DNA of 64,000 bases, from the NCBI GenBank assembly GCA_038087875.1, contig JAXLNO010000618.1, positions 124,001-188,000 on the forward strand, in the 5' to 3' direction. This DNA comes from Malacoraja senta. Its lineage: Eukaryota. The notes under the pieces are model-generated. The model was not told where the DNA came from. It made no database searches and saw nothing but the letters and a program-made list of their open reading frames with translations. Both the position numbers and the translations under genes were made by a program. Position 1 is the stretch's first letter; each line of letters starts with the position of its first letter. This document shows, one piece after another, positions 1-64,000 of this stretch.

Positions 1-100
1 AATAACTGAGTATATACAGCAATGTTATTATTACATCTGCTCGTTTGCGTTCTCCTCAACCCAAAACTCACATCGTTTTAAACTGCCAAACTACCCAAAT

Positions 101-371
101 CACAGTGGCACAGATGTTAGAGCTGCTGCCTCACAGAGGCGGAGACCAGGGTTCAATCCTGACCTCGGGTGGTCTCTGGGTGGAGATAGCACGCTCCCTG
201 TGGCCACGAATGAGTGGGGTTGTAGGGTACTTAACCTCCATAAATTGCCTGTAGTGTGTAGGGAGCGGACGGGAAAGTGAGATAACAGAACGAGTCAAAC
301 GGGTGATCAGAGGTCGGCACGGACAGAGGGCTGAACGGCAACTTTCCATGCTGTGTCTCAAAACTAAACTC
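101..371 (+). mobile_element. tRNA-derived SINE (HE1-like) with CR1-type tail
   Basis: A/B-box-like head (gtggcacagatgttag...ggttcaatcc) and tail ending ctcaaaactaaact; duplicate at 55625-55896. Confidence 0.75.
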
Positions 372-613
372 AATCAGAACATCACTATACATGTAAGAAG
401 ATTGACACCTACTCATCATTACAAAACAATAGATACTCTCATTCCCCAATGCCCTTGACATTTGTTATCCTCCAATAACCTTTAGAAAGATGAGGTTCCA
501 TGTCTCAACGCATCCAATGCATGCTTGAGCTCAGTAAATTCCCATTTGCCTTTGCCGAAATAAGGTTTTACAAGATGGATTTTACGGTGACACAAACGCT
601 TTCAACAGAAGTG

Positions 614-758
614 ATGTCTGAACCATGAGCAGGAAAGGAAGAGGGAGGTCCTGTAGTTTCATAAAACACAGAGTGAGACTGGGGAACTCAGTGTGTCGCC
701 GTGCTTGGAGCTTTGCTGCCCAAGTCTCTGGACTCGTTCACCAGTCTCTTCCCACAAG
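614..758 (+). other. Candidate distal 5' exon 1a (start unknown)
   Basis: Ends in CACAAG|GTAGGC; homologous to the 2344-2494 block and to 56138-56282. Confidence 0.45.
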
Positions 759-2266
759 GTAGGCGACCTTACTACAGGTTCACTTCAGGTAAAGGAGTGG
801 TTTAAATGGGATCTAGAAACGGAACACCGTGTTCAATAATTTCTAACGTGTGATATTCCACTCCTACAACCATTCATTAGACTGTTCCAGCCTGTTCTGC
901 TTTAGATTTTACAAGGACATAGAAACGTAATGAATAATGAAGAGAACACAAAATGCTGGAGTAACTCAGCGGGACAGGCAGTTACTCCCGCCCAGTTACT
1001 TTAGCGTTTATATTCGGTATCAAGCAGCATCTGTAGTTCCTTCCAACACGAAACTTTATCAATGTATATTTGTCTCCATTGTTTCCACTAGAAACTTAAT
1101 GAAGCTAAATTACCAGCATCTGCCATTTTACCCATTTGGGCTTTCTTCTTTGTTGCCTGGTCAATCTAATGTATCCATGCTCATGTGGATTTTATTTTTC
1201 CCATTTCTCCGGCAATCCTCTGGGACTGATTGAGGATGTTCAACGTCCTCGCCGTTCTGTTGCCCACTCAATTAAGTGAGGTACAAATGAGTTAAAACCA
1301 TTCTACCGAGAAGCAGGAAGTAAGTGGGTCAAGAATGAAAATGTCGGCGTACAGATGAGTCGTTTCAGTCAAGGCAAACCGACTGAATGTGGTTGTGAAA
1401 TCCCAGATTACAGCAGTGACAATATTCCAGTGGCAGATTCCACAGAGGAATGGTCCTTCCCCGTGTAATTGTGTGCGGTTAATTCTCAAATGGTCCGGTC
1501 CCAGGGTTTTCAAAGTGGCTGTGTTCAATACAACACTTGCCAACTAGCAATTTACTGCAGCATTTCCTTTGCAAATTATTTAGTGTTCCTGTTCCGTTCA
1601 AGATCACACGACGATGAAACATTCTTAAGTATGATTTTATAGATCATCACCACTTCAAATGGTGACATTTGTTTTAGAGAAATGCACGGTGGTTATGCGG
1701 GTTATTCTCGGAGGCTGTGAAGGTCTTGGTGCACTCTGTGAGGTTGAACTAGGAGAACACGGCAAGGTGCAGGAACAATTTGGATGCGAATGAAAATATT
1801 GGCTGGAGGTTCCTCCTTGAGTGAAATTAAAAGCTCGGGAGAAAATTAGCATTCAATATTGTACTAAGTTTGAAAATAATCTATGATCCTGATGATCAAA
1901 TGCACCTCATTTGTAACCCCCTAAACCCACCGTGATCTGATACATTTGGATATAGATTTAAACTGCAGGACCAGCTATAATGGTATATGGACATATAATG
2001 GTATATGGACACACTGATCTGTTTTGTAGTCAATGCCTATTATGTTCTGTTGTGCTGAAGCAAGAATTTCATTGTCCTATCAGGGACACATGACAATAAA
2101 CTCACTTGAACTTGTGCTAAAGCTTTAACATCGCTGCAAGGCGTGAATATTGACCATGTTCCCTTCGTTACAAAACAGCAGATTCCCTCGTTATTTGCCA
2201 CCCACTAATAGCATTTAATATAAGGAGGTTCCAAGTCTAAACGTATCCAATATATTTGTGACCTCA

Positions 2267-2276
2267 GGAAATTCCC
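2267..2276. promoter_or_regulatory. Consensus NF-kB site upstream of exon 1b
   Basis: GGAAATTCCC (reverse complement GGGAATTTCC), about 20 bp downstream of a CCAAT and about 70 bp before the exon 1b block; motif match only. Confidence 0.35.
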
Positions 2277-2343
2277 GATTTGGTTTGTCCAAATTAGCTT
2301 TTACAAGATGATTTTTAATCTGAGGCAAACATTATCAACACAA

Positions 2344-2494
2344 ATGGTGTCTGAATCCTGAGCTGGAAAGAAAGAGGAAGGGTGTTTGCCCTTCCAAAGA
2401 AACTGTGTGAGACTGTGAATCTCAGTGTGTCGCCATGCTTGGAGCTTTGTTGCTCAGTCTCTGTACTCATTCACCATCAGTCTCTTCTCACAAG
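2344..2494 (+). other. Candidate proximal 5' exon 1b (start unknown)
   Basis: Ends in CACAAG|GTAGGC. ATG 2435 (MLGALLLSLCTHSPSVSSHK) is in frame with the leader exon if spliced to 3055. Confidence 0.5.
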
Positions 2495-2717
2495 GTAGGC
2501 GAGCTCACTGCAGTCTCACTTCATGTCAAAGAATGGTTTAAAAGGTATCCACAAACTGAACAATGTTGGATGTCCTGTAAACTGTGGTTTATCACTCATT
2601 CAATCAGTTTGTTCCACTTTAGATTTGACAAGGGCATACACACTTTATTAATCTCGTTTTGCCTCCTTTGTTTCTCACAGCTAAATGACCAGCATATGCC
2701 ATTTTCCTACTGGTTTC

Positions 2718-2975
2718 AATAGACAATAGGTGCAGGAGTAGGCCATTCAATGTTATCATGACTGATCTTCCACAATCAGTACCCCGTTCCTGCCTTCTCC
2801 CCATATCCCATGACTCCGCTATCTTTAAGAGCTCTATCTAACTCTCTCTTGAAAGCATCCAGAGAACCGACCTCCACCGTCCTCTGAGGCAGAGAATCCC
2901 ACAGACTCGCAGCTCTCTGTGAGAAAAAGTGTTTCATCGTCTCCGTTCTAAATGGCTTACCCTTTATTCTTAAAC
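2718..2975 (-). mobile_element. CR1 LINE 3' fragment
   Basis: Reverse complement of the 3' end seen in the long CR1 copies; duplicate at about 58384-58621. Confidence 0.8.
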
Positions 2976-3054
2976 AGTGCTGTACTCAATACAACATTTG
3001 CCAACTACCAATTTACTGATCCTTAGTCTAAAACTGCACCTTATTTCCAAACAG

Positions 3055-3154
3055 AGAATGCACAAAATGAGGCCGAGGTTTCTCTGCAGCAGTTTGCCAC
3101 TTGGTTTGATGTTCGGTTTCTTTGTTTTCCTGCTTCGACCTGTTTCCACACAGA
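3055..3154 (+). CDS. Leader exon, copy 1 ([32 protein letters not shown])
   Basis: Acceptor ttatttccaaacag|, ATG 3058, hydrophobic core, phase-1 donor CAGA|GTAAGT. Confidence 0.85.
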
Positions 3155-6100
3155 GTAAGTGCTTTCTCTTCGCTGGTCACAACCACCTTGCATTAATTAT
3201 CATTGTCCGTGTAAACCCGCACACATTGTCAATCTCGCTTTACTCTCCACGTCCATGAATGTGCTGCTGCCTCCAAATCCACACCATCCTTCCTGGACCT
3301 CCATTCCACATCCCTGTATGTGTTGCTGCCTCACAAATCCACACCATCCTTCCTGGACCTCCATTCCACATCCCTGTATGTGTTGCTGCCTCATAAATCC
3401 ACGCCATCCTTCCTGGACCTCCATTCCACATCCCTGTATGTGTTGCTGCCTCACAAATCCACGCCATCCTTGCTGGACCTCCATTCCACATCCCTGAATG
3501 TGCTGCTGCCTCACAAACCCACACCATCCTTCCTGGACCTCCATTCCACATCGCTGTATGTGTTGCTGCCTCACAAATCCACGCCATCCTTGCTGGACCT
3601 CCATTCCACATCCCTGAATGTGTTGCTGCCTCATAAATCCACGCCATCCTTCCTGGACCTCCATTCCACATCCCTGTATGTGTTGCTGCCTCACAAACCC
3701 ACACCTTCCTTCCTGGACCTCCATTCCACATCCCTGAATGTGCTGCCGCCTCACAAATCCACGCCATCCTTGCTGGACCTCCATTTCTGAGCCCATCCCA
3801 TCAACTCCCTCTCCTTCTCCTGCACCGACACGGTCCTTATCAAAGTCAGAAATGGGCTCCTGTGAGCTTGTTGCAGAGTTAGACTCTCCCTCCTCATCCC
3901 GCTCAGCCTCTGCAGCCTTTGACACGGTTGTCCACACCATCCTTCCCAACATATCCTCACCACAGTCCAGGTGGGTGGAACTGCCCTCGACTTATCGATC
4001 CAGTCGCAGCCCGAGAACCACGCACAATGTCTTCACTTCACGCTCCCACAAAGTTCCTTCAAAACCAGGTGGAGTTCCTCCACTACCCCAACACAACCCC
4101 CTATCCCCACCTACGTCTCCCTCCCTCCCACTCACTCACTTCTCTCATGTGATGAAATATCCCTGCATCAATCAGGCCAGGTTATTCCAGACGACATCTC
4201 TTCACAAACCGTGTCTTCCTCGCTGGGGTTTCCAAGGAAGATCACAACTGTCTGGAATTAAATTCAGTTCAAAATTAATGATTACAGATATGGGGTGGAT
4301 GGGGAAAATGTGTTTTAAATATTAATTCTTCATTGTTCGTATTCGCAACAGCAAATAGAAATCGAATGTATTTCTTGGATAATGGAGGCGACATTGTGTT
4401 AAACGGACAGGACAATGCTGAGAAAGACACTGTTGTTGCCTGGGAATGGAAACCACACTCAGGGAAGGAAATCGGAAAATTGTCGACTTTTAGAAGAACG
4501 GGGCGCGATTGGATCAAAGTGAAGGCCGCTGGCGAGAGTAAAGTGGACTTGTACCCGGAGATGAAAGTGTATTCCCGTACCCTTGATCTGACAATTGATA
4601 AACCCACATTTAAATGGGCGGGAATTTTCACTTTGGCTCAAACAGAACCGAGAAAGCAAATCCTGAAACAATATGAAATATTTGGGATGAAAGGTGAGTG
4701 GGAGCGATAAGGATCAATAATGTTTAATTTATCTCTGTAAATATTGTCACCTATAATGATGAGAGATGGCGGGAATTGTGAGACTTCTTCCACCCGGTGA
4801 AAAGTTAAACAACTGGGGAAGTGTTTTTGTTCATTGATTCTGTAATGATCAGCAGGGGTGATAATAGTTTGATGACTTCACTGGGAACAGCAAATCAATG
4901 AATCGACCCGCAGCGAATACCATGGTCTTCTTGCCTGCACACGGAAGGTGATCGCGGCAAGGTGGTATGGAACCAATGTCTCCATGCAGTGGCCCCGGGG
5001 TGACACTGCTACTTAATGTTACCCTGTGACCAGGTGGATGGAAGTCCATCGCCTGTGGAACATGGGCTCTGCCATAGAGTTCACCTCTTGAGAGCAATCA
5101 GATACACCTAGGAGTGGAAATAGATGCATTTTCAACAGTTTGTGAATATTTGAAACAGAGCATGTGTAAATACAACAACACCTGAATGTTGCCGGTTCCA
5201 CCTGCAGTCACACGGTAAACAGCCGGCATTTCGCTGCGTCAATGTGAGCAGCCACGGGTGTCAGGGTTCTGAGAGCACTTGGGGAGAAGTTGTTCTGACT
5301 TTCAGCTACGTGTCAGCTTTAAGCCCGGTTATTGGATGAACCATGACATCCGCACTCTTCTGAAGTCCAGATTCCGGGCATTCAGGTCTGGGGATGCAGT
5401 GGTCTACAAGAAGTTCAGATACGACCTTGGTAAGGCCATCAAAAGTCCAAAAGGGACTTCTGCTCCAAGCTGGAGGATGAGACGGATGTTCGGCAACTAT
5501 CTTAGGGCTTGAATGCCATCACCTCCTATAAAGGCAAATTCAGGATGTAGCTCAAATGTCAGCGAAACATCACTCCCTGACGAGCTCAATGCGTTCTATG
5601 CACGCTTTGATAGGGAGAACACCGATGTGCCTTCCCGAGCCCCCATTCGCTGTGATGGTATTTCAGTCTCAGTCACAGAGGCCGACGTCAGAAAATCCTT
5701 CAGAGGGGTGAACCCTCGATAAGCACCTGGACCTGATGGTATACCTGGTCGTGTTCTAAAAACCTGTGCGGACCAACTGGCTGGAGTTTTTACGGACATT
5801 TTCAACCTCTCACTTCTGAGGTCTGAGGTTCCCACCTGCTTTAAAAGGGCATCAATTATACCAGTGCCCAAGAAGAGTAAGGTGATGTGTCTCAATGACT
5901 ATCGACCTGTGGCACTAACACCTGTGGTGATGAAGTGCTTTGAAAGGTTGATCATGGCGCAAATCAACTCCTACCTCGACAAAAACCTGGACCCACTGCC
6001 GTTCGCTTACCGCCACAACAGATCAACGGTGGATGCGATCTCGCTGGCCCTCCACTCTGCTCTGGACCACTTGGACAACAAAAACCCATATGTCAGGCTG

Positions 6101-9100
6101 TTATTCATTGATTACAGCTCGGCATTTAATACAATCATCCCCTCCAAGCTGGTTACCAAACTCTCAGATCTGGGTCTCTGTGCATCCCTCTGCAATTGGA
6201 TCCTCGACTTCCTCATTCACAGACCATAGTCTGTTCGTATTGGTGGAAATGTGTCAGCCTCGATAACAATCAGCACGGGAGCACCTCAAGACTGCGTGCT
6301 CAGTCCCCTGCTGTACTCACTCTATACTCATGAGTGCGTAGCCGGACACAGTGCGAACTCCATCATCCAGTTCGCTGACGACACCACTGTTGTGGGACAA
6401 ATCACTGATGGAGACGAGTCAGAGTATAGAAGAGAGATCGAGCAACTGTCCATATGGTGCCAGCACAATAACCTGGCCCTCAACACCAGCAAAACCAAGG
6501 AATTGATTGTGGACTTTGGAAGGGGTAGGATGGGGACCCACATTCCCGTTTATATCAACGGGTCGATGGTGGAAAGGGTCAAGAGCTTCAAATTCCTGGA
6601 CGTGCATATTTCCGAAGATCACTCCTGGTCCCAGAACACTGATGCAATTATAAAGCAAGTACATCAGCGCCTCTACTTCATGAGCAGATTACGGAGAGTC
6701 GGTTTGTCAAGGAGGACTCTCTCTAACTACTACAGGTGCACAGTAGAGAGCATGATGACCGGTTGCATCGTGGCTTGGTTCGGCAACTTGAGTGTCCAGG
6801 AGCGGAAAAAGCTACAAAAAGTAGTAAACACTGCCCAGTCCATCATCGGCTCTGACCTCCCTTCCATCGAGGAGATCTATCGCAGTCGCTGCCTCAAAAA
6901 GGCTGGCAGCATCATCAAGGACCCACACCATCCTGGCCACACACTCATCTCCCCGCTACCTTCAGGTAAAAGGTACAGGACCCTGAAATCTGCAACATCC
7001 AGGTTCAGGAACAGCTGCTTCCCCACAGCCATCTGGTTATTAAACACAACTTCAAACAAACTCTGAACTATAACAGCCTATTGCACTTTATCTGTTTATT
7101 TATGTGTGCATATATGTATATATATTCTATGGTACATGGACACACTGATCTGTTCTGTATTTATGCCTACAATATTCTGTTGTGCTGCAGCAAGCAAGAA
7201 TGTCATTGTCCCATCTGGGACTTGACTTGTACAAACCACTACTCACTCTGAATCTCATTGATCTGTTTTTCACAGTTGAGGCAAGTCCACAGAGGCCTCT
7301 GCTGGGCAGTGACGTCACACTCAGCTGCACCATCTCCAGACTCTCAGATACAGTCAGTCTTCACTGGAGACCCATGGACTCATCCCAGCAGAACAGGAGC
7401 AACACTGATCAGATCCGCCTGGATAACACGGTCTATCTGATGGTTCAACACGTTACAGTGGGGGATGGGAAGCTGTATGTGTGTGATGTGCAGGAAAACG
7501 GAAACATTGTTCACACAAGTAATGGAGATTTTACTGTAGAGAACGGTGAGTGTAAACACCTCCCATTGGATATCAAGTAGACACTTGTATCACGGTGCTT
7601 CTTGTAATATTATGTGTGTGCCCTGTGAAGAACTGTGGCAGTGACCAACTGCTCTCTAGTATAAAATGCTGCAATGATCAGGGAGAAGTTTACAGAAAGT
7701 CTCTCTCTCTGTGGAGCAGCTGCCTGCTTGTCTCTGTGTGACAGACACACAGCACAGGAGGGGGATGTCTTTCTGTAACCATTCTTCTGTCAAGTATTTT
7801 GTCAGTTTATCTTGCCATCAATGCTCCAGTATCTGAGACTGAGATACTGATACAGGACTCATGTCAAAGTGTCAGATAGAAAGTGTAGTCACCATGACAA
7901 CCACCAGCACTTGCTGCTCACACTCACACTGGGGGTCCCGGCCCACACATCAGCACTGAACAACAATCCATCCCCTCTCCCCTCACTGACCCTTCTCTCC
8001 GAGTCTGGTGTTGCTTGAAGTGATTCCAGCTGCTGCAGACTCTGGCTTCGGATCAGCATTCAACTGGGAGCAGGACCCGGGAACAGGGAAGGACAGGGAA
8101 TCAATGGGTGTGAATGGGAGAGGGATGGTGGGAATTATGGGAATGAAGGGACGGGAAGACCCGACCCACTTGAAGTGCCAACCTGTCCGGGTCAGTCCCC
8201 ACGCAGGCATCCTCTGGGCTGCTTCTGTCCGCAGCCTGAACCTGCACCACCTCCTGCAGACAGACTGACAGAGACATTCACCTCCCAGACCGCTCTCGGG
8301 AGTCTCCGGGAGGTTTCATTCCATCCCGGGAGATTCCCGGACAGTCCGGGTGTGGGGGCGAACCGAATGTTGAAATGTAGAGTGGAATATCCAAACTTCA
8401 CTGCAATTTACTGCCGTACAGGACATTGTATTTTATAAAGATCTGATGAGTTTAGTGCGGCATTCATGAAAGATGTTACATTTGAAACTTGATCAGCTGA
8501 ACAAAACACCACGAATGTTTATAAGAATACGGTTGAGAATCTCTGTATGGCACGGTAACTGTAATACTGAAAGGAGTTATCCTCTGTCTCTCTGATACAG
8601 ATTTATATAGGGAGATATACACACTTTACCGCTCCAGCACAGATCACAGTGAACTTCACCTGGTTTGTTCTGTGAGTTATGGTGATAGCTATTCCCGTGC
8701 TGAGTGGACCTGGACACCTCATCACCTTCAACAACACAAAGTAATAGCATCTGCAAACCGTTCTCAGCCCATCAATGTCAAAGGGACCGACTTCAGGAAT
8801 CGACTGGTGACCTCAGGGAAACCCTTCGATGGCGAGGATTTCAGTGTGAGGATTGTCCCCGTTTTGTTTCAAGATGCCGGAGTTTACGCATGTTTTCTGG
8901 AATCATATCCATTTCTCACCATTGATCTAATCACAGTGAAAGGTACGAGACAGAATGTTGCCACTGAGTTTACTGATGAACTTATTGTTTAAAATGTAAA
9001 CAACCTGCTTGTTTCCACAGTCACAGCTGAACCGTCTGATGCAGTGACTGAGGGAGACACCGTTACCCTGACCTGCTCTGTGTCTCACGTCATTGGGTCA

Positions 9101-12100
9101 ATGAGACTGGTTTGGATCAATGGCGATGGCAAAAGTGTTGGAGAAAAGACACTGACTGTGGAAGAGAAATCACAGAGTCTGGTTATTCAGAAAGCTGAGA
9201 GAGGCAGAGGGAACTGGAGATGTGGTTTGTTTCATCAAGACCTGCCCCGGCTTTTTGTCCCGTACTATCAGGAGCCCCGTGGTAAGTGATAAGGGTTTGT
9301 TCTTCATACTTAGAGTCATGATTGAGTTTTGATGTCGCTTATTGATCCTGAAATTTGAGTGGAATATTTTCTTCCAGTTTGAGTAGTCTAACTGTTATGA
9401 TCAATGAATTCTCAAATTTCAAATAACACTTCCCGAACCCCACTTCTCCCCCCCCCTTCATTGTGCACGCATTTATCCCACCACCCAGTTATCCTATTCT
9501 CTTCCCTTCCTCTTTCAACTCATCTCCCACCCCTTCCAATTGCAGAGTTTTCCTTTTATGTTCTTGCTCCACTTCCACCCATATCCCTCCCTCTGTTACT
9601 GATCTGACTGTAGATCAGTCAGTATTAGTTGACCTGATCTATGTCATGTTTTACTGCATGCCGCTGTGTACTCAAACAGTCATCATATTATCTGGTCTGT
9701 TAGTCCAGCCTCTAGTTAGATTCGTTGCTGAGCTTGAGCTTACAACACCTAAGTATTTGAGCTCTGTGTGTTTACTATAACAAACAACTTCTTCTTATGT
9801 ATGGATCCTGTTATTACACATGTTTACACTGACAACCTTTTGTCTCCATTTCACCCCTCCATTTTGTCATTATCTCCATCCATCTACTCATCACCATTCC
9901 CCACCTGTATCCACCTATCACTCACCATGCTTTGTCTCGTGCCTACTTCCCTTCCCCAGTTGTCACTCTCCCATTCCATCAGTCTGAGAATGCATCCTGA
10001 CATGAAACGTCATCAATCCATTCCCTCCACAGATGCTGCCTGACCCATTGAGTTTCTCCAACACTTTGCGTTTGATCAACATTCCACAATCTGCAGTTTC
10101 TTGTGTCTCCATGGAGACCCACTGGTCAACGTGGACAGATTGCTGCAGAGGGCCTGTTTCCATGCTGTTCCATGATGATGAATTATAACGTACAACTTAG
10201 TAAAGATTAATTCTCTGCAATATTGCTACTGACAAGGTCAGTGAAAAATTATTGTCCAAAATTTACACATTTGTTCTCTTTTCCTACAGGAAGTGGACAT
10301 TATATGTACTTTTTCCATCAGGAAGGCAACTTTGTATTGAAAGGACCAGACAGTCCTGGAAATGGCCCCATTGACTTGGAATGGAGGCCACACTCAGGGC
10401 AACAAACCACAAAGCGATTGGCCACTTTCCACAGAGAAGATCAGCAGTGGGACGTACAATGGAGTGATGAGTACATTCAAATACCAGGCATTTCCCAGAG
10501 GATGCATGCGGACTGGGGTACCCTTAATCTGAGGATCAGGATGCCCACATTCAAACTTGCAGGACTGTTCACCTGGACTCAAACAGAGTCCGCTGGGAAA
10601 ATCCTGAGACAGTGGGAACTATTTGGGATCAAAGGTAATAGAGTCATAGTGTCACACAGCACTGAAACAGGCCCTTTGGCCCAATTCATCCATACTGACC
10701 AACTACCCATCTAAACATCCCATTTGCCCTCATTTGGCCCATATCCCTTCAACCTTTTTTCCATCTACCTGTTTAAATGCCCTTTAAATGCTGTACCTGC
10801 ATCAAACACTTCCTCTGCTCGATCTTTCCATAAAGTATGTTTAGGTACCACACTCTTTGTCAAAACTGCCCCTAATATTAAGGGGTATATCAAATCTGCC
10901 CCTCTCACCTTAAACATGTACTAACTAGTTGTTGATTCCCCAACCCTGGACAAAAGACCATGTGCGTTTACTATAGATATGCCTCTCATGATTTTATTCA
11001 CTCCCATATAATCTCTGTTAAAGACATCCAAGAAATATAATGTCTGAAGAAGGGTCTCAACCTGAAACGTCACCTATCCATGTTCGCTAGAGTTCAAAGG
11101 TCTTTTATTGTCACGTGTACCAATTAAGGGGCAGTGATATTCATATTAACAGACCTGCTGAATTACTCCTGCACTTTATGTCCTTTTATATATTAACCAG
11201 CATCTGCAGTTCTGTGTTTCTACTATACTAAAAACATCCCTACCTGGAAGTGTTGATGTGGGAGACGAGGGGGCGAGGGGGACAGGTCGTCACTACCAGG
11301 AAGTGTTGATGTGGGAGACGATGGGGCGAGGGGGACAGGTGGTCACTACCAGGAAGTGTTGATGTGGTAGACGAGGGGGTGAGGGGGACAGGTGGTCACT
11401 ACCAGGAAGTGTTGATGTGCGAGACGAGGGGGCGAGGGGGACAGGTGGTCACGACCAGGAAGTGTTGATGTGGGAGACGAGGGGGCGAGGGGGACAGGTG
11501 GTCACTACCTGGAAGTGTTGATGTGGGAGACGAGGGGGCGAGGGGGACAGATGGTCACTACCTGGAAGTGTTGATGTGGGAGACGAGGGGGCGAGGGGGA
11601 CAGATGGTCACTACCAGGAAGTGTTGAAGACATCACTGAGCACGGTAGCTCAACATTCAGCCGACTGTCTGTCTGCAGGAAAAAGACAATTCTGCCCACA
11701 GTAGTTCAGAAAGCTGTTGGTGAACTGAACCACATGTGTCTGTTTCCACAGTTGAGGCCGACTCACCGAGGCCAGTGATGGGCAGTGACATCACCCTCAG
11801 CTGTACCATCTCCAGACTCTCAGATACCATCAGTCTTCACTGGAAACCAAGAGGCTCATCTCAGCAGAACAGGAGGAGCAACACTGATCAAATCCATCTG
11901 AATAACGCCGTCTATCTGATGATCCAACATGTTGGAGCAGGAAATCCCAATCTGTACACATGGGAAGTGCAGGAAAATACCTCCATTGTTCTCACTGGAG
12001 ACTCCAATGTCGAAGTGGATCAGGGTGAGTCCAAAGCTGCCTTGCAGCAGGTATTAAATAGATCTTGATATCAAACTGTTCCACATGTTGTATAGTGAGC

Positions 12101-15100
12101 ACTGACTCCACCCGTGGGCTTCCACACTGCAGGATGTGGACATTGCCTTTACCCTGGGACATGGTGTAAATATAAAATGGTGGCACTAAGATTGATGGAG
12201 CAACACAGGAGAACCAAGGGATTCATTTCAGTTCACCTGTATGAATCAAAGAGAATAATATCCAGTGATGGAAATAACATCTAGTTTTCAGTGTATAACA
12301 GAACAGGAAAATATGAACTAATTCAAGTATAAATGCAGTGGAAATATCAGAATCAGAATCACATTTTATTGGCCACGTAATAATACACAGGGAATTTGAC
12401 AGTGCTTTGCTCGCATAAGGTAAAAACACGATATACAACAGACAATTAAAAATAAAACATTATAATTTAAACATGTGAAAATAAAGTACCTGAGTAAAAA
12501 GAGGCTACCGACTTTTGGCTGTTGAGTAGAGCTACGGCTCGTGGGAACAAGTTGTTTTTATGTCTGGCTGTGGCTGCTTTGACAATCAGGACTCACCTGC
12601 CAGAGGGAAGTGATTCAAAGAGTTTGTGGCCTGGGTGAGAGGGGTCAGAGATCATCTTGCCCGCTCACTTCCTGGCCCTTGCAGTGTACAGTTCATCAAT
12701 GGAGGGAATGTTGCAGCCAATAACCTTCTCTGCTGATCGGACGATTCGCTGCAGCCTCCAGGTATCGTGCTTGGTGGCTGAGCCAAACCAGACCATGATG
12801 GAGAAGGTGAGGACAGACTCTATGATGGTAGTGTAAAACTGGACCATCATTGCCTGTGGCAGGTTGTGTTTCCTCAGCTGCCGCAGGAAGTACATCCTCT
12901 GTTGGGACTTTTTGACTGTGGAGTCGATGGTGGCCTCCCAATTAAGGTTGCTGGAGATGATGATTCCGAAGAAATTAAATGACTCCACAGTTGTGACTGT
13001 GGTGTTGTTGAAGGTGAGTGGGGGAGGGGAGGGGGAGCTCTACAATCAGGAGGGGAGGATTGAGTCTACAATCAATTCCACTGTCTATAGAGCACTGAGC
13101 TTCAGGTTGTTACGATGTCAACAGGACACCAGCTTTATGATTAGGGTGACTTGGACATCGTGCTGAAGTAAGCATGCAGGTACAGCAGGCAATGGAGAAA
13201 GCAAATGGCATGTTGGCCTTCATAGCGAGATGATTTGAGTATAGGAGCAAAGAGATCCTACTGCAGGTGTACGGGGCCCTGGTGAGACCACACCTGGAGT
13301 ATTGTGTGCAGTTTTGGTCTCCTAGTTTGAGAAAGGACATTCTTGCTATCGAGGGAGTGCAGCATAGGTTCACCAGGTTAATTCCTGGAATGGCGGACTG
13401 ACATATGATGAAAGAATGGATCGATTGGGTATATATTCACTGAAATTTAGAAGGATGAGAAGGGATCTTATAGAAACGTATAAAATTATTAAGGGATTGG
13501 GCAGGCTAGATGCAGGAAAAATGTTCCCCATGTTGGGCGAGTCCAGAACCATGGGTCCCAGCTGACATCCCAGAGCCGGGGGTTTGTCCCTGTGGAAACT
13601 CACAACATTGTATCTCGGCGTGTGTGGAAATCTAATTCTTTGATCCCTGTCCCTCTCTTGCAGGTTTACATAACAAGACGTACACAGTTTATCGCTCAGT
13701 CACAGATCACAGTCAACTTGACCTGATTTGTGAAGCTTCTCCTGAGCTCATTGAAACCAAATGGACTTGGAGATCACCACGTTTCCAGAATCAAGAGAAG
13801 GAAATAGCTTCTTCTCACAGGTCTGGGCCGATACATGTCAACAGGAGCTACTTTGGGAATCGACTGGAAACCATAGAGGGAAATGTGAATGGCAAGAATT
13901 TCCATGTGAGGATTGTCCCCGTGCAGTTTGCAGATGCCGGAGTTTACACATGTTCCACGGGATCAAATATACATGTGACCATTGAACTAATCACAGTTAC
14001 AGGTAGGAGACTGGATGTTACTACTTTCAAGAATTAAGTTACTGGTGTAGAGTTTCTAATCTGAGTGCAGACTGCAATGTCAGCAGAAATTCCCAAGTTT
14101 GAAGAATTATTTTACCTCCAGAGCTTCCTCTTCAACTTATTTGTATTTTGCTGAACCCAAAATCTGCTCTAAACCAACATTATTGGGAAGCACATCAAAT
14201 GTTATTTTCATTTATTTTGCTGAAAACACATTGTTTTATACATAAGAGGGGGAATATGATGAAATGTGATTCACAAAGGTGCAAATGAGCTTCTATCGAA
14301 AATATTTAAAAATCATTCAACTTCTCTTAATACATTCCCCAAGTTTCTTTGACCCCAAACGACCCATCCTAATTTTTGAAGGCTCACTGGACGCTTAAAA
14401 CTGAGTGTATTTTGTGGAATTTATCGATTAATATTTACCTGGATGAGTGTTGTGGCCAAAACTGTGGCCAGAGACAATGATGTGGGCATTGGTTGCTCTT
14501 TGTATAATTAGTTCAAAACTGTTGTGAATGATTATGGAAAAGACACTTGGAGAGGTACATGGATGGGAAAGGTGCAGAGGGATATGGGCCAAATGTGGGA
14601 ACATATTTTAGATGGAGCATCTTGGTCAGCATGGATGAGTTGGGCTGAATGGACCGAATTGTTTCATGCTGTGTGACTATGCCTCTAACTCTTGTTGTGT
14701 AATATAATTTTCCACACTTAGAACGCCAGATACTGGTGTCAAAGTACTGAGAAAAATACAACACAATCCAGACAAAATTCATTGTTTTACGATTTTCTTC
14801 TTTCCACAGTCACAACTGAACCATCTAGCGCAGTGACTGAGGGAAGAAACATTACCTTGACCTGCTCTGTGTCTCATGTCACTGAGTCAATAAGACTGGT
14901 TTGGATCAATGATGAAGGCAAAGTTGTAGAGCAGAAAAATCTCATTCAAACAAAGCAGGAGAACAATTCTTTGCAGCTGATTATTGCAATAGCTGATGGA
15001 GTAAGAAGGAAATGGACATGTGGTTTGTTTCATCAAAGCACAGCCAAGGTTTCCATTCCATATAATCTGCAGGTGAACAGTAAGTTTCTTAGCTTCTGCT

Positions 15101-18100
15101 CTTCGTTATCTCGACACAGAGTTCTTGTCACGTTGCTATTCTTTTTGGATAACTTTTAACATTTCATGTCTTACTGCAAGTAGAGCTCAATCATAGACAT
15201 TTCCTGCAAACCTCTTGTCCATGCCTATAAGGTCACTTCTATTGTAAGTAGTCCAGGTCTCTGAAGCACATGGGAGCACATGGATCACTACTGCTGGCAG
15301 ACCACTGACCAAGTCCTATGTTGGCCATCTCATTGAAGGTGATCGGGAATTTCATCATCAATGTCTGTCCTTGTTGATAAGGGTCTCCACAGGTATGAAA
15401 ACTGGTCCAGTAGTATGAAAACCAGTGTGTCACTGTGAACCTTTTTGACAGAGGTCAGTATAGTAAGGTGGGCAGCTTGGTGGAAGATCTTTGCCATAAC
15501 ACCCAAACTGTGCCCCTTAAAGATCACAAAAGTAGTGAAAATCATCTTACAAATAGTTGTACAAGTTTCTTTCCCCTGTTCTGATGCTGTAAAACATTAC
15601 AGCGGTTGAAGCATCCACAGTAACTTCACCAAAGGCTGCCGTGTGAGAACAGAAGATGTGGGGGAGGGAATACTGATGTCTTCACCTTGTCTGACCATGG
15701 TGGCGCGGTGGTAGGGTTGCTGCCTTACAGCGCCAGGGACCCGGGTTCAATCCTGACTACAGGTGCTGTCTGTATGGAGTTTGTACCTTCATCCCGTGCC
15801 CTATGTGGGTTTTCACGAGGATTTCCGGTTTTCTCCCAAATTCCAAAGATGAACAAGTCTGTAGGTTAATAGGCTTGGTTTAATTGTATGTTGTCCCTGG
15901 TGTGTGTAGGATAGTGTTAGTCTGTGGGAATCGCTGGTTGGTGTGGACTCGGCGAGCCGAAGGGCCTGTTTCCGCGCTGTATCTCTAAACTAAACACGCC
16001 CTTTCCTCCCAATCCCACCCATCCATTAATCCCTGCCCTTCATGTGGCCCCAAGCCTCGGTGAAAGACATTTTGTACAATGCTGACAGAAGGCAAAGCAC
16101 TGATCCCTAACAGAGGAAGATCCTGTAAACACCCAGGCACAAAGAAACAATCTCCACCACACATAGATCAATGAAGAGTCAGTGAAGCACAGTGGAAAGT
16201 ATCAATGTCCCAACAGAAACATTTTAATTCCTCACAGATAATCACATCATCCAATCATAGAATTGTGGAATGGTTGTAGCACAGAAGGTGGCCATTTGAC
16301 CCATCATATCCATGCTAACTCTCATCCAGAGCAACTCGCTAATTCTACCCCCTCTCCTTTTGCCATTACATTGCAGCTTTTTCATCACTATATATTTCTC
16401 CAATTCTCTCTGGAAAGCCACGATAGAACCCAGCTCCCCAACTGATGCAGACAGTACACTTCAGACTCCAACTGCCTGCTGCCTAAAAAGATTTTCCTCA
16501 AGTCATTCTAACATGTTTTCCCCTTTATTTTAAACCTATAACTTTTTGTGCTCAGCCTTTCCACTGAAGGGAGCATCCTTCCACAATCCATTCTGTTCAG
16601 ACTGAATAAATGATGCATAAATGAACAATTATGCCATTGTGCAGATAACTATTAATGACTATGATATAGTTGGGATCACGGAGACATGGCTCCAGGGTGA
16701 CCAAGGCTGGGAGCTGAACATCCGGGGATATTCAATATTCAGGAGGGATAGACAGAAAGGAAAAGGAGGTGGGGTAGCGTTGCGGGTTAGAGAGGAGATT
16801 AACACAATAGAAAGGAAGGACATTAGCTTGGAGGATGTGGAATCGATATGGGTAGAGCTGCGAAACACTAAGGGGCAGAAAACACTAGTGGGTGTTGTGT
16901 ACAGGCCACCTAACAGTAGTAGTGGAGTTGGGGATGGCATCAAACAGGAAATTAGAAATGCGTGCAACAAAATAAAACAGTTATAATGGGTGACTTCAAT
17001 CTACATATAGATTGGGTGAATCAAATTGGCAGGGGTGCTGAGGAAGAGGATTTCTTGGAATGTATGCGGGATAGTTTTCTAAACCAACATGTAGAGGAAC
17101 CAACGAGAGAGCAGGCTATTCTAGACTGGGTATTGAGTAATGAGGAAGGGTTAGTTAGCAGTCTTGTTGTGCGTGGCCCCTTGGGCAAGAGTGACCATAA
17201 TATGGTTGAGTTCTTCATTAGGATGGAGAGTGACATTGTTAATTCAGAAACAAGGGTTCTGAACTTAAAGAAAGGTAATTTTGAGGGTATGAGACGTGAA
17301 TTTGCCAAGATTGACTGGCAATTGATTCTTAAAGGGTTGACGGTGGATATGCAATGGAAGGCATTTAAAGACTGCATGGATGAACTACAAAAATTGTTCA
17401 TCCCAGTTTGGCAAACGAATAAATCAGGGAAGGTAGTGCATCCGTGGATAACAAGGGAAATCAGGCATAGTATCATAACAAAAGATAAAGCGTACAACTT
17501 AGCCAGAAAAAGCAGCCTACCAGAGGACTGGGAGGAATTCAGAGTCCAGCAGAGGAGGACAAAGGGCTTAATTAGGAAAGGGAAAATAGATTATGAAAGA
17601 AAACTGGCAGGGAACATAAAAACTGACTGCAAAAGATTTTATAGATATGTGAAGAGAAAGAGATTAGTTAAAACAAATGTAGGTTCCTTGCAGTCAGAAA
17701 CAGGTGAATTGATCATGGGGAACAACGACATGGCAGACCAATTGAATAACTACTTTGGTTCTGTCTTCACTAAGGAAGACATAAATAATCTGCCGGAAAT
17801 AGCAGGGGACCGCGGGTCAAATGAGATAGAGGAACTGAGTGAAATCCAGGTTAGCCGGGAAGTGGTGTTAGGTAAATTGAATGGATTAAAGGCCGATAAA
17901 TCCCCAGGGCCAGATAGGCTGCATCCCAGAGTACTTAAGGAAGTAGCCCCAGAAATAGTGGATGCATTAGTGATAATTTTTCAAAACTCCTTAGATTCTG
18001 GAGTAGTTCCTGAGGATTGGAGGGTAGCTAATGTAACCCCCTTTTTAAAAAGGGAGGGAGAGATAAAACGGGGAATTACAGACCAGTTAGTCTAACATCG

Positions 18101-21100
18101 GTAGTGGGGAAACTGCTAGAGTCAGTTATTAAAGATGGGATAGCAGCACATTTGGAAAGTGGTGAAATCATTGCACAAAGTCAGCAAGGATTTACGAAAG
18201 GTAAATCATGTCTGACGAATCTTATAGAATTTTTCGAGGATGTAACAAGTAGAGTGGATAAGGGAGAACCAGTGGATGTGTTATATGTGGACTTTCAGAA
18301 GGCTTTCGACACGGCCCCACATAAGAGATTAGTATACAAACTTAAAGCACACAGTATTGGGGGTTCAGTGTTGATGTGGATAGAGAACTGGCTGGCAAAC
18401 AGGAAGCAAAGAGTAGGAGTAAACGGGTCCTTTTCAGAATGGCAGGCAGTGACTAGTGGGGTACCGCAAGGCTCAGTGTTGCGTCCCCAGCTATTTACAA
18501 TATATATTAATGATTTGGACGAGGGAATTGAATGCAACATCTCCAAGTTTGCGGATGACACGAAGCTGGGGGGCAGTGTTAGCTGTGAGGAGGATGCTAG
18601 GAGGCTGCAAGTTGATTTGGATAGGCTGGGTGAGTGGGAAAATGCATGGCAGATGCAGTATAATGTGGATAAATGTGAGGTTATCCACTTTGGTGGCAAA
18701 AACAGGAAAGTAGACTATTATCTAAATGGTGCCCGATTAGGAAAAGGGGCGATGCAACGAGACCTGGGTGTCATGGTACACCAGTCATTGAAAGTAGGCA
18801 TGCAGGTGCAGCAGGCAGTGAAGAAAGCGAATGGTATGTTAGCATTCATAGCAAAAGGATTTGAGTATAGGAGCAGGAAGGTTCTACTGCAGTTGTACAG
18901 GGTCTTGGTGAGACCACACCTGGAGTATTGCGTACAGTTTTGGTCTCCAAATCTGAGGAAAGACATTCTTGCCATAGAGGGAGTACACAGGTTCACCAGA
19001 TTGATTCCTGGGATGTCAGGACTTTCATATGAAGAAAGACTGGATAGACTCGGCTTGTACTCGCTAGAATTTAGAAGATTGAGGGGGGTTCTTGTAGAAA
19101 CTTACAACATTCTTAAGGGATTGGACAGGCTAGATGCAGGAAGATTGTTCCCGATGTTGGGGAAGTCCAGGACAAGAGGTCACAGTTTAAGGATTAAGGG
19201 GAAATCCTTTAGGACCGAGATGAGAAAAACCTTTTTTCACACGGAGAGTGGTGATTCTCTGGAACTCTCTGCCACAGAAGGTAGTTGAGGCCAGTTCATT
19301 GCCTATATTTAAGAGGGAGTTAGATGTGGCCCTTGTGGCTAAAGGGATCAGAGGGTATGGAGAGAAGGCAGGTACAGGATACTGAGTTGGATGATCAGCC
19401 ATGATCATATTGATTGGCGGTGCAGGCTCGAAGGGCCGAATGGCCTACTCCTGCACCTATTTTCTATGTTTCTATGATGTGATGAAAGAGCATTATTGAC
19501 TCTTGTCTTCAAACTCTCTCTTCAGTGTGCCATGGTAATAACTGGACAGAGAACAGCCATTAAAAGAATCTCAATTATACCAGCCATGTTTACTGTTTAG
19601 TTTAGAGATACAGCGCGGAAACAGGCCCTTCGGCCCACCGGGTCCACGCCAACCAGCGATCCCCGCATAATAACACTATCCTACACCCACTAGGGACAAT
19701 TTTTACATTTACCATGCCAATTAACCTACAAACATGTACCTCTTTGGAGTGTGGAAGGAAACAGAGGATCTCGGAGAAAACCCATGCAGGTCCCGGGGAG
19801 AAAGTACAAACTCCGTACTGACAGCACCCGTAGTCGGGATCGAGCCCGGGTCTCCGGCGCTGCATTCACTAAGGCAGCAACTCTACCGCTGCGCCACCGT
19901 GCCGCATTCATTGTGTCATCTCTTTGTGACATGTTTATAGTTTGACTTGCCGATTCAACTGCTTCAATGCACCATCTGATGTGATTATTTGACTGAACAC
20001 AGCAACCTGCTCCCTGATGGTCACTGTGTGCTTAAGGTTGGTGTTATTAATCCTTACTCCTGGCGAGCAGCAGTCTCCCCCTGGCAGAAGACAACAGGGC
20101 TCTGACTATAGTCGGCTGAGAGTCCACTGAGGAATGAAGGCTTTGGTTGTCCTCTGCCTGTGCCTCAGTGCCAGTAAAACCCTGCTCCGTCAGCCGCTGC
20201 ACCAAGGGAGAGGCCACCCCAACCCACACCGACCCCACTGTGGTGTCCCCACCTCCCAGATTGGAAATCTGTGCTCCCGGCTGAGCAGAAGCCTCCCCAT
20301 GTACGCTCATCAACACAGTCTCACTATGGAGCAGAACTGAAGTTGAACTTTATTTTACAAGGGTCGCGCACACCAGCCTCTCCATCCTTTGGCCTCATTG
20401 CAGACTGATGCTTTTGGGTGTTGAGCTGTCCTTAGAGGGCAGGACATATCAATCAGTGAGTGAATAGATTAGTTGGTGTGTGGAATTAATGCATGGATCA
20501 ACCATCTCCAATTTTACACTAAAAACACATGAAGTTGTGCTCATTAGGATTGCAATAATAATGTGTTCAACCTCATTGACATCAGTAGGCAATGGTTACA
20601 TGCACAATACAGTTTTAGTACTTGAAGACCAAAATTAATTTTAGGAGTTGAAAATCGGAATTAAAAATAATAATAATAATCAGCAGGACAGATAGGAACT
20701 GTGAAAGAGGAACAAGTCCAGCCATGATCGCATTAAATGGCGGTGCTGGCTCGAGGGGCTGAATGGCCTACTCCTGCACCTATTGTCTATTGGCAAAGAT
20801 CCTTTCTTTGAATCTGACAATGTTTTATTCATCATAAAACATGAACTCACTTCTTTCCCTTTCCACGGATACTGCTCAAACGGCTGAGTATTTGTAACGT
20901 TTACAGTTCTTGTGCTCCTGGTTAGAGAGGATTGAAGCTGGAGGGCAATATCCACTCTGTTGTCAGCAGTGTTCATTCAACCATTGTTCCAGGCTTAGAC
21001 TTTGATAGACATTTGTCCACTGTACAGTGGGAAGTGTCACAGCTGAATCAGCTACTTTATCAACCAACCATCAGCTCCCATCTCCTGCCTGAGAAATGTC

Positions 21101-21917
21101 AGCTGATTGTAACCAAGAAATAGAAACTTGTGTGAATGTTTACAGTCTCTAACTGATGGCTACTGAGGCAAGTTGTGGCTCTCTGATCTTTGTGAGTAAG
21201 GTTAATTAATCTGGGGAAAAAAAGACACAATGTGCTGGAGTAACTCAACGGGTCAGGCGGAATCTCTGGAGAACATGGATAGGTGAGGTTTTGGATCTTG
21301 ACCCTACTTCAGACTAAAGGGCTGCGACCCGAAATATCACCTGCCTAACCTGCTGAGTTTCTCCAACACTTTGTGTCTTTTATTGGTAAACTCTCATCTG
21401 CAGTACCTTGTGTCTCAGTGAATCTGGATCACAAGTTAAACTCAAGACTTCTGATCTAAATTAGTCAGTGTGGTTAATGCCTGGTCTTTGGGGGAGCTTT
21501 TGAATGATGTCCATTTATTCTACAAATGCGAACTCTGTGTTTATTATTTTGACAGGGAATTATACTTTTATATACATCATTGTTGGAATTATCGGGAGTC
21601 TGGCTGTTCTCATCGTCATTATACTGGCAGTGGTGTGGTGTCAAAGAAAGCGCAAGCCTACAGGTAAAGTACATGAAGACATCCTTAATGCAGCACAGAT
21701 TCCCCAAATTATCAATGACAATGTTATCATTGTTACAAGGAGAAAAGAACAATATATTTTGGATAAGAAAAGTATCTGTTTGTGCATATGTTGTTGAGAA
21801 ATTGATTTCAGACTTTTTGTGTTCAATTAAAGCATTATTTATGCAATGTGGATTGTCTACCTACCTGCGTTGCCATGAGGAGTCTGCTGTATGATTTCAG
21901 GTGCTGTTCTGCAATGA
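3058..21917 (+). CDS. Multi-exon type I membrane receptor with eight Ig domains, (V*-C2-V-C2)x2, CD4/LAG-3-like; copy 1, about 887 aa
   Basis: Eleven exons join with GT-AG boundaries, all phase 1, with no internal stop (97+342+270+342+261+345+273+339+270+108+17 = 2664 nt). Signal peptide, Ig motifs, a hydrophobic TM helix and a basic stop-transfer motif are present. The family assignment rests on V-C2-V-C2 order and WxC F-strand motifs and is less certain than the exon structure. Confidence 0.82.
3246..3785 (+). repeat. 60-bp minisatellite, 9 copies
   Basis: Unit ccattccacatccctgtatgtgttgctgcctcacaaatccacgccatccttcctggacct; explains ORFs 3200-3952, 3240-3767 and 3320-3790. Confidence 0.95.
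3790..4150 (+). mobile_element. Old L2-type LINE reverse transcriptase fragment
   Basis: Degenerate TDTVLIKV...[12 protein letters not shown]...GGTAL resembles L2 TETALxKV...LSAAFDTVDH...GTAL; frameshifted; duplicate near 59320-59690. Confidence 0.6.
4352..4693 (+). CDS. Ig domain 1 exon (V-like, no cysteines)
   Basis: Acceptor gcaacag|, donor AAAG|GTGAGT, phase 1/1. Contains DIVLNG, WEW and WAGIFTL at the B, C and F strand positions; homologous to domain 5. Confidence 0.88.
5300..7250 (+). mobile_element. 5'-truncated Rex1/Babar-type LINE in the D1-D2 intron
   Basis: RT motifs [35 protein letters not shown](D)[12 protein letters not shown] and FADDT, with stops and frameshifts. Confidence 0.88.
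7276..7545 (+). CDS. Ig domain 2 exon (C2)
   Basis: Acceptor tttttcacag|, donor AACG|GTGAGT; VTLSC...LHW...LYVC. Confidence 0.92.
8601..8942 (+). CDS. Ig domain 3 exon (V)
   Basis: Acceptor ctgatacag|, donor AAAG|GTACGA; LVC...WTW...DAGVYAC...DLITVK. Confidence 0.92.
9021..9281 (+). CDS. Ig domain 4 exon (C2 with WxC)
   Basis: Acceptor gtttccacag|, donor CGTG|GTAAGT; VTLTC...LVW...NWRC. Confidence 0.92.
10290..10634 (+). CDS. Ig domain 5 exon (V-like, no cysteines; paralogue of domain 1)
   Basis: Acceptor ttcctacag|, donor AAAG|GTAATA; shares MYF, EWxPHSG, PTFKxAGxFT, QTE and FGxK with domain 1. Confidence 0.88.
11240..11627 (+). repeat. 53-bp G-rich minisatellite, 7 full copies plus a partial
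   Basis: Unit ctaccaggaagtgttgatgtgggagacgagggggcgagggggacaggtggtca with a 53-nt period. Confidence 0.95.
11752..12024 (+). CDS. Ig domain 6 exon (C2; paralogue of domain 2, F-strand Cys replaced by Trp)
   Basis: Acceptor gtttccacag|, donor CAGG|GTGAGT; [13 protein letters not shown]...LYTW. Confidence 0.9.
12355..13040 (-). mobile_element. Rex1/Babar-type LINE 3' fragment
   Basis: Minus ORF 12665-12988 ([15 protein letters not shown]...[14 protein letters not shown]) resembles the C-terminus of the 5300-7250 element. Confidence 0.75.
13150..13553 (+). mobile_element. CR1 LINE fragment
   Basis: Matches the ORF2 C-terminal region of the long CR1 copies (ctggtgagaccacacctggagtattg). Confidence 0.85.
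13664..14002 (+). CDS. Ig domain 7 exon (V; paralogue of domain 3; not in the supplied ORF track)
   Basis: Acceptor ctctcttgcag|, donor ACAG|GTAGGA. Hand translation is open: [35 protein letters not shown]...DAGVYTC...ELITVT. Confidence 0.9.
14810..15079 (+). CDS. Ig domain 8 exon (C2 with WxC; paralogue of domain 4)
   Basis: Acceptor tttccacag|, donor AACA|GTAAGT; ITLTC...LVW...KWTC. Confidence 0.92.
15695..15995 (+). mobile_element. tRNA-derived SINE (HE1-like)
   Basis: Head ggtggcgcggtggtag...ccgggttcaatcc; tail gggcctgtttccgcgctgtatctctaaactaaac. Confidence 0.8.
16639..19476 (+). mobile_element. 5'-truncated CR1 LINE in the D8-TM intron
   Basis: Endonuclease (GITETWL, GVVYRPP, MGDFN) and RT ([17 protein letters not shown]) motifs, frameshifted; tttctatg tail. 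Confidence 0.95.
19595..19903 (-). mobile_element. tRNA-derived SINE (HE1-like)
   Basis: Reverse complement of the SINE at 15695. Confidence 0.8.
21556..21663 (+). CDS. Transmembrane exon ([35 protein letters not shown])
   Basis: Acceptor ttattttgacag|, donor ACAG|GTAAAG, phase 1/1; about 23 hydrophobic residues followed by C-QRKRK. Confidence 0.9.
21901..21917 (+). CDS. Probable last coding exon (GAVLQ-stop)
   Basis: Acceptor atgatttcag|, phase matches the TM exon, followed 50 nt later by AATAAA; alternative tails are possible. Confidence 0.55.
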
Positions 21918-21966
21918 TCTGACCACGTGGTGATTGTGGCACCATCCCCTGTGTAAACCATTATCA

Positions 21967-21972
21967 AATAAA
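21967..21972 (+). terminator. Candidate polyadenylation signal
   Basis: AATAAA 50 nt after the predicted stop codon. Confidence 0.45.
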
Positions 21973-23139
21973 CATGCCAGAAGATGAAGTATAGCTAGTG
22001 TAGTCATGTAGAAAATATGGTCTCCAATTTGCCCTCAACATGTTCCTATTTACTGAGGGATGAAGATTGGCCAGGAAACCAGGAGACCAAGGTATCTCCA
22101 CTGCACTTTGGTGATTCACGTTCCAAAATCTATTGTGTCCCAAGAGGCCAGAAGGGGCCTCAGTTAAACAAATAATCTTTAATCTGGTGAGGCCAATGCT
22201 CCAACAATCCCACATGGCAACAGAGTGTTAGGCTCAACTGTGTGTTCAAATTTGGGGTTGTGCCTGCGGGTTTATTCTGTGTTGTTGAACAAACTGATCA
22301 GACGGGTATCGGGCTAGTACAACAGTTCATCAAGGTCACTGACACATGGAATACTCAATTCTTAAAGCTTCCCTTATATTTATATAAATCAACATTTTTT
22401 TCCCATTAAAAAAATAAACCATTCCAATAACTGATCATTAGAAATATAAAATTACACGTTGAATATATTAACTGTGTGTACAATTATAAATTCAGTTGCT
22501 CCTTTACTTGTCATCTTGACTTGTGAAAACTCTGCAGTGCAAAGATGCATTTGTCCACTCTCCAGATATTTTCAACTCTGCTAGATACCTCCACATGTTG
22601 GCCTTACCTCATTCATGGTCTCCTGTGCCTTCCCACCCATGTTCTGTCCAGCAATGGCTCTATTGTGGAATCCTTACCGTAACTCAAATCCATGCTCATC
22701 CTGTACCTCATATTCTCCATCACCATCTTCTTGGGCATCCTGTCCATGTAACACATGATCTATCCATGTAATTTGACTTCTGTCACCCATTCCCATCATT
22801 GCACCACCATTTTATTCACAATATTTTTCCTGAACTGAATCCGAATTCTCAGATTATCAAATAGGATTTAAACCTGTGCTTCTGGACTATTAATCTCAAA
22901 GAGTCTTGGATTAATATCCAGTTAACCTATGACAATCCAAAAGTACATCAAAGTAAGCAAACTAAATAATGTACCCATTAACAGGAGTCAGCACAACACA
23001 TTTGAAAGTAAGTTGGAGAGAAACACATCACCAATTCTAAATCTGGTAATGTTGGGAAAAGTTAATTACATATTGTGTTTATCATATTTGTGGAAAACGG
23101 AGTTAATGGAATCTCTATTGTGTTTTGTTCAATGTGTGA

Positions 23140-23365
23140 AATTAAATTGTATGTAAAATCATGAGGGGAATAGATAGGGTGAGTGTGCAGAGTCTTTGAC
23201 CCAGTATAAAGTAATCAAAAACTAGAAGACATAGGTTTAAGTTGAGAGGAACCTGAGTGGCAGCTTTTTCACTCAGATGATGTTGGTTATATGGAACAAG
23301 CTGACAGAGAAGGTCAATGAGGAAGGAACTATAACTGCATTTAAAAGACACTTAGGTAGGTACAT
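23140..23365 (+). mobile_element. CR1-type 3' fragment
   Basis: Degenerate actagaagacataggtttaag...ttttcactcagatg...agacacttaggtaggtacatg. Confidence 0.6.
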
Positions 23366-23369
23366 GAAC

Positions 23370-24268
23370 CACCGGGTGGCGCCGCAATGGCCGCCTCGCC
23401 AACAGTCTGTCTCGTCCTTTTCCTTCTTTGATGTTTTTTAGTATGTGTTAAATGGATGTTTTAGTGTTCTTTAGTTTTATTTTATGTGGGGGGTGGAGGG
23501 AGGTTGGGGGAACCTTTTTAAAATCTCTTACCTCGACGAAGATGCATTTTTTCCGTATCGTATCTCCATCCGCATCCGCACTGTGGCCTAACATCGAGGT
23601 GCTGGCGGCCTCTTGCTGGGGATCGACCTTGGAGCTCCAACCGTGGGAGCCTGCAGGATATAACATCGTGGAGCTGGTGGTCCCTGTCGGGGATCGACCT
23701 TGGATCTCCAACCGTGGAGCCTGCAGGACTTAACATCGTGGAGCAGGTGGTCCCTGTCGGGGATCGACCTTGGAGCTCCAACCATGGGAGCCTGCAGGAT
23801 GTAACATCGTGAAGCACGTGGTCCCTTGGTTAGGGATCGACTTCGGGAACTCCAACCGCGGGAGCCTGCAGGATTTAACATCGTGGAGCTGGTGGTCCCT
23901 TGGTTAGTGATCGACTTCGGGAGCTCCAACCGTGGAGCCTGCAGGATTTAACATCGTGGAGCACGTGGTCCCTTGGTTAGAGATCAACTTCGGGAGCTCC
24001 AAGCCGCAGGAGCTTCGACCGCCCTGACCTGGGGGCTTCAATCGTCAGCTGCGGGAGCTTCTATCACCCCGAATGTGAATGGTTCGACTGCCCTGACCGC
24101 GGGAGAATAAAGAGTGAAGAAGATTAGACTTTATCGCCTTCCGTCACTGTGGTGGATGTTTATATTAACTTTTCTGTAGTTGTGTGTCTTGTTGCTTTTT
24201 CTAGTATGACTATGATAAATTGAGTTTAATTGCACCTTAATTGCTGCACATGACAATAAAATACATTT
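23370..24268 (+). repeat. Unclassified retroposon 3' region with internal about 59-bp tandem repeats
   Basis: Repeated gatcgacc..ggagctccaaccgtgggagcctgcaggat..aacatcgtggagc units at 23620-24000; ends catgacaataaaat...ttgaatct; related tail at 38050-38210. Confidence 0.55.
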
Positions 24269-24300
24269 GAATCTTTGGAGAAGAAAGGTTAAGGTCATGG

Positions 24301-24527
24301 TGTAGCGCCGCCTGATGGCGCACGTAGATATCGAACCCGGCGTTGGGAAGCCGCGGTCACGTGACTCGGGAGGGGCTGCTGTTTTCGTGCGGTTTCGTTT
24401 TGGCGCCACAGTTGTTTTGCTGACCACCGTTGTGATCAGACGTGTATGCAGAGACCTGTTTGCTAAGGAGCGAGTGTTCAATAAAAACCGTTCAGAAAAC
24501 ATAGTCGTCGTTTCTGCATCCGCTAAA
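24301..24527 (+). mobile_element. Solo LTR with 4-bp target site duplication
   Basis: Termini TGTAGCG...CGCTAAA (one mismatch from CGCTACA), internal AATAAA, ATGG on both sides (24297-24300 and 24528-24531). Confidence 0.7.
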
Positions 24528-27500
24528 ATGGGTGAATTGCAGGCACATGGGACAAGCTTGGATGGGGCAACTTGGATGGTATAGACTAGTTGAGCCAAAG
24601 GAGATGGTTCTGTGCTGTATGACTCTATGACTCTTTGACTTTATAAAAAGGTGAAAACAATTTAAATTGTGCCCTCTCTCTGAACAGGTTTGGGCAATCA
24701 AAGACAGACAGCTCCACCATCAAAAAGAAACACAGAAAGTGAATCTCAACTTTAAGGCAACCTTGAAGAAATTCAGCAGAAGACAGGTGTAGTGGCCATT
24801 TGGCCTGTTTTGCATTTCACTGATGATGGCATGTGCCTTTAAATTTTAGACTGCCCGTTGTATTGTGGGTTGGATTTATGGCGTGTTTTGGGGCATGTTT
24901 GGAACTTAGATGCTTGCGCAGAAGTCTAGTTTTTAGATTAGTTTGGAGAGACGATGGAGAAGGTCAATCCTTCGACCATGTCAATGTTACGGAGACACGA
25001 GGAGTTTTGTAATGTTTAAAGTTGCAAGTTGGAATTGAAGGAAGATTGCAGTAACGAGTCGGAAGAAACTTGGATGTATCTTGCTGTTTACCATCAACAA
25101 TAAAGCATTTATTCAACAAAAGACTGTGTGTTGAAGCTTTATGAGTGAAGAGGCTCTGAAGGTCTCTGAGGAAGCTTGCATGCGTATCGAAGATATTCCC
25201 CTTATCCATTCTCATCCAAATAGCGGCTAGAGAATTTGTTTCTCAAAAGATAAGAAAAATCTGCCGTTACAATAAGTCGAAGGGTACCTCCGGCAGGGGG
25301 GTTAAATACTAGTCCCAGAGAGTGGGACAGAAGATTAAATCGAAGGGAACCTCCGGCAGGGGGGTTAAATACTAGAAAGGGACATTGAGGGTGGTCTTTG
25401 ACTGTGCTGCAGTCTTTAAAGGTACATCGCTTAACGGTGAACTACTGCAAGGTCCAGACCTTACCAACTCACTCATTGGAGTTCTCATCAAATTTAGGCA
25501 AGAACCGATTGCTTTAATGGCTGACATCAGATCGATGTTTCATCAAGTGAAAGTAGCTGGTGAACATATTGATTACCTGCGATTCTTATGGTGGCCTGAA
25601 GGGCATGTGCAGCAAGATCTTGTTGATTACCGGATGAAAGTACATCTCTTTGGAGCAGTGTCATCTCCAAGTTGTGCGAACTTCGCTTTAAGGAAGACCA
25701 CAGAGGATAATAAAGATTATTTCCCAGAGGAGGTAATTTCCACTTTGAAAAATAATTTCTACGTGGACGATTGCCTAAAATCCATATCTACTGAGCAGAA
25801 AGCAATTCAAATGGTAAAACACCTGCCCTCTCTCTGCAATATGGGAGGATTTGTACTTTCCAAGTGGATCAGCAACAATCGTGTTGTATTGGAAAGCATT
25901 CCACCAGATGACAGAGCTGAAGAAACCAAGGAGATGGATTTAGTTATAGACAATTTGCCAATAGAAAGGGCACTGGGACTGCACTGGTGCGTGGAAACAG
26001 ATGTGTTTAAGTTTAAATTGTCGATTCAGGAGCGACCATGTACAAGAAGGGGTATCTTTTCTGTGATTGGCTCAGTATACAACCCTTTGGGATTTCTTGC
26101 ACCATTTACACTGCCAGCCAAGTTAATTTTACAAAACCTTTGTAAGGAAAAACTTGGATGGGATGAGAGTATAACTCAAACATCCTCGCACCGTTGGCCA
26201 GAATGGTTAACGGACTCCATAAAATTTCAAAGTTTAAGGTGGATCGGTGCATAAAGCCTAAAAACTTTGGTAAGATCAGAAGTGCACAATTGCATCATTT
26301 TTCGGATGTCAGTGAAAGTGGTTACAGGACTGTTTCATATTAAAGACTGCAAAATGTTAGCAAAAGAGTGCATGTTGCATTCTTAATGAGAAAAGCCAGA
26401 GTGGCACCACTGAAACAAATGACGATTCCCAGAATGGAACTTACAGCAGCAGTCTTAGCTGTTAAAATTGACATAATGCTGCAAAAGGAACTACAATTTC
26501 AACTGGAAGAATCTTTCTTCTGGACCGATAGCACTACGGTTCTGAAATACATCAATAATGAAAACAAACGCTTATGACATTTGTAGCAAATAGAGTCTCC
26601 TTTGTATTGGGAGCTACTAATGTTTCTCAATGGAGATATGTTAGCACCAAAGAAAATCCTGCGGATGAAGCCTCTGGAGGACTAACAGCAAATTGTTTTC
26701 TAAACAACAGGAGATGGATCAATGTGCCCAAGTTTCTTTGTGAACAAAGCAGAGAATGGCCAAAGCTTGAACTCGGATTTGAAATCTCTGTAAATGATCC
26801 GGAAATTAAACATAACATTTCGGTGAAAGTGATTGCTAAAGACTCATACGACACCGTGAACAATTTAATTACCCACTTTTCATCATGGAATAAATTGATA
26901 ATTTCTTAAGATAAATTGATAATTGTTCTTAAAATAAAAACAAGATTATTGCTGGCGGCTCGGGAAAGGAGACAAATTACAGAGTATCCTGGGAGAGAAT
27001 CCTGATAAACGGAAAGGAGAGATTGAAGGCCAGATGCAAGTTTTTGAAGCTTCATATGACGTACAGGATTTACGTCTTGATGATGTCCTCAAGGCGGAAA
27101 ATGCGATCATCTCTTTCTGTCAAAGACAGAAATACAAAGAAGAAATATTAACATTGGAAGCTGGAGGACAGGGGGTAAAAAGAAACAGTCAATTGTACAA
27201 GCTCGACCCAGTCTGGGAGGAAGGTCTTCTGCGGATGGGTGGTCGCCTAAACAAATTGGCAATGCCCGTAAAAACTAAACATCCTATCATTCTCTTAAAG
27301 GACTTTTACATAACGACATTATTTTTACGACATATTCATGAACAAGTTAGACATGGAGGAAGAAATTATATGTTGTCCCAACTTGGTAACAAATATTGGG
27401 TTATCAAAGCTGATTCTGCAGCATCACGAGGTTCTTGGTTGATGGGAAGAATACTAGAAATCATGCCTCACGTTCGGGGTTTGGTGCGTATGGTACGTCT

Positions 27501-27625
27501 TAAAACAAAAAACTATGTTTTAATAAGACCAATAACCAAGTTGTGTTTGCTTCTAGAAGGCGAAGGTGAAGATGGAAGAGTCGATGAAGGGCCATGATTG
27601 CGGATATATAGTGCATGCTATTTTT

Positions 27626-27700
27626 TCCTCGTTAGTATCGTGTTTAGTATCCCTGCCTGTCACGCGTTAGACCGGGGTTCAATTTGCCGACGAGGAGCCA
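27626..27700 (+). tRNA. tRNA-Asp(GTC) pseudogene with 3' CCA inside the BEL element
   Basis: 72-nt TCCTCGTTAGTATCGTGTTTAGTATCCCTGCCTGTCACGCGTTAGACCGGGGTTCAATTTGCCGACGAGGAG then CCA; anticodon GTC at tRNA positions 34-36; close to vertebrate tRNA-Asp as I recall it, with stem-breaking changes. Confidence 0.85.
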
Positions 27701-28069
27701 CAGGGTTTAATTCCCTGACCTTTTGCTTTTGATATATGTATAGCCTTTATGGCCATTTTTTAAATGTTTATTAGTAATTGCCTCATTAGATACTCGGAAC
27801 AATTAGGAGCCGGTATGTAGTGGCCATTTGGCCTGTTTTGCATGTCACTGATGATGGCATGTGCCTTTAAATTTTAGACTGCCCGTTGTATTGTGGGTGG
27901 GATTTATGACGTGTTTTTAGGCGTGTTTGGAGCTTAGATGCTTGCGCAGAAGTCTAGTTTTTAGATTAGTTTGGAGAGACGATGGAGAAGGTCAATCATT
28001 CGACCATGTCAATGTTACGGAGACACGAGGAGTTTTGTAATGTTTAAAGTTGCAAGTTGGAATTGAAGG

Positions 28070-31000
28070 GACTCAAATAGAGAATGCTATTATACAGTGT
28101 GTGAGGCAGGAGGCAGAGAAGGAAAGCACTCAGACCCAACATGTAGGGTGGAAAGAAGAAAACAATAATAAACAGAGAATAAGAGGTGGTGAGGTTCTTA
28201 AATGGGTGAGCAGAGAAACAGAGGGGTGTAAAATGCGGGCGGAAGCAATAGGTAGCAAGGTGAAAAGTAAAAGTGGCAGGCAGACAAATCCACGGCAAAA
28301 ATCAAAAAGAGTCACTTTTCAACATAATTGTATAAGGGGTAAGAGCGTTGTAAAAACAAGCCTGAAGGCTTTGTGTCTCAATGCAAGGAGCATTCGTAAT
28401 AAGGTGGATGAGTTGAACGTGCAGATAGCAATTAATGATTATGATATAGTTGGGATCACGGAGACATGGCTCCAGGGTGACCAAGGCTGGGAGTTCAACA
28501 TCCAGGGATATTCAATATTTAGGAGGGATAGAGAGAAAGGAAACGGAGGTGGGGTAGCGTTGCTGGTTAGAGAGGAGATTAACGCAGTGGGAAGGAAGGA
28601 CATTAGCTTGCAGGATGTGGAATCGGTATGGGTAGAGCTGCGAAACACTAAGGGGCAGAAAACGCTGGTGGGTGTTGTGTACAGGCCACCTAGCAGTAGT
28701 AGTTAAGTTGGGGATGGCATCAAACAGGAAATTAGAAATGCGTGCAACAAAGGCAAAACAGTTATAATGGGTGACTTCAATCTACATATAGATTGGGTGA
28801 ATCAAATTGGCAGGGGTGCTGAGGAAGAGGATTTCTTGGAATGTATGAGGGATAGTTATCTAAACCAACATGTAGAGGAACCAACGAGAGAGCAAGCTAT
28901 TCTAGACTGGGTATTGAGTAATGAGGAAGGGTTAGTTAGCAGACTTGTTGTGCGTGCCCCCTTGGGCAAGAGTGACCATAATATGGTTGAGTTCTTCATT
29001 AGGATGGAGAGTGACATTGTTAATTCAGAAACAACGGTTCTGAACTTAAAGAAAGGTAACTTTGAGGGTATGAGACGTGAATTGGCCAAGATTGACTGGC
29101 AATTCGTTCTAAAAGGGTTGACGGTGGACATGCAATGGAAGGCATTTAAAGACTGCATGGATGAACTACAAAAATTGTTCATCCCAGTTTGGCAAAAGAA
29201 TAAATCAGGGAAGGTAGTGCATCCGTGGATAACAAGGGAAATCAGGGATAGTATCAAAGCAAAAGATGATGCGTACAAATTAGCCAGAAAAAGCAGCATA
29301 CCAAAGGACTGGGAGAAATTCAGAGACCAGCAGAGGAGGACAAAGGGCTTAATTAGGAAAGGGAAAATAGATTATGAAAGGAAACTGGCAGGGAACATAA
29401 AAACTGACTGCAAAAGTTTTTATAGATATGTGAAGAGAAAGAGATTAGTTAAAACAAATGTAGGTCCCTTGCAGTCAGAAACAGGTGAATTGATCATGGG
29501 GAACAAGGATATGGCGGACCAATTGAATAACTACTTTGGTTCCGTCTTCACTAAGGAAGACATAAATAATCTGCCGGAAATAGCAGGGGGCCGCGGGTCA
29601 AAGGAGATGGAAGAACTGAGTGAAATCCAGGTTAGTCGGGAAGTGGTGTTGGGTAAATTGAATGGATTAAAGGCCGATAAATCACCAGGGCCAGATAGGC
29701 TGCATCCCAGAGTACTTAAGGAAGTAGCTCCAGAAATAGTGGATGCATTAGTGATAATTTTTCAAAACTCTTTGGATTCTGGAGTAGTTCCTGAGGATTG
29801 GAGGGTAGCAAACGTAACCCCACTTTTTAAGAAGGGAGGGAGAGAGAAAACGGGGAATTACAGACCAGTTAGTCTAACATCGGTAGTGGGGAAACTGCTA
29901 GAGTCAGTTATTAAAGATGGGATAGCAGCACATTTGGAAAGTGGTGAAATCATTGGACAAAGTCAGCATGGATTTACGAAAGGTAAATCGTGTCTGACGA
30001 ATCTTATAGAATTTTTCGAGGATGTAACTAGTAGAGTGAATAGGGGAGAACCAGTGGATGTGTTGTATCTGGACTTTCAGAAGGCTTTCGACAAGGTACC
30101 ACATACGAGATTAGGATACAAACTTAAATCACACGGTATTGGGGTTTCAGTATTGATGTGGATAGAGAACTGGCTGGCAAACAGGAAGCAAAGAGTAGGA
30201 GTAAACGGGTCCTTTTCACAATGGCAGGCAGTGACTAGTGGGGTACCGCAAGGCTCAGTGCTGGGACCCCAGCTATTTACAATTTATATTAATGATCTGG
30301 ACGAGGGAATTGAAAGCAACATCTCCAAGTTTGCGGATGACACGAAGCTGGGGGGCAGTGTTAGCTGTGAGGAGGATGCTAGGAGACTGCAAGGTGACTT
30401 GGATAGGCTGGGTGAGTGGGCAAATGTTTGGCAGATGCAGTATAATGTGGATAAATGTGAGGTTATCCACTTTGGTGGCAAAAACGGGAAGGCAGACTAT
30501 TATCTAAATGGTGGCCGATTAGGAAATGGGGAGATGCAGCGAGACCTGGGTGTCATGGTACACCAGTCATTGAAAGTAGGCATGCAGGTGCAGCAGGCAG
30601 TGAAGAAAGCGAATGGTATGTTGGCCTTCATAGCAAGAGGATTTGAGTATAGGAGCAGGGAGGTTCTACTGCAGTTGTACAGGGCCTTGGTGAGACCACA
30701 CCTGGAGTATTGCGTACAGTTTTGGTCTCCAAATCTGAGGAAGGACATTATAGCCATAGAGGGAGTGCAGAGAAGGTTCACCAGACTGATTCCTGGGATG
30801 TCAGGACTTTCATATGAAGAAAGACTGGATAGACTTGGCTTATACTCGCTAGAATTTAGGAGATTGAGAGGGGATCTTATATAAACGTACAAAATTCTTA
30901 TGGGGTTGGACAGGCTAGATGCAGGAAGATTGTTCCCGATGTTGGGGAAGTCCAGGACAAGGGGTCACAGCTTAAGGATAAGGGGGAAAACCTTTAAGAC

Positions 31001-31270
31001 CGAGATGAGGAAAAACGTTTTCACACAGAGAGTGGTGAATCTCTGGAACTCTCTGCCACAGATGGTAGTTGAGGCCAGTTCATTGGCTATATTTAAGAGG
31101 GAGTTAGATGTGGCCCTTGTGGCTAAAGGGATCAGGGGGTATGGAGAGAAGGCAGGTATGGGATACTGAGTTGGATGATCAGCCATGATCATATTGAATG
31201 GCGGTGCAGGCTCGAAGAGCCGAATGGCCTACTCCTGCACCTATTTTCTTTGTATCTATGTATCTATGTA
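28070..31270 (+). mobile_element. Near-complete CR1 ORF2 copy inserted in the BEL 3' LTR
   Basis: ORFs 28050-28706 and 28767-30884 are in one frame, broken by TAA at 28704 and 30882; EN and RT motifs; (tatc)tatg tail. Confidence 0.95.
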
Positions 31271-31495
31271 TTGCAGTAACGAGTCGGGAAGAAACTTGGA
31301 TGTATCTTGCTGTTTACCATCAACAATAAAGCATTTATTCAACAAAAGACTGTGTTGAAGCTTTATGAGTGAAGAAGCTCTGAAGGTCACTGAGGAAGCT
31401 TCCATGTGTATCGAAGATATTCCCCTCATCCATTCTCATCCAAATAGCGGCTAGAGAACTCGTTTCTCAAAAGATAAGAAAAATCTGCCGCTACA

Positions 31496-31820
31496 CCGAT
31501 GTTGGGTGAGTCCAGAACCAGGGGCCACTGTTTAAGAATAAGGGGTAAGCCATTTAGAACGGAGACGATGAAACACTTTTTCTCACAGAGAATTGTGAAT
31601 CTGTGGAATTCTCTGCCTCAGAGGGCGGTGGAGGCAGGTTCACTGGATGCTTTCAAGAGAGAGCAAGATAGGACTCTTAAAGATAGCAGATTCAGGGCAT
31701 ATCGGGAGAAGGCAGGAATGGGGTACTGATTGGGAATGATCAGCCATGATCACATTGAATGGCGGTGCTGGATCGAAGGGCCGAATGGCCTACTCCAGCA
31801 CCTATTGTCTATTGTCTATT
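31496..31820 (+). mobile_element. CR1 3' fragment
   Basis: ccgatgttgggtgagtccagaacc...cctattgtctattgtctattg. Confidence 0.85.
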
Positions 31821-31829
31821 GTAGGCTAA

Positions 31830-32640
31830 CAAAGTAGTCGAAGTGTTTACAATACATTCGGCATTTCTGATCTGTTTAAATTCGGATAATGACATGATGA
31901 TGCATTTGGTTCCAGTGTCGATCTTTGCAACAGTAATGGTGTTGACATGAAGTGAAACTTCAGGGTTGAGTTGCTTGTTAGTGGAAGCAACCAAGGAGTT
32001 TATGTTATGGCTGCTATCTTCATGCTCAGTGAGTAGAGCTGGAGGTGGCGCTGCTAGCTCTTGGTACTTACTATCAGCAGTTTCATGTTTTAACCAGTGT
32101 ACAGACTACCTTGGGAGTGATCGGATTCCACGAGTACTGCAACATTTTGAGAAATTATTTCTTCATTTGCAAAAATGGCATATTTTTCCGAGAGCAAAGC
32201 AAAGTTTGCGATCTGCAGGGTGGGAGCCGCTACAGTTACAACACTTTCCAATAATCTTTGAGATTGTCGAGATGATGTGTGGGGTTGTGAGCGCTATTTA
32301 CGGTAGGAAGTGTCGATAGCATCGACATGGTATGAGGAATGCGGTCCAGGTCCCAATGACCTGGTGTGAGAGGTCATGATCTCATTAATACGACAAGCAT
32401 GTTCAGCTCGGGCAAGTTTCAGTTCAGTATCACAAAGTAATTCATCGCATACTTTATCACTGAGAATTCCACCCATAGGCTATGGACCGAGCATCAAAAA
32501 TGTGTCTAGAAATCCATTTTCGTGACCCACGTCACGGAACAACATGAAATTTTCCACAGATTTAGATGAAATATAATTGAGAAGGAACTCATAACTCGTC
32601 ATTCCCAAAAGTTGCACATTAATTAATTAAACTAACTAGA
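31830..32640 (-). mobile_element. Degraded Gypsy-type gag-protease fragment
   Basis: Minus strand gives ELLCDTELKLARAEHACRINE (gag-like), CCNCSGSH...CHFCK*RNNFSKCC (zinc knuckles) and AKIDTGTKC (protease-like DTG). Confidence 0.65.
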
Positions 32641-32642
32641 AA

Positions 32643-32787
32643 NNNNNNNNNNNNNNNNNNNNNNNNNNNNNNNNNNNNNNNNNNNNNNNNNNNNNNNNNN
32701 NNNNNNNNNNNNNNNNNNNNNNNNNNNNNNNNNNNNNNNNNNNNNNNNNNNNNNNNNNNNNNNNNNNNNNNNNNNNNNNNNNNNNNN
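32643..32787. other. Assembly gap (145 N)
   Basis: Run of N. Confidence 1.
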
Positions 32788-33084
32788 ATCATATATAATT
32801 AAGTATAATTATATCATAAAAAATAATATGATGAATATAATTGTGAGTGTTTTTTTAATGACACTGTCGCAGAGGTCCTGCTCCTGAACCAGCCTAATTA
32901 ATGGGTGAGGACAGTTCTTGTGGGTTCCTCCCTTTACTGAACCCCACTGACTGCCAATTTGCAGAGTGGGGGTCACGGCCATAGTGGGACAGGGGCAGTT
33001 CCAGGCTGGGGGACAGCCCTTCAAGGCATCTTCCAGTTGTTTTAATAGGAACTTTAATGAGACTGCAGCAGAGGTCCCAGGTTT

Positions 33085-34750
33085 TTTTTATTTTATTTTA
33101 TTATTTTTTTAAATTATTTTTATTAGAAGTACGGTAAATTACAGTAATACACAACACTTATATCTTAATACATTTTTTATACCGCTTCATTTTTTTGAGC
33201 TTTAAGAGAAAGATAGAAGTAAGAAAAGTAAAGAAAGTGCGCAAGAGTCGTGAGGTGCAAGAGAGTGTTGTGAAAAGAAAGCCCCTTAGAAAAGAAGTTA
33301 GAGAAGGAAGTAAAGTAAGAAAGTAGATCCTAGAAAAGAAAGAAAAAGAAAGTAGGAACAATCGCAGAAAGGGAACCACCAACCAAGTCTGTTTTTGTTG
33401 TTTTACCTCCCATTACCAGGTCCTGATACCATTTCTTTATTTATTTATTTTTTAAATTACTATTGCACCTCATGCTTGTAATAGGTCCAAAAACGTAGAC
33501 CACGTCTTTTGGAATTGGTCTGCTTTCCCTGCTAAGAGGAATCTCATCTCTTCCAGATGTAATGTTTCCAACATATTTGATGTCCACATTTTTATTGTTG
33601 GTGTGGGCGCATTTTTCCAGAATTTAAGTATGAGCCTTTTTCCCATTATTAGCCCGTAATTGAATAAGTTCTTCTGATACACGTTTAATTCAGGGATACC
33701 TTCCGATATTCCAAAAATGATCCATTCTGGTTTTGGTACCAGTTTTATTTTAATTAATTTTGAGAAAATATCAAATATTTCATGCCAAAAATTTTAGATT
33801 TTTGTACACAAAACAAAAGAATGCGCTATGGTAGCTTCTTGACATAGACATTTATCACAGATTGGTGAAACATTAGGAAAGATTTTATTTTATTTAGTTT
33901 TTGAATAATATAGTCTATGTAATGTTTTGAATTGGATGAGCGTATGTCGTACGTTGATCGAACATTTATGCACCTGTAGTAAGTGGTTATCCCAGCTCTC
34001 TTTTGAAATTTTTATAGCTAATTCTTGTTCCCAGTCTCTTCTAATTCCTTCTGTTGTGGGTATTTCTATGTTTAAAATGATATTATATAAGTACGATATT
34101 AGATTAGCTGATTCCGCCTTTGTCTTCATTGCTTCATCTAGTAAGTCGGAAGGCATATTATGATAGTCTTTTGTGTATTTTTTCAGGTAATCACGAATTT
34201 GTAGATATTTAAAATATTGATTATTTTTCAGATTATATTTCAGTTGTAGTTGTTGAAATGATAGTAATTTTCCCAATTCATACAGATCTTCGAGCGTTTT
34301 GATTCCCATTCTTTCCCATTGTATAAATGATTTGTCTATGGTTGAAGGTTTAAACGATGGGTTATTAACTATTGGTATTGAGAGAGATAGGTTTCTTAAT
34401 TTTAGATTCTGTTTTATTTGTTTCCATGTTCTAATTGTGCTATTTATAATTGGGTTCTTATTATAATTTTTATTATTCAAATTTATTGGAGAGAGAATAA
34501 TCGCTCCTATATTACTCGGGGAACAGTCCCCTTTTTCCATTATAATCCAGTCCACCTGCTGGGCAGAATTGTCCAGCAGGTGAATCATATTTTTAATATT
34601 TACTGCCCATTTATAATACATAAAGTTAGGGAGCGCGACACCCCCAACTCTTTTCGTTTATTAAGGTGTGCTCTTTGTATTATATGGGATTTATAATCCC
34701 ATATAAAATTTGTAATGTCTGAGTCCAATTTTTTGAAAAACTTTTCCCCA
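33085..34750 (-). mobile_element. L1-clade LINE 3' part
   Basis: GGVALPN.MYYKWA, QFKTLHRLYYSK and KRLILKFWK...KMWTSNMLETLHLEE motifs; A-rich 3' end near 33085. Confidence 0.85.
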
Positions 34751-35526
34751 GGTTTTAAGGGCTCATGAACCTGCCTAATTAAAGGGTCAGGACAGATCCT
34801 CTGTGTTCCCCCGTTTACTGAACCCCGCTGACTGCCATAGTGGGGAGAGTGGGGGTAACAGCCATAGCGGGATTGGGGCAGTGCCAGGCTGGGTGACAGA
34901 CCTGTAAGAGGCCTGTCTTATTTCTGATGTAAATGCCACATCCTGACCAAGAATCGAATGATCTGATGTTTTACCCCAGACCGGGTTTAATTTGCTCCCC
35001 TGTGGGTTTATAACATTATTTACCTCAGTTTTACCCCAGACCGGGTTTATTCAAGATTCAAGATAGTTTATTGTCGTGTGTCCCAGATTGGACAATGAAA
35101 TTCGTGCTTTGCTTCAGCACAAAAGAATATAGACGCCATGAATACAGAACAGATCAGTGTGTCCATATACCATTGTATAAATATATACACACATGTATAA
35201 ATAAAACAGATAAAGTGCAAATAAACTGAGAATGGGCTATTAATGTTCAGAGTTTTGTTTGAGTTGAGTTCAATATCCTGATGGCTGTGGGGCTGTTTGT
35301 GTATTTTGTTCCCCTGTGTGTTTATAACATTATTTACTGTATTATACTGTATTATAACATTATTTACTGTCACTGTATGTCATGTTGTTACTTGTGGGCG
35401 GAGCACCAATGCAAATTCCTTGTATGTGAATACTTGGCCAATAAACTTACTTTACTTCAGTTTTACCCCAGACAGGGTTTATTTTGTTCCCCTGTGTGTT
35501 TATAACATTATTTACCCCAGCCCAGT

Positions 35527-35722
35527 GACTAAGTGGGTTTTCTCAGAGATCTTCACTTTCCTCCCACACTCCAAAGATGTGCAGGTTTGTAGGTTAATTG
35601 ACTTGGTATAAATGTAACATTGTCCCTAGTGTGTGTAGGATAGTGTTAATGTGCGGGGTTCGCTGGTCGGTGCAGACTCGGTGGGCCAAAGGGCCTGTTT
35701 CCGCGCTATGTCCCTAAATGTG
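35527..35722 (+). mobile_element. SINE 3' half
   Basis: Matches the body and tail of the 15695 SINE. Confidence 0.7.
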
Positions 35723-36659
35723 AAACTTACCATGTCACATGAAGTGTTCTCCACGACACTGCCCCTGATACTGTGCCCTTTACCATGGACATTGAAACCC
35801 TGTGCACAAACAGAAACAGATAGGAGCATGCAGGCAGTTCAAATATCTGGAGAAACACACCATGACAAACCACATACTACTTTAACTGACAAAGAAATAC
35901 TTTGAATTAAATGAGACGTACAAGTAAAGGAACAGTAGTGAAGTTTGGCCCAGTTTATGCAACATTTGGCAGAATGGGGAAGATAGTCTAACCCTGGCAG
36001 ACTCTTCCTGCATCAGAGGACCAAGTCTTTGGAGATCCTGGGTGGAAACTAACACTAATTGGTCACCCCTTTAGAAAGGAGCAGAGAGGAGAGGAAATGG
36101 ATTCTGGCAACAGACACAAACATACTGAACCAAATATAGATTTAGACCAATTCCAAACAAAGCTACAGTTGGGTGAATGGAAGGGGCAAGATTACCTAAT
36201 TGTAATGAGTTAAACACAAGTGTCATGAACATTTAACTACTTTCACTGCAACAGCAGCCAACTAGGATGATTTTAACCAGGGGATGTAACCTGCTCCAAA
36301 ACAAAGTGCTGTTGGCAGATCAGGCACCATCTACCAGACCACAAAGGGAATGGACAGATGCTGTTGTTTCCTGTTGGGACCCTTTCAGACTGATGGAGTC
36401 GGGCAGAGAAAGTGGGAAAGAGGTGGGAGCAGGACAAAGCCTGTTATGTGATTAGTGGATACAGGAGAGGGTGATGGGTTGTGACATTGGCTAGGGGTGA
36501 CAAGGAGACAAAAGGTGCAATGGATGAGAAGAGTGAAACGTAAAGCTGGAGGGAGGGATACGGGTGGAAGGGGATAGAGTGAAATATGAGACTGGTTTGG
36601 GAGGTGAGCATACACAGGGAAGTAGCAGAGTGACCAAGGTGTTGAGGGAATTGTTCACA

Positions 36660-36985
36660 CCAGGGTGGGGGTGTGCAGGGAAAGAGGGGGTTCCCATCAC
36701 CAGTGTGGGGGGTGCAGGGAAAGAGGGGGTTCCCTTCACCAGGATGGGGCTGGTGCAGAAAAAGAAGGGGTTCCCATCACCAGGGTGGGGGGTGCATGGA
36801 AAGAGGGGGTTCCCATCACCAGTGTGGGGGGTGCAGGGAAAGAGGGGGTTCCCATCACCAGGTTGGGGGGTGCAGGGAAAGAGGGGGTTCCCATCACCAG
36901 TGTGGGGGGGGGGTGCAGGGAAAGAGGGGGTTCCCATCACCAAGGTGGGGGGGATTCATGGAAAGAGGGGGTTCCCATCACCAGT
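36660..36985 (+). repeat. About 40-bp G-rich minisatellite, 8 copies
   Basis: Unit gggtgcagggaaagagggggttcccatcaccag(g/t)gtgggg; shorter array at 52135-52270. Confidence 0.9.
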
Positions 36986-37029
36986 ATGCTGATTTCCCAC
37001 CTCTATGCCACATTTCCCTTATATCCTGG

Positions 37030-37612
37030 GTTAGCCTCTACTTCCTGAGAAGATTACGTCAAGGAGGCCTCTCTCTAACTTCTACAGGTGCACAGTAGAG
37101 AACATGCTGACCGGTTGCATCGCGGCTTGGTACAGCAACTGGAGCGCCCTGGAGAGGAAAAGACTACAAAAAGTAGTAAACACTGCCCAGTCCATCATCG
37201 GCTCTGACCTTCCTTCCATCGAGGGGATTTATTGCAGTCGCTGCCTCAAAAAGGCTGCCAGTATCATCAAGGACCCACACCATCCTGGCCACACTCTCAC
37301 CTCCCCGCTACCTTCAGGTAGAAGGTACAGGAGCCTGAAGACTGCAACAACCAGGTTCAGGAATAGCTACTTCCCCACAGCCATCAGGCTATTAAACTTG
37401 GCTCGGACAAAACTCTGAACATTAATAGCCCATTATATGTTATTTGTACTTGATCAGTTTATTTATTCATGTGTGTATATATTTATATAATGGTATATGG
37501 ACACACTGATCTGTTTTGTAGTCAATGCCTACTATGTTCTGTTGTGCTGAAGCAAAGCAAGAATTTCGTTGTCCTATCAGGGACACACGACAATAAACTC
37601 ACTTGAACTTGA
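37030..37612 (+). mobile_element. Rex1/Babar-type 3' fragment
   Basis: ORF 37104-37418 is nearly identical in motif to the C-terminus of ORF 6251-7066. Confidence 0.85.
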
Positions 37613-40166
37613 ACTATCCCCTCCCATGTCCCATTCTCCCATAAACCTCCCTCTGGCTTCATCTTCCACACCCCTACCCTTCTTATCCAACATGTTTTAT
37701 CACTTTCACCTGTGGCCTTTGTTACTTATTCCATCCATCTGCCAATCACCCACCCCCACATGCCAGGCTTTGTCCCACCCCCACTTTCCATCTTTCTCCC
37801 CCCTACTCCAGTCTGTAGGTTTCCAACCCAAAATGCCATCTGTCTATTTCCCCCACAGATGCTGCCTGACCCTCAGAGTTCCTCCAGCACTTCTGCTCAA
37901 CATTCCAGCACCCTGAAATACAAGGAACGTGACCACAAAGCAATTAAGAAAGGACATTGTTAATCTTTCTCAAAGATTTATCCCCATTGAAACCACAAGA
38001 GGATCGCCTCAGCGCAGAGGGAGAGCAAGGAGGGAAGAGATGGACTTTGGGACTTTTTGCCTTCCATCACAGTGAGGAGGTGCCTGGTGGACTCACTGTG
38101 GTGGATGTTAAACTGTGTTGAGTGTGTGTTTTTGTTATTTATTCTATGTTATGACTGCAGGCTAAACCATTTCGTTGCACTGAAAAGTGCAATGACAATA
38201 AATTGAATCAAAAAAAAATCAAAAAAAAATAAACAAAGGCCTTATCTTCATATCATCTCCACAAAGACTAGATTAGATAGACTTGGTTATAACAAAAAAA
38301 CAGATCACTTTAATGATTGAAATCTCCTGACATCCTTGATCACACCCTCTATCACAAGCAGTACTTGGAACAGCAAGTTGACAAAGCCCATCTATCACAA
38401 ACCATAGAAAACTGGGGACATTAGAAGATCTCCAGAGACCTTGGCACATCAACCTTGGTAGAATAACTGTAGTGGGAGAAACAGCAGCAGGTGAGAAAAT
38501 TCTACATTCACCTCAAAATATCAAACACTCGGTGGACAGGGCCTGGAAAAATAACTCTAGGCCCAATGTTTCAAGGTCAGTTTATCGTCACATATACCAA
38601 TTAAGGTTCAGTGAAATTACAATGTGTCTGCAGTAGTGAATCCTACAGGGTAGAAGAATACATTGACTATTTTCATAATCAAACTGGCACAGCAACATGC
38701 CAGCTATATCAAAGAAATACTTCACACAAACAGTGAACTCCCTGAATGAGCTGCCCAATGCTGTAACTCTTACTATGGGCATCAAACGTGACCCCCTGAG
38801 TTACTCCAGCACTCTGTAAAACGTCACCTATCCATGTACCCCACAGATGCTGCCTGACCCGCTGGGTTACTCCAGCACTCTGTGAAACGGCTTCTATCCA
38901 TGTTCCCCACAGATGTTGCCTGACCCGCTGAGTTACTCCAGCACTTTGTGCCTTTTTTTGTAAATCAGCACCTGCAGTTCCTTGATTTTCATCCCAAATC
39001 TTGCCTGGTTTCAGGGTTTTTACTAAATTTGGTATCTGTCCAATGGGTGCATTACGGTGAAAGGTAAAGGGTCACAGAGCAATAGAGAACCATTTTGCAG
39101 TAAAGAACACAATACCTAATTTGTAGACAGCGCTCCCAATGTGCAGTGAATTCACATAACAGGTCGCTCCAATTTGTGGTCAACACTCCCACCGTGTGGA
39201 TTAAGAGCGAATTGCAGAAGCTGGAAAAATCGAAGGTAGACAAAAATGCTGGAGTAACTCAGCGGGTGAGGCAGCATCTATGGAGAGAAGGAATAGGTGA
39301 CGTTTCAGGTCGTGACCCTTCTTCAGACTGAAGTTGGGGTGGGGGTGCGGTAAAAAGGACGGGAAAGGCAGAGACAGTAGGCTGTGGGAGAGCTGGGAAG
39401 GGAAAGGAGGGAGAAACCACTGAAATTGGAGAATGGGAAGATGAGGCCAGTGGTGGGATCCCGTTGGAGGTGGCGAAAATGTCGGAGGATTATCTGTTGT
39501 ATGTGACGGCTGGTAGGGTGGAAGGTGAGGACATGGGGGACTGGGTCCTTGTTACGAGTTACGATGGGGAATAAGAGCAGAGCTGCGCGATATTGAGGAG
39601 ACCATGATAAGAGTGCTGGAGAAACTCAGCAGGTCAGGCATCATCTTTGGAGGAAAAGGATGGGTGATATTTTGGGTAAAAACCCTTCTTCTATTCCTTC
39701 CCAAAATTACTTGTTTGTCCAGAGATGCTGCCTGACCCACTCAGTCACTCCAGCAATTTGTCTATCTTTGGTATAAACCAGCATCTACAGGTCTTGGTTT
39801 CTACATTTTACATCAGCCAGATTCAATTTCAGTTGTGATAAGTTTAGGGTATCATCACTTTAGTAAAGATACATCCTTTTATTCTGACACTGTGCCCTCT
39901 GGTGCGAGACTCTCCCGCTAGTAGAAACATCCTTTTAGTTCGGAGATACAGCACAGAATCAGCACAATTCCAGTTGCACCAGAAAAAAATAATCATTAAA
40001 AACCCTGGACACTTCAAATTACAACAATTGAAAGGAAAAGTCAACAGAATTAATCAAAGAAGCAAACACAATTCCGTAGAGAGCGATAGTGTTCTCACCA
40101 ACGTCATGCCCTGGAGAGATGTTGATCCACATTAGACACAAGGGGAGACTCCCTGTCTCTACCCTG

Positions 40167-41058
40167 AGCACTGCTCCCATCCACAGCCCAGAACCACTGC
40201 TCCCATCCACAGCCCAGGACCACACCTCCCATCCACAGCCCAGGACCACTGCTCCCATCCACAGCCCAGGACCACTGCTCCCATCCACAGCCCAGGCCCA
40301 CTGCTCCGATCCACAGCCCAGGACCACTGCTCCCATCCACAGCCCAGGACCACTGCTCCCATCCACAGCCCAGGACCACTGCTCCCATCCACAGCCCAGG
40401 ACCACTGCTCCCATCCACAGCCCAGGACCACTGCTCCCATCCACAGCCCAGGACCACTGCTCCCATCCACAGCCCAGGACCACTGCTCCCATCCACAGCC
40501 CAGGACGACTGCTCCCATCCACAGCCCAGGACCACTGCTCCGATCCACAGCCCAGGACCACTGCACCCATCCACAACCCAGGACCACTGCTCCCATCCAC
40601 AGCCCAGGACCACTGCTTCCATCCACAGCCCAGGACCACTGCTCCCATCCACAGCCCAGGACGACTGCTCCCATCCACATCCCAGGACCACTGCTCCCAT
40701 CCACAGCCCAGGACCACTGCTCCCATCCACAGCCCAGGACCACTGCTCCCATCCACAGCCCAGGACCACTGCTCCCATCCACAGCCCAGGACCACTGCTC
40801 CCATCCACAGCCCAGGACCACTGCTCCCATCCACAGCCCAGGACCACTGCTCCCATCCACAGCCTAGGACCACTGCTCCCATCCACAGCCCAGGACCACT
40901 GCTCCCATCCACAGCCCAGGACCACTGCTCCCATCCACAGCCCAGGACCACTGCTTCCATCCACAGCCCAGGACCACTGCTCCCATCCATAGCCTAGGAC
41001 CACTGCTCCCATCCACAACCCAGGACCACTGCTCCCATCCACAGCCCAGGACAACTGC
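40167..41058 (+). repeat. 26-bp minisatellite, about 34 copies
   Basis: Unit accactgctcccatccacagcccagg; explains the repetitive ORFs at 40019-41076. Confidence 0.95.
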
Positions 41059-41289
41059 ACTCAGACACTCCCACAACTCCCCCTTTTATACACAGCAGCT
41101 GACAATTTTCTAATCAGCTTCAATCAAGCTGATTACCACATTCACCATTCGCCCACCGGTAGCCAATCAATGTTTGTTGCACACATCATGATATCCACCT
41201 GGGGCAGTGTTTGTCTGCAGGACAATAATTGCCCTCCGACTTGTTGCTTTTTACACAAAGTGGCTGCTTGCATTTCCTTACGTCAGGGA

Positions 41290-41770
41290 CGACACACAGA
41301 AACAGAATTAGGCCATTCGGCCCATCGAGTCTACCCCACCATTCAATCATGGCTGATCTATCTCTCCCTCCTAACCCCATTCTCCTGCCTTCTCCCCATA
41401 ACCCCTGACACCCGCACTCATCAACAATCTATCTATCTCTGCCTTAAATATATCCACTGACTTGTGGCCTCCACCGCCATCTGTGGCAATGAATCCCACA
41501 GATTCACCACCCTCTGGCTAAAGAATTTCCTCCTCATCTCCTTCCTAAAGGAAAGTCCTTTAAATCTGAGGCTGTGCCCTCTGGTCCTAGACTCTCCCAC
41601 TAGTGGAAACATCCTCTCCACATCCACTCTCTCTGGGCCTTTCACTGTTCAGAGAAGTTTCAATGAGGTCCCCCCCCACCTAATCTTCTAAACTCCAGCG
41701 CGTACAGACCCAGCGCCGACAAACGCTCATCGTACGTTCACCCACTCGTTCCTGGGATCGTTCTTGTAAA
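41290..41770 (-). mobile_element. CR1 3' fragment
   Basis: Minus [22 protein letters not shown]...FFSQRVVNLW. Confidence 0.85.
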
Positions 41771-42264
41771 GGCTAACTCTTTTGTCTTGCTGATGTTGAG
41801 GGATGGATTGTTATCCTGACCATAGGTGCAGGAGTGGGCCATTCGGCCATTCACGACAGAAGGTTCTCAATGTCTTTCCCATATTCTATCTCATCGTTGC
41901 TGCTCATGTGGCTGAAATACTGTTCTGACCAGTGGACGGACGTCTGGATCCCACTGGCCTGAGACCCGGCCACAAGTTGTGGGTGGCAAGGTCATGACCC
42001 CGAGGGACATTGGTGTCAAGGGTCACGGTGGAGGGAATGTTCTGACCAATTCTAACGTCTGAGAAGTGAATAGTGATGATTTGTTAATTCATCATGGCTG
42101 AACCAGGTGGGCTCACTTCTGACTAGACTTTACTGTGGACATTTAAACAGGAACAGTAAACTTTCTTTATTAACAATGAATGACCCAGAGAAAGGAGAAT
42201 GTTACTCTTGGAAGTTCATAGTCACAGCATGGAAACAGGCCCTTCCTTCGGCCCAACTTGTCCG

Positions 42265-45200
42265 CCCCGACCAACATACCCCATCTACACTAGTCCCACC
42301 CCGACCAACATGCCCCGTCTACACTAGTCCCACCCCGACCAACACGCCCCATCTACACTAGTCCCACCCCGACCAACATGCCCCATCTACCCTAGTCTCA
42401 CCCCGACCAACATGCCCCATCTACACTAGTCCCACCCTGACCAACATGCCCCATCTACACTAGTCCCACCCCGACCAACATGCCCCAGCTACACTAGTCC
42501 CACCCCGAACAACATGCCCCATCTACACCAGTCCCACCCTGACCAACATGCCCCATCTACACTAGTCCCACCCCGACCAAGATGCCACATGTACACTAGT
42601 CCCACCCCGACCAACATGCCACATGTACACTAGTCCCACCCCGACCAACATGCCCCATCTACACTAGTCCCACCCCGACGAACATGCCCCATCTACACTA
42701 GTCCCTCCCCGACCAACATGCCACATCTACACTAGTCCCAGCCCGACCAACATGCCCCATCTACACTAGTCCCACCCCGACCAACATGCCCCATCTACAC
42801 TAGTCCCACCCCAACCAACATGCCCGATCTACATTAGTCCCACCCAAGACCAACATGCCCCGTATACACAAGTCCCACCCCGACCAACATGCCCCATCTA
42901 CACTAGTCCCACCCGACCAACATGCCCCATCTACACTAGTCCCACCCCGACTAACATGCCCCATCTACACTAGTCCTACCCCGACCAACATGCCCCATCT
43001 ACACTGGTCCCACTCCGACCAACATACCCCATCTACACTAGTCCCACCCCGACCAACATGCCCCATCTACACTAGTCCCACCCCGACCAACATGCCCCAT
43101 CTACACTAGTCCCACCCCGACCAACATGCCCCATCTACACTAGTCCCACCCCGACCAACATGCCCCATCTACACTAGTCCCACCCCGACCAATATAACCC
43201 ATCTACACTAGTCCCACCCAGACCAACATGCCCCATCTACACTAGTCCCACCCCGACCAACATGCCCCATCTACACTAATCCCACCCCGACCAACATGCC
43301 CCATCTACACTAGTCCCACCCCGACCAACATGCCCCATCTACACTAATCCCACCCCGACCAACATGCCCCATCTACACTAGTCCCACCCCGACCAACATG
43401 CCCCAGCTACACTAGTTCCACCCCGAACAACATGCCCCATCTACACCAGTCCCACCCTGACCAACATGCCCCATCTACACTAGTCCCACCCCGACCAAGA
43501 TGCCACATGTACACTACTCCCACCCCGACCAACATGCCACATGTACACTAGTCCCACCCCGACCAACATGCCCCATCTACACTAGTCCCACCCCGACGAA
43601 CATGCCCCATCTACACTAGTCCCACCCCGACCAACATGCCACATCTACCTAGTCCCAGCCCGACCAACATGCCCCATCTACACTAGTCCCACCCCGACCA
43701 ACATGCCCCATCTACACTAGTCCCACCCAACCAACATGCCCGATCTACATTAGTCCCACCCTAGACCAACATGCCCCGTATACACAAGTCCCACCCCGAC
43801 CAACATGCCCCATCTACACTAGTCCCACCCGACCAACATGCCCCATCTACACTAGTCCCACCCCGACTAACATGCCCCATCTACACTAGTCCTACCCCGA
43901 CCAACATGCCCCATCTACACTAGTCCCACTCCGACCAACATGCCCCATCTACACTAGTCCCACCCCCGACCAACATGCCCCATCTACACTAGTCCCACCC
44001 CCGACCAACATGCCCCATCTACACTAGTCCCACCCCGACCAACATGCCCCATCTACACTAGTCCCACCCTGACCAACATGCCCCATCTACACTAGTCCCA
44101 CCCCGACCAATATAACCCATCTAAACTAGACCCACCCCGACCAACATGCCCCATCTACACTAGTCCCACCCCGACCAACATGCCCCATCTACACTAATCC
44201 CACCCCGACCAACATGCCCCATCTACACTAGTGCCACCCCGACCAACATGCCCCATCTACACTAATCCCACCCCGACCAACATGCCCCATCTACACTAGT
44301 CCCACCCCGACTAACATGCCCCATCTACACTAATCCCACCCCGGCCAACATGCCCCATCTACACAAGTCCCACCCCGACCAACATGCCCCATCTACACTG
44401 GTCCCACCCCGACCAACATGCCCCATCTACACTAGTCCCACCCCGACCAACATGCCCCATCTACACTAGTCCCACCCCGACCAACATGCCCCATCTACAC
44501 TAGTCCCACCCTGACCAACATACCCCATCTACACTAGTCCCACCCCGACCAACATGCCCCATCTACACTAGTCCCACCCCGACCAACATGCCCCATCTAC
44601 ACTAGTCCCACCCCGACCAACATGCCCCGTCTACACTAGTCCCACCCCGACCAACACGCCCCATCTACACTAGTCCCACCCCGACCAACATGCCCCATCT
44701 ACCCTAGTCTCACCCCGACCAACATGCCCCATCTACACTAGTCCCACCCTGACCAACATGCCCCATCTACACTAGTCCCACCCCGACCAACATGCCCCAG
44801 CTACACTAGTCCCACCCCGAACAACATGCCCCATCTACACCAGTCCCACCCTGACCAACATGCCCCATCTACACTAGTCCCAGCCCGACCAACATGCCCC
44901 ATCTACACTAGTCCCACCCGGACCAACATGCCCCATCTACACTAGTCCCACCCCAACCAACATGCCCGATCTACATTAGTCCCACCCTAGACCAACATGC
45001 CCCGTATACACAAGTCCCACCCCGACCAACATGCCCCATCTACACTAGTCCCACCCGACCAACATGCCCCATCTACACTAGTCCCACCCCGACTAACATG
45101 CCCCATCTACACTAGTCCTACCCCGACCAACATGCCCCATCTACACTAGTCCCACTCCGACCAACATGCCCCATCTACACTAATCCCACCCCGACCAACA

Positions 45201-46820
45201 TGCCCCGTCTACACTAGTCCCACCCCGACCAACATGCCTCATCGACACTAGTCCCACCCCGACCAACATGCCCCATCTACACTAGTCCCACCCCGACCAA
45301 TATAACCCATCTACACTAGTCCCACCCCGACCAACATGCCCCATCTACACTAGTCCCACCCCGACCAACATGCCCCATCTACACTAATCCCACCCCGATC
45401 AACATGCCCCATCTACACTAGTCCCACCCTGACCAACATGCCCCATCTACACTAATCCCACCCCGACCAACATTCCCCATCTACACTAGTCCCACCCCGA
45501 CCAACATGCCCCATCTACACTAGTCCCACCCCGACCAACATGCCCGTCTACACTAGTCCCACCCCGACCAACACGCCCCATCTACACTAGTCCCACCCCG
45601 ACCAACATGCCCCATCTACCCTAGTCTCACCCCGACCAACATGCCCCATCTACACTAGTCCCACCCTGACCAACATGCCCCATCTACACTAGTCCCACCC
45701 CGACCAACATGCCCCAGCTACACTAGTCCCACCCCGAACAACATGCCCCATCTACACCAGTCCCACCCTGACAAACATGCCCCATCTACACTAGTCCCAC
45801 CCCGACCAAGATGCCACATGTACACTAGTCCCACCCCGACCAACATGCCACATGTACACTAGTCCCACCCCGACCAACATGCCCCATCTACACTAGTCCC
45901 ACCCCGACGAACATGCCCCATCTACACTAGTCCCACCCCGACCAACATGCCACATCTACACTAGTCCCAGCCCGACCAACATGCCCCATCTACACTAGTC
46001 CCACCCCGACCAACATGCCCCATCTACACTAGTCCCACCCCAACCAACAAGCCCGATCTACATTAGTCCCACCCTAGACCAACATGCCCCGTATACACAA
46101 GTCCCACCCCGACCAACATGCCCCATCTACACTAGTGCCACCCCGACCAACATGCCCCATCTACACTAATCCCACCCCGACCAACATGCCCCATCTACAC
46201 TAGTCCCACCCCGACCAACATGCCCCATCTACACTAATCCCACCCCGACCAACATGCCCCATCTACACTAATCCCACCCCGACCAATATGCCCCATCTAC
46301 ACTAGTCCCACCCCGACCAACATGCCCCATCTACACTAGTCCCACCCCGACCAACATGCCCCATCTACACTAATCCCACCCCAACCAACATGCCCCATCT
46401 ACACTAGTCCCACCCCGACCAATATGCCCCATCTACACTAGTCCCACCCCGACCAACATGCCCCATCTACACTAGTCCCACCCCGACCAACATGCCCCAT
46501 CTACACTAGTCCCACCCCGACCAACATGCCCCATCTACCCTAGTCCCACCCCGACCAACATGCCCCATCTACCCTAGTCCCACCCCGACCAACATGCCCC
46601 ATCTACCCTAGTCCCACCCCGACCAACATGCCCCATCTACCCTAGTCCCACCCCGACTAACATGCCCCATCTACACTAGTCCTACCCCGACCAACATGCC
46701 CCATCTACCCTAGTCCCACCCCGACCAACATGCCCCATCTACATTAGTCCCACCCCGACCAACATGCCCCATCTACACTAGACCCACCCCGACCATCATG
46801 CCCCATTCTACACTAGTCCC
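42265..46820 (+). repeat. 34-bp tandem array, about 130-135 copies
   Basis: Unit ccccatctacactagtcccaccccgaccaacatg; flanked by minus-strand CR1/SINE tail sequence (42220-42265 and 46820-46970). Confidence 0.97.
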
Positions 46821-47043
46821 ACTTGCCCGCGTTTGACCCATATCCCTCCAAACCTGTCCTATCCAAGTGTCTCTTAAACGTTGTGATAGTCCCTGCCTCA
46901 CTACCTCCTCCAGCAGCTCATTCCATACACCCACCATCCTCTGTGTGGAAATGTTGCCCCTCAGATTGACATTATTAATGTGGACCATTTGTGCACAACT
47001 CTGCTGGTGTGAGTAATAAATGAAATGATAGATAGCAAAAATA

Positions 47044-47342
47044 CACAGTTGTGCAGCGGTAGAGTTGCTGCCTCACAGCGCCAGAGACCCGGGTTCCATC
47101 CTCAATACGGGTGCTGTCTGTACGGAGTTTGCACGTTCTCCCCCGTGACCTGCGTGGGTTTTCTCCGGGTGCTCCGGTTTCCTTCCGCATTCGAAAGACC
47201 TGCTGGTTTGTAGGTTAATTGGCTTCTGTAAAATTGTCCCTAATGTGTGTAGGATGGAGCTAGTATACGGGGTGATCACTGGTCGGCGATGACTTGTTGG
47301 GCCGAAGGGCGTGTTTCTGCGCAGTATCTCTAAAATCTAAAC
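47044..47342 (+). mobile_element. tRNA-derived SINE (HE1-like)
   Basis: Head cacagttgtgcagcggtagagttgctgcc...ccgggttccatcc; tail tatctctaaaatctaaac. Confidence 0.8.
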
Positions 47343-47349
47343 AATACCC

Positions 47350-49335
47350 GGTGACTTGGCCTCCACCGCCCTCTGTGGCAATGAATTCCACAGATTCACC
47401 ACCCTCTGGCTAAAGAAATTCCTCCTCATCTCCTTTCTAAAGGCATGAGTGGGAAAGGCAGAGAGGGTGAGGGGCCAGACGTGGGCATGTGGGACTAGCT
47501 TCGATAGGCATGGCTGTGTGTTTCTGTGCTGTGGGACTGACGGGGCTACACAGGGTAGTAGTTCGATGCTTCAGCCTGCAGCAACCCAGGAGAACTGTGT
47601 TCCAGATGTTTCATTAGTTTGTTGTTCTGCACATCGATCGGGAGACGATGAAATCTCTCGTTCACACGCAGCGGCCAGAGCAAACAGTGTACATACAGTG
47701 ATGACCAGCCGCTCCATTCTCTCAGCATATGACAGTCCCGTCATCCCGGGAATTAACCTTGTAAACCTACGCTGCACTCCCTCAATAGCAAGAATGTCCT
47801 TCCTCATATTAGGGGACCAAAACTGCACACAATACTCCAGGTGTGGTCTCACTAGGGCTCTGTACAAATGCAGAAGGACCTCTTTGCTCCTATATTCGAT
47901 TCTTCTTGTTATAAAGGCCAACATGCTATTCGCTTTCTTCACTGCCTGCTGTACCTGCATGCTTACTTTCATAGCCTGATGAACAAGGACCCCCAGATCC
48001 CGTTGTACTTCTCCTTTTCCCAACTTGACACCATTTAGATAGCAATCTCCCTTCCTGTTTTTGCTACCAAAGTGGATAACCTCACATTTATCCGCATTAA
48101 ACTTCATCTGCCATGCATCTGCCCACTCCCCAACCTGTCCAAGTCACCCTGCATTCTCATTGCATCCTCCTCACAGTTTACACTGCCACCCAGCTTTGTG
48201 TCATCTGCAAATTTGCTAATGTTACTTTGAATCTCTTCATCCAAATCATTGATGTATATTGTAAATAGCTGCGGAACCAGACCGAGCCTTGCCGTACCCC
48301 AGTAGTCACTGCCTGCCATTCTGAAAGGGACCCATTAATCCCTACTCTTTGTTTCCTGTCTGCCAATCACTTCTCTATCCATGTCAGCACTCTACCCCCA
48401 ATACCATTTGCCCTAATTTTGCCCACTAATCTCCTATGTGGGACCTTATCAAATGCTTTCTGAAAGTCCAGGTACACTACATCCACTGGCTCTCCCTTGT
48501 CCATTTTCCTAGTTACATCTTTAAAAAATTCCAGAAGATTGGTCAAGCATGATTTCCCCTTCGTATATCCATGCTAACTCAGACCGATCCTGTTACTGCT
48601 ATCCAAATGTGCGGCTATTTCATATTTTATAATTGACTCCAGCGTCTTCCCCACCGCCGATGTCAGGCTAACTGGTCTATAATTCCCTGTTTTCTCTCTC
48701 GCTCCTTTCTTGATAAGTGGGATGACATTAGCTATCCTCCAATCCACAGGAACAGATCCTGAATCTATTGAACATTGGAAAATGATCACCAATGCGTCCA
48801 CTATTTCTAGACCCACCTCCATGAGGACCTTGGGATGCAGACCATCAGGCCCAGGGGATTTATCATCCTTCAGTCTCATTAGACTACCCAATACTATTTC
48901 TCGCCTAATGAACATTTCTTTCAGTTCCTCTACCCCCTTAGATCCTCTGTCCTCCAGTATTTCTGGGAGATTGTTTGAGTCTTCCTTAGTGAAGACAGAT
49001 CGGAAGTACCTATTCAACTCTTCTGCCATTTCCTTGTTGCCCATAATAATTTCACCCACATCTGCCTTCAAGGGACCCACATTTGACTTTGCTACTCTTT
49101 TTCCCTTAACATATCTAAAGAAGCTTTTACTGTCCTTCTTTATATTCCTGGCCAGCTTCCCTTCGTACTTCATCTTTTCAGCCCGTATTGCCCGTTTTGT
49201 TTCCTTCTGTTGTCCTATGAAAGTTTCCCAATCCTCTGGCTTCCGGCTACTCTTTGCTGTGTTGTACAACTTTCCTTTTAGTTTTATTATATCCCTAACT
49301 TCTCTTGTCAGCCACGGTTGCCTCCCACTCCCCTT
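47350..49335 (-). mobile_element. Fragmented CR1 LINE with a foreign segment at about 47445-47705
   Basis: Minus ORFs 48574-49269, 48104-48319 and 47571-48107 carry [27 protein letters not shown] and [11 protein letters not shown]. Confidence 0.9.
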
Positions 49336-49900
49336 AGTTGTGAAAAAATCAGGAAGGAAAACAGCCCAGAGATCAAAATAGACGAATCATTGTGGTTGAA
49401 TTGCATAAAAGCTCTTAATGCAGCCTTAACCATTGCTCTGAATTTTGCTTCAGGTCCTGAATGTGATATGAGTTTGTATGTTGGTTGCACCAAGCTTCAG
49501 TGCGTCCCTCAGCACGTTTTCCTGCAGTCTGGAGTGGGTCAAGTGGCAACATTCCCTGATGGACCACACGTTGACAGATCGTTGCTTCATTCCTCAGCAC
49601 AGTAACAGTGTGTGGGAGATGGGACAATGTTCCTGTCCTTATAATACAGCCTTTGACCCACAGTGAGCAGCACCAGAACAGAAGTATTGCAATTAAAGTT
49701 TTATCTTTAGAAACAAGAGACACTTCCTCAATCTTACATTCAATGGCCTTAGCATTGAAGGCAAGCATACCATACGCCTTCTTCACTACCCTAACTACTT
49801 GTGCTGCCACTTTCCGTGAGCTATTAACGTGGACTCCAAATGCACTGAAGATATGTGTCTCAAACTGGCTCAGTCTAAAATTCTATGTTATTTCCCACAG

Positions 49901-49934
49901 GGAATCCACAAAATGAGGCCCAGGTTTTTCTGCA
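49901..49934 (+). pseudogene. Truncated relic of the leader exon (GIHKMRPRFFC)
   Basis: ttatttcccacag|GGAATCCACAAAATGAGGCCCAGGTTTTTCTGCA matches 3041-3088; the first ATG has become ATC; similarity stops at an LTR-like element. Confidence 0.75.
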
Positions 49935-51260
49935 TCAGAACTGAACGAGGAGGAGGACTCAAATGCAGGCTCAGACACAGGGCAGATCAGTTTCCAGAGT
50001 TTAATCGGTCCAAGTCGGTACACAGGTAAGCAAAAACGGAGACAACAGTACAATCTAGGAGCAGGCAAAAACAGTGGTCGAAGACAGGCACTGGTCGAGA
50101 TAACAAGGTCAACAGATTTGTAGAGCTGGCACGAGGTGATACAAATTAAAATACACAACGAACTGGCAATGAGAACTAAAACACAAAGGGCTTAAATACA
50201 CAGCCTAAAGGGTCTGTCTCACGGTGTTGCGGTCATCGGCGGTGAAGCGCGGCTTCGCCTGTAGAGGGGACCGCACGGCAACGGCGAGAGCGCCGAGCCT
50301 ATGCCACGGGAGCGGCGCACGGGTGCTACACTGGGGCCGAGTGATTTAAATACGGCTGGTCCCACGAGCTTGCGGTAAGTAAAAAAAAAGGGCGGGCCGA
50401 CTGCGATGACGTCATTTTGGATCTGCGGGGCTGTGGCGGCGGCCGTCCTGATCGCGGCGCTGTAGCGGTGGCTGTGGCGGCGGCAGTGCCGCACACGTGA
50501 CTCACTAGCGGCGGCTGTGGCGGCGGCTGTGCTGATCGCGGCGCTGTAGTGGTGGCTGTGGCAGCGGCCGTGCCGCACACGTGACTCACTGGCGGAGGCT
50601 GTGGCGGCGGCTGTGCTGATCGCGGCGCTGTAGCGGTGGCTGTGGCAGCGGCCGTGCCGCACACGTTTCTCACTAGCGGCGGCTGTGGCGGCGGCTGTGA
50701 TGAGCGCGGCGCTGTAGCGGTGGCTATGGCGGCGGCTGTGCTAATCGCGGCGCTGTAGCGGTGGCTGTGGCGGCGGCCGTGCCGCACACGTGCCTCACTG
50801 GCGGAGGCTGTGGCTGTGCAAGTTCGACGCACGGCGCTCGTGCCACACTGGCGGCGGCCGTGCTGCACTCGTGCCTCACTGGCGGAGGCTGTGCGGTAGG
50901 GACATATTTTTGAACAGTGTTGGTTTTATTTTAGCACCGTGCGGTGTTGGAACAACGCCGCACGGCCCCGGAATTGTGCGTTTGACCGAGTGCGCGGTCT
51001 ATGGCAGCCCAGGAGCGGTAGATTCTTCCTGTTTCGCCGCCAATGACCGCAGACTCGTGACACAGGCCTTTAACAGGGGATAACGAGACACAGGTGAAAC
51101 ACATCAGGGCGGGGCCTACAATCACACGAGGGGAAAGGACATGACAGGAAATGAGACCTGAAACGAGAGGAGATGTGAGACACCAAAATAAAACAAGAAT
51201 GCAACCAATAATACTAAAAACAATAAGAAACAGAAACTAGATCAAACGTGAGACCTGACA
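49933..51260. mobile_element. Probable solo LTR interrupted by a MITE
   Basis: Ends (ca)TCAG...CTGACA; sequence either side of the MITE rejoins at TAA; family not identified. Confidence 0.5.
50209..51070. mobile_element. Non-autonomous PIF/Harbinger-like DNA element
   Basis: Imperfect 15-bp TIRs (AGGGTCTGTCTCACG and CGTGACACAGGCCTT, 12/15 match) flanked by TAA at 50206-50208 and 51071-51073; CpG-rich internal tandem repeats. Confidence 0.7.
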
Positions 51261-54200
51261 CAGTGAGAACTAGAATGCAACAAGAGACACAACAAGAAAT
51301 AACTGAACTGAATAAATCTCATCTTTAACGTTCAAATTGTTGCTGCATTTTAAGAGTTATTCACATTTTAGGCATTAATATCCCTTTTCCACTTGCCATG
51401 CCCGTCAGCTGTGCCTGCGCAGTAATGCCTGCATATTCTACATCACAATGGGAACCCAATGGGCGGGAATGGATGCTCTGTCGGAGAGCCGCTAATAACG
51501 GATGCGGGGAGGGGGATGGAGTGAGTACGTGGGGGGGGGAGGAAGGGCAAGGAGCGGAGTGGGGGGTGAGATGAGGAGCGTCACAACCAGAATACGTCAG
51601 CTACGCCTGCGTAGTTGGGGCTATGGGTGAGTGGTGGAATATTGCGTTGGGGGACCAGGCCTCCTGTGTCAGAATGAACTTAGTCGAGTGAACATTAAAC
51701 TACTTTCCCTGCAACAGCAGCCAACTAGGATTACTTTAACCAGGGGATGTAACCTGGTCCAAAACAAAGTGCTGGAGGTACTTGGCAGATCAGGCACCAT
51801 CTACCCGACCACAAAGGGAATGGACAGATGCTGTCGTTTCCTGTTGGGACCCGTTCAGACTGATGGAGTCGGACAGAGAAAGTGGGAAAGAGGTGGGAGC
51901 AGGACAAAGCCTGTTACGTGATTAGTGGATACAGGGGAGAGGGTGATGGGTTGTGACATTGGCTAGGGGTGACAAGGAGACAAAAGGTGCAACAGATGAG
52001 AAGAGTGAAACGTAAAGCTGGAGGGAGGGATACGGATGGAAGGGGATAGAGTGAAATATGAGACTGGTTTGGGAGGTGAGCATACACAGGGAAGGAGCAG
52101 AGTGACCAAGATGTTGAGGGAAGTGTTCACACCAGGGGGGGGGTGCAGGGAAAGAGGGGGTTTCCATTACCAGGGTGGGGGTGCAGGGAAAGAGGGGTTC
52201 CCATTACCAGGGTGGGGGTGCAGGGAAACAGGGGGTTCCCATCACCAGGGTGGGGATTCAGGGAAAGAGGGAGCTCTTAGCCAAGGAAAGGTGAAGGAAA
52301 ATGTCAATGTGTGAGAGTTGGCAGCCCTGTATTCAGGCCCTGCATTCAGGACCTGATGCCAAATTCAGAGCAATGGTCAAGGCTGCATGAAGAGCTGTCT
52401 TGCAATTTAACCACAATGATTCGTCTATTCTGAGCTCTGGGCTGTTTCACTTCCTGTTTTTTATCTCAACTAAATTTCACAATGTGTAAATAAACATCAG
52501 AAGTGTGAAGGACAAAGAAAACACCCCAAAACCTATTGAAACATGCAAAACAGAATCAGGGGTGGATTAACTGTCACTTTGAGCCTGTTCAATCATTCCA
52601 AACAATCTCATATTCCAATTCTCTCCCGATAAATTTTGATGCATTTTATGTCAAATAAATCTAACCCCTACTTAACAGGATTTAGTGACCTCCCATCTAC
52701 CATTTTCTGTGGGGTGGATTTCAATGGCTCACCATATTCACAATGAAGAAATGTCTCAGCCCTAAATGTTTCACCCCTTATCTTGAGTCCAAAACCCCTT
52801 GTTCCAGATCCTAGTCACTGGAAATATCTTTATGTATCGAGGTTGTCTAGCTCTGCTTTGAATTTTGTTTAATTTAGAGAGGTCATGTTTAAGTCTTCCA
52901 AACTCCAGTGACTACTGGCTCAGTCAGCTCTTCCTCTCCTTACATATTAGTCCTGCCATTCCAGGAATCACTCTGGTCAGCCTTGGCTGCATTACATCTG
53001 TGGCTGAAAACCCTTTCTCCGGTAAGGAGAGCACAAAGGCATGTTTGGAGAGACATGGGCCAGGCACAGCCAATTGTGATGGGGTCAGTTGGACATCTTG
53101 GTCAGCATGTGTGCGTTGGGTCGATGTGTCTATTTCCATGCTCTACAGCTCTATGACTCTCTGCTGCATCTGTGCATATTTGGCAAGTAACTCAACTGAC
53201 TGACATCACCTGCAAACCTCTTTGCATCCTCTTTGCTTCTCCTACTTACTCTCAGTTTCATGTCATCAAACTTAGAAACATTAAATTTGTTTCCTTGTCA
53301 ATACCATTGATGAACATTGAAAATAATGGACTCAAGAACTGGATTGATTCTGGATCATTCATCACCAACTGCCACCCTAACGAAGTCTTCTCTCTGTTTC
53401 CTGTCTGCCAAATTATTTTCAATTCATGCCTGTTTAATATTGCCTAATCCACATATTATAAAATTCAAAGACCTTCTGAAAATTGGACACATCCTCTTGT
53501 TCTCCCTGAAACAAACAAAAACAATCTGCTGGAGGGAATCAATGGGTCAGGCAGCATCTGTCGAGGAAAATGTGCAGATGACCCTGTATCGTGACCCTTC
53601 TTCAGTTGCCAATGGTCATCTGTCCATTTACTTCCACAGATGATTCCTGATCCACAAATTCCCTCCAGCAGTTTGCTCTTTGCTCGTGTTTCCAGAATCT
53701 GCAAACTCTTGGGTCTCCACATCTTCTCCCTTATCTATTCTACATGTTACATCACCATCATCTCCAATAGATTTGTTTGCCATGATTTCACTTACATAAA
53801 TTCAAAAATACATTGTCTTATCGCATAAATTATTTTAAAATATCCAAACACTGTTTTGGAACCTGGAAACAAACTAGGTTGGAGATTGAAATATTTTCAT
53901 CCAGCAAGTAGCAAACTGGAAATTTAATATGTAGAAAACAATAATTAGTTACTATCTTAGTTAGTTACTATCCTTATAATAAATACATCCTCAGCACACA
54001 TGCCCCATGTGCTGTTCTCATAGTAATTAAAACAATTACATAAATAGAATTTCCACGGAATTACTTTTAAATGTAAAGGGTAAATAGAGAAGTTGTTTCT
54101 GTAGATAACATCAGCGTAAAAGATGAAGGATCTGTGTTAGGTCCTGTTTACACTTCTGCTGTGAAACTCAGCAAGTGCCTCAACGGAGACATTTGCACAA

Positions 54201-55624
54201 GTTAAGACAGGGGGTGATGTTTAGAATGTGAGAATGACAGACAGTGTGGGTTGGAGGGGCAATGAGATGAATTACGAAGAGACAGATTCAGGAGCTGGGG
54301 GAAATATCAAAACAGAGGGTGAGCAGCAATAAAATTGAATTGTATTTCTCTGCAGAATTCACACAATATGGGGGAAATGAGTTGTTCGGATTAAGGATGG
54401 AGCCTGATTAGATTTCTTGTCACAATTAGGACGACACTAACTCCTGAGCTGATGATGAGCTGCACTTTGTGATTCCCTCCAGAATTGTTGCTTATAAATC
54501 TATGTTTTTGGATGTGGGCCTCAGTGCTTAAGCTTCCATTTTAAACCCATGAGGATGTGACCATACTTATTTCACCACTGAGGTGTTTTGTAAATGATAG
54601 GAGTAGGCCCCACAAATAACGAAGGATCAGCAATGCATTTCCAAGTTATGATGGTGACTAACTGGGTCAATTTGTGCCACTCCAATAACTTGACCAAGCA
54701 ATTCTGGGTATGGATTGTGCTTGCATATTGTGGATATATTTTCTAGCACCGATGCAGTCATCAATGTAATGGGGATAGAGTTCGGGTATAGGGCCAGTGT
54801 ACACCTGGAACACAATGTATCTCTCGCGTCTATATCTCTAGGCTGTGAAGATCTTGGTGCAACTCTGTGAGTATGGGCTTGGAGAACACCAAATGACATG
54901 GGGAAAAACTTGTGAATGTGAAAATGTTTGCTGGAGGTTCTACCTTGAGTGAAATTCAGAACTGAGGAGAAAATTGCTCTCAATATTGGGCTTACTTTGA
55001 AAAATTGTAGTAGTTTGATTATCATATGCAGCTCATCGGTGACCTCCTAAGTCCAACCTCCACCATGATCTGATGCAATTGAATATTGGTTTGAACTATC
55101 GAACCAACTACAGCATGAACAGGCAAGAATATTGACCATTCCATTTATGACAAAACAACAGATTCTGTCATTTGCCATTATCATAGACCTTTCAAACATC
55201 ACACAGTCATCTGCTTGAATATGTGTTACTGGAAACTATTCTAACTTCAGTTGTGAATAGCATTCATTATGCTTGTCTTTCTCCAGGCTGGTTAGCACTC
55301 TGCAAAAGCTTTTCTCTTTACCTCAGAAACGTGACACTGAACTAAACTGAATTGAACTGGAAGGGACGTGATTTATTCCCAGAGGTTGTGAAGGTCTTGC
55401 TGCAAACTGTGCGGTTTGATTTGGAGAAAACTGAAAGTTGCAGAAGAAAGTGGATGTTCATGAGGATGGTAACTGGTGGGTTTACCTTGTGTGAAACTCA
55501 GGAGATTATTACACTCAATATTGGAATAACTGAGTAAATACAGCAATTTTATTATCACATCTGCTCGTTTGTGTTCTCCTCAACCTAAAACTCACATCGT
55601 TTTAAACTGCCAAACCACCCAAAT

Positions 55625-55896
55625 CACAGTGGCACAGATGTTAGAGCTGCTGCCTCACAGAGCCGGAGACCAGTGTTCAAATCTGGCATCGGGTGGTCTC
55701 TGGGTGGAGATAGCACGCTCCCTGTGGCCACGAATGAGTGGGGTTGTAGGTTACTTGACCTCAATAAATTGCCTGTAGTGTGTAGGGAGCGGACGGGAAA
55801 GTGAGATAACAAAACGAGCGTGAACGGGTGATCAGTGGTCGGCGTGGACGGAGGGCTGAAGGGCATGTTTCCATGCTGTGTCTCAAAACTAAACTC
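55625..55896 (+). mobile_element. SINE, duplicate of 101-371
   Basis: Collinear match within the segmental duplication. Confidence 0.75.
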
Positions 55897-56464
55897 AATC
55901 AGAACATCACTACAGATGCAAGAAAATTGACACCTACTCATCATTACAAAACTTAGATACTCTCATTCCCCAATGCCCTTAATATTTGTTATCCTCCAAT
56001 AACCTTTAGAAAGATGAGGTTCCATGTCTCAACGCATCCAATGCATGTTTGAGCTCAGTAAATTCCCATTTGCCTTTGCCGAAATAAGGTTTTACAAGAT
56101 GGGTTTTACGCTGACACAAACGCTTTCAACAGAAGTGATGTCTGAACCATGAGCAGGAGAGGAAGAGGGAGGTCCTGTAGTTTCATAAGACACAGAGTGA
56201 GACTGGGGAACTCAGTGTGTCGCCGTGCTTGGAGCTTTGCTGCCCACGTCTCTGGACTCGTTCACCAGTCACTTCCCACAAGGTAGGCGACCTTACTACA
56301 GGTTCACTTCAGGTAAAGGAGTGGTTTAAATGGGATCTAGAAACGGAACTCCGTGTTCAATAATTTCTAACGTGTGATATTCCACTCCTACAACCATTCA
56401 TTAGACTGTTCCAGCCTGTTCTGCTTTAGATTTTACAAGGACATAGAAACGTAATGAATAATGA

Positions 56465-56650
56465 AGAGAGACACAAAATACTGGAGTAACTCAGCGAGAC
56501 AGGCAGCATCTGGAGAGAAAGAATGGGTGACGTTTCAGGTCGAGACCTTTCTTCAGACCCAGACTTCTTCGACCCGAAACGTCACCCATTCCTTCTTTCC
56601 AGAGATGCTGCCTGTCCCGCCCAGTTACTCCCGCCCAGTTACTTTAGTGT
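56465..56650. repeat. Palindromic short interspersed repeat
   Basis: ctggagtaactcagcg.gacaggcagcatct...gggtgacgtttc...gaaacgtcaccc...agatgctgcctgtcccgc; related pieces near 940, 9970, 11040, 21230, 38800, 39240, 39620 and 53520. Confidence 0.75.
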
Positions 56651-59066
56651 CTATATTCGGTATCAAGCAGCATCTGTAGTTCCTTCCAACACGAAACGTT
56701 ATCAATGTATTTTTGTCTCCATTGTTTCCACTGGAAACTTAATGAAGCTTAATTACCAGCATCTGCCATTTTACCCATTTGGGCTTTCTTCTTTGTTGCC
56801 TGGTCAATCTAATGTATCCATGCTAATGTGGATTTTATTTTTCCCATTTCTCCGGCAATCCTCTGGGACTGATTGAGGATGTTCAACGTCCTCGCCGTTC
56901 TGTTGCCCGCTGAATTAATTGACTGCCTAGTGAGGTACAAATGAGTTAAAACCATTCTACCGAGAAGCAGGAGGTAAGTGGGTCAAGAATGAAAATGTTG
57001 GCGTACAGATGAGTCGTTTCAGTCAAGGCAAACCGACTGAATGTGGTTGTGAAATCCCAGATTACAGCAGTGACAATATTCCAGAGGCAGATTCCACAGA
57101 GGAATGGTCCTTCCCCGTGTAATTGTGTGCGGTTAATTCTCCAATGGTCCGGGCCCAGGGTTTTCAAAGTGGCTGTGTTCAATGCAACACTTGCCAACTA
57201 GCAATTTACTGCAGCATTTCCTTTGCAAATTATTTAGTGTCCCTGTTCCGTTCAAGATCACACGACGATCAAACATGCTTAAGTATAATTTTACCGATCA
57301 TCACCACTTCAAATGGTGACATTTGTTTTAGAGAAATGCAAGGTGGTTATGCGGGTTATTCTCAGAGGCTGTGAAGGTCTTGGTGCACGCTGTGAGGTTG
57401 AACTTGGAGAACACTGCAAGGTGCAGGAACAATTTGGATGCGAATGAAAATATTGGCTGGAGGTTCCTCCTTGAGTGAAATTAAAAGCTCGTGAGAAAAT
57501 TTGCATTCAATATTGTACTAAGTTTGAAAATAATGTATGATCCTGATTATCAAATGCACCTCATTTGTAACCCCCTAAACCCACCGTGATCTGATACATT
57601 TGGATATAGATTTAAATTGCAGGACCAGCTATAATGGTATATGGACATATAATGGTATATGGACACACTGATCTGTTTTGTAGTCAATGCCTACTATGTT
57701 CTGTTGTGCTGAAGCAAGAATTTCATTGTCCTATCAGGGACACATGACAATAAACTCACTTGAACTTGTGCTAAAGCTTTAACATCGCTGCAAGGCGTGA
57801 ATATTGACAATGTTCCCTTCGTTACAAAACTGCAGATCCCTCGTTTGCCATTATCTTAGACATTTGCCACCCACTAATATCATTTAATATAAGGAGGTTC
57901 CAAGTCTAAACTTATCCAATATATTTGTGATCTCAGGATATTCCCGATTTGGTTTGTCCAAATTAGCTTTTACAAGATGATTTTTAATCTGAGCCAAACA
58001 TTATGAACACAAATGGTGTCTGAACCCTGAGCTGGAAAGAAAGAGGAAGGGTGTTTGCCCTTCCAAAGAAACTGTGTGAGACTGTGAATCTCAGTGTGTC
58101 GCCGTGCTTGGAGCTTTGTTGCTCAGTCTCTGTACTCATTCACCATCAGTCTCTTCTCACAAGGTAGGTGACCTCACTGCAGTCTCACTTCATGTCAAAG
58201 TGGTTTAAAAGGTATCCACAAACTGAACAATGTTGGATGTCCTGTAAACTGTGATATATCACTCATTCAATCAATTTGTTCCACTTTAGATTTGACAAGG
58301 GCATACAAACTTTATTAATTTCATTTTGTCTCCTTTGTTTCTCACAGCTAAATGACCAGCATATGCCATTTTCCCACTGGTTTCAATAGACAATAGAGAA
58401 TAGGTGCAGGAGTAGGCCATTCAATTTGATCATGGCTGATCTTCCCCAATCAGTACCCCGTTCCTGCCTTCTCCCCATATCCCCTGACTCCGCTATCTTT
58501 AAGAGCCCTATCTAGCTCTCTCTTGAAAGCATCCAGAGAACCGGCCTCCACCGCCCTCTGAGGCAGAGAATTCCACAGACTCACAACTCTCTGTGAGAAA
58601 AAAGTGTTTCCTCGTCTCCGTTTCCTAGTCAATCTAAATTGAATACTTTTTTCCCGTTTCGCCGACAAAGTCCTGGGACCGTTTGAGAATATTGAATGTC
58701 CCTTGCCATTCTGTTGCCTTCTCTGTTCATTGACTCACTAGCGAGGTCTGATTTAGTTGAGAATATTTTACCGAGTGGTAGGGGGTAATTGAGCCAAACA
58801 TTAAAAAAGACGGAGTTCAGATGAGTGATTTGGGACAAGGCAAACCGATAGCGGTTGAATATGGTGGTGAAATCCCAGATTACTGAAGTGACAATATTCT
58901 AGCGGCAGAGTCCACCAAGCGAATGTATTTTCCCCGTGTAATTGTGTGCGGCCAATTCTAATGTGCCCCAGGGTCAGGAGTTTCAAACTGGCTGTACTCA
59001 ATACAACATTTGCCAACTACCAATTTACTGATCCTTAGTCTAAAACTGCACCTTATTTCCAAACAG

Positions 59067-59166
59067 AGAATGCACAAAATGAGGCCGAGGTTTCTCTGCA
59101 GCAGTTTGCCACTTGGTTTGATGTTCGGTTTCTTTGTTTTCCTGCTTCGACCAGTTTCCACACAGA
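59067..59166 (+). CDS. Leader exon, copy 2
   Basis: ATG 59070; same peptide as copy 1; donor GTAAGT at 59167. Confidence 0.85.
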
Positions 59167-62100
59167 GTAAGTACTTTCTCTACGCCGGTCACAATCACCT
59201 TGCATTAATTATCATTGTCCGTGTAAACCCGCACCCATTGTCAATCTCGCTTTCCTCTCCACGTCCCTGAATGTGCTGCTGCCTCACAAATCCACGCCAT
59301 CCTTGCTGGACCTCCATTTCCGAGCCCATCCCATCAACCCCCTCTCCTTCTCCTGCACCGACACGGTCCTTATCAAAGTCATAAATGGCCTCCTGTGAGC
59401 TTGTTGCAGAGTTAAACTCTCCCTCCTCATCCCGCTCAGCCTCTGCAGCCTTTGACACGGTTGTCCACATCATCCTCCCCAACATCTCCTCACCACAGTC
59501 CAGGTGGGTGGAACTGCCCTCGACTTATCGATCCAGTCACAGCCCGAGAACCACGCACAATGTCTTCACTTCACGCTCCCACAAAGTTCCTTCAAAACCA
59601 GGTGGAGTTTCTCCACTACCCCCAAGACAACCCCCTATCCCCACCTCCGTCTCCCTCCCTCCCACTCACTCACTTCTCTCATGTGATGAAATATCCCTGC
59701 ATCAATCAGGCCAGGTTATTCCAGACAGACATCTCTTCACAAACCGTGTCTTCCTCGCTGGAGTTTCCAAGGAAGATCACAACTGCCTGGAATTAAATTC
59801 AGTTCAAAATTAATGATTACAGATATGGGGTGGGTGGGGAAAATGTGGTTTAAATATTAATTCTTCATTGTTCGTATTCGCAACAGCAAACAGAAATCGA
59901 ATGTATTTCTTGGATAACCGAGGCGACATTGTGTTAAACGGACCGGACAATGCTGAGAAAGACACTGTTGTTGTCTGGGAATGGAAACCACACTCAGGGA
60001 AGGAAATTGGAAAATTGTCGACTTTTAGAAGAACGAGTGACTATTGGATCAAAGTGAAGGCCGCTGGCGAGAGTAAAGTGGACTTGTACCCGGGGATGTA
60101 TGTGAATCCCTATACCCTTGATCTGACAATTGATAAACCCACATTTAAATGGGCGGGAATTTTCACTTTGACTCAAACAGAACCGAGAAAGCAAATCCTG
60201 AAACAATATGAAATATTTGGGATGAAAGGTGAGTGGGTGCGATAAGGATCAATAATGTTTAATTTATCTCTGTAAATATTGTCACCTATAATGATGAGAG
60301 ATGGCGGGAATTGTGAGACTTCTTCCACCCGGTGAAAAGTTAAACAACTGGGGAAGTGTTTTTGTTCATTGATTCTGTAATGATCAGCAGGGGTGATAAT
60401 AGTTTGAAGACTTCACTGGGAACAGCAAATCAATGAATCGACCCGCAGCGAATACCATGGTCTTCTTGCCTGCACACGGTAAGGTGATCGCGGCAAGGTG
60501 GTATGAAACCAATGTCTCCCTGCAGTGGCCCCGGGGTGACACTGCTACTTAATGTTACCCTGTGACCAGGTGGATGGAAGTCCATCGCCTGTGGAACATG
60601 GGCTCTGCCATAGAGTTCACCTCTTGAGAGCAATCAGATACACCTAGAAGGAGTGGAAATAGATGCATTTTCAACAGTTTGTGAATATTTGAAAGAGAGC
60701 ATGTGTAAATACAACAACGCCTGTATGTTGCCGGTTCCACCTGCAGTCACACGGTGAACAGCCGGCATTTCACTGCGTCAATATGACCAGCCACGGGTGT
60801 CAGGGGTCTGAGAGCACTGGGGGAGAAGTTGTTCTGACTTTCAGCTAGGCTGTCAGCTTTAAGCCCGGTTATTGGATGAACCATGAGATCCGCACTCTTC
60901 TGAAGTCCAGATTCCGGGCATTCACGTCTGGAGATGCAGTGGTCTACAAGAAGTTCAGATACGACCTTGGTAAGGCCAACAAAAGTCCAAAAGGGACTTC
61001 TGCTCCAAGCTGGAGGATGAGACGGATGTTCGGCAACTGTGGTAGGGCTTGAATGCCATCACCTCCAACAAGGCAAAATCAGGAGGCAGCTCAAATGTCA
61101 GCGAAACATCACTCCCTGATGAGCTCAATGCGTTTTACGCACGTTTTGATAGGGAGAACACCGATGTGCCTTCCATTCGCTGTGATGGTATTTCAGTCTC
61201 AGTCACAGAGGCCGACGTCAGGAAATCCTTCAGAGGGGTGAACCCTCGAAAAGCGCCTGGACCTGATGGTATACCTGGTCGTGTTCTAAAAACCTGTGTG
61301 GACCAACTGGCTGGAGTTTTTACGGACATTTTCAACCTCTCACTTCTGAGGTCTGAGGTTCCCACCTGCTTTAAAAGGGCATCAATTATACCAGTGCCTA
61401 AGAAGAGCAAGGTGACGTGCCTCAATGACTATCGACCTGTGCCACTAACGCCTGTGGTGATGAAGTGCTTTGAGAGGTTGATCATGACGCAGATAAACTC
61501 CTACCTCGACAAAAACCTGGACCCACTGCCGTTCGCTTACCGCCACAACAGATCAACGGTGGATGCGATCTCGCTGGCACTCCACTCCGCTCTGGACCAC
61601 TTGGACAACACAAACTCATATGTCAGGCTGTTATTCATCGATTACAGGTCGCCATTTAACACAATCATCCCCTCCAAGCTGGTTACCAAACTCTCAGATC
61701 TGGGTCTCTGCGCATCCCTCTGCAATTGGATCCTCAACTTCCTCATTCACAGACCACAGTCTGTTCGTATTGGTGGAAATGTGTCAGACTCGATAACAAT
61801 CAGCACGGGAGCACCTCAAGGCTGCGTGCTCAGCCCCCTGCTGTACTCACTCTATACTCATGACTGCGTAGCCGGACATAGTGCGAACTCCATCATCAAG
61901 TTCGCTGATGACACCGCTGTTGTGGGACGTATCACTGATGCGGACGAGTCAGAGTATAGAAGTGAGATCGACCGATTGACCAAATGGTGCCAGCACAATA
62001 ACCTGGCCCTCAACACCAGCAAAACCAAGGAATTTGGAAGGGGTAGGATGGGGGCCCACAGTCCCGTTTATATCAACGGGTCGATGGTGGAAAGGGTCAA

Positions 62101-63063
62101 GAGCTTCAAATTCCTGGGCGTGCATATTTCTGAAGATCTCTCCTGGTCCCAGAACACTGATGCAATTATAAAGTGAGCTCATCAGCGCATCTACTTCCTG
62201 AGAAGATTACGGAGAGTCGGTTTGTCAAGGAGGACTCTCTCGAACATTTACAGGTGCACAGTAGAGAGCATGCTGACTGGTTGCATCGTGGCTTGGTTCG
62301 GCAACTTGAGCGCCCAGGAGCGGAAAAAGCTACAAAAAGTAGTAAACACTGCCCAGTCCATCATCGGCTCTGACCTCCCTTCCATCGAGGGGATCTATCG
62401 CAGTCGCTGCCTCAAAAAGGCTGGCAGCATCATCAAGGACCCACACCATCCTGGCCACACACTCATCTCCCCGCGACCTTCAGGTAGAAGGTACAGGACC
62501 CTGAAATCTGCAACATCCAGGTTCAGGAACAGCTGCTTCCCCACAGCCATCTGGTTATTAAACACAACTTCAAACAAACTCTGAACTATAACAGCCTATT
62601 GCACTTTATCTGTTTATTTATGTGTGCATATATGTATATATATTCTATGGTACATGGACACACTGATCTGTTCTGTATTTATGCCTACAATATTCTGTTG
62701 TGCTGCAGCAAGCAAGAATGTCCTTGTCCCATCTGGGACTTGACTTGTACAAACCACTACTCACTCTGAATCTCATTGATCTGTTTTTCACAGTTGAGGC
62801 AAGTCCACAGAGGCCTCTGCTGGGCAGTGACGTCACACTCAGCTGCACCATCTCCAGACTCTCAGATACAGTCAGTCTTCACTGGAGACCCATGGACTCA
62901 CCCCAGCAGAACAGGAGCGACACTGATCAGATCCGCCTGGATAACACGGTCTATCTGATGGTTCAACACGTTACAGTGGGGGATGGGAAGCTGTATGTGT
63001 GTGATGTGCAGGAAAACGGAAACATTGTTCACACAAGTAATGGAGATTTTACTGTAGTCAACG
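59070..63063 (+). CDS. Copy 2 of the Ig receptor gene, 5' part only (leader, domains 1-2); continues beyond the window
   Basis: Exons 59067-59166, 59887-60228 and 62794-63063 have the same lengths, phases and splice sites as copy 1 and are open. Confidence 0.85.
59887..60228 (+). CDS. Ig domain 1 exon, copy 2
   Basis: 342 nt, open, 12 amino-acid differences from copy 1. Confidence 0.88.
60840..62770 (+). mobile_element. Rex1/Babar-type LINE, duplicate copy
   Basis: Same position in copy 2; ORF 61049-62176 with GAPQGCVLSP and KFADDT; different lesions from copy 1. Confidence 0.88.
62794..63063 (+). CDS. Ig domain 2 exon, copy 2
   Basis: 270 nt, open, 3 amino-acid differences from copy 1. 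Confidence 0.9.
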
Positions 63064-64000
63064 GTGAGTGTAAACACCTCCCATTGGATATCAAGTAGAC
63101 ACTTGTATCACGGTGCTTCTTGTAATATTATGTGTGTGCCCTGTGAAGAATTGTGGCAGTGACCAACTGCTCTCCAGTATAAAATGCTGCAATGATCAGG
63201 CAGAAGTTTACAGAAAGTCTCTCTCTCTGTGGAGAAGCTGCCTGCTTGTCTCTGTGTGACAGACACACAGCACAGGAGGGGGATGTCTTTCTGTAACCAT
63301 TCTTCAGTCAAGTATTTTGTCAGTTTATCTTGCCATCAATGCTCCAGTATCTGAGACTGAGATACTGATACAGGACTCATGTCAAAGTGTCAGATAGAAA
63401 GTGTAGCCACCATGACAACCACCAGCACTTGCTGCTCACACTCACACTGGGGGTCCCGGCCCACACATCAGCACTGAACAACAATCCATCCCCTCTCCCC
63501 TCACTGACCCTTCTCTCCGAGTCTGGTGTTGCTTGAAGTGATTCCAGCTGCTGCAGACTCGGGCTTCGGATCAGCATTCAGCTGGGAGCAGGACCCGGGA
63601 ACAGGGAATCAATGGGTGTGAATGGGAGAGGGATGGTGGGAATAATGGGAATGAAGGGACGGGAAGACCCGACCCACTTGAAGTGCCAACCTGTCCGGGT
63701 CAGTCCCCGCGCAGGCATCCTCTGGGCTGCTTCTGTCCGCAGCCTGAACCTGCACCACCTCCTGCAGACAGACTGACAGAGACATTCACCTCCCAGACCG
63801 CTCTCGGGAGTCTCCGGGAGGTTTCATTCCATCCCGGGAGATTCCCGGACAGTCCGGGTGTGGGGGCGAACCTAATGTTGAAATGTAGAGTGGAATATCC
63901 AAACTTCACTGCAATTTACTGCCGTACAGGACATTGTATTTTATAAAGATCTGATGAGTTTAGTGCGGCATTCATGAAAGATGTTACATTTGAAACTTGA

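What the first reader, a model, noticed from the sequence alone, without database searches (positions are those of the whole stretch)
1..64000. Tandem array of this receptor with a period of about 55.5 kb, or two haplotypes joined across a gap
Seen: 1-8492 recurs at 55525-64000 with open leader, D1 and D2 exons, and a third leader relic lies at 49901. Known: CD4 and LAG-3 are normally low-copy, whereas tandem multigene arrays typify rapidly evolving immune receptor families. Inference: a multigene family undergoing birth and death. Caveat: a 145-N gap lies between the copies, so copy 2 could be an uncollapsed allele.
Basis: partly seen in the sequence, partly recalled or inferred. Interest (0 to 1): 0.7.

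Follow-up and report, generated by a model that had tools for sequence, protein, structure and literature searches.

The report
Duplicated skate immune-receptor gene block
An 8.5-kb block holding the start of an eight-domain skate immune-receptor gene occurs twice, 55.5 kb apart and about 3.5% different. The two are probably neighbouring sister genes of a fast-turning-over family, but an assembly gap between them means two parental versions of one gene cannot be excluded.

Summary
Window 1-8492 recurs at 55525-64000 in direct orientation, at 96.5% identity with 22 indels. The leader, D1 and D2 exons are open and correctly spliced in both copies. A 70-bp leader relic lies at 49869-49938.

Both window ends cut the repeat, so its length and any "period" are unknown. 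Only two copies are visible.

The receptor is not CD4 or LAG-3. It belongs to an unnamed elasmobranch IgSF family annotated only as "uncharacterized protein".

I favour real paralogues on one chromosome (about 0.65):
- Non-coding divergence is 3.5%, against genome-wide vertebrate heterozygosity of 0.1-1.6%.
- The closest available genome, Amblyraja radiata, has at least four copies of the same unit on one chromosome. Two are tandem in gap-free sequence, and they differ by 3.6-5.0%.
- The two window copies are sisters, separated by about 45% of the between-species distance.

Uncollapsed haplotypes stay possible (about 0.25). A gap lies between the copies. Unverified scan notes report duplications across gaps in ordinary genes of this assembly.

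Earlier scan notes already described this receptor family elsewhere in this genome.

Read depth or a spanning molecule is needed to decide.

The parts
1..8492 (+). Copy 1 of the repeated block: about 3 kb upstream, leader, D1, a LINE-bearing intron, D2, and about 0.9 kb of the next intron. Cut by the window start.
   Evidence: Self-blastn; global alignment.
55525..64000 (+). Copy 2 of the repeated block, cut by the window end.
   Evidence: 96.5% identity to copy 1.
3058..3154 (+). Copy 1 leader exon: ATG, signal peptide, phase-1 donor.
4352..4693 (+). Copy 1 D1 exon: membrane-distal domain with no Pfam match.
   Evidence: A D1 profile finds only 36 representative proteins.
7276..7545 (+). Copy 1 D2 exon (Ig).
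8601..15079 (+). The rest of copy 1's ectodomain: D3 8601-8942, D4 9021-9281, D1' 10290-10634, D2' 11752-12024, D3' 13664-14002, D4' 14810-15079. All exons are phase 1 and open.
21556..21663 (+). Copy 1 transmembrane exon.
24684..24791 (+). Copy 1 first cytoplasmic exon. It has an in-frame stop where relatives have the tyrosine of LY(G/A)NP. No later tail exons were found in the window.
59070..59166 (+). Copy 2 leader exon: 1 nt difference from copy 1, no amino-acid change.
59887..60228 (+). Copy 2 D1 exon: 19 nt and 12 aa differences from copy 1.
62794..63063 (+). Copy 2 D2 exon: 4 nt and 3 aa differences from copy 1.
49869..49938 (+). Relic of a third leader exon: 70 bp, first ATG lost.
52343..55524 (+). 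Sequence upstream of copy 2. In A. radiata it belongs to the same repeated unit, so the unit probably starts at least 3 kb left of the visible repeat.
   Evidence: L001 35166-36350, L002 5-1318 and L003 1450-5041 match at 88-95%.
32643..32787 (.). Assembly gap of 145 N between the copies. The 100-bp flanks are 72-74% A+T, and no recognisable gene or element crosses it.
3246..3785 (+). 60-bp minisatellite in intron 1: 9 units in copy 1, 1 unit in copy 2.
5273..7063 (+). LINE reverse-transcriptase fragment in the D1-D2 intron. Both copies have it (copy 2: 60750-62581), so it was inserted before the copies separated.

Best explanation
The two blocks are real paralogues lying in the same orientation on one chromosome. 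Each is the 5' part (promoter region, leader, D1, D2) of a gene of an unnamed elasmobranch Ig-superfamily receptor family that sits in a multigene cluster. The most likely mechanism is unequal crossing-over or segmental duplication of a unit of gene plus about 7 kb upstream. It happened after the lineage split from Amblyraja, or the copies were kept alike until then by gene conversion. The copies then diverged independently to about 3.5%, with deletions in copy 1 and most amino-acid changes in the membrane-distal D1. Partial re-homogenisation produced the 99%-identical 3' end of the visible block. The 70-bp leader relic and the stop-truncated tail exon of copy 1 are the 'death' side of the turnover.

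Shown: the repeat, the intact exons, the divergence, and the cross-species pattern. Inferred: that both copies sit on one molecule, the mechanism, and the timing. A regular 55.5-kb period is not established.
For: 1. Divergence. Non-exonic divergence is 3.48% (253 of 7268 sites), with 22 indels in 8.5 kb. This is at least twice the genome-wide heterozygosity of 0.1-1.6% reported for 16 vertebrates including thorny skate (PMC8081667).
2. Substitution spectrum. Ts:tv for w1-w2 is 54:48. That matches proven A. radiata paralogues (80:66) and fixed between-species differences (40:36), so the differences are evolutionary, not sequencing noise.
3. The closest available genome. A. radiata CM021401.1 carries the same unit at least four times within 600 kb. 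Two copies are tandem, 30.6 kb apart, in a 60-kb stretch without any N, at 93-96.7% identity.
4. Tree. On 3625 gap-free columns, w1 and w2 are sisters with 1.5% branches. The w1-w2 distance is 2.8%, against 3.6-5.0% between A. radiata paralogues and 5.8-6.9% between species. Site patterns grouping by species outnumber those grouping by orthologue 184 to 7 and 6. The separation is therefore about 45% as old as the species split.
5. Outgroup polarity. The 118-bp and 327-bp indels are deletions in copy 1, because copy 2 and all A. radiata copies keep those segments.
6. Gap flanks. The sequence next to the gap on both sides is unique within the window. The visible duplicate blocks lie at least 19 kb from the gap rather than abutting it.
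7. Family context. Other elasmobranch assemblies list runs of adjacent family genes, for example Mobula birostris, M. hypostoma, Carcharodon, Pristis, Hypanus and Leucoraja.
Against: - A gap lies between the copies. That is one of the four hallmarks of false duplication (PMC9516828).
- Both ends of the repeat are hidden by the window. A 55.4-kb overlap of the two contig ends (window -22736..32642 against 32788..88166) cannot be excluded.
- Unverified scan notes report duplications across gaps inside ordinary genes of this assembly, such as ARHGEF4, GTF2I and RAB11FIP3. This raises the prior for an artefact.
- Heterotype false duplications arise precisely where haplotypes are unusually divergent, and immune clusters can be such places.
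- No read depth, spanning molecule or second assembly of this species was available.
Confidence: 0.65

Rival explanations
1. Heterotype false duplication. The contig right of the gap (32788 onward) would be the other parental haplotype of the region that ends at 32642. The scaffolder would have placed it in series, so copy 1 and copy 2 would be alleles of one gene and the haploid genome would have one copy fewer.
For: - A gap between same-scaffold duplicates is a listed hallmark (PMC9516828).
- The repeat reaches both window ends, as an overlap of about 55 kb would.
- Scan notes describe similar duplications across gaps in non-immune genes of this assembly (unverified).
- All three visible exons are intact in both copies, as expected of alleles.
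Against: - Divergence is 3.5% plus 22 indels, including 118-bp and 327-bp deletions and a 480-bp minisatellite difference. This equals the divergence of proven same-chromosome paralogues in A. radiata and is about 45% of the between-species distance. Alleles that old would need long-term balancing selection across introns and upstream DNA.
- The gap is 145 N, not a round number. If that is a real size estimate from spanning data, it argues against a 55-kb overlap. This is inference, because the assembly pipeline is unknown.
- The flanks of the gap are both A+T-rich simple sequence, as for a local drop-out in continuous DNA.
- A scan note places another family gene at -36881..-20731. Under a full overlap, its 3' end should reappear just right of the gap. 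No Ig or TM exon is found anywhere in 32788-55524. This is weak evidence, because it rests on a note I could not check.
Confidence: 0.25
2. Both copies are real paralogues, but the scaffold join at the gap is wrong. The right-hand contig would belong elsewhere in the same cluster, or in the other orientation. The 55.5-kb spacing and the tandem arrangement would then be artefacts even though the copy number is right.
For: - The join cannot be verified. No gene or repeat element is seen to cross the gap.
- In A. radiata the family copies are scattered over 600 kb in both orientations. That makes such clusters hard to scaffold.
Against: - Both gap flanks are similar A+T-rich simple sequence, and the gap has a specific estimated size.
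- A. radiata shows that direct tandem pairs of this unit do exist.
Confidence: 0.08

Closest known systems
Tandem multigene immune-receptor clusters evolving by birth and death or concerted evolution (mammalian KIR/LILR, teleost NITR/LITR; named from general knowledge)
   Same: Ig-superfamily receptor genes lie in same-chromosome clusters. Paralogues cluster by species. Pseudogene relics are present. Family members carry ITIM-like tails. Most amino-acid change falls in the membrane-distal domain.
   Different: This is an unrelated, unnamed elasmobranch family. It has a CD4-like V-C2-V-C2 module that is doubled to eight domains in this gene. Cis linkage of the two window copies is not proven.
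The same receptor unit in Amblyraja radiata (CM021401.1, LOC116966223 / LOC116966229 / LOC116966231)
   Same: DNA is 90-94% identical across upstream region, exons and introns. Exon order and the intronic LINE are the same. There is a tandem pair with 93-96.7% identity.
   Different: The A. radiata copies go from D4 straight to the TM region and lack window 9684-20734, so they are four-Ig, not eight-Ig. Their tandem spacing is 30.6 kb, not 55.5 kb.
CD4 and LAG-3 (PMC10768021)
   Same: Both use a four-domain V-C2-V-C2 module. A family profile hits LAG-3 (E 7e-11) and CD4 (E 4e-10) among solved structures.
   Different: Generic IgSF proteins score equally well or better (CEA 6e-14). The window gene has eight Ig domains and no Cx(C/H) Lck motif. 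It belongs to a multicopy cluster. D1 has no Pfam match and lacks the Ig cysteine pair.
Heterotype false duplication in genome assemblies (Ko et al. 2022, PMC9516828)
   Same: Two similar blocks lie on one scaffold with a gap between them, in a region expected to be polymorphic.
   Different: Divergence is far above usual heterozygosity. The visible duplicates do not abut the gap. Read depth, k-mers and linked reads could not be tested.

Membership tests
CD4 | Cytoplasmic Cx(C/H) Lck-binding motif (PMC10768021) | tested here: not met
   The copy 1 tail after the TM reads CQRKRKPT, then GLGNQRQTAPPSKRNTESESQL, then a stop. It has no Cx(C/H) motif. Family consensus tails carry IHYGSI and VIYAQI, which are ITIM-like motifs.
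CD4 / LAG-3 | Four extracellular Ig domains (V-C2-V-C2) in a low-copy gene at a conserved location | tested here: not met
   The gene has eight Ig exons, i.e. two four-domain modules. The family is multicopy in every elasmobranch examined. Conserved synteny was not tested.
CD4 / LAG-3 | Specific sequence relationship above generic IgSF similarity | tested here: inconclusive
   Single exons give no CD4 or LAG-3 hit in the PDB. A 17-sequence family profile hits LAG-3 at 7e-11 and CD4 at 4e-10, but CEA at 6e-14 and pIgR at 8e-10.
Birth-and-death tandem immune-receptor array | Several paralogues in cis on one chromosome | tested here: inconclusive
   Met in A. radiata: at least 4 copies, with two tandem in N-free sequence. 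In this window the two copies are separated by a gap, so cis linkage is unproven.
Birth-and-death tandem immune-receptor array | Species-specific clustering of copies, plus pseudogenes or relics | tested here: met
   The tree and site patterns support species clustering. There is a leader relic at 49869-49938 and an in-frame stop in the tail exon.
Heterotype false duplication (PMC9516828) | Gap between the duplicated blocks on the same scaffold | tested here: met
   A 145-N gap at 32643-32787 lies between copy 1 and copy 2.
Heterotype false duplication (PMC9516828) | Half read depth, haplotype-specific k-mers, discordant linked or long reads | not testable with these tools
   No reads of this genome are available.
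Heterotype false duplication (PMC9516828) | Divergence between the blocks in the range of haplotype differences | tested here: not met
   Non-coding divergence is 3.5%, against genome-wide heterozygosity of 0.1-1.6% in 16 vertebrates. It equals the divergence of proven paralogues in A. radiata. Local haplotype divergence at this locus is unknown, so this weakens the artefact reading but does not exclude it.

The most novel reading that the evidence does not exclude
The window shows one unit of a rapidly turning-over array of an undescribed elasmobranch inhibitory-type receptor family. In this array, whole genes are duplicated and homogenised within species, the ligand-distal D1 diversifies fastest, and the ectodomain switches between four and eight Ig domains between related skates. 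That would make it a cartilaginous-fish counterpart of the KIR/LILR/NITR systems, built from a CD4-like module.
Probability: 0.45. Interest if true: 0.55.

Novelty: new member of a known kind. Interest (0 to 1): 0.35.

Why it matters
If the two copies lie on one chromosome, the window documents recent gene birth in a large, still unnamed receptor family of sharks and rays. Amino-acid change is concentrated in the outermost domain, and domain number differs between related skates. This is the pattern seen in receptor families that track fast-evolving ligands.

If they are haplotypes, the case is a caution instead. Copy counts of this family in this assembly would be inflated, and the locus would be unusually polymorphic.

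Either way, CD4 and LAG-3 copy number is not the right comparison.

Tried and rejected
- Single-exon searches of the PDB with D3 and D1 gave no CD4 or LAG-3 hit. Pfam gives no family for D1.
- A search of the 5.8-billion-protein collection with the D1 ORF found only three skate proteins at 56-71% identity. It found no fragment from an independent data set of this species, so copy-specific variants could not be traced in other individuals.
- No protein of the window's own genome appeared among 62 family hits. The locus beyond 64000 therefore could not be fetched, and the extent of the homology could not be measured.
- P0073 is not on record in the contig index.
- The Leucoraja erinacea and Rhinoraja longicauda loci are only 83-92% identical in unique DNA, so neither is the source species. 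The species remains unidentified.
- Scan-note look-ups outside the window, by sequence and by relatives, returned errors or nothing.
- I looked for a gene or transposon running across the gap as a test of continuity and found none.
- I searched 24.8-55.5 kb for further Ig, TM or tail exons and found only the leader relic.
- D1 dN/dS between the copies is 1.14, not significantly above 1 (binomial p = 0.43), so positive selection is not shown.
- I rejected sequencing error as the source of the differences, because the substitution spectrum matches real divergence.
- The third large protein search was not spent, since it could not settle cis versus trans.
Full report
**Observation**

The window has one N run, 32643-32787, 145 N. 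Self-comparison shows that 1-8492 and 55525-64000 are collinear direct repeats in four blocks. A global alignment gives 7977 aligned columns, 277 mismatches (96.5% identity) and 22 indel events. The large indels are 118 bp, 327 bp, and 479 bp in a 60-bp minisatellite with 9 units against 1.

The alignment begins at base 1 and ends at base 64000. The true extent of the homology is therefore hidden on both sides. "Period 55.5 kb" is only the offset between two visible copies.

Identity is patchy, from 93.4% to 99.4% per 500 bp. The last 1.5 kb differs by 1.1% against 4.0% elsewhere (Fisher p = 7e-10).

**Gene content**

All exons obey the phase-1 rule with good AG/GT sites.

| Exon | Copy 1 | Copy 2 |
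|---|---|---|
| Leader | 3058-3154 | 59070-59166 |
| D1 | 4352-4693 | 59887-60228 |
| D2 | 7276-7545 | 62794-63063 |
| D3 | 8601-8942 | beyond window |
| D4 | 9021-9281 | beyond window |
| D1' | 10290-10634 | beyond window |
| D2' | 11752-12024 | beyond window |
| D3' | 13664-14002 | beyond window |
| D4' | 14810-15079 | beyond window |
| TM | 21556-21663 | beyond window |
| First cytoplasmic exon | 24684-24791 | beyond window |

- The first cytoplasmic exon of copy 1 carries an in-frame stop where relatives have a tyrosine.
- All three visible exons of copy 2 are open, with the same splice sites as copy 1.
- The copies differ at 24 of 709 coding nucleotides and 15 of 236 residues. Of these, 19 nt and 12 aa fall in D1.
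- dN/dS is about 1.0 overall and 1.14 in D1, which is not significant.
- A LINE reverse-transcriptase fragment sits in the D1-D2 intron of both copies, so it predates their separation.
- The third leader relic is a 70-bp fragment at 49869-49938 with its first ATG lost.
- No other Ig, TM or tail exon lies between 24.8 and 55.5 kb.

**The gap**

The last 100 bp on either side are 72-74% A+T simple sequence. No gene or recognisable element crosses the gap. It lies 7.8 kb after the last recognised exon of copy 1 and 26.3 kb before the leader of copy 2. Neither continuity nor reading frame across it can be tested.

**What the receptor is**

- D2, D3 and D4 match Ig models, and D1 matches nothing in Pfam.
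- A D1 profile finds only 36 representative proteins among 1.84 billion. All are "uncharacterized protein" of sharks, rays and skates, plus an eel.
- A full-length relative finds 62 family members. These include runs of neighbouring genes in Mobula, Carcharodon, Pristis, Hypanus, Leucoraja and others.
- A family profile hits LAG-3 (7e-11) and CD4 (4e-10) among solved structures, but also CEA (6e-14) and pIgR.
- CD4 is defined by a Cx(C/H) tail motif (PMC10768021). This gene lacks it, and family tails carry ITIM-like motifs.

It is therefore a CD4-like module architecture, doubled here, and not a CD4 or LAG-3 gene. Earlier scan notes reached the same view for other copies in this genome. I tested it only in part.

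**Cross-species test**

The closest available DNA is Amblyraja radiata chromosome CM021401.1, at 90-94% identity in unique sequence. One N-free 60-kb stretch holds two tandem copies of the same unit (upstream region, leader, D1-D4). They lie 30.6 kb apart and are 93-96.7% identical. Two further copies lie 0.4 Mb and 0.15 Mb away.

All A. radiata copies join D4 directly to the TM region and lack window 9684-20734. They are four-Ig genes.

A. radiata homology also covers window 52343-55524. The ancestral unit therefore starts at least 3 kb left of the visible repeat.

On 3625 gap-free columns the distances are:

| Comparison | Distance |
|---|---|
| w1 vs w2 (the two window copies) | 2.8% |
| A. 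radiata paralogues | 3.6-5.0% |
| Between species | 5.8-6.9% |

The ML tree puts w1 and w2 as sisters with 1.5% branches, and the four A. radiata copies form a clade. Sites grouping by species outnumber sites grouping by orthologue 184 to 7 and 6. The 118-bp and 327-bp indels are deletions in copy 1, judged against the outgroup. The ts:tv ratio of w1-w2 differences matches that of real divergence at this locus.

**Paralogues or haplotypes**

For paralogues:
- The copies separated about 45% as long ago as the two skate lineages.
- Their divergence equals that of proven same-chromosome paralogues.
- It is at least twice genome-wide vertebrate heterozygosity (0.1-1.6%; PMC8081667).
- The visible duplicates do not abut the gap.

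For haplotypes:
- A gap between same-scaffold duplicates is a hallmark of false duplication, and such errors concentrate in divergent regions (PMC9516828).
- The hidden ends allow a 55-kb overlap of the contig ends.
- Unverified scan notes list duplications across gaps in ordinary genes of this assembly.

One weak further point concerns a scan note that places another family gene at -36881..-20731. A full overlap would predict its 3' exons just right of the gap, and none are there.

My estimates are 0.65 for real cis paralogues, 0.25 for haplotypes and 0.08 for a misplaced contig.

**Verdict**

- The multigene birth-and-death reading is supported, mainly by cross-species evidence.
- The CD4/LAG-3 framing and the regular 55.5-kb period are not supported.
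- The allele caveat stands until read depth or spanning molecules are examined.

The scan has already noted this receptor family on other DNA of this genome.

Noticed in passing
window 9684-20734; L001 48424-49817, L002 16208-17166, L003 18545-20874: All four A. radiata copies pass from D4 to the TM region without the second four-domain module (D1'-D4') and the LINE that the window gene has. Closely related skates therefore differ between four-Ig and eight-Ig versions of the same gene unit.
   Followed up: partly
window 24684-24791: The first cytoplasmic exon of copy 1 has an in-frame stop at the tyrosine of the conserved LY(G/A)NP stretch. The later tail exons, which carry ITIM-like motifs in relatives, are not found anywhere in the window. 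A 254-bp repeat pair (24788-25041 / 27816-28069, 96.9%) that flanks a Pao-type retrotransposon piece starts right at the exon's end.
   Followed up: partly
window 32880-33020 and 34761-34903: 141-bp direct repeats (82.5% identical) flank a minus-strand element of about 1.7 kb with a 255-aa ORF that has no Pfam hit. It lies just right of the gap. A scan note reports long target-site duplications by an L1 subfamily nearby.
   Followed up: no
window 42265-46822 and 40169-41058: There is a large 34-bp satellite (134 copies, 93% matches) and a 26-bp satellite (34 copies). Both are C-rich on the + strand and sit in the spacer between the two gene copies.
   Followed up: no
window 16639-19476 and 28419-31260: Two copies of one LINE family are 94.7% identical. 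The right one has an open 725-aa endonuclease-RT ORF, and the left one lies in the D4'-TM intron. A third, older copy lies at 47713-49321 on the minus strand (77%).
   Followed up: partly
L001 10001-49964 (A. radiata LOC116966229): The public gene model for a 357-aa protein spans 40 kb and covers both tandem copies. It probably joins exons of two separate genes.
   Followed up: no
window 50425-50838: A G+C-rich 84-bp (41/84/168) minisatellite lies about 0.5 kb downstream of the leader relic.
   Followed up: no
window 61046-62173 versus 5723-7063: The intronic LINE RT is one open 376-aa frame in copy 2 but is split into pieces of 168 and 278 aa in copy 1. It has decayed independently since the copies separated.
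   Followed up: partly

Follow-up and report, generated by a model that had tools for sequence, protein, structure and literature searches.

A predicted eight-Ig-domain receptor gene of Malacoraja senta and its shark and ray family, which carry an old doubling of a CD4/LAG-3-like module

Results

Ten exons encode a receptor with eight Ig-like domains

The window, by which we mean the whole 64,000-nucleotide stretch of Malacoraja senta DNA that was analysed (contig JAXLNO010000618.1, positions 124,001 to 188,000, forward strand), contains a genuine gene whose product is a membrane receptor with eight Ig-like domains. The gene was predicted at 3058-21663 (+) as ten phase-1 exons for the leader, D1 to D8 and the transmembrane (TM) segment, with canonical AG acceptors and GT donors:

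3058-3154, + strand: exon 1, start codon and signal peptide (open reading frame, GT donor; phase 1 at end)
4352-4693, + strand: D1, V-like and membrane-distal, no cysteine pair (splice sites)
7276-7545, + strand: D2, C2-like, canonical Cys...YxC pair (splice sites, generic Pfam Ig match)
8601-8942, + strand: D3, V-set with disulfide pair (splice sites; Pfam V-set E=4e-5)
9021-9281, + strand: D4, C2-like, WxC (NWRC) on strand F (splice sites, generic Pfam Ig match)
10290-10634, + strand: D5, D1 paralogue (splice sites, pairwise identity, tblastn)
11752-12024, + strand: D6, D2 paralogue, Trp instead of the second Cys (splice sites, pairwise identity)
13664-14002, + strand: D7, D3 paralogue, V-set (splice sites; Pfam V-set E=8e-7)
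14810-15079, + strand: D8, D4 paralogue, WxC (KWTC) (splice sites, generic Pfam Ig match)
21556-21663, + strand: TM exon, span without a charged residue (splice sites; aligns to relatives' TM exons)

When spliced, the ten exons form a single reading frame of 2.6 kb with no internal stop. The leader aligns with orthologue leaders and is 100% identical in a second copy at 59070, and the TM exon ends in RKRKPT, in phase 1, at a GTAAAG donor. Pfam V-set models matched D3 and D7, and generic Ig models matched D2, D4, D6 and D8, while D1 and D5, which lack a cysteine pair, had no match in Pfam. Both the junctions between exons and the gene's 3' end were predicted from genomic DNA, and the gene is presumably expressed. 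Its product would be a type I membrane protein of ~904 residues with a signal peptide, one span and a short tail, and with an ectodomain in the order V-C2-V-C2-V-C2-V-C2. The first-pass annotation had described an open frame of 11 exons with WxC in D4 and D8; both WxC motifs and ten of the exons were recovered with open frames and splice sites, and the eleventh exon found no homology support.

The ectodomain is a doubled four-domain module

Amino-acid identity between cognate domains was 43% for D1/D5, 62% for D2/D6, 49% for D3/D7 and 52% for D4/D8, as against 19-33% for non-cognate pairs. The earlier pairwise paralogy is thus borne out, and its hand counts of about 36% for D1/D5 and 63% for D2/D6 are replaced by the computed values. 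Cognate pairs found each other by tblastn at E 1e-18 to 1e-34, and at the DNA level repeats between the modules were 71-84% identical, a likeness that, judged from these comparisons, lies far above chance. We searched the 1-kb D4-D5 intron for a leader, a TM exon and a hydrophobic stretch and found none, in agreement with the earlier annotation, and in orthologues D4 reads directly into D5 across an identical junction. It is therefore scarcely credible that two adjacent four-domain genes, D1-D4 and D5-D8, were mistakenly fused: four-domain members do occur in the family, and in Amblyraja P0070, which is such a member, an inner-type module comes directly behind the N-terminus, but besides the empty intron the phase-1 junctions stay in frame, and the D4-D5 junction recurs unchanged in ~30 models that span 14 genera, a UniProt entry for nurse shark among them. 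The identities, the tblastn matches and the ~30 eight-domain models support the proposal of one gene built from a doubled V-C2-V-C2 exon block. The four module exons were duplicated in tandem, giving the eight-domain form before the shark/ray split, and this form has been retained since.

The gene belongs to an unnamed multigene family

In RefSeq, ~30 models representing at least 14 genera of sharks and rays have the eight-domain order in common; the order ABCDABCD was found in 30 of 162 family proteins and verified in 14 genera. Residues 4-883 of the predicted protein aligned end to end with RefSeq proteins of eight domains, with identities of 59-83%. In the module tree, inner modules (support 100/97) and outer modules (95/99) formed separate clades, each containing both sharks and rays, so the doubling is ancient and predates the divergence of sharks and rays. 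Models with 12 and with 15 domains are also present. Among the D4-type domains, the W of WxC is conserved in 58/62 family modules and the C in 62/62, and Trp replaces the second Cys of the D6 type in every inner module examined (19/62 rows).

Sharks, rays and chimaera all have members of the family. Relatives with four domains occur in bichir, sturgeon and paddlefish, and a D1-profile search gave further matches in eel and loach gene models; against 1.84 billion proteins the D1 profile matched just 36 representatives. The eight-domain proteins are labelled 'uncharacterized' or 'obscurin-like' in RefSeq and UniProt, and NCBI names one isoform of the family CEACAM5-like. These alignments make the window gene one member of a large unnamed multigene family of receptors that expanded in sharks and rays, and not a lone offshoot; the first-pass annotation had read it as an offshoot of the CD4/LAG-3 family. 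Its statement that no eight-domain member had been described stands as far as the literature goes, where we found no published description of the eight-domain family, but the proteins themselves are already in RefSeq and UniProt.

The window copy has lost its signalling tail

Downstream of D8 we located the following features, together with the start of a second copy:

16621-19285, + strand: LINE with endonuclease and reverse transcriptase in the D8-TM intron (Pfam Exo_endo_phos_2, RVT_1)
24688-24755, + strand: likeliest last coding exon, cytoplasmic (tblastn with relatives' tails, E down to 2e-5)
24788-28069, + strand: LTR retroelement of Pao/BEL type, beginning 1-2 nt past the cytoplasmic exon
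59070-63063, + strand: start of a tandem paralogue, with leader at 59070, D1 at ~59887-60228 and D2 at ~62794-63063 (tblastn; extends past the window)

The exon at 24688 has a strong pyrimidine-rich acceptor and a checked frame, and is homologous to the first cytoplasmic exon of the family, with homology continuing to 24786. The last exon proposed earlier, at 21901-21917 (+), with five codons and a stop, is open and in phase but has no homology to any relative, and was rejected since the relatives' tails match 24688-24755 instead. A further candidate terminal exon at 22538-22584 (+), reading CICP then SRYFQL, has a moderate phase-1 acceptor and likewise lacks support from the family proteins. 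The predicted tail extends 22 residues past the TM exon, and the TAA at 24753-24755 stands at the Tyr codon of an HLYSN motif in which relatives have the tyrosine. The LTR element follows, with direct repeats of 254 nt at 24788-25041 and 27816-28069 that are 97% identical and enclose Peptidase_A17, RVT_1 and DUF5641 open reading frames (Pfam), and a stretch of 34 kb downstream yielded no ITIM exons. Since the stop falls at the first motif tyrosine, the window copy is read as having an intact ectodomain and a lost signalling tail. Together with the LTR element at the exon end and the ITIM-less downstream region, this suggests a non-signalling, decoy or co-receptor variant, or a copy starting to decay.

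The same three observations would fit a young pseudogene whose ectodomain is open merely through recent duplication, as would the dN/dS of ~1 between the two copies in D1 and D2. By tblastn the paralogue is identical to the first copy at 100% in the leader, 89% in D1 and 97% in D2, and its introns and flanks are 95-96% identical. However, ten exons have stayed open with intact splice sites, other species have short-tailed, ITIM-less members predicted as whole genes, and the 12 amino-acid changes in D1 (dN/dS ~1.15) are not dispersed but grouped in two clusters, in two D1 loops. We therefore regard a pseudogene as somewhat unlikely.

CD4 and LAG-3 are the nearest structural relatives of the module

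Structure prediction, proposed in the first-pass annotation, was run with AlphaFold2 on D1-D4 of the closest orthologue (pLDDT 89.5, pTM 0.86), which is 83% identical to the predicted window protein overall and 73% in D1; a model of all eight domains was of low confidence (pLDDT 65). In the orthologue model D1 adopts a V-type sandwich fold, and strands 95-110 and 298-314 run across the V/C2 borders, and each V-C2 pair of the module forms a stiff rod with a single strand spanning the domain boundary. CD4 and LAG-3 ranked first in four independent structure searches. With Foldseek they made up the top 7 PDB matches (E 1e-18 to 4e-15), and in the Swiss-Prot AlphaFold library all of the top 17, with IGSF3 and Ly-9 behind. 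VIA-align gave CD4 a Z of 17.4, and superposed D3-D4 of the module on rat CD4 D3-D4 with a Z of 15.9 at 2.5 Å over 169/177 residues, a small margin over single V domains (15.9 vs 14.2); the same rat CD4 chain was also the best match in a search independent of Foldseek. Foldseek TM-scores to four-domain CD4/LAG-3 were just 0.30-0.39, low because the D2-D3 hinge differs. At the sequence level, the family profile matched LAG-3 in the PDB with the WxC motif in register (E=2.5e-10), among generic Ig matches, with CEA on top (3e-14). Structure thus points to CD4 and LAG-3 as the nearest known structural relatives of the modelled four-domain module.

That CEA match (summed, however, across many repeated domains) and the CEACAM5-like isoform name would favour a nearer kinship with CEACAM or CD2/SLAM-type receptors, the CD4/LAG-3 likeness being convergent or generic. 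These families, too, begin with a V domain that lacks cysteines, repeat whole blocks of domains and have tails of ITIM or ITSM type; CEA is laid out as N-A1-B1-A2-B2-A3-B3, and CEACAM1-L has two ITIMs. The shark and ray family shares with CEACAM repeat-block lengthening, a multigene cluster and ITIM tails, and its D1, which has no disulfide, as is the case for the N domain in CEACAM and the V domains in SLAM, superposes on the NTB-A V domain with a Z of 12.6. Ly-9 (SLAMF3), too, is V-C2-V-C2 through internal duplication, with a cysteine-less first V and tail tyrosine switch motifs. However, Ly-9 came only at rank 19 in the Swiss-Prot library, and every structure search placed CD4/LAG-3 above it and above all CEACAM and Siglec proteins (TM 0.33-0.39 vs 0.22). 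Moreover, D3 and D7 are internal disulfide-bearing V-set domains, which CEACAM lacks, and the family's C2 domains have one disulfide whereas those of SLAM have two, and neither V domain of SLAM has the cysteines. We consider this kinship unlikely.

The gene is not CD4 or LAG-3 itself

CD4 and LAG-3 are V-C2-V-C2 receptors of MHC class II. The family resembles them in its module of two rigid rods, the best structural match in every library searched, in the strand-F WxC of D4 and D8 and in an ITV-type V-C2 junction alignable to that of LAG-3. In contrast, its module is doubled, in some models tripled or quadrupled; WxC is absent from D2 and D6; the disulfide is missing from D1 and not from D3; CD4-specific Pfam models did not match the window protein; the tails are of ITIM type, or short with a Lys-bearing TM segment, and not Cx(C/H) or FxxL(D/E); and the family is multigenic and includes paired forms. 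The proposed membership in the CD4/LAG-3 family hence keeps its best structural matches and fails several defining tests. As in shark CD4 and LAG-3, each domain has one phase-1 exon and D1 no internal intron (PMC10768021).

A third true CD4/LAG-3 lineage, an MHC class II-binding co-receptor with a CxCP tail from the exon at 22538-22584, could draw on these likenesses and on the position of that phase-1 exon 0.9 kb 3' of the TM exon. We hold it improbable: besides the missing WxC and Pfam matches, a CxCP tail occurs in 0/162 relatives, the conserved cytoplasmic exon of the family lies at 24688 instead, the copies are 95% identical even in introns, which makes exon conservation uninformative on function, and CD4 and LAG-3 proper have already been identified in shark (PMC10768021). 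Zebrafish CD4-2.2, with five Ig domains of which D4-D5 are a recent D1-D2 copy (cited in PMC10768021), is likewise a CD4-family molecule extended by internal V-C2 block duplication, but it is secreted, and its lineage-specific two-domain copy is recent where the four-domain copy here is ancient.

The family resembles paired inhibitory and activating receptors

We consider the explanation as a whole, namely family membership, an old doubling, a CD4/LAG-3-like module and a tail-less window copy, to be probable. Elsewhere in the family, ITIM-type tails were found in 67/162 proteins and a Lys in the TM segment in 23/162. In typical members the tail contains two tyrosine motifs of ITIM type, IHYxSIxF and VIYAQI, a pattern that we take to be reminiscent of CEACAM1, CD33 and SLAM tails and that would count towards CEACAM or SLAM kinship; others combine a Lys within the membrane span with a short tail. 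Similar clustered multigene families with ITIM and charged-TM forms, in which exon shuffling varies domain number, are KIR, LILR, Siglec, fish NITR and LITR and skate MDIR, all of them with other domain types. For MDIR, domains of CD300/pIgR-like type have been described (PMC3031540), which would differ from those of the present family, and no MDIR-named protein was among the family matches.

The coexistence of ITIM-tailed and Lys-TM members amounts to a paired pattern, in which typical members look like inhibitory receptors and the Lys-TM forms resemble activating partners. Judging from the motifs, a ligand bound at the variable outer D1, the putative ligand-binding domain, would bring SH2 phosphatases to inhibitory members and an acidic adaptor to activating ones.

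An eight-domain receptor gene in one open frame

The window carries a predicted type I receptor gene with eight Ig-like domains (D1 to D8), for which we delimited ten predicted exons.

Predicted exons of the window gene (all with an open frame and a GT donor; all after the leader with an AG acceptor)
3058-3154, + strand, leader exon
4352-4693, + strand, D1 exon
7276-7545, + strand, D2 exon
8601-8942, + strand, D3 exon
9021-9281, + strand, D4 exon
10290-10634, + strand, D5 exon
11752-12024, + strand, D6 exon
13664-14002, + strand, D7 exon
14810-15079, + strand, D8 exon
21556-21663, + strand, transmembrane (TM) exon

Every junction is of phase 1, as is usual in Ig-superfamily (IgSF) genes, and joining the exons gives a single frame with 0 internal stops. 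Each of the two four-domain modules, the outer (D1-D4) and the inner (D5-D8), has V-C2-V-C2 order: the Pfam V-set model matched D3 and D7, generic Ig models matched D2, D4, D6 and D8, and D1 and D5 gave no Pfam match and lack the cysteine pair.

The first-pass annotation had proposed that D1/D5, D2/D6, D3/D7 and D4/D8 are pairwise paralogues within one open frame, and this was borne out by cognate amino acid identities of 43, 62, 49 and 52%, respectively, against 19-33% for the non-cognate domain pairs of the same gene. The cognate pairs were recovered by tblastn with E values of 1e-18 to 1e-34, and the DNA repeats of the doubled block are 71-84% identical. Scanning the 1-kb D4-D5 intron revealed nothing resembling a leader or a TM segment, nor any hydrophobic stretch, in agreement with the claim that no leader or TM exon separates the modules. 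Because of this paralogy, the single frame and the clean D4-D5 intron, the original observation is upheld except for its last exon.

The doubling predates the shark-ray split

To test the age of the doubling, we placed 56 four-domain modules in a maximum-likelihood tree. All inner modules formed one clade (support 100/97), and its sister clade (95/99) comprised all outer modules together with several four-domain proteins; those of chimaera, sturgeon and paddlefish, and of some sharks, fell outside both. Since sharks and rays occur in each of the two clades, roughly following the order of species, the doubling is older than the shark-ray split and has been retained since. The inner modules also carry a mark of their own, as the second cysteine of D2 (LYVC) is replaced by tryptophan in D6 (LYTW), a change common to all inner modules examined. 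Across the family, this strand-F position of the D2-type domain reads YxC in 43 of 62 modules and YxW in the other 19.

Distribution and domain orders of the family

A D1-type profile found only 36 representatives in 1.84 billion proteins, from sharks, rays, chimaera, sturgeon, eel and loach and nearly all named 'uncharacterized'; wider searches added many more shark and ray members and extended the range to paddlefish and bichir. The family occurs in cartilaginous fish and early-branching ray-finned fish. An ESM Atlas look-up of D1 returned only meaningless bacterial and viral neighbours (score 0.64), and a three-sequence D1 profile gave no match to PDB sequences at E up to 10.

Eight-domain RefSeq proteins align with residues 4-883 of the window model and are 59-83% identical to it, the nearest relatives being little skate LOC129701495 and LOC129701496. 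With the domain types denoted A to D, the order ABCDABCD is present in 30 of 162 family proteins and was verified in 14 genera; the nurse shark 'obscurin-like protein' (UniProt V9NJF3) likewise has eight domains. As such predicted proteins are public, the gene itself is no novelty in database terms. The earlier suggestion that no eight-domain member had been described therefore holds for the literature searched but not for the databases: we found no paper on the family, on its resemblance in fold to CD4 and LAG-3, on its paired tails or on the conservation of the doubling.

Other family members have the orders ABCD, ABD, ACD, AB and ABCDA, and the family therefore shuffles whole domain exons. 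Five-domain ABCDA members were seen in Heterodontus (P0003), Narcine (P0002) and Rhincodon (P0060), and in P0003 a Lys-bearing TM segment directly follows the A-type V-like domain. Three models have about 12 domains and one catshark model has 15 with a single TM segment; among the models of 12 to 15 Ig domains, P0001 (S. canicula XP_038652085, 1710 aa), P0120, P0123 and P0124 are predicted to combine a single TM with an ITIM tail. These 12- to 15-domain models represent either genuine giant receptors or the fusion of separate gene models. The genes are clustered, as tandem copies in the window and, in several species, as series with consecutive LOC numbers.

Likeness to CD4 and LAG-3

The family module shares with CD4 and LAG-3 its V-C2-V-C2 ectodomain order and the WxC on strand F of D4, which reads NWRC in D4 and KWTC in D8 of the window gene, as first reported; among family modules the tryptophan is present in 58 of 62 and the cysteine in 62 of 62. 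When a family profile was compared with PDB sequences, CEA ranked first (3e-14, summed over many domains), a score that reflects the sum of generic Ig matches. LAG-3 came next (2.5e-10), amid generic Ig matches, with its ITV junction and WxC aligned. The profiles PF05790, PF09191 and PF12104, which we take to be the curated CD4 profiles of Pfam, were unmatched at E up to 10 by the window domains and by four relatives. Taken alone, the sequence evidence on kinship with CD4 and LAG-3 is ambiguous.

The structural evidence speaks more clearly. AlphaFold2 was used to model D1-D4 of the closest orthologue rather than the window protein itself, from 62 aligned modules (pLDDT 89.5, pTM 0.86). In this predicted model strands 95-110 and 298-314 cross both V/C2 borders, giving V-C2 rods with a border-crossing strand like those of CD4 and LAG-3. 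Foldseek placed LAG-3 and CD4 at ranks 1-7 in the PDB (E 1e-18 to 4e-15, TM 0.30-0.39), with unrelated chains at 7e-15 or worse and TM of about 0.2. Among Swiss-Prot AlphaFold models, the top 17 were LAG-3 or CD4 over all four domains (CD4 residues 25-392, LAG-3 residues 27-424), with IGSF3 and Ly-9 lower. VIA-align gave the orthologue model Z scores of 17.4 with CD4, 15.9 with rat CD4 D3-D4 (2.5 Å over 169 of 177 residues) and 13.7 with LAG-3 D3-D4. When the search was repeated by a route that did not use Foldseek, rat CD4 D3-D4 again came out at the top among 48,161 chains. The structure prediction called for at the outset thus returned LAG-3 and CD4 as the best matches. A model of all eight domains (pLDDT 65, pTM 0.42) was too weak for the D4-D5 hinge or the overall shape.

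Several features set the family apart. CD4 and LAG-3 proper are known from sharks already; their tails carry Cx(H) and FxxL(D/E), and WxC is present in D2 as well as in D4 (PMC10768021). Compared with that published description, the family lacks such tails and the D2 WxC, having YxC or YxW on strand F of D2 instead. Its tails are of ITIM type or short, unlike the Cx(C/H) of CD4 or the (F/Y)xxL(D/E) of LAG-3. The gene had been called a CD4/LAG-3 family offshoot; the structure searches favour this part of the claim, whereas D2, the tail motifs and the CD4 Pfam profiles do not. We read CD4 and LAG-3 as the nearest known structural relatives rather than as proven fellow members, on modest margins obtained with an orthologue model.

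Tails and comparison with other receptor families

In most full-length eight-domain relatives the tail contains four conserved elements: HLYSN...EIQ, (E/D)Y(M/A)xV, the ITIM IHYGSIxF and a terminal ITIM-/ITSM-like VIYAQI. Tails of ITIM type ((S/I/V/L)xYxx(I/V/L); IHYGSI, VIYAQI) occur in 67 of 162 family proteins, and 23 of the 162 combine a lysine in the membrane span with a short tail. Judged from these motifs, the two forms together are the signature of paired inhibitory/activating receptor families, in which ITIM tails would recruit phosphatases and the Lys-TM forms would pair with adaptors. As in paired IgSF families, there are basic-TM counterparts and the genes are clustered; unlike their typical inhibitory members, the window gene itself has no ITIM.

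Two other families share a cysteine-less V domain. D1 resembles that of CD2/SLAM, and Ly-9 ranked 19th in the Swiss-Prot AlphaFold model search; however, D3 of the family has a disulfide, its C2 domains have one where SLAM C2 has two, and its motifs carry V or I at position -2, unlike the TxYxx(V/I) switch motifs. CEACAM also begins with a cysteine-less V domain but continues with only C2 A/B domains, whereas here V-set domains also occur further along the chain, as D3 and D7. Skate MDIR domains are CD300/pIgR/TREM-like (PMC3031540). We think an MDIR identity unlikely; the name was on none of the family search matches.

The 3' end and status of the window copy

The eleventh exon of the first-pass annotation (21901-21917) is open and in phase, yet it has no counterpart in any relative, and for this absence of homology it was dropped together with a read-through tail (ten terminal residues not shown). 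Using the relatives' tails in tblastn, we located the first cytoplasmic exon of the family at 24688-24786; the acceptor preceding it is strong and rich in pyrimidines. Here a TAA at 24753-24755 replaces the tyrosine of the relatives' HLYSN motif, and therefore the predicted tail stops 22 residues beyond the TM exon, before the first tyrosine. No ITIM exons were found by tblastn and motif search downstream of 24.8 kb up to the next gene copy.

Unsupported candidate exon
22538-22584, + strand, phase 1, encoding CICP, then SRYFQL

A CxCP tail is present in 0 of 162 family proteins, and conservation between the gene copies carries no information, because the introns too are 95-96% identical. The window copy lacks both an ITIM and a charged TM residue, and its homology-supported tail has neither Cx(C/H) nor (F/Y)xxL(D/E); the copy is a variant that does not signal or else a pseudogene at an early stage. 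Being one of many and having lost the signalling tail, it is less remarkable on its own.

The second copy and the surroundings

Positions 1-8492 and 55525-64000 of the window are tandem segmental duplicates (period about 56 kb), and the leader of a second gene copy lies at 59070. Since the two copies retain their 95-96% identity through introns and flanks, the cluster expanded recently. Of 113 residues in D1, 12 differ between them, in two clusters, as against 3 of 89 in D2, and dN/dS is about 1.15; the D1 pattern, though of small counts, would fit a ligand-facing, fast-changing outer domain. Between the copies, a weak leader-like match at 49904-49951 (56% over 16 residues, E=0.009) is probably due to chance. 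Besides the family copies the window contains only repeats, and, among four relatives looked up, the flanks for which DNA was returned held no neighbouring gene within 10 kb.

Repeats in the window
24788-28069, Pao/BEL-type LTR element, starting 1-2 nt past the cytoplasmic exon
3246-3785, minisatellite in intron 1, 60-bp unit, 9 copies, shorter in the second gene copy
11240-11627, minisatellite in the D5-D6 intron, 53-bp unit, 7.3 copies
40169-41058, C-rich intergenic satellite, 26-bp unit, 34 copies
42265-46822, C-rich intergenic satellite, 34-bp unit, 134 copies
5273-7066, 16621-19285, 28767-30884 and 61049-62176, gene's strand, LINE reverse-transcriptase/endonuclease ORFs

The LTR element, whose 254-nt LTRs (24788-25041 and 27816-28069) are 97% identical, sits exactly at the exon-intron border, because its first base is the T of the cytoplasmic exon's GT donor. 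Three of the four LINE ORFs are intronic, and the one at 28767 is a 705-aa open frame. The large C-rich satellites account for the strong negative GC skew of the intergenic space.

Implications for the CD4/LAG-3 module

CD4 and LAG-3 have been treated as an isolated pair, whose origin is traced no further than a presumed V-C2 duplication. One tentative and rather unlikely reading of our data is that the family is a third ancient CD4/LAG-3 branch in which paired inhibitory and activating forms were retained. In that case the four-domain module would have begun in an innate-type paired family, and cartilaginous fish would use 'double' to 'quadruple' CD4-like receptors (8 to 16 domains), which may still read MHC class II or related ligands. 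CD4 and LAG-3 would gain their first plausible relatives in a large family that shares their rod architecture of four domains and that, with its ITIM tails and charged-TM partners, would tie their module to the logic of innate paired receptors. The conserved eight-domain form poses the question of what geometry of the ligand calls for a receptor about double the length of CD4, a question that the 12-domain and 15-domain models make sharper. Unnamed in databases and apparently undescribed in the literature searched, the family is thus open ground for comparative immunology.

Follow-up and report, generated by a model that had tools for sequence, protein, structure and literature searches.

Clustered amino acid differences in the outermost immunoglobulin domain of two tandem skate receptor genes, and evidence for diversifying selection across the domain family

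The DNA analysed here, a 64-kb stretch of the skate Malacoraja senta (termed the window), probably carries two tandem paralogues whose membrane-distal immunoglobulin (Ig) domain, D1, is under family-wide diversifying selection at a few positions, and the clustered differences between the two D1 exons are then a local expression of that process. The pair would belong to a large, unnamed elasmobranch family of multi-Ig membrane receptors with V-C2-V-C2 modules that resemble those of CD4 and LAG-3. Selection on D1 appears to be focused on the turn between strands C′ and C″ (residues 51 and 52) and on the D–E loop (residues 74 and 75).

The duplicated block and its genes

The window is vertebrate DNA in which introns, fragments of LINEs and satellites are present. 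A block at positions 1–8492 (copy 1) recurs in the same orientation at 55525–64000 (copy 2); both copies, and all exons and patches given below, are on the forward strand. Over 7,977 aligned bases, 277 substitutions (3.5%) separate the copies, which are also distinguished by indels; these include a 60-bp minisatellite that is longer by 479 bp in copy 1 and further large indels of 327 bp and 118 bp. The window cuts both outer repeat ends, and therefore the duplicated unit is possibly as long as 55.5 kb.

Each copy has a leader exon (3058–3154 in copy 1 and 59070–59166 in copy 2), followed by a phase-1 V-type Ig exon that encodes D1. The D1 exon of copy 1, termed Wa, is at 4352–4693, contains no cysteine codon and has the acceptor site caacag/CA and the donor site AAG/gtgagt. 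That of copy 2, termed Wb, is at 59887–60228, with the same splice sites and an intact frame. The D2 exon, which served as the control domain in the codon tests, is found at 7272–7541 and 62790–63059. The D1–D2 intron of both copies holds a common LINE reverse-transcriptase fragment, and small clusters of substitutions are also present in this LINE-derived intron.

The gene of copy 1 runs on through D3 to D8 and then to a transmembrane exon near 21.5 kb. It thus has eight Ig exons, and D5–D8 represent an older internal repeat of D1–D4, with 40–67% amino acid identity between the pairs D1/D5, D2/D6, D3/D7 and D4/D8. D5 (10289–10633), a V domain like D1 but older, belongs to this eight-domain gene and has ~40% amino acid identity to D1. 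The only D1-like exons in the 64-kb window are the two D1 exons and D5.

Paralogues or alleles

The two copies could also be two haplotypes of one locus that were placed in tandem through assembly. In that case D1 would show allelic polymorphism, for which balancing selection might be responsible. A gap of 145 N separates the copies at 32643–32787, the outer repeat ends are both cut by the window, and the public sequencing runs examined did not yield the exact haplotype of either copy, all of which would be compatible with two haplotypes. However, 23 kb separate the gap from the known start of copy 2, and substitutions at 3.5% of positions together with indels such as the 479-bp difference in minisatellite length are far above ordinary heterozygosity. 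In addition, the assemblies of Amblyraja and Rhinoraja have D1 exons in tandem, 11–30 kb apart. An allelic origin is therefore considered improbable, and the copies are treated below as paralogues.

The public reads also bear on expression. Contigs from four runs were compared with positions 3790–5270; the contigs fragment in the regions of greatest difference, all but the deepest run are thin, and 40 of 179 variant places were listed. For this region the deepest run gave variant contigs in the hundreds, with neither the exact Wa nor the exact Wb haplotype among them. In an RNA run from a related skate, contigs join a leader exon to D1 exactly at the predicted acceptor (4352/4353) and extend past the end of the D1 exon into D2 sequence. 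This indicates that members of the family are spliced as predicted and are expressed. Contigs from the related skate have TAT at codon 71, as in Wb, and one of them also has TAT at codon 73, as in Wa.

Differences between the two D1 exons

A first-pass annotation, made by reading the letters of the window, had reported that the two D1 exons differ at 19 of 342 nt (4352–4693 compared with 59887–60228), and a recount agrees exactly. The remainder of its count is also reproduced: twelve codons change the amino acid (codons 11, 19, 29, 50, 51, 52, 69, 71, 73, 74, 75 and 95), three are purely synonymous (1, 10 and 40), and eight of the twelve fall in two patches. Patch 1 consists of codons 50–52, at 4501–4509 in Wa, where it encodes GRD, and at 60036–60044 in Wb, where it encodes SDY. 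Patch 2 consists of codons 69–75 and encodes EMKVYSR in Wa (4558–4578) and GMYVNPY in Wb (60093–60113). In context, TGRDW is thus opposed to TSDYW, and EMKVYSR to GMYVNPY. The nucleotide strings in the patches of the Wa and Wb exons are CGCGAT, AGTGAC, TATTCCCGT and TATGTGAATCCCTAT. Two-base changes, which the annotation had described as several, occur in four codons (50, 51, 71 and 75).

The surroundings of D1 are more uniform, as had been claimed. The two D2 exons have 4 differences in 270 nt, the leader exons encode the same peptide (one synonymous difference in ~97 nt), and the flanking introns, put earlier at about 1–2.5%, differ at 10 of 398 positions in the upstream 400 nt (2.5%) and at 4 of 399 downstream (1.0%). 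Compared with its own 400-nt flanks, D1 has a 3.3-fold higher divergence (odds ratio 3.3, p=9e-4), and a comparison with the non-repeat sequence of the block (1.7% diverged) gives p=5e-5. Within D1, the differences are clustered beyond chance by permutation, with five differences in 7 nt (p=0.002) and seven in 19 nt (p=0.002). It should be pointed out that 17% of the 342-nt segments of the block have at least 19 differences; all of these consist of transposon-derived or indel-adjacent sequence.

Structure of the D1 domain

Structural modelling of D1 with AlphaFold, from an alignment of 28 sequences, gave a pLDDT of 77 and a pTM of 0.70. The model shows strands at residues 4–7, 14–16, 27–34, 41–49, 52–56, 70–72, 79–81, 90–97 and 103–111, which form a nine-strand V-set sandwich that includes C′ and C″. 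Residues 50–52 are at the turn between strands 41–49 (C′) and 52–56 (C″), and residues 69–75 comprise strand 70–72 (D) and the loop that precedes strand 79–81 (E). The patches had been assigned earlier to the C′–C″ and D/DE regions of a V fold, and the model agrees. From standard V-fold topology, the patch loops would be CDR2-like and HV4-like and would be situated at the membrane-distal tip of the domain.

D1 of both Wa and Wb has no cysteine, and the canonical disulfide between strands B and F is therefore absent. Loss of the cysteine pair is also known from V domains of the CD2/SLAM group. It occurs in some domains of CD4 and LAG-3 as well (PMC10768021).

Ranked by Z-score, the best fold matches of the D1 model are the V domains of catfish NITR10/11 (Z 10.7), and others are TCR V beta, sodium-channel beta-4 and MPZL. 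Among the 30 matches listed to models of reviewed proteins, the best TM-score is that of CD4 D3 (0.63). At the sequence level, the D1 profile found no significant chain match among solved structures, only generic matches in the E–F strands, and Pfam assigned no family to D1.

Relatives in sharks, rays and skates

An exhaustive HMMER search with D1 as the query returned 27 proteins only, every one from sharks, rays or skates. Ten of the D1-matching proteins were looked up, and the source label of each is ‘uncharacterized’. A wider search shows at least 93 protein clusters, 340–1033 residues in length, in approximately 20 elasmobranch species. Nearly all cluster labels are ‘uncharacterized’ or ‘hypothetical’, and the few others are automatic ones such as obscurin-like and vascular cell adhesion protein 1-like. 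The family is undescribed in the literature searched, and the sources leave it unnamed.

The closest relatives are in Amblyraja radiata, Leucoraja erinacea and Rhinoraja longicauda. Thirteen D1 exons were sampled, of which 11 are intact and two, both in relatives, are frameshifted. The 11 intact exons, from four skates, make up the codon alignment used below: Wa, Wb and nine exons from Amblyraja, Leucoraja and Rhinoraja, all nine of which keep conserved splice sites.

Selection on D1

The pair alone does not prove diversifying selection. Between Wa and Wb, the Nei–Gojobori method gives a dN of 0.060, a dS of 0.052 and a dN/dS of 1.14, and maximum likelihood gives a dN/dS of 2.1. The 15.5 nonsynonymous and 3.5 synonymous changes represent no significant excess (binomial p=0.43). 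Nonsynonymous divergence is elevated only with the flanking introns as the neutral standard (odds ratio 3.5, p=9e-4), and synonymous divergence tends to lie above the flanks also, marginally (p=0.05).

Diversifying selection is supported at the level of the D1 family. The codon models were run with our own Goldman–Yang likelihood code, which matches the likelihood and omega of IQ-TREE. For the 11 D1 exons, the one-ratio model M0 gives an omega of 2.09, which differs from 1 (LRT 8.5, p=0.0035), and M2a is preferred over M1a (LRT 41.9, p=8e-10), with 14.5% of D1 sites in a positive class of omega 7.6. The domain is weakly constrained overall, since the other 85% of sites are at omega ~1. Sites 13, 44, 51, 52, 74 and 75 have a posterior above 0.95; the four that form the cores of the patches (51, 52, 74 and 75) have a posterior above 0.99, and sites 50, 71 and 95 fall between 0.6 and 0.75. 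The D2 control has an omega of 0.81, with no significant gain from M2a.

The signal is retained with a model that allows double-nucleotide hits (LRT 33.8) and with alternative trees, constructed from the flanks (LRT 55.5) or from D1 minus the patches (LRT 39.3). The outcome does not change with equal or F1x4 codon frequencies, and whole-exon omega is significantly above 1 under three frequency models. When Wa and Wb are left out, the LRT is 26.8 and the sites called are 13, 52, 74, 75, 78, 88 and 100, which coincide with the Wa/Wb differences above chance (p ~0.02). Comparisons between species are in line with this. D1 dN is 0.07–0.08 between the window and Amblyraja, with introns at 0.044–0.050, and 0.13–0.145 between the window and Rhinoraja, with introns at 0.086–0.089. 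Between species, the dN of D1 is higher than its dS and higher than the divergence of the introns. When changes are counted without a model over five independent sister pairs, pN/pS is 1.43, which is not significant (p=0.11). Recombination can inflate the LRTs of site models. The PHI test on D1 gives p=0.056 at short range and is not significant at longer range, on 45 informative sites that provide little power.

The first-pass annotation had suggested diversifying selection from the pair, and had recommended site tests with more paralogues. With these, omega stays above 1 across the 11 D1 exons, and a low dN/dS does not speak against the proposal. The suggestion is supported when the skate D1 exons are taken together (omega 2.1, M2a significant), and at the core sites of the patches; Wa and Wb by themselves, with a dN/dS of ~1.1, do not show it.

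The same data might be looked at as the result of decay, with D1 unconstrained and the clusters produced by complex multi-nucleotide mutations without selection for change. This would fit with the omega of ~1 at most D1 sites, the D2 omega of 0.81, the two frameshifted exons among the 13 (in relatives) and the substitution clusters that the LINE-derived intron has too. It is nevertheless very doubtful. An omega significantly above 1 over the whole exon, under all three codon-frequency models, is contrary to decay, and so is the survival of the M2a signal under the double-hit model. Wa and Wb both keep intact frames and splice sites, and the same sites vary in independent species. Moreover, the changes in Wa at the first base of codons 73, 74 and 75 are unlike adjacent-base mutation events.

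Origin of the patches

Changes in the two copies were polarized with the nine D1 exons of the relatives as outgroups. Six are derived in copy 1, six are derived in copy 2 and seven are ambiguous, and each patch has derived states in each copy. The gains in Wa are R51 and D52 in patch 1 and Y73 and R75 in patch 2; those in Wb are S50 in patch 1 and G69 and Y71 in patch 2. Codon 74 changed in each of them and now encodes S in copy 1 and P in copy 2. In Wa, the first base was altered in each of the three consecutive codons 73–75.

Several of these states are found elsewhere. Codons 73–75 of Wb (AAT CCC TAT) are identical to those of one Amblyraja locus (L006). The S and P states of codon 74 recur in other species, and the AGT and TAT alternatives of codon 75 are present in Amblyraja and Leucoraja also; the CGT of Wa is one step from AGT. 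Patch states held in common with paralogues of other species open the way to gene conversion or to old lineages as their source, rather than new substitutions.

The patches may accordingly have been pasted in by short-tract gene conversion from family members elsewhere, or they may be old D1 variants of which only the flanks were homogenized. The differences between Wa and Wb would then not be substitutions since the duplication, and would reflect shuffling with no new adaptation, while selection in the family could still operate. This explanation, in either form, is regarded as rather unlikely, yet a number of observations are compatible with it. The patches are diverged at 12 of 30 nt (40%), compared with ~1.8% in the flanks, and the D1 synonymous divergence of 0.052 tends above the flanks (p=0.05). 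Recurrence of states across species extends from codons 73–75 of Wb, as in the Amblyraja locus, and codons 74 and 75 to the TAT codons 71 and 73 in contigs of the related skate. Within Amblyraja and within Rhinoraja, too, introns of paralogues are 0.8–2.8% apart, compared with 4–6% for D1, and the family is large.

Conversion from a third, older paralogue was the event that the first-pass annotation had named as contrary to its proposal. D5 was tried as the donor and is ruled out, as its codons match neither patch, and there is no other donor inside the window; family members elsewhere in the genome may have been donors. Wa and Wb have lineage-specific states in common between and beside the patches (G12, V56 and the ESKV segment), and therefore conversion tracts shorter than ~30 nt would be needed, or donors that had been equally homogenized. 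PHI is not significant. R51, D52 and R75 of Wa and S50 of Wb occur in no other D1 exon or protein sampled, and Y73 of Wa and Y71 of Wb are absent from the codon alignment and present only in the contigs of the related skate. Finally, an omega of 7.6 at a dS of 0.05 already predicts ~40% divergence at such sites, which is the divergence of the patches. Under the preferred explanation, that of family-wide diversifying selection, variants might arise by point substitution, by short conversion between paralogues or by both, and selection would keep them.

Relation to CD4 and LAG-3

In architecture, the skate gene is a relative of CD4 and LAG-3, and is neither CD4 nor LAG-3 itself. It shares with them the V-C2-V-C2 module, which is here doubled as D1–D4 and D5–D8. 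The W-x-C motif of CD4 and LAG-3 is defined for D2 and D4 (PMC10768021). In the skate gene it is present in D4 (NWRC) and D8 (KWTC), but absent from D2 (LYVC) and D6 (LYTW). Among solved structures, the best sequence match of a skate homologue (P0038) is LAG-3; the match is weak (E=9e-6) and is limited to D3–D4, where it is in register, and CD276 and PD-L1 score near LAG-3 against the same protein.

The differences are also clear. There are eight domains rather than four, D1 has no disulfide, and the skate gene is part of a multigene family with at least 93 unnamed protein clusters in sharks and rays. The open frame at 21504–21794 encodes a transmembrane segment and a tail, which has no FxxL(D/E) motif and ends in CLCICC only if read through. 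The tail of CD4 has the motif Cx(C/H) and that of LAG-3 (F/Y)xxL(D/E), whereas no Lck or FxxL motif is established in the skate gene.

Human CD4 contacts MHC class II via residues 35, 40, 43–48, 59, 60 and 63 of the C′, C″ and D strands (PMC10768021). By strand position, this contact region is also the region of both skate patches. The patch loops might form a putative ligand-contact surface. The ‘ligand-binding face’ of the first-pass annotation would be an analogy of this kind, and is not a result.

Relation to variable receptor families

In KIR/LILR, the fish NITRs, CEACAM N domains, SIRP alpha D1 and primate CD4 D1, the ligand-contact loops are under positive selection. The skate family resembles these in having tandem paralogues, birth and death of genes and broken copies, as well as omega above 1 in exposed membrane-distal V loops with inner domains and introns that are similar. 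It differs from them in that the hot spots are CDR2-like and HV4-like, not CDR1- or CDR3-like, and in that D1 is without the canonical cysteines. Positive selection in the distal domain of multigene immune receptors is well known, and the present findings extend this familiar rule, unbroken, to a new family.

Among living vertebrates with MHC-based adaptive immunity, cartilaginous fish are the oldest. It was not until 2023 that CD4 and LAG-3 were firmly identified in them (PMC10768021). The CD4-like module, together with an outermost domain that varies, by strand position, at the MHC-contact loops of CD4, makes the family a candidate, in sharks and rays, for a recognition system of innate type that is variable. 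Tentatively, the D1 tips might constitute a germline-encoded variable recognition repertoire, like KIR or the NITRs, in which selection would keep the CDR2-like and HV4-like loops diverse, alongside homogenization of introns and inner domains; its targets could be polymorphic self ligands such as MHC, or pathogen ligands. For binding studies, residues 51, 52, 74 and 75, and also 13, are concrete choices.

A diverged exon between homogenized introns is the pattern of MHC genes. The skate sequences are paralogues as assembled, in contrast to established alleles, and the excess of synonymous divergence is marginal (p=0.05). The likeness is in the exon itself: between paralogues of the same species, in three skates, D1 shows 3 to 7 times the divergence of the flanking introns, and dimorphic states cross species.

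Variation in the D1 exon

At codon 75 of D1, the membrane-distal V-type Ig exon, the choice between S and Y decides whether the D-E loop carries an N-x-S glycosylation sequon (NTS). This comes from a comparison of codons 73–75 in which loci L001, L002 and L003 from related skates were set against L005, L006, L008 and the window. Both window copies lack the N-x-S sequon; they read YSR in copy 1 and NPY in copy 2.

D1 exons of the relatives also differ by insertions and deletions. One Leucoraja exon (L009:9907–10235) is frameshifted by a 1-nt deletion and one Amblyraja exon (L007:9776–10133) by a 28-nt insertion, which suggests that the receptor family turns over by birth and death. In addition, a four-codon segment, codons 61–64, reads ESKV in the window and GSNV in Rhinoraja, and is absent from all Amblyraja and Leucoraja copies. 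This indel sets Malacoraja senta apart from Amblyraja and Leucoraja.

A public read run, X1, gave word depths in the thousands, together with hundreds of variant contigs, over window positions 3790–5270. This coverage is far above that expected of a whole-genome run of its size, and the library behind X1 may have been enriched, clone-based or pooled.

Repeat elements in and around the gene copies

The biggest single difference between copy 1 and copy 2 is the length of a 60-bp minisatellite in intron 1, which has nine units in copy 1 (3246–3785) and one in copy 2 (59258–59318). The D1–D2 intron carries a LINE reverse-transcriptase fragment common to both copies (5273–7066 and ~61046–62581). 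It has substitution clusters of its own and diverges by ~5% between the copies, three times the figure for unique intron sequence. Ectopic conversion with other LINE copies could account for this pattern, as could a higher mutation rate.

Other LINEs are present in the window. Two with long reverse-transcriptase and endonuclease frames (16639–19476 and 28419–31260) are 94.7% alike, and one of these sits within gene 1, between D8, the last Ig exon, and the transmembrane exon. A third copy (47713–49164) is inverted and ~78% alike. Between the two gene copies there are also two tandem arrays, a 0.9-kb array of a 26-bp unit (40166–41058) and a 4.5-kb satellite of a 34-bp unit (42256–46822), the latter with ~134 copies that are ~93% alike.

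Transmembrane exon and tail

The frame of the transmembrane exon (21504–21794) continues into a tail, at the end of which there are CLC/CIC strings. Their resemblance to the CxC Lck-binding motif of the co-receptor CD4 depends on the exon being read through.
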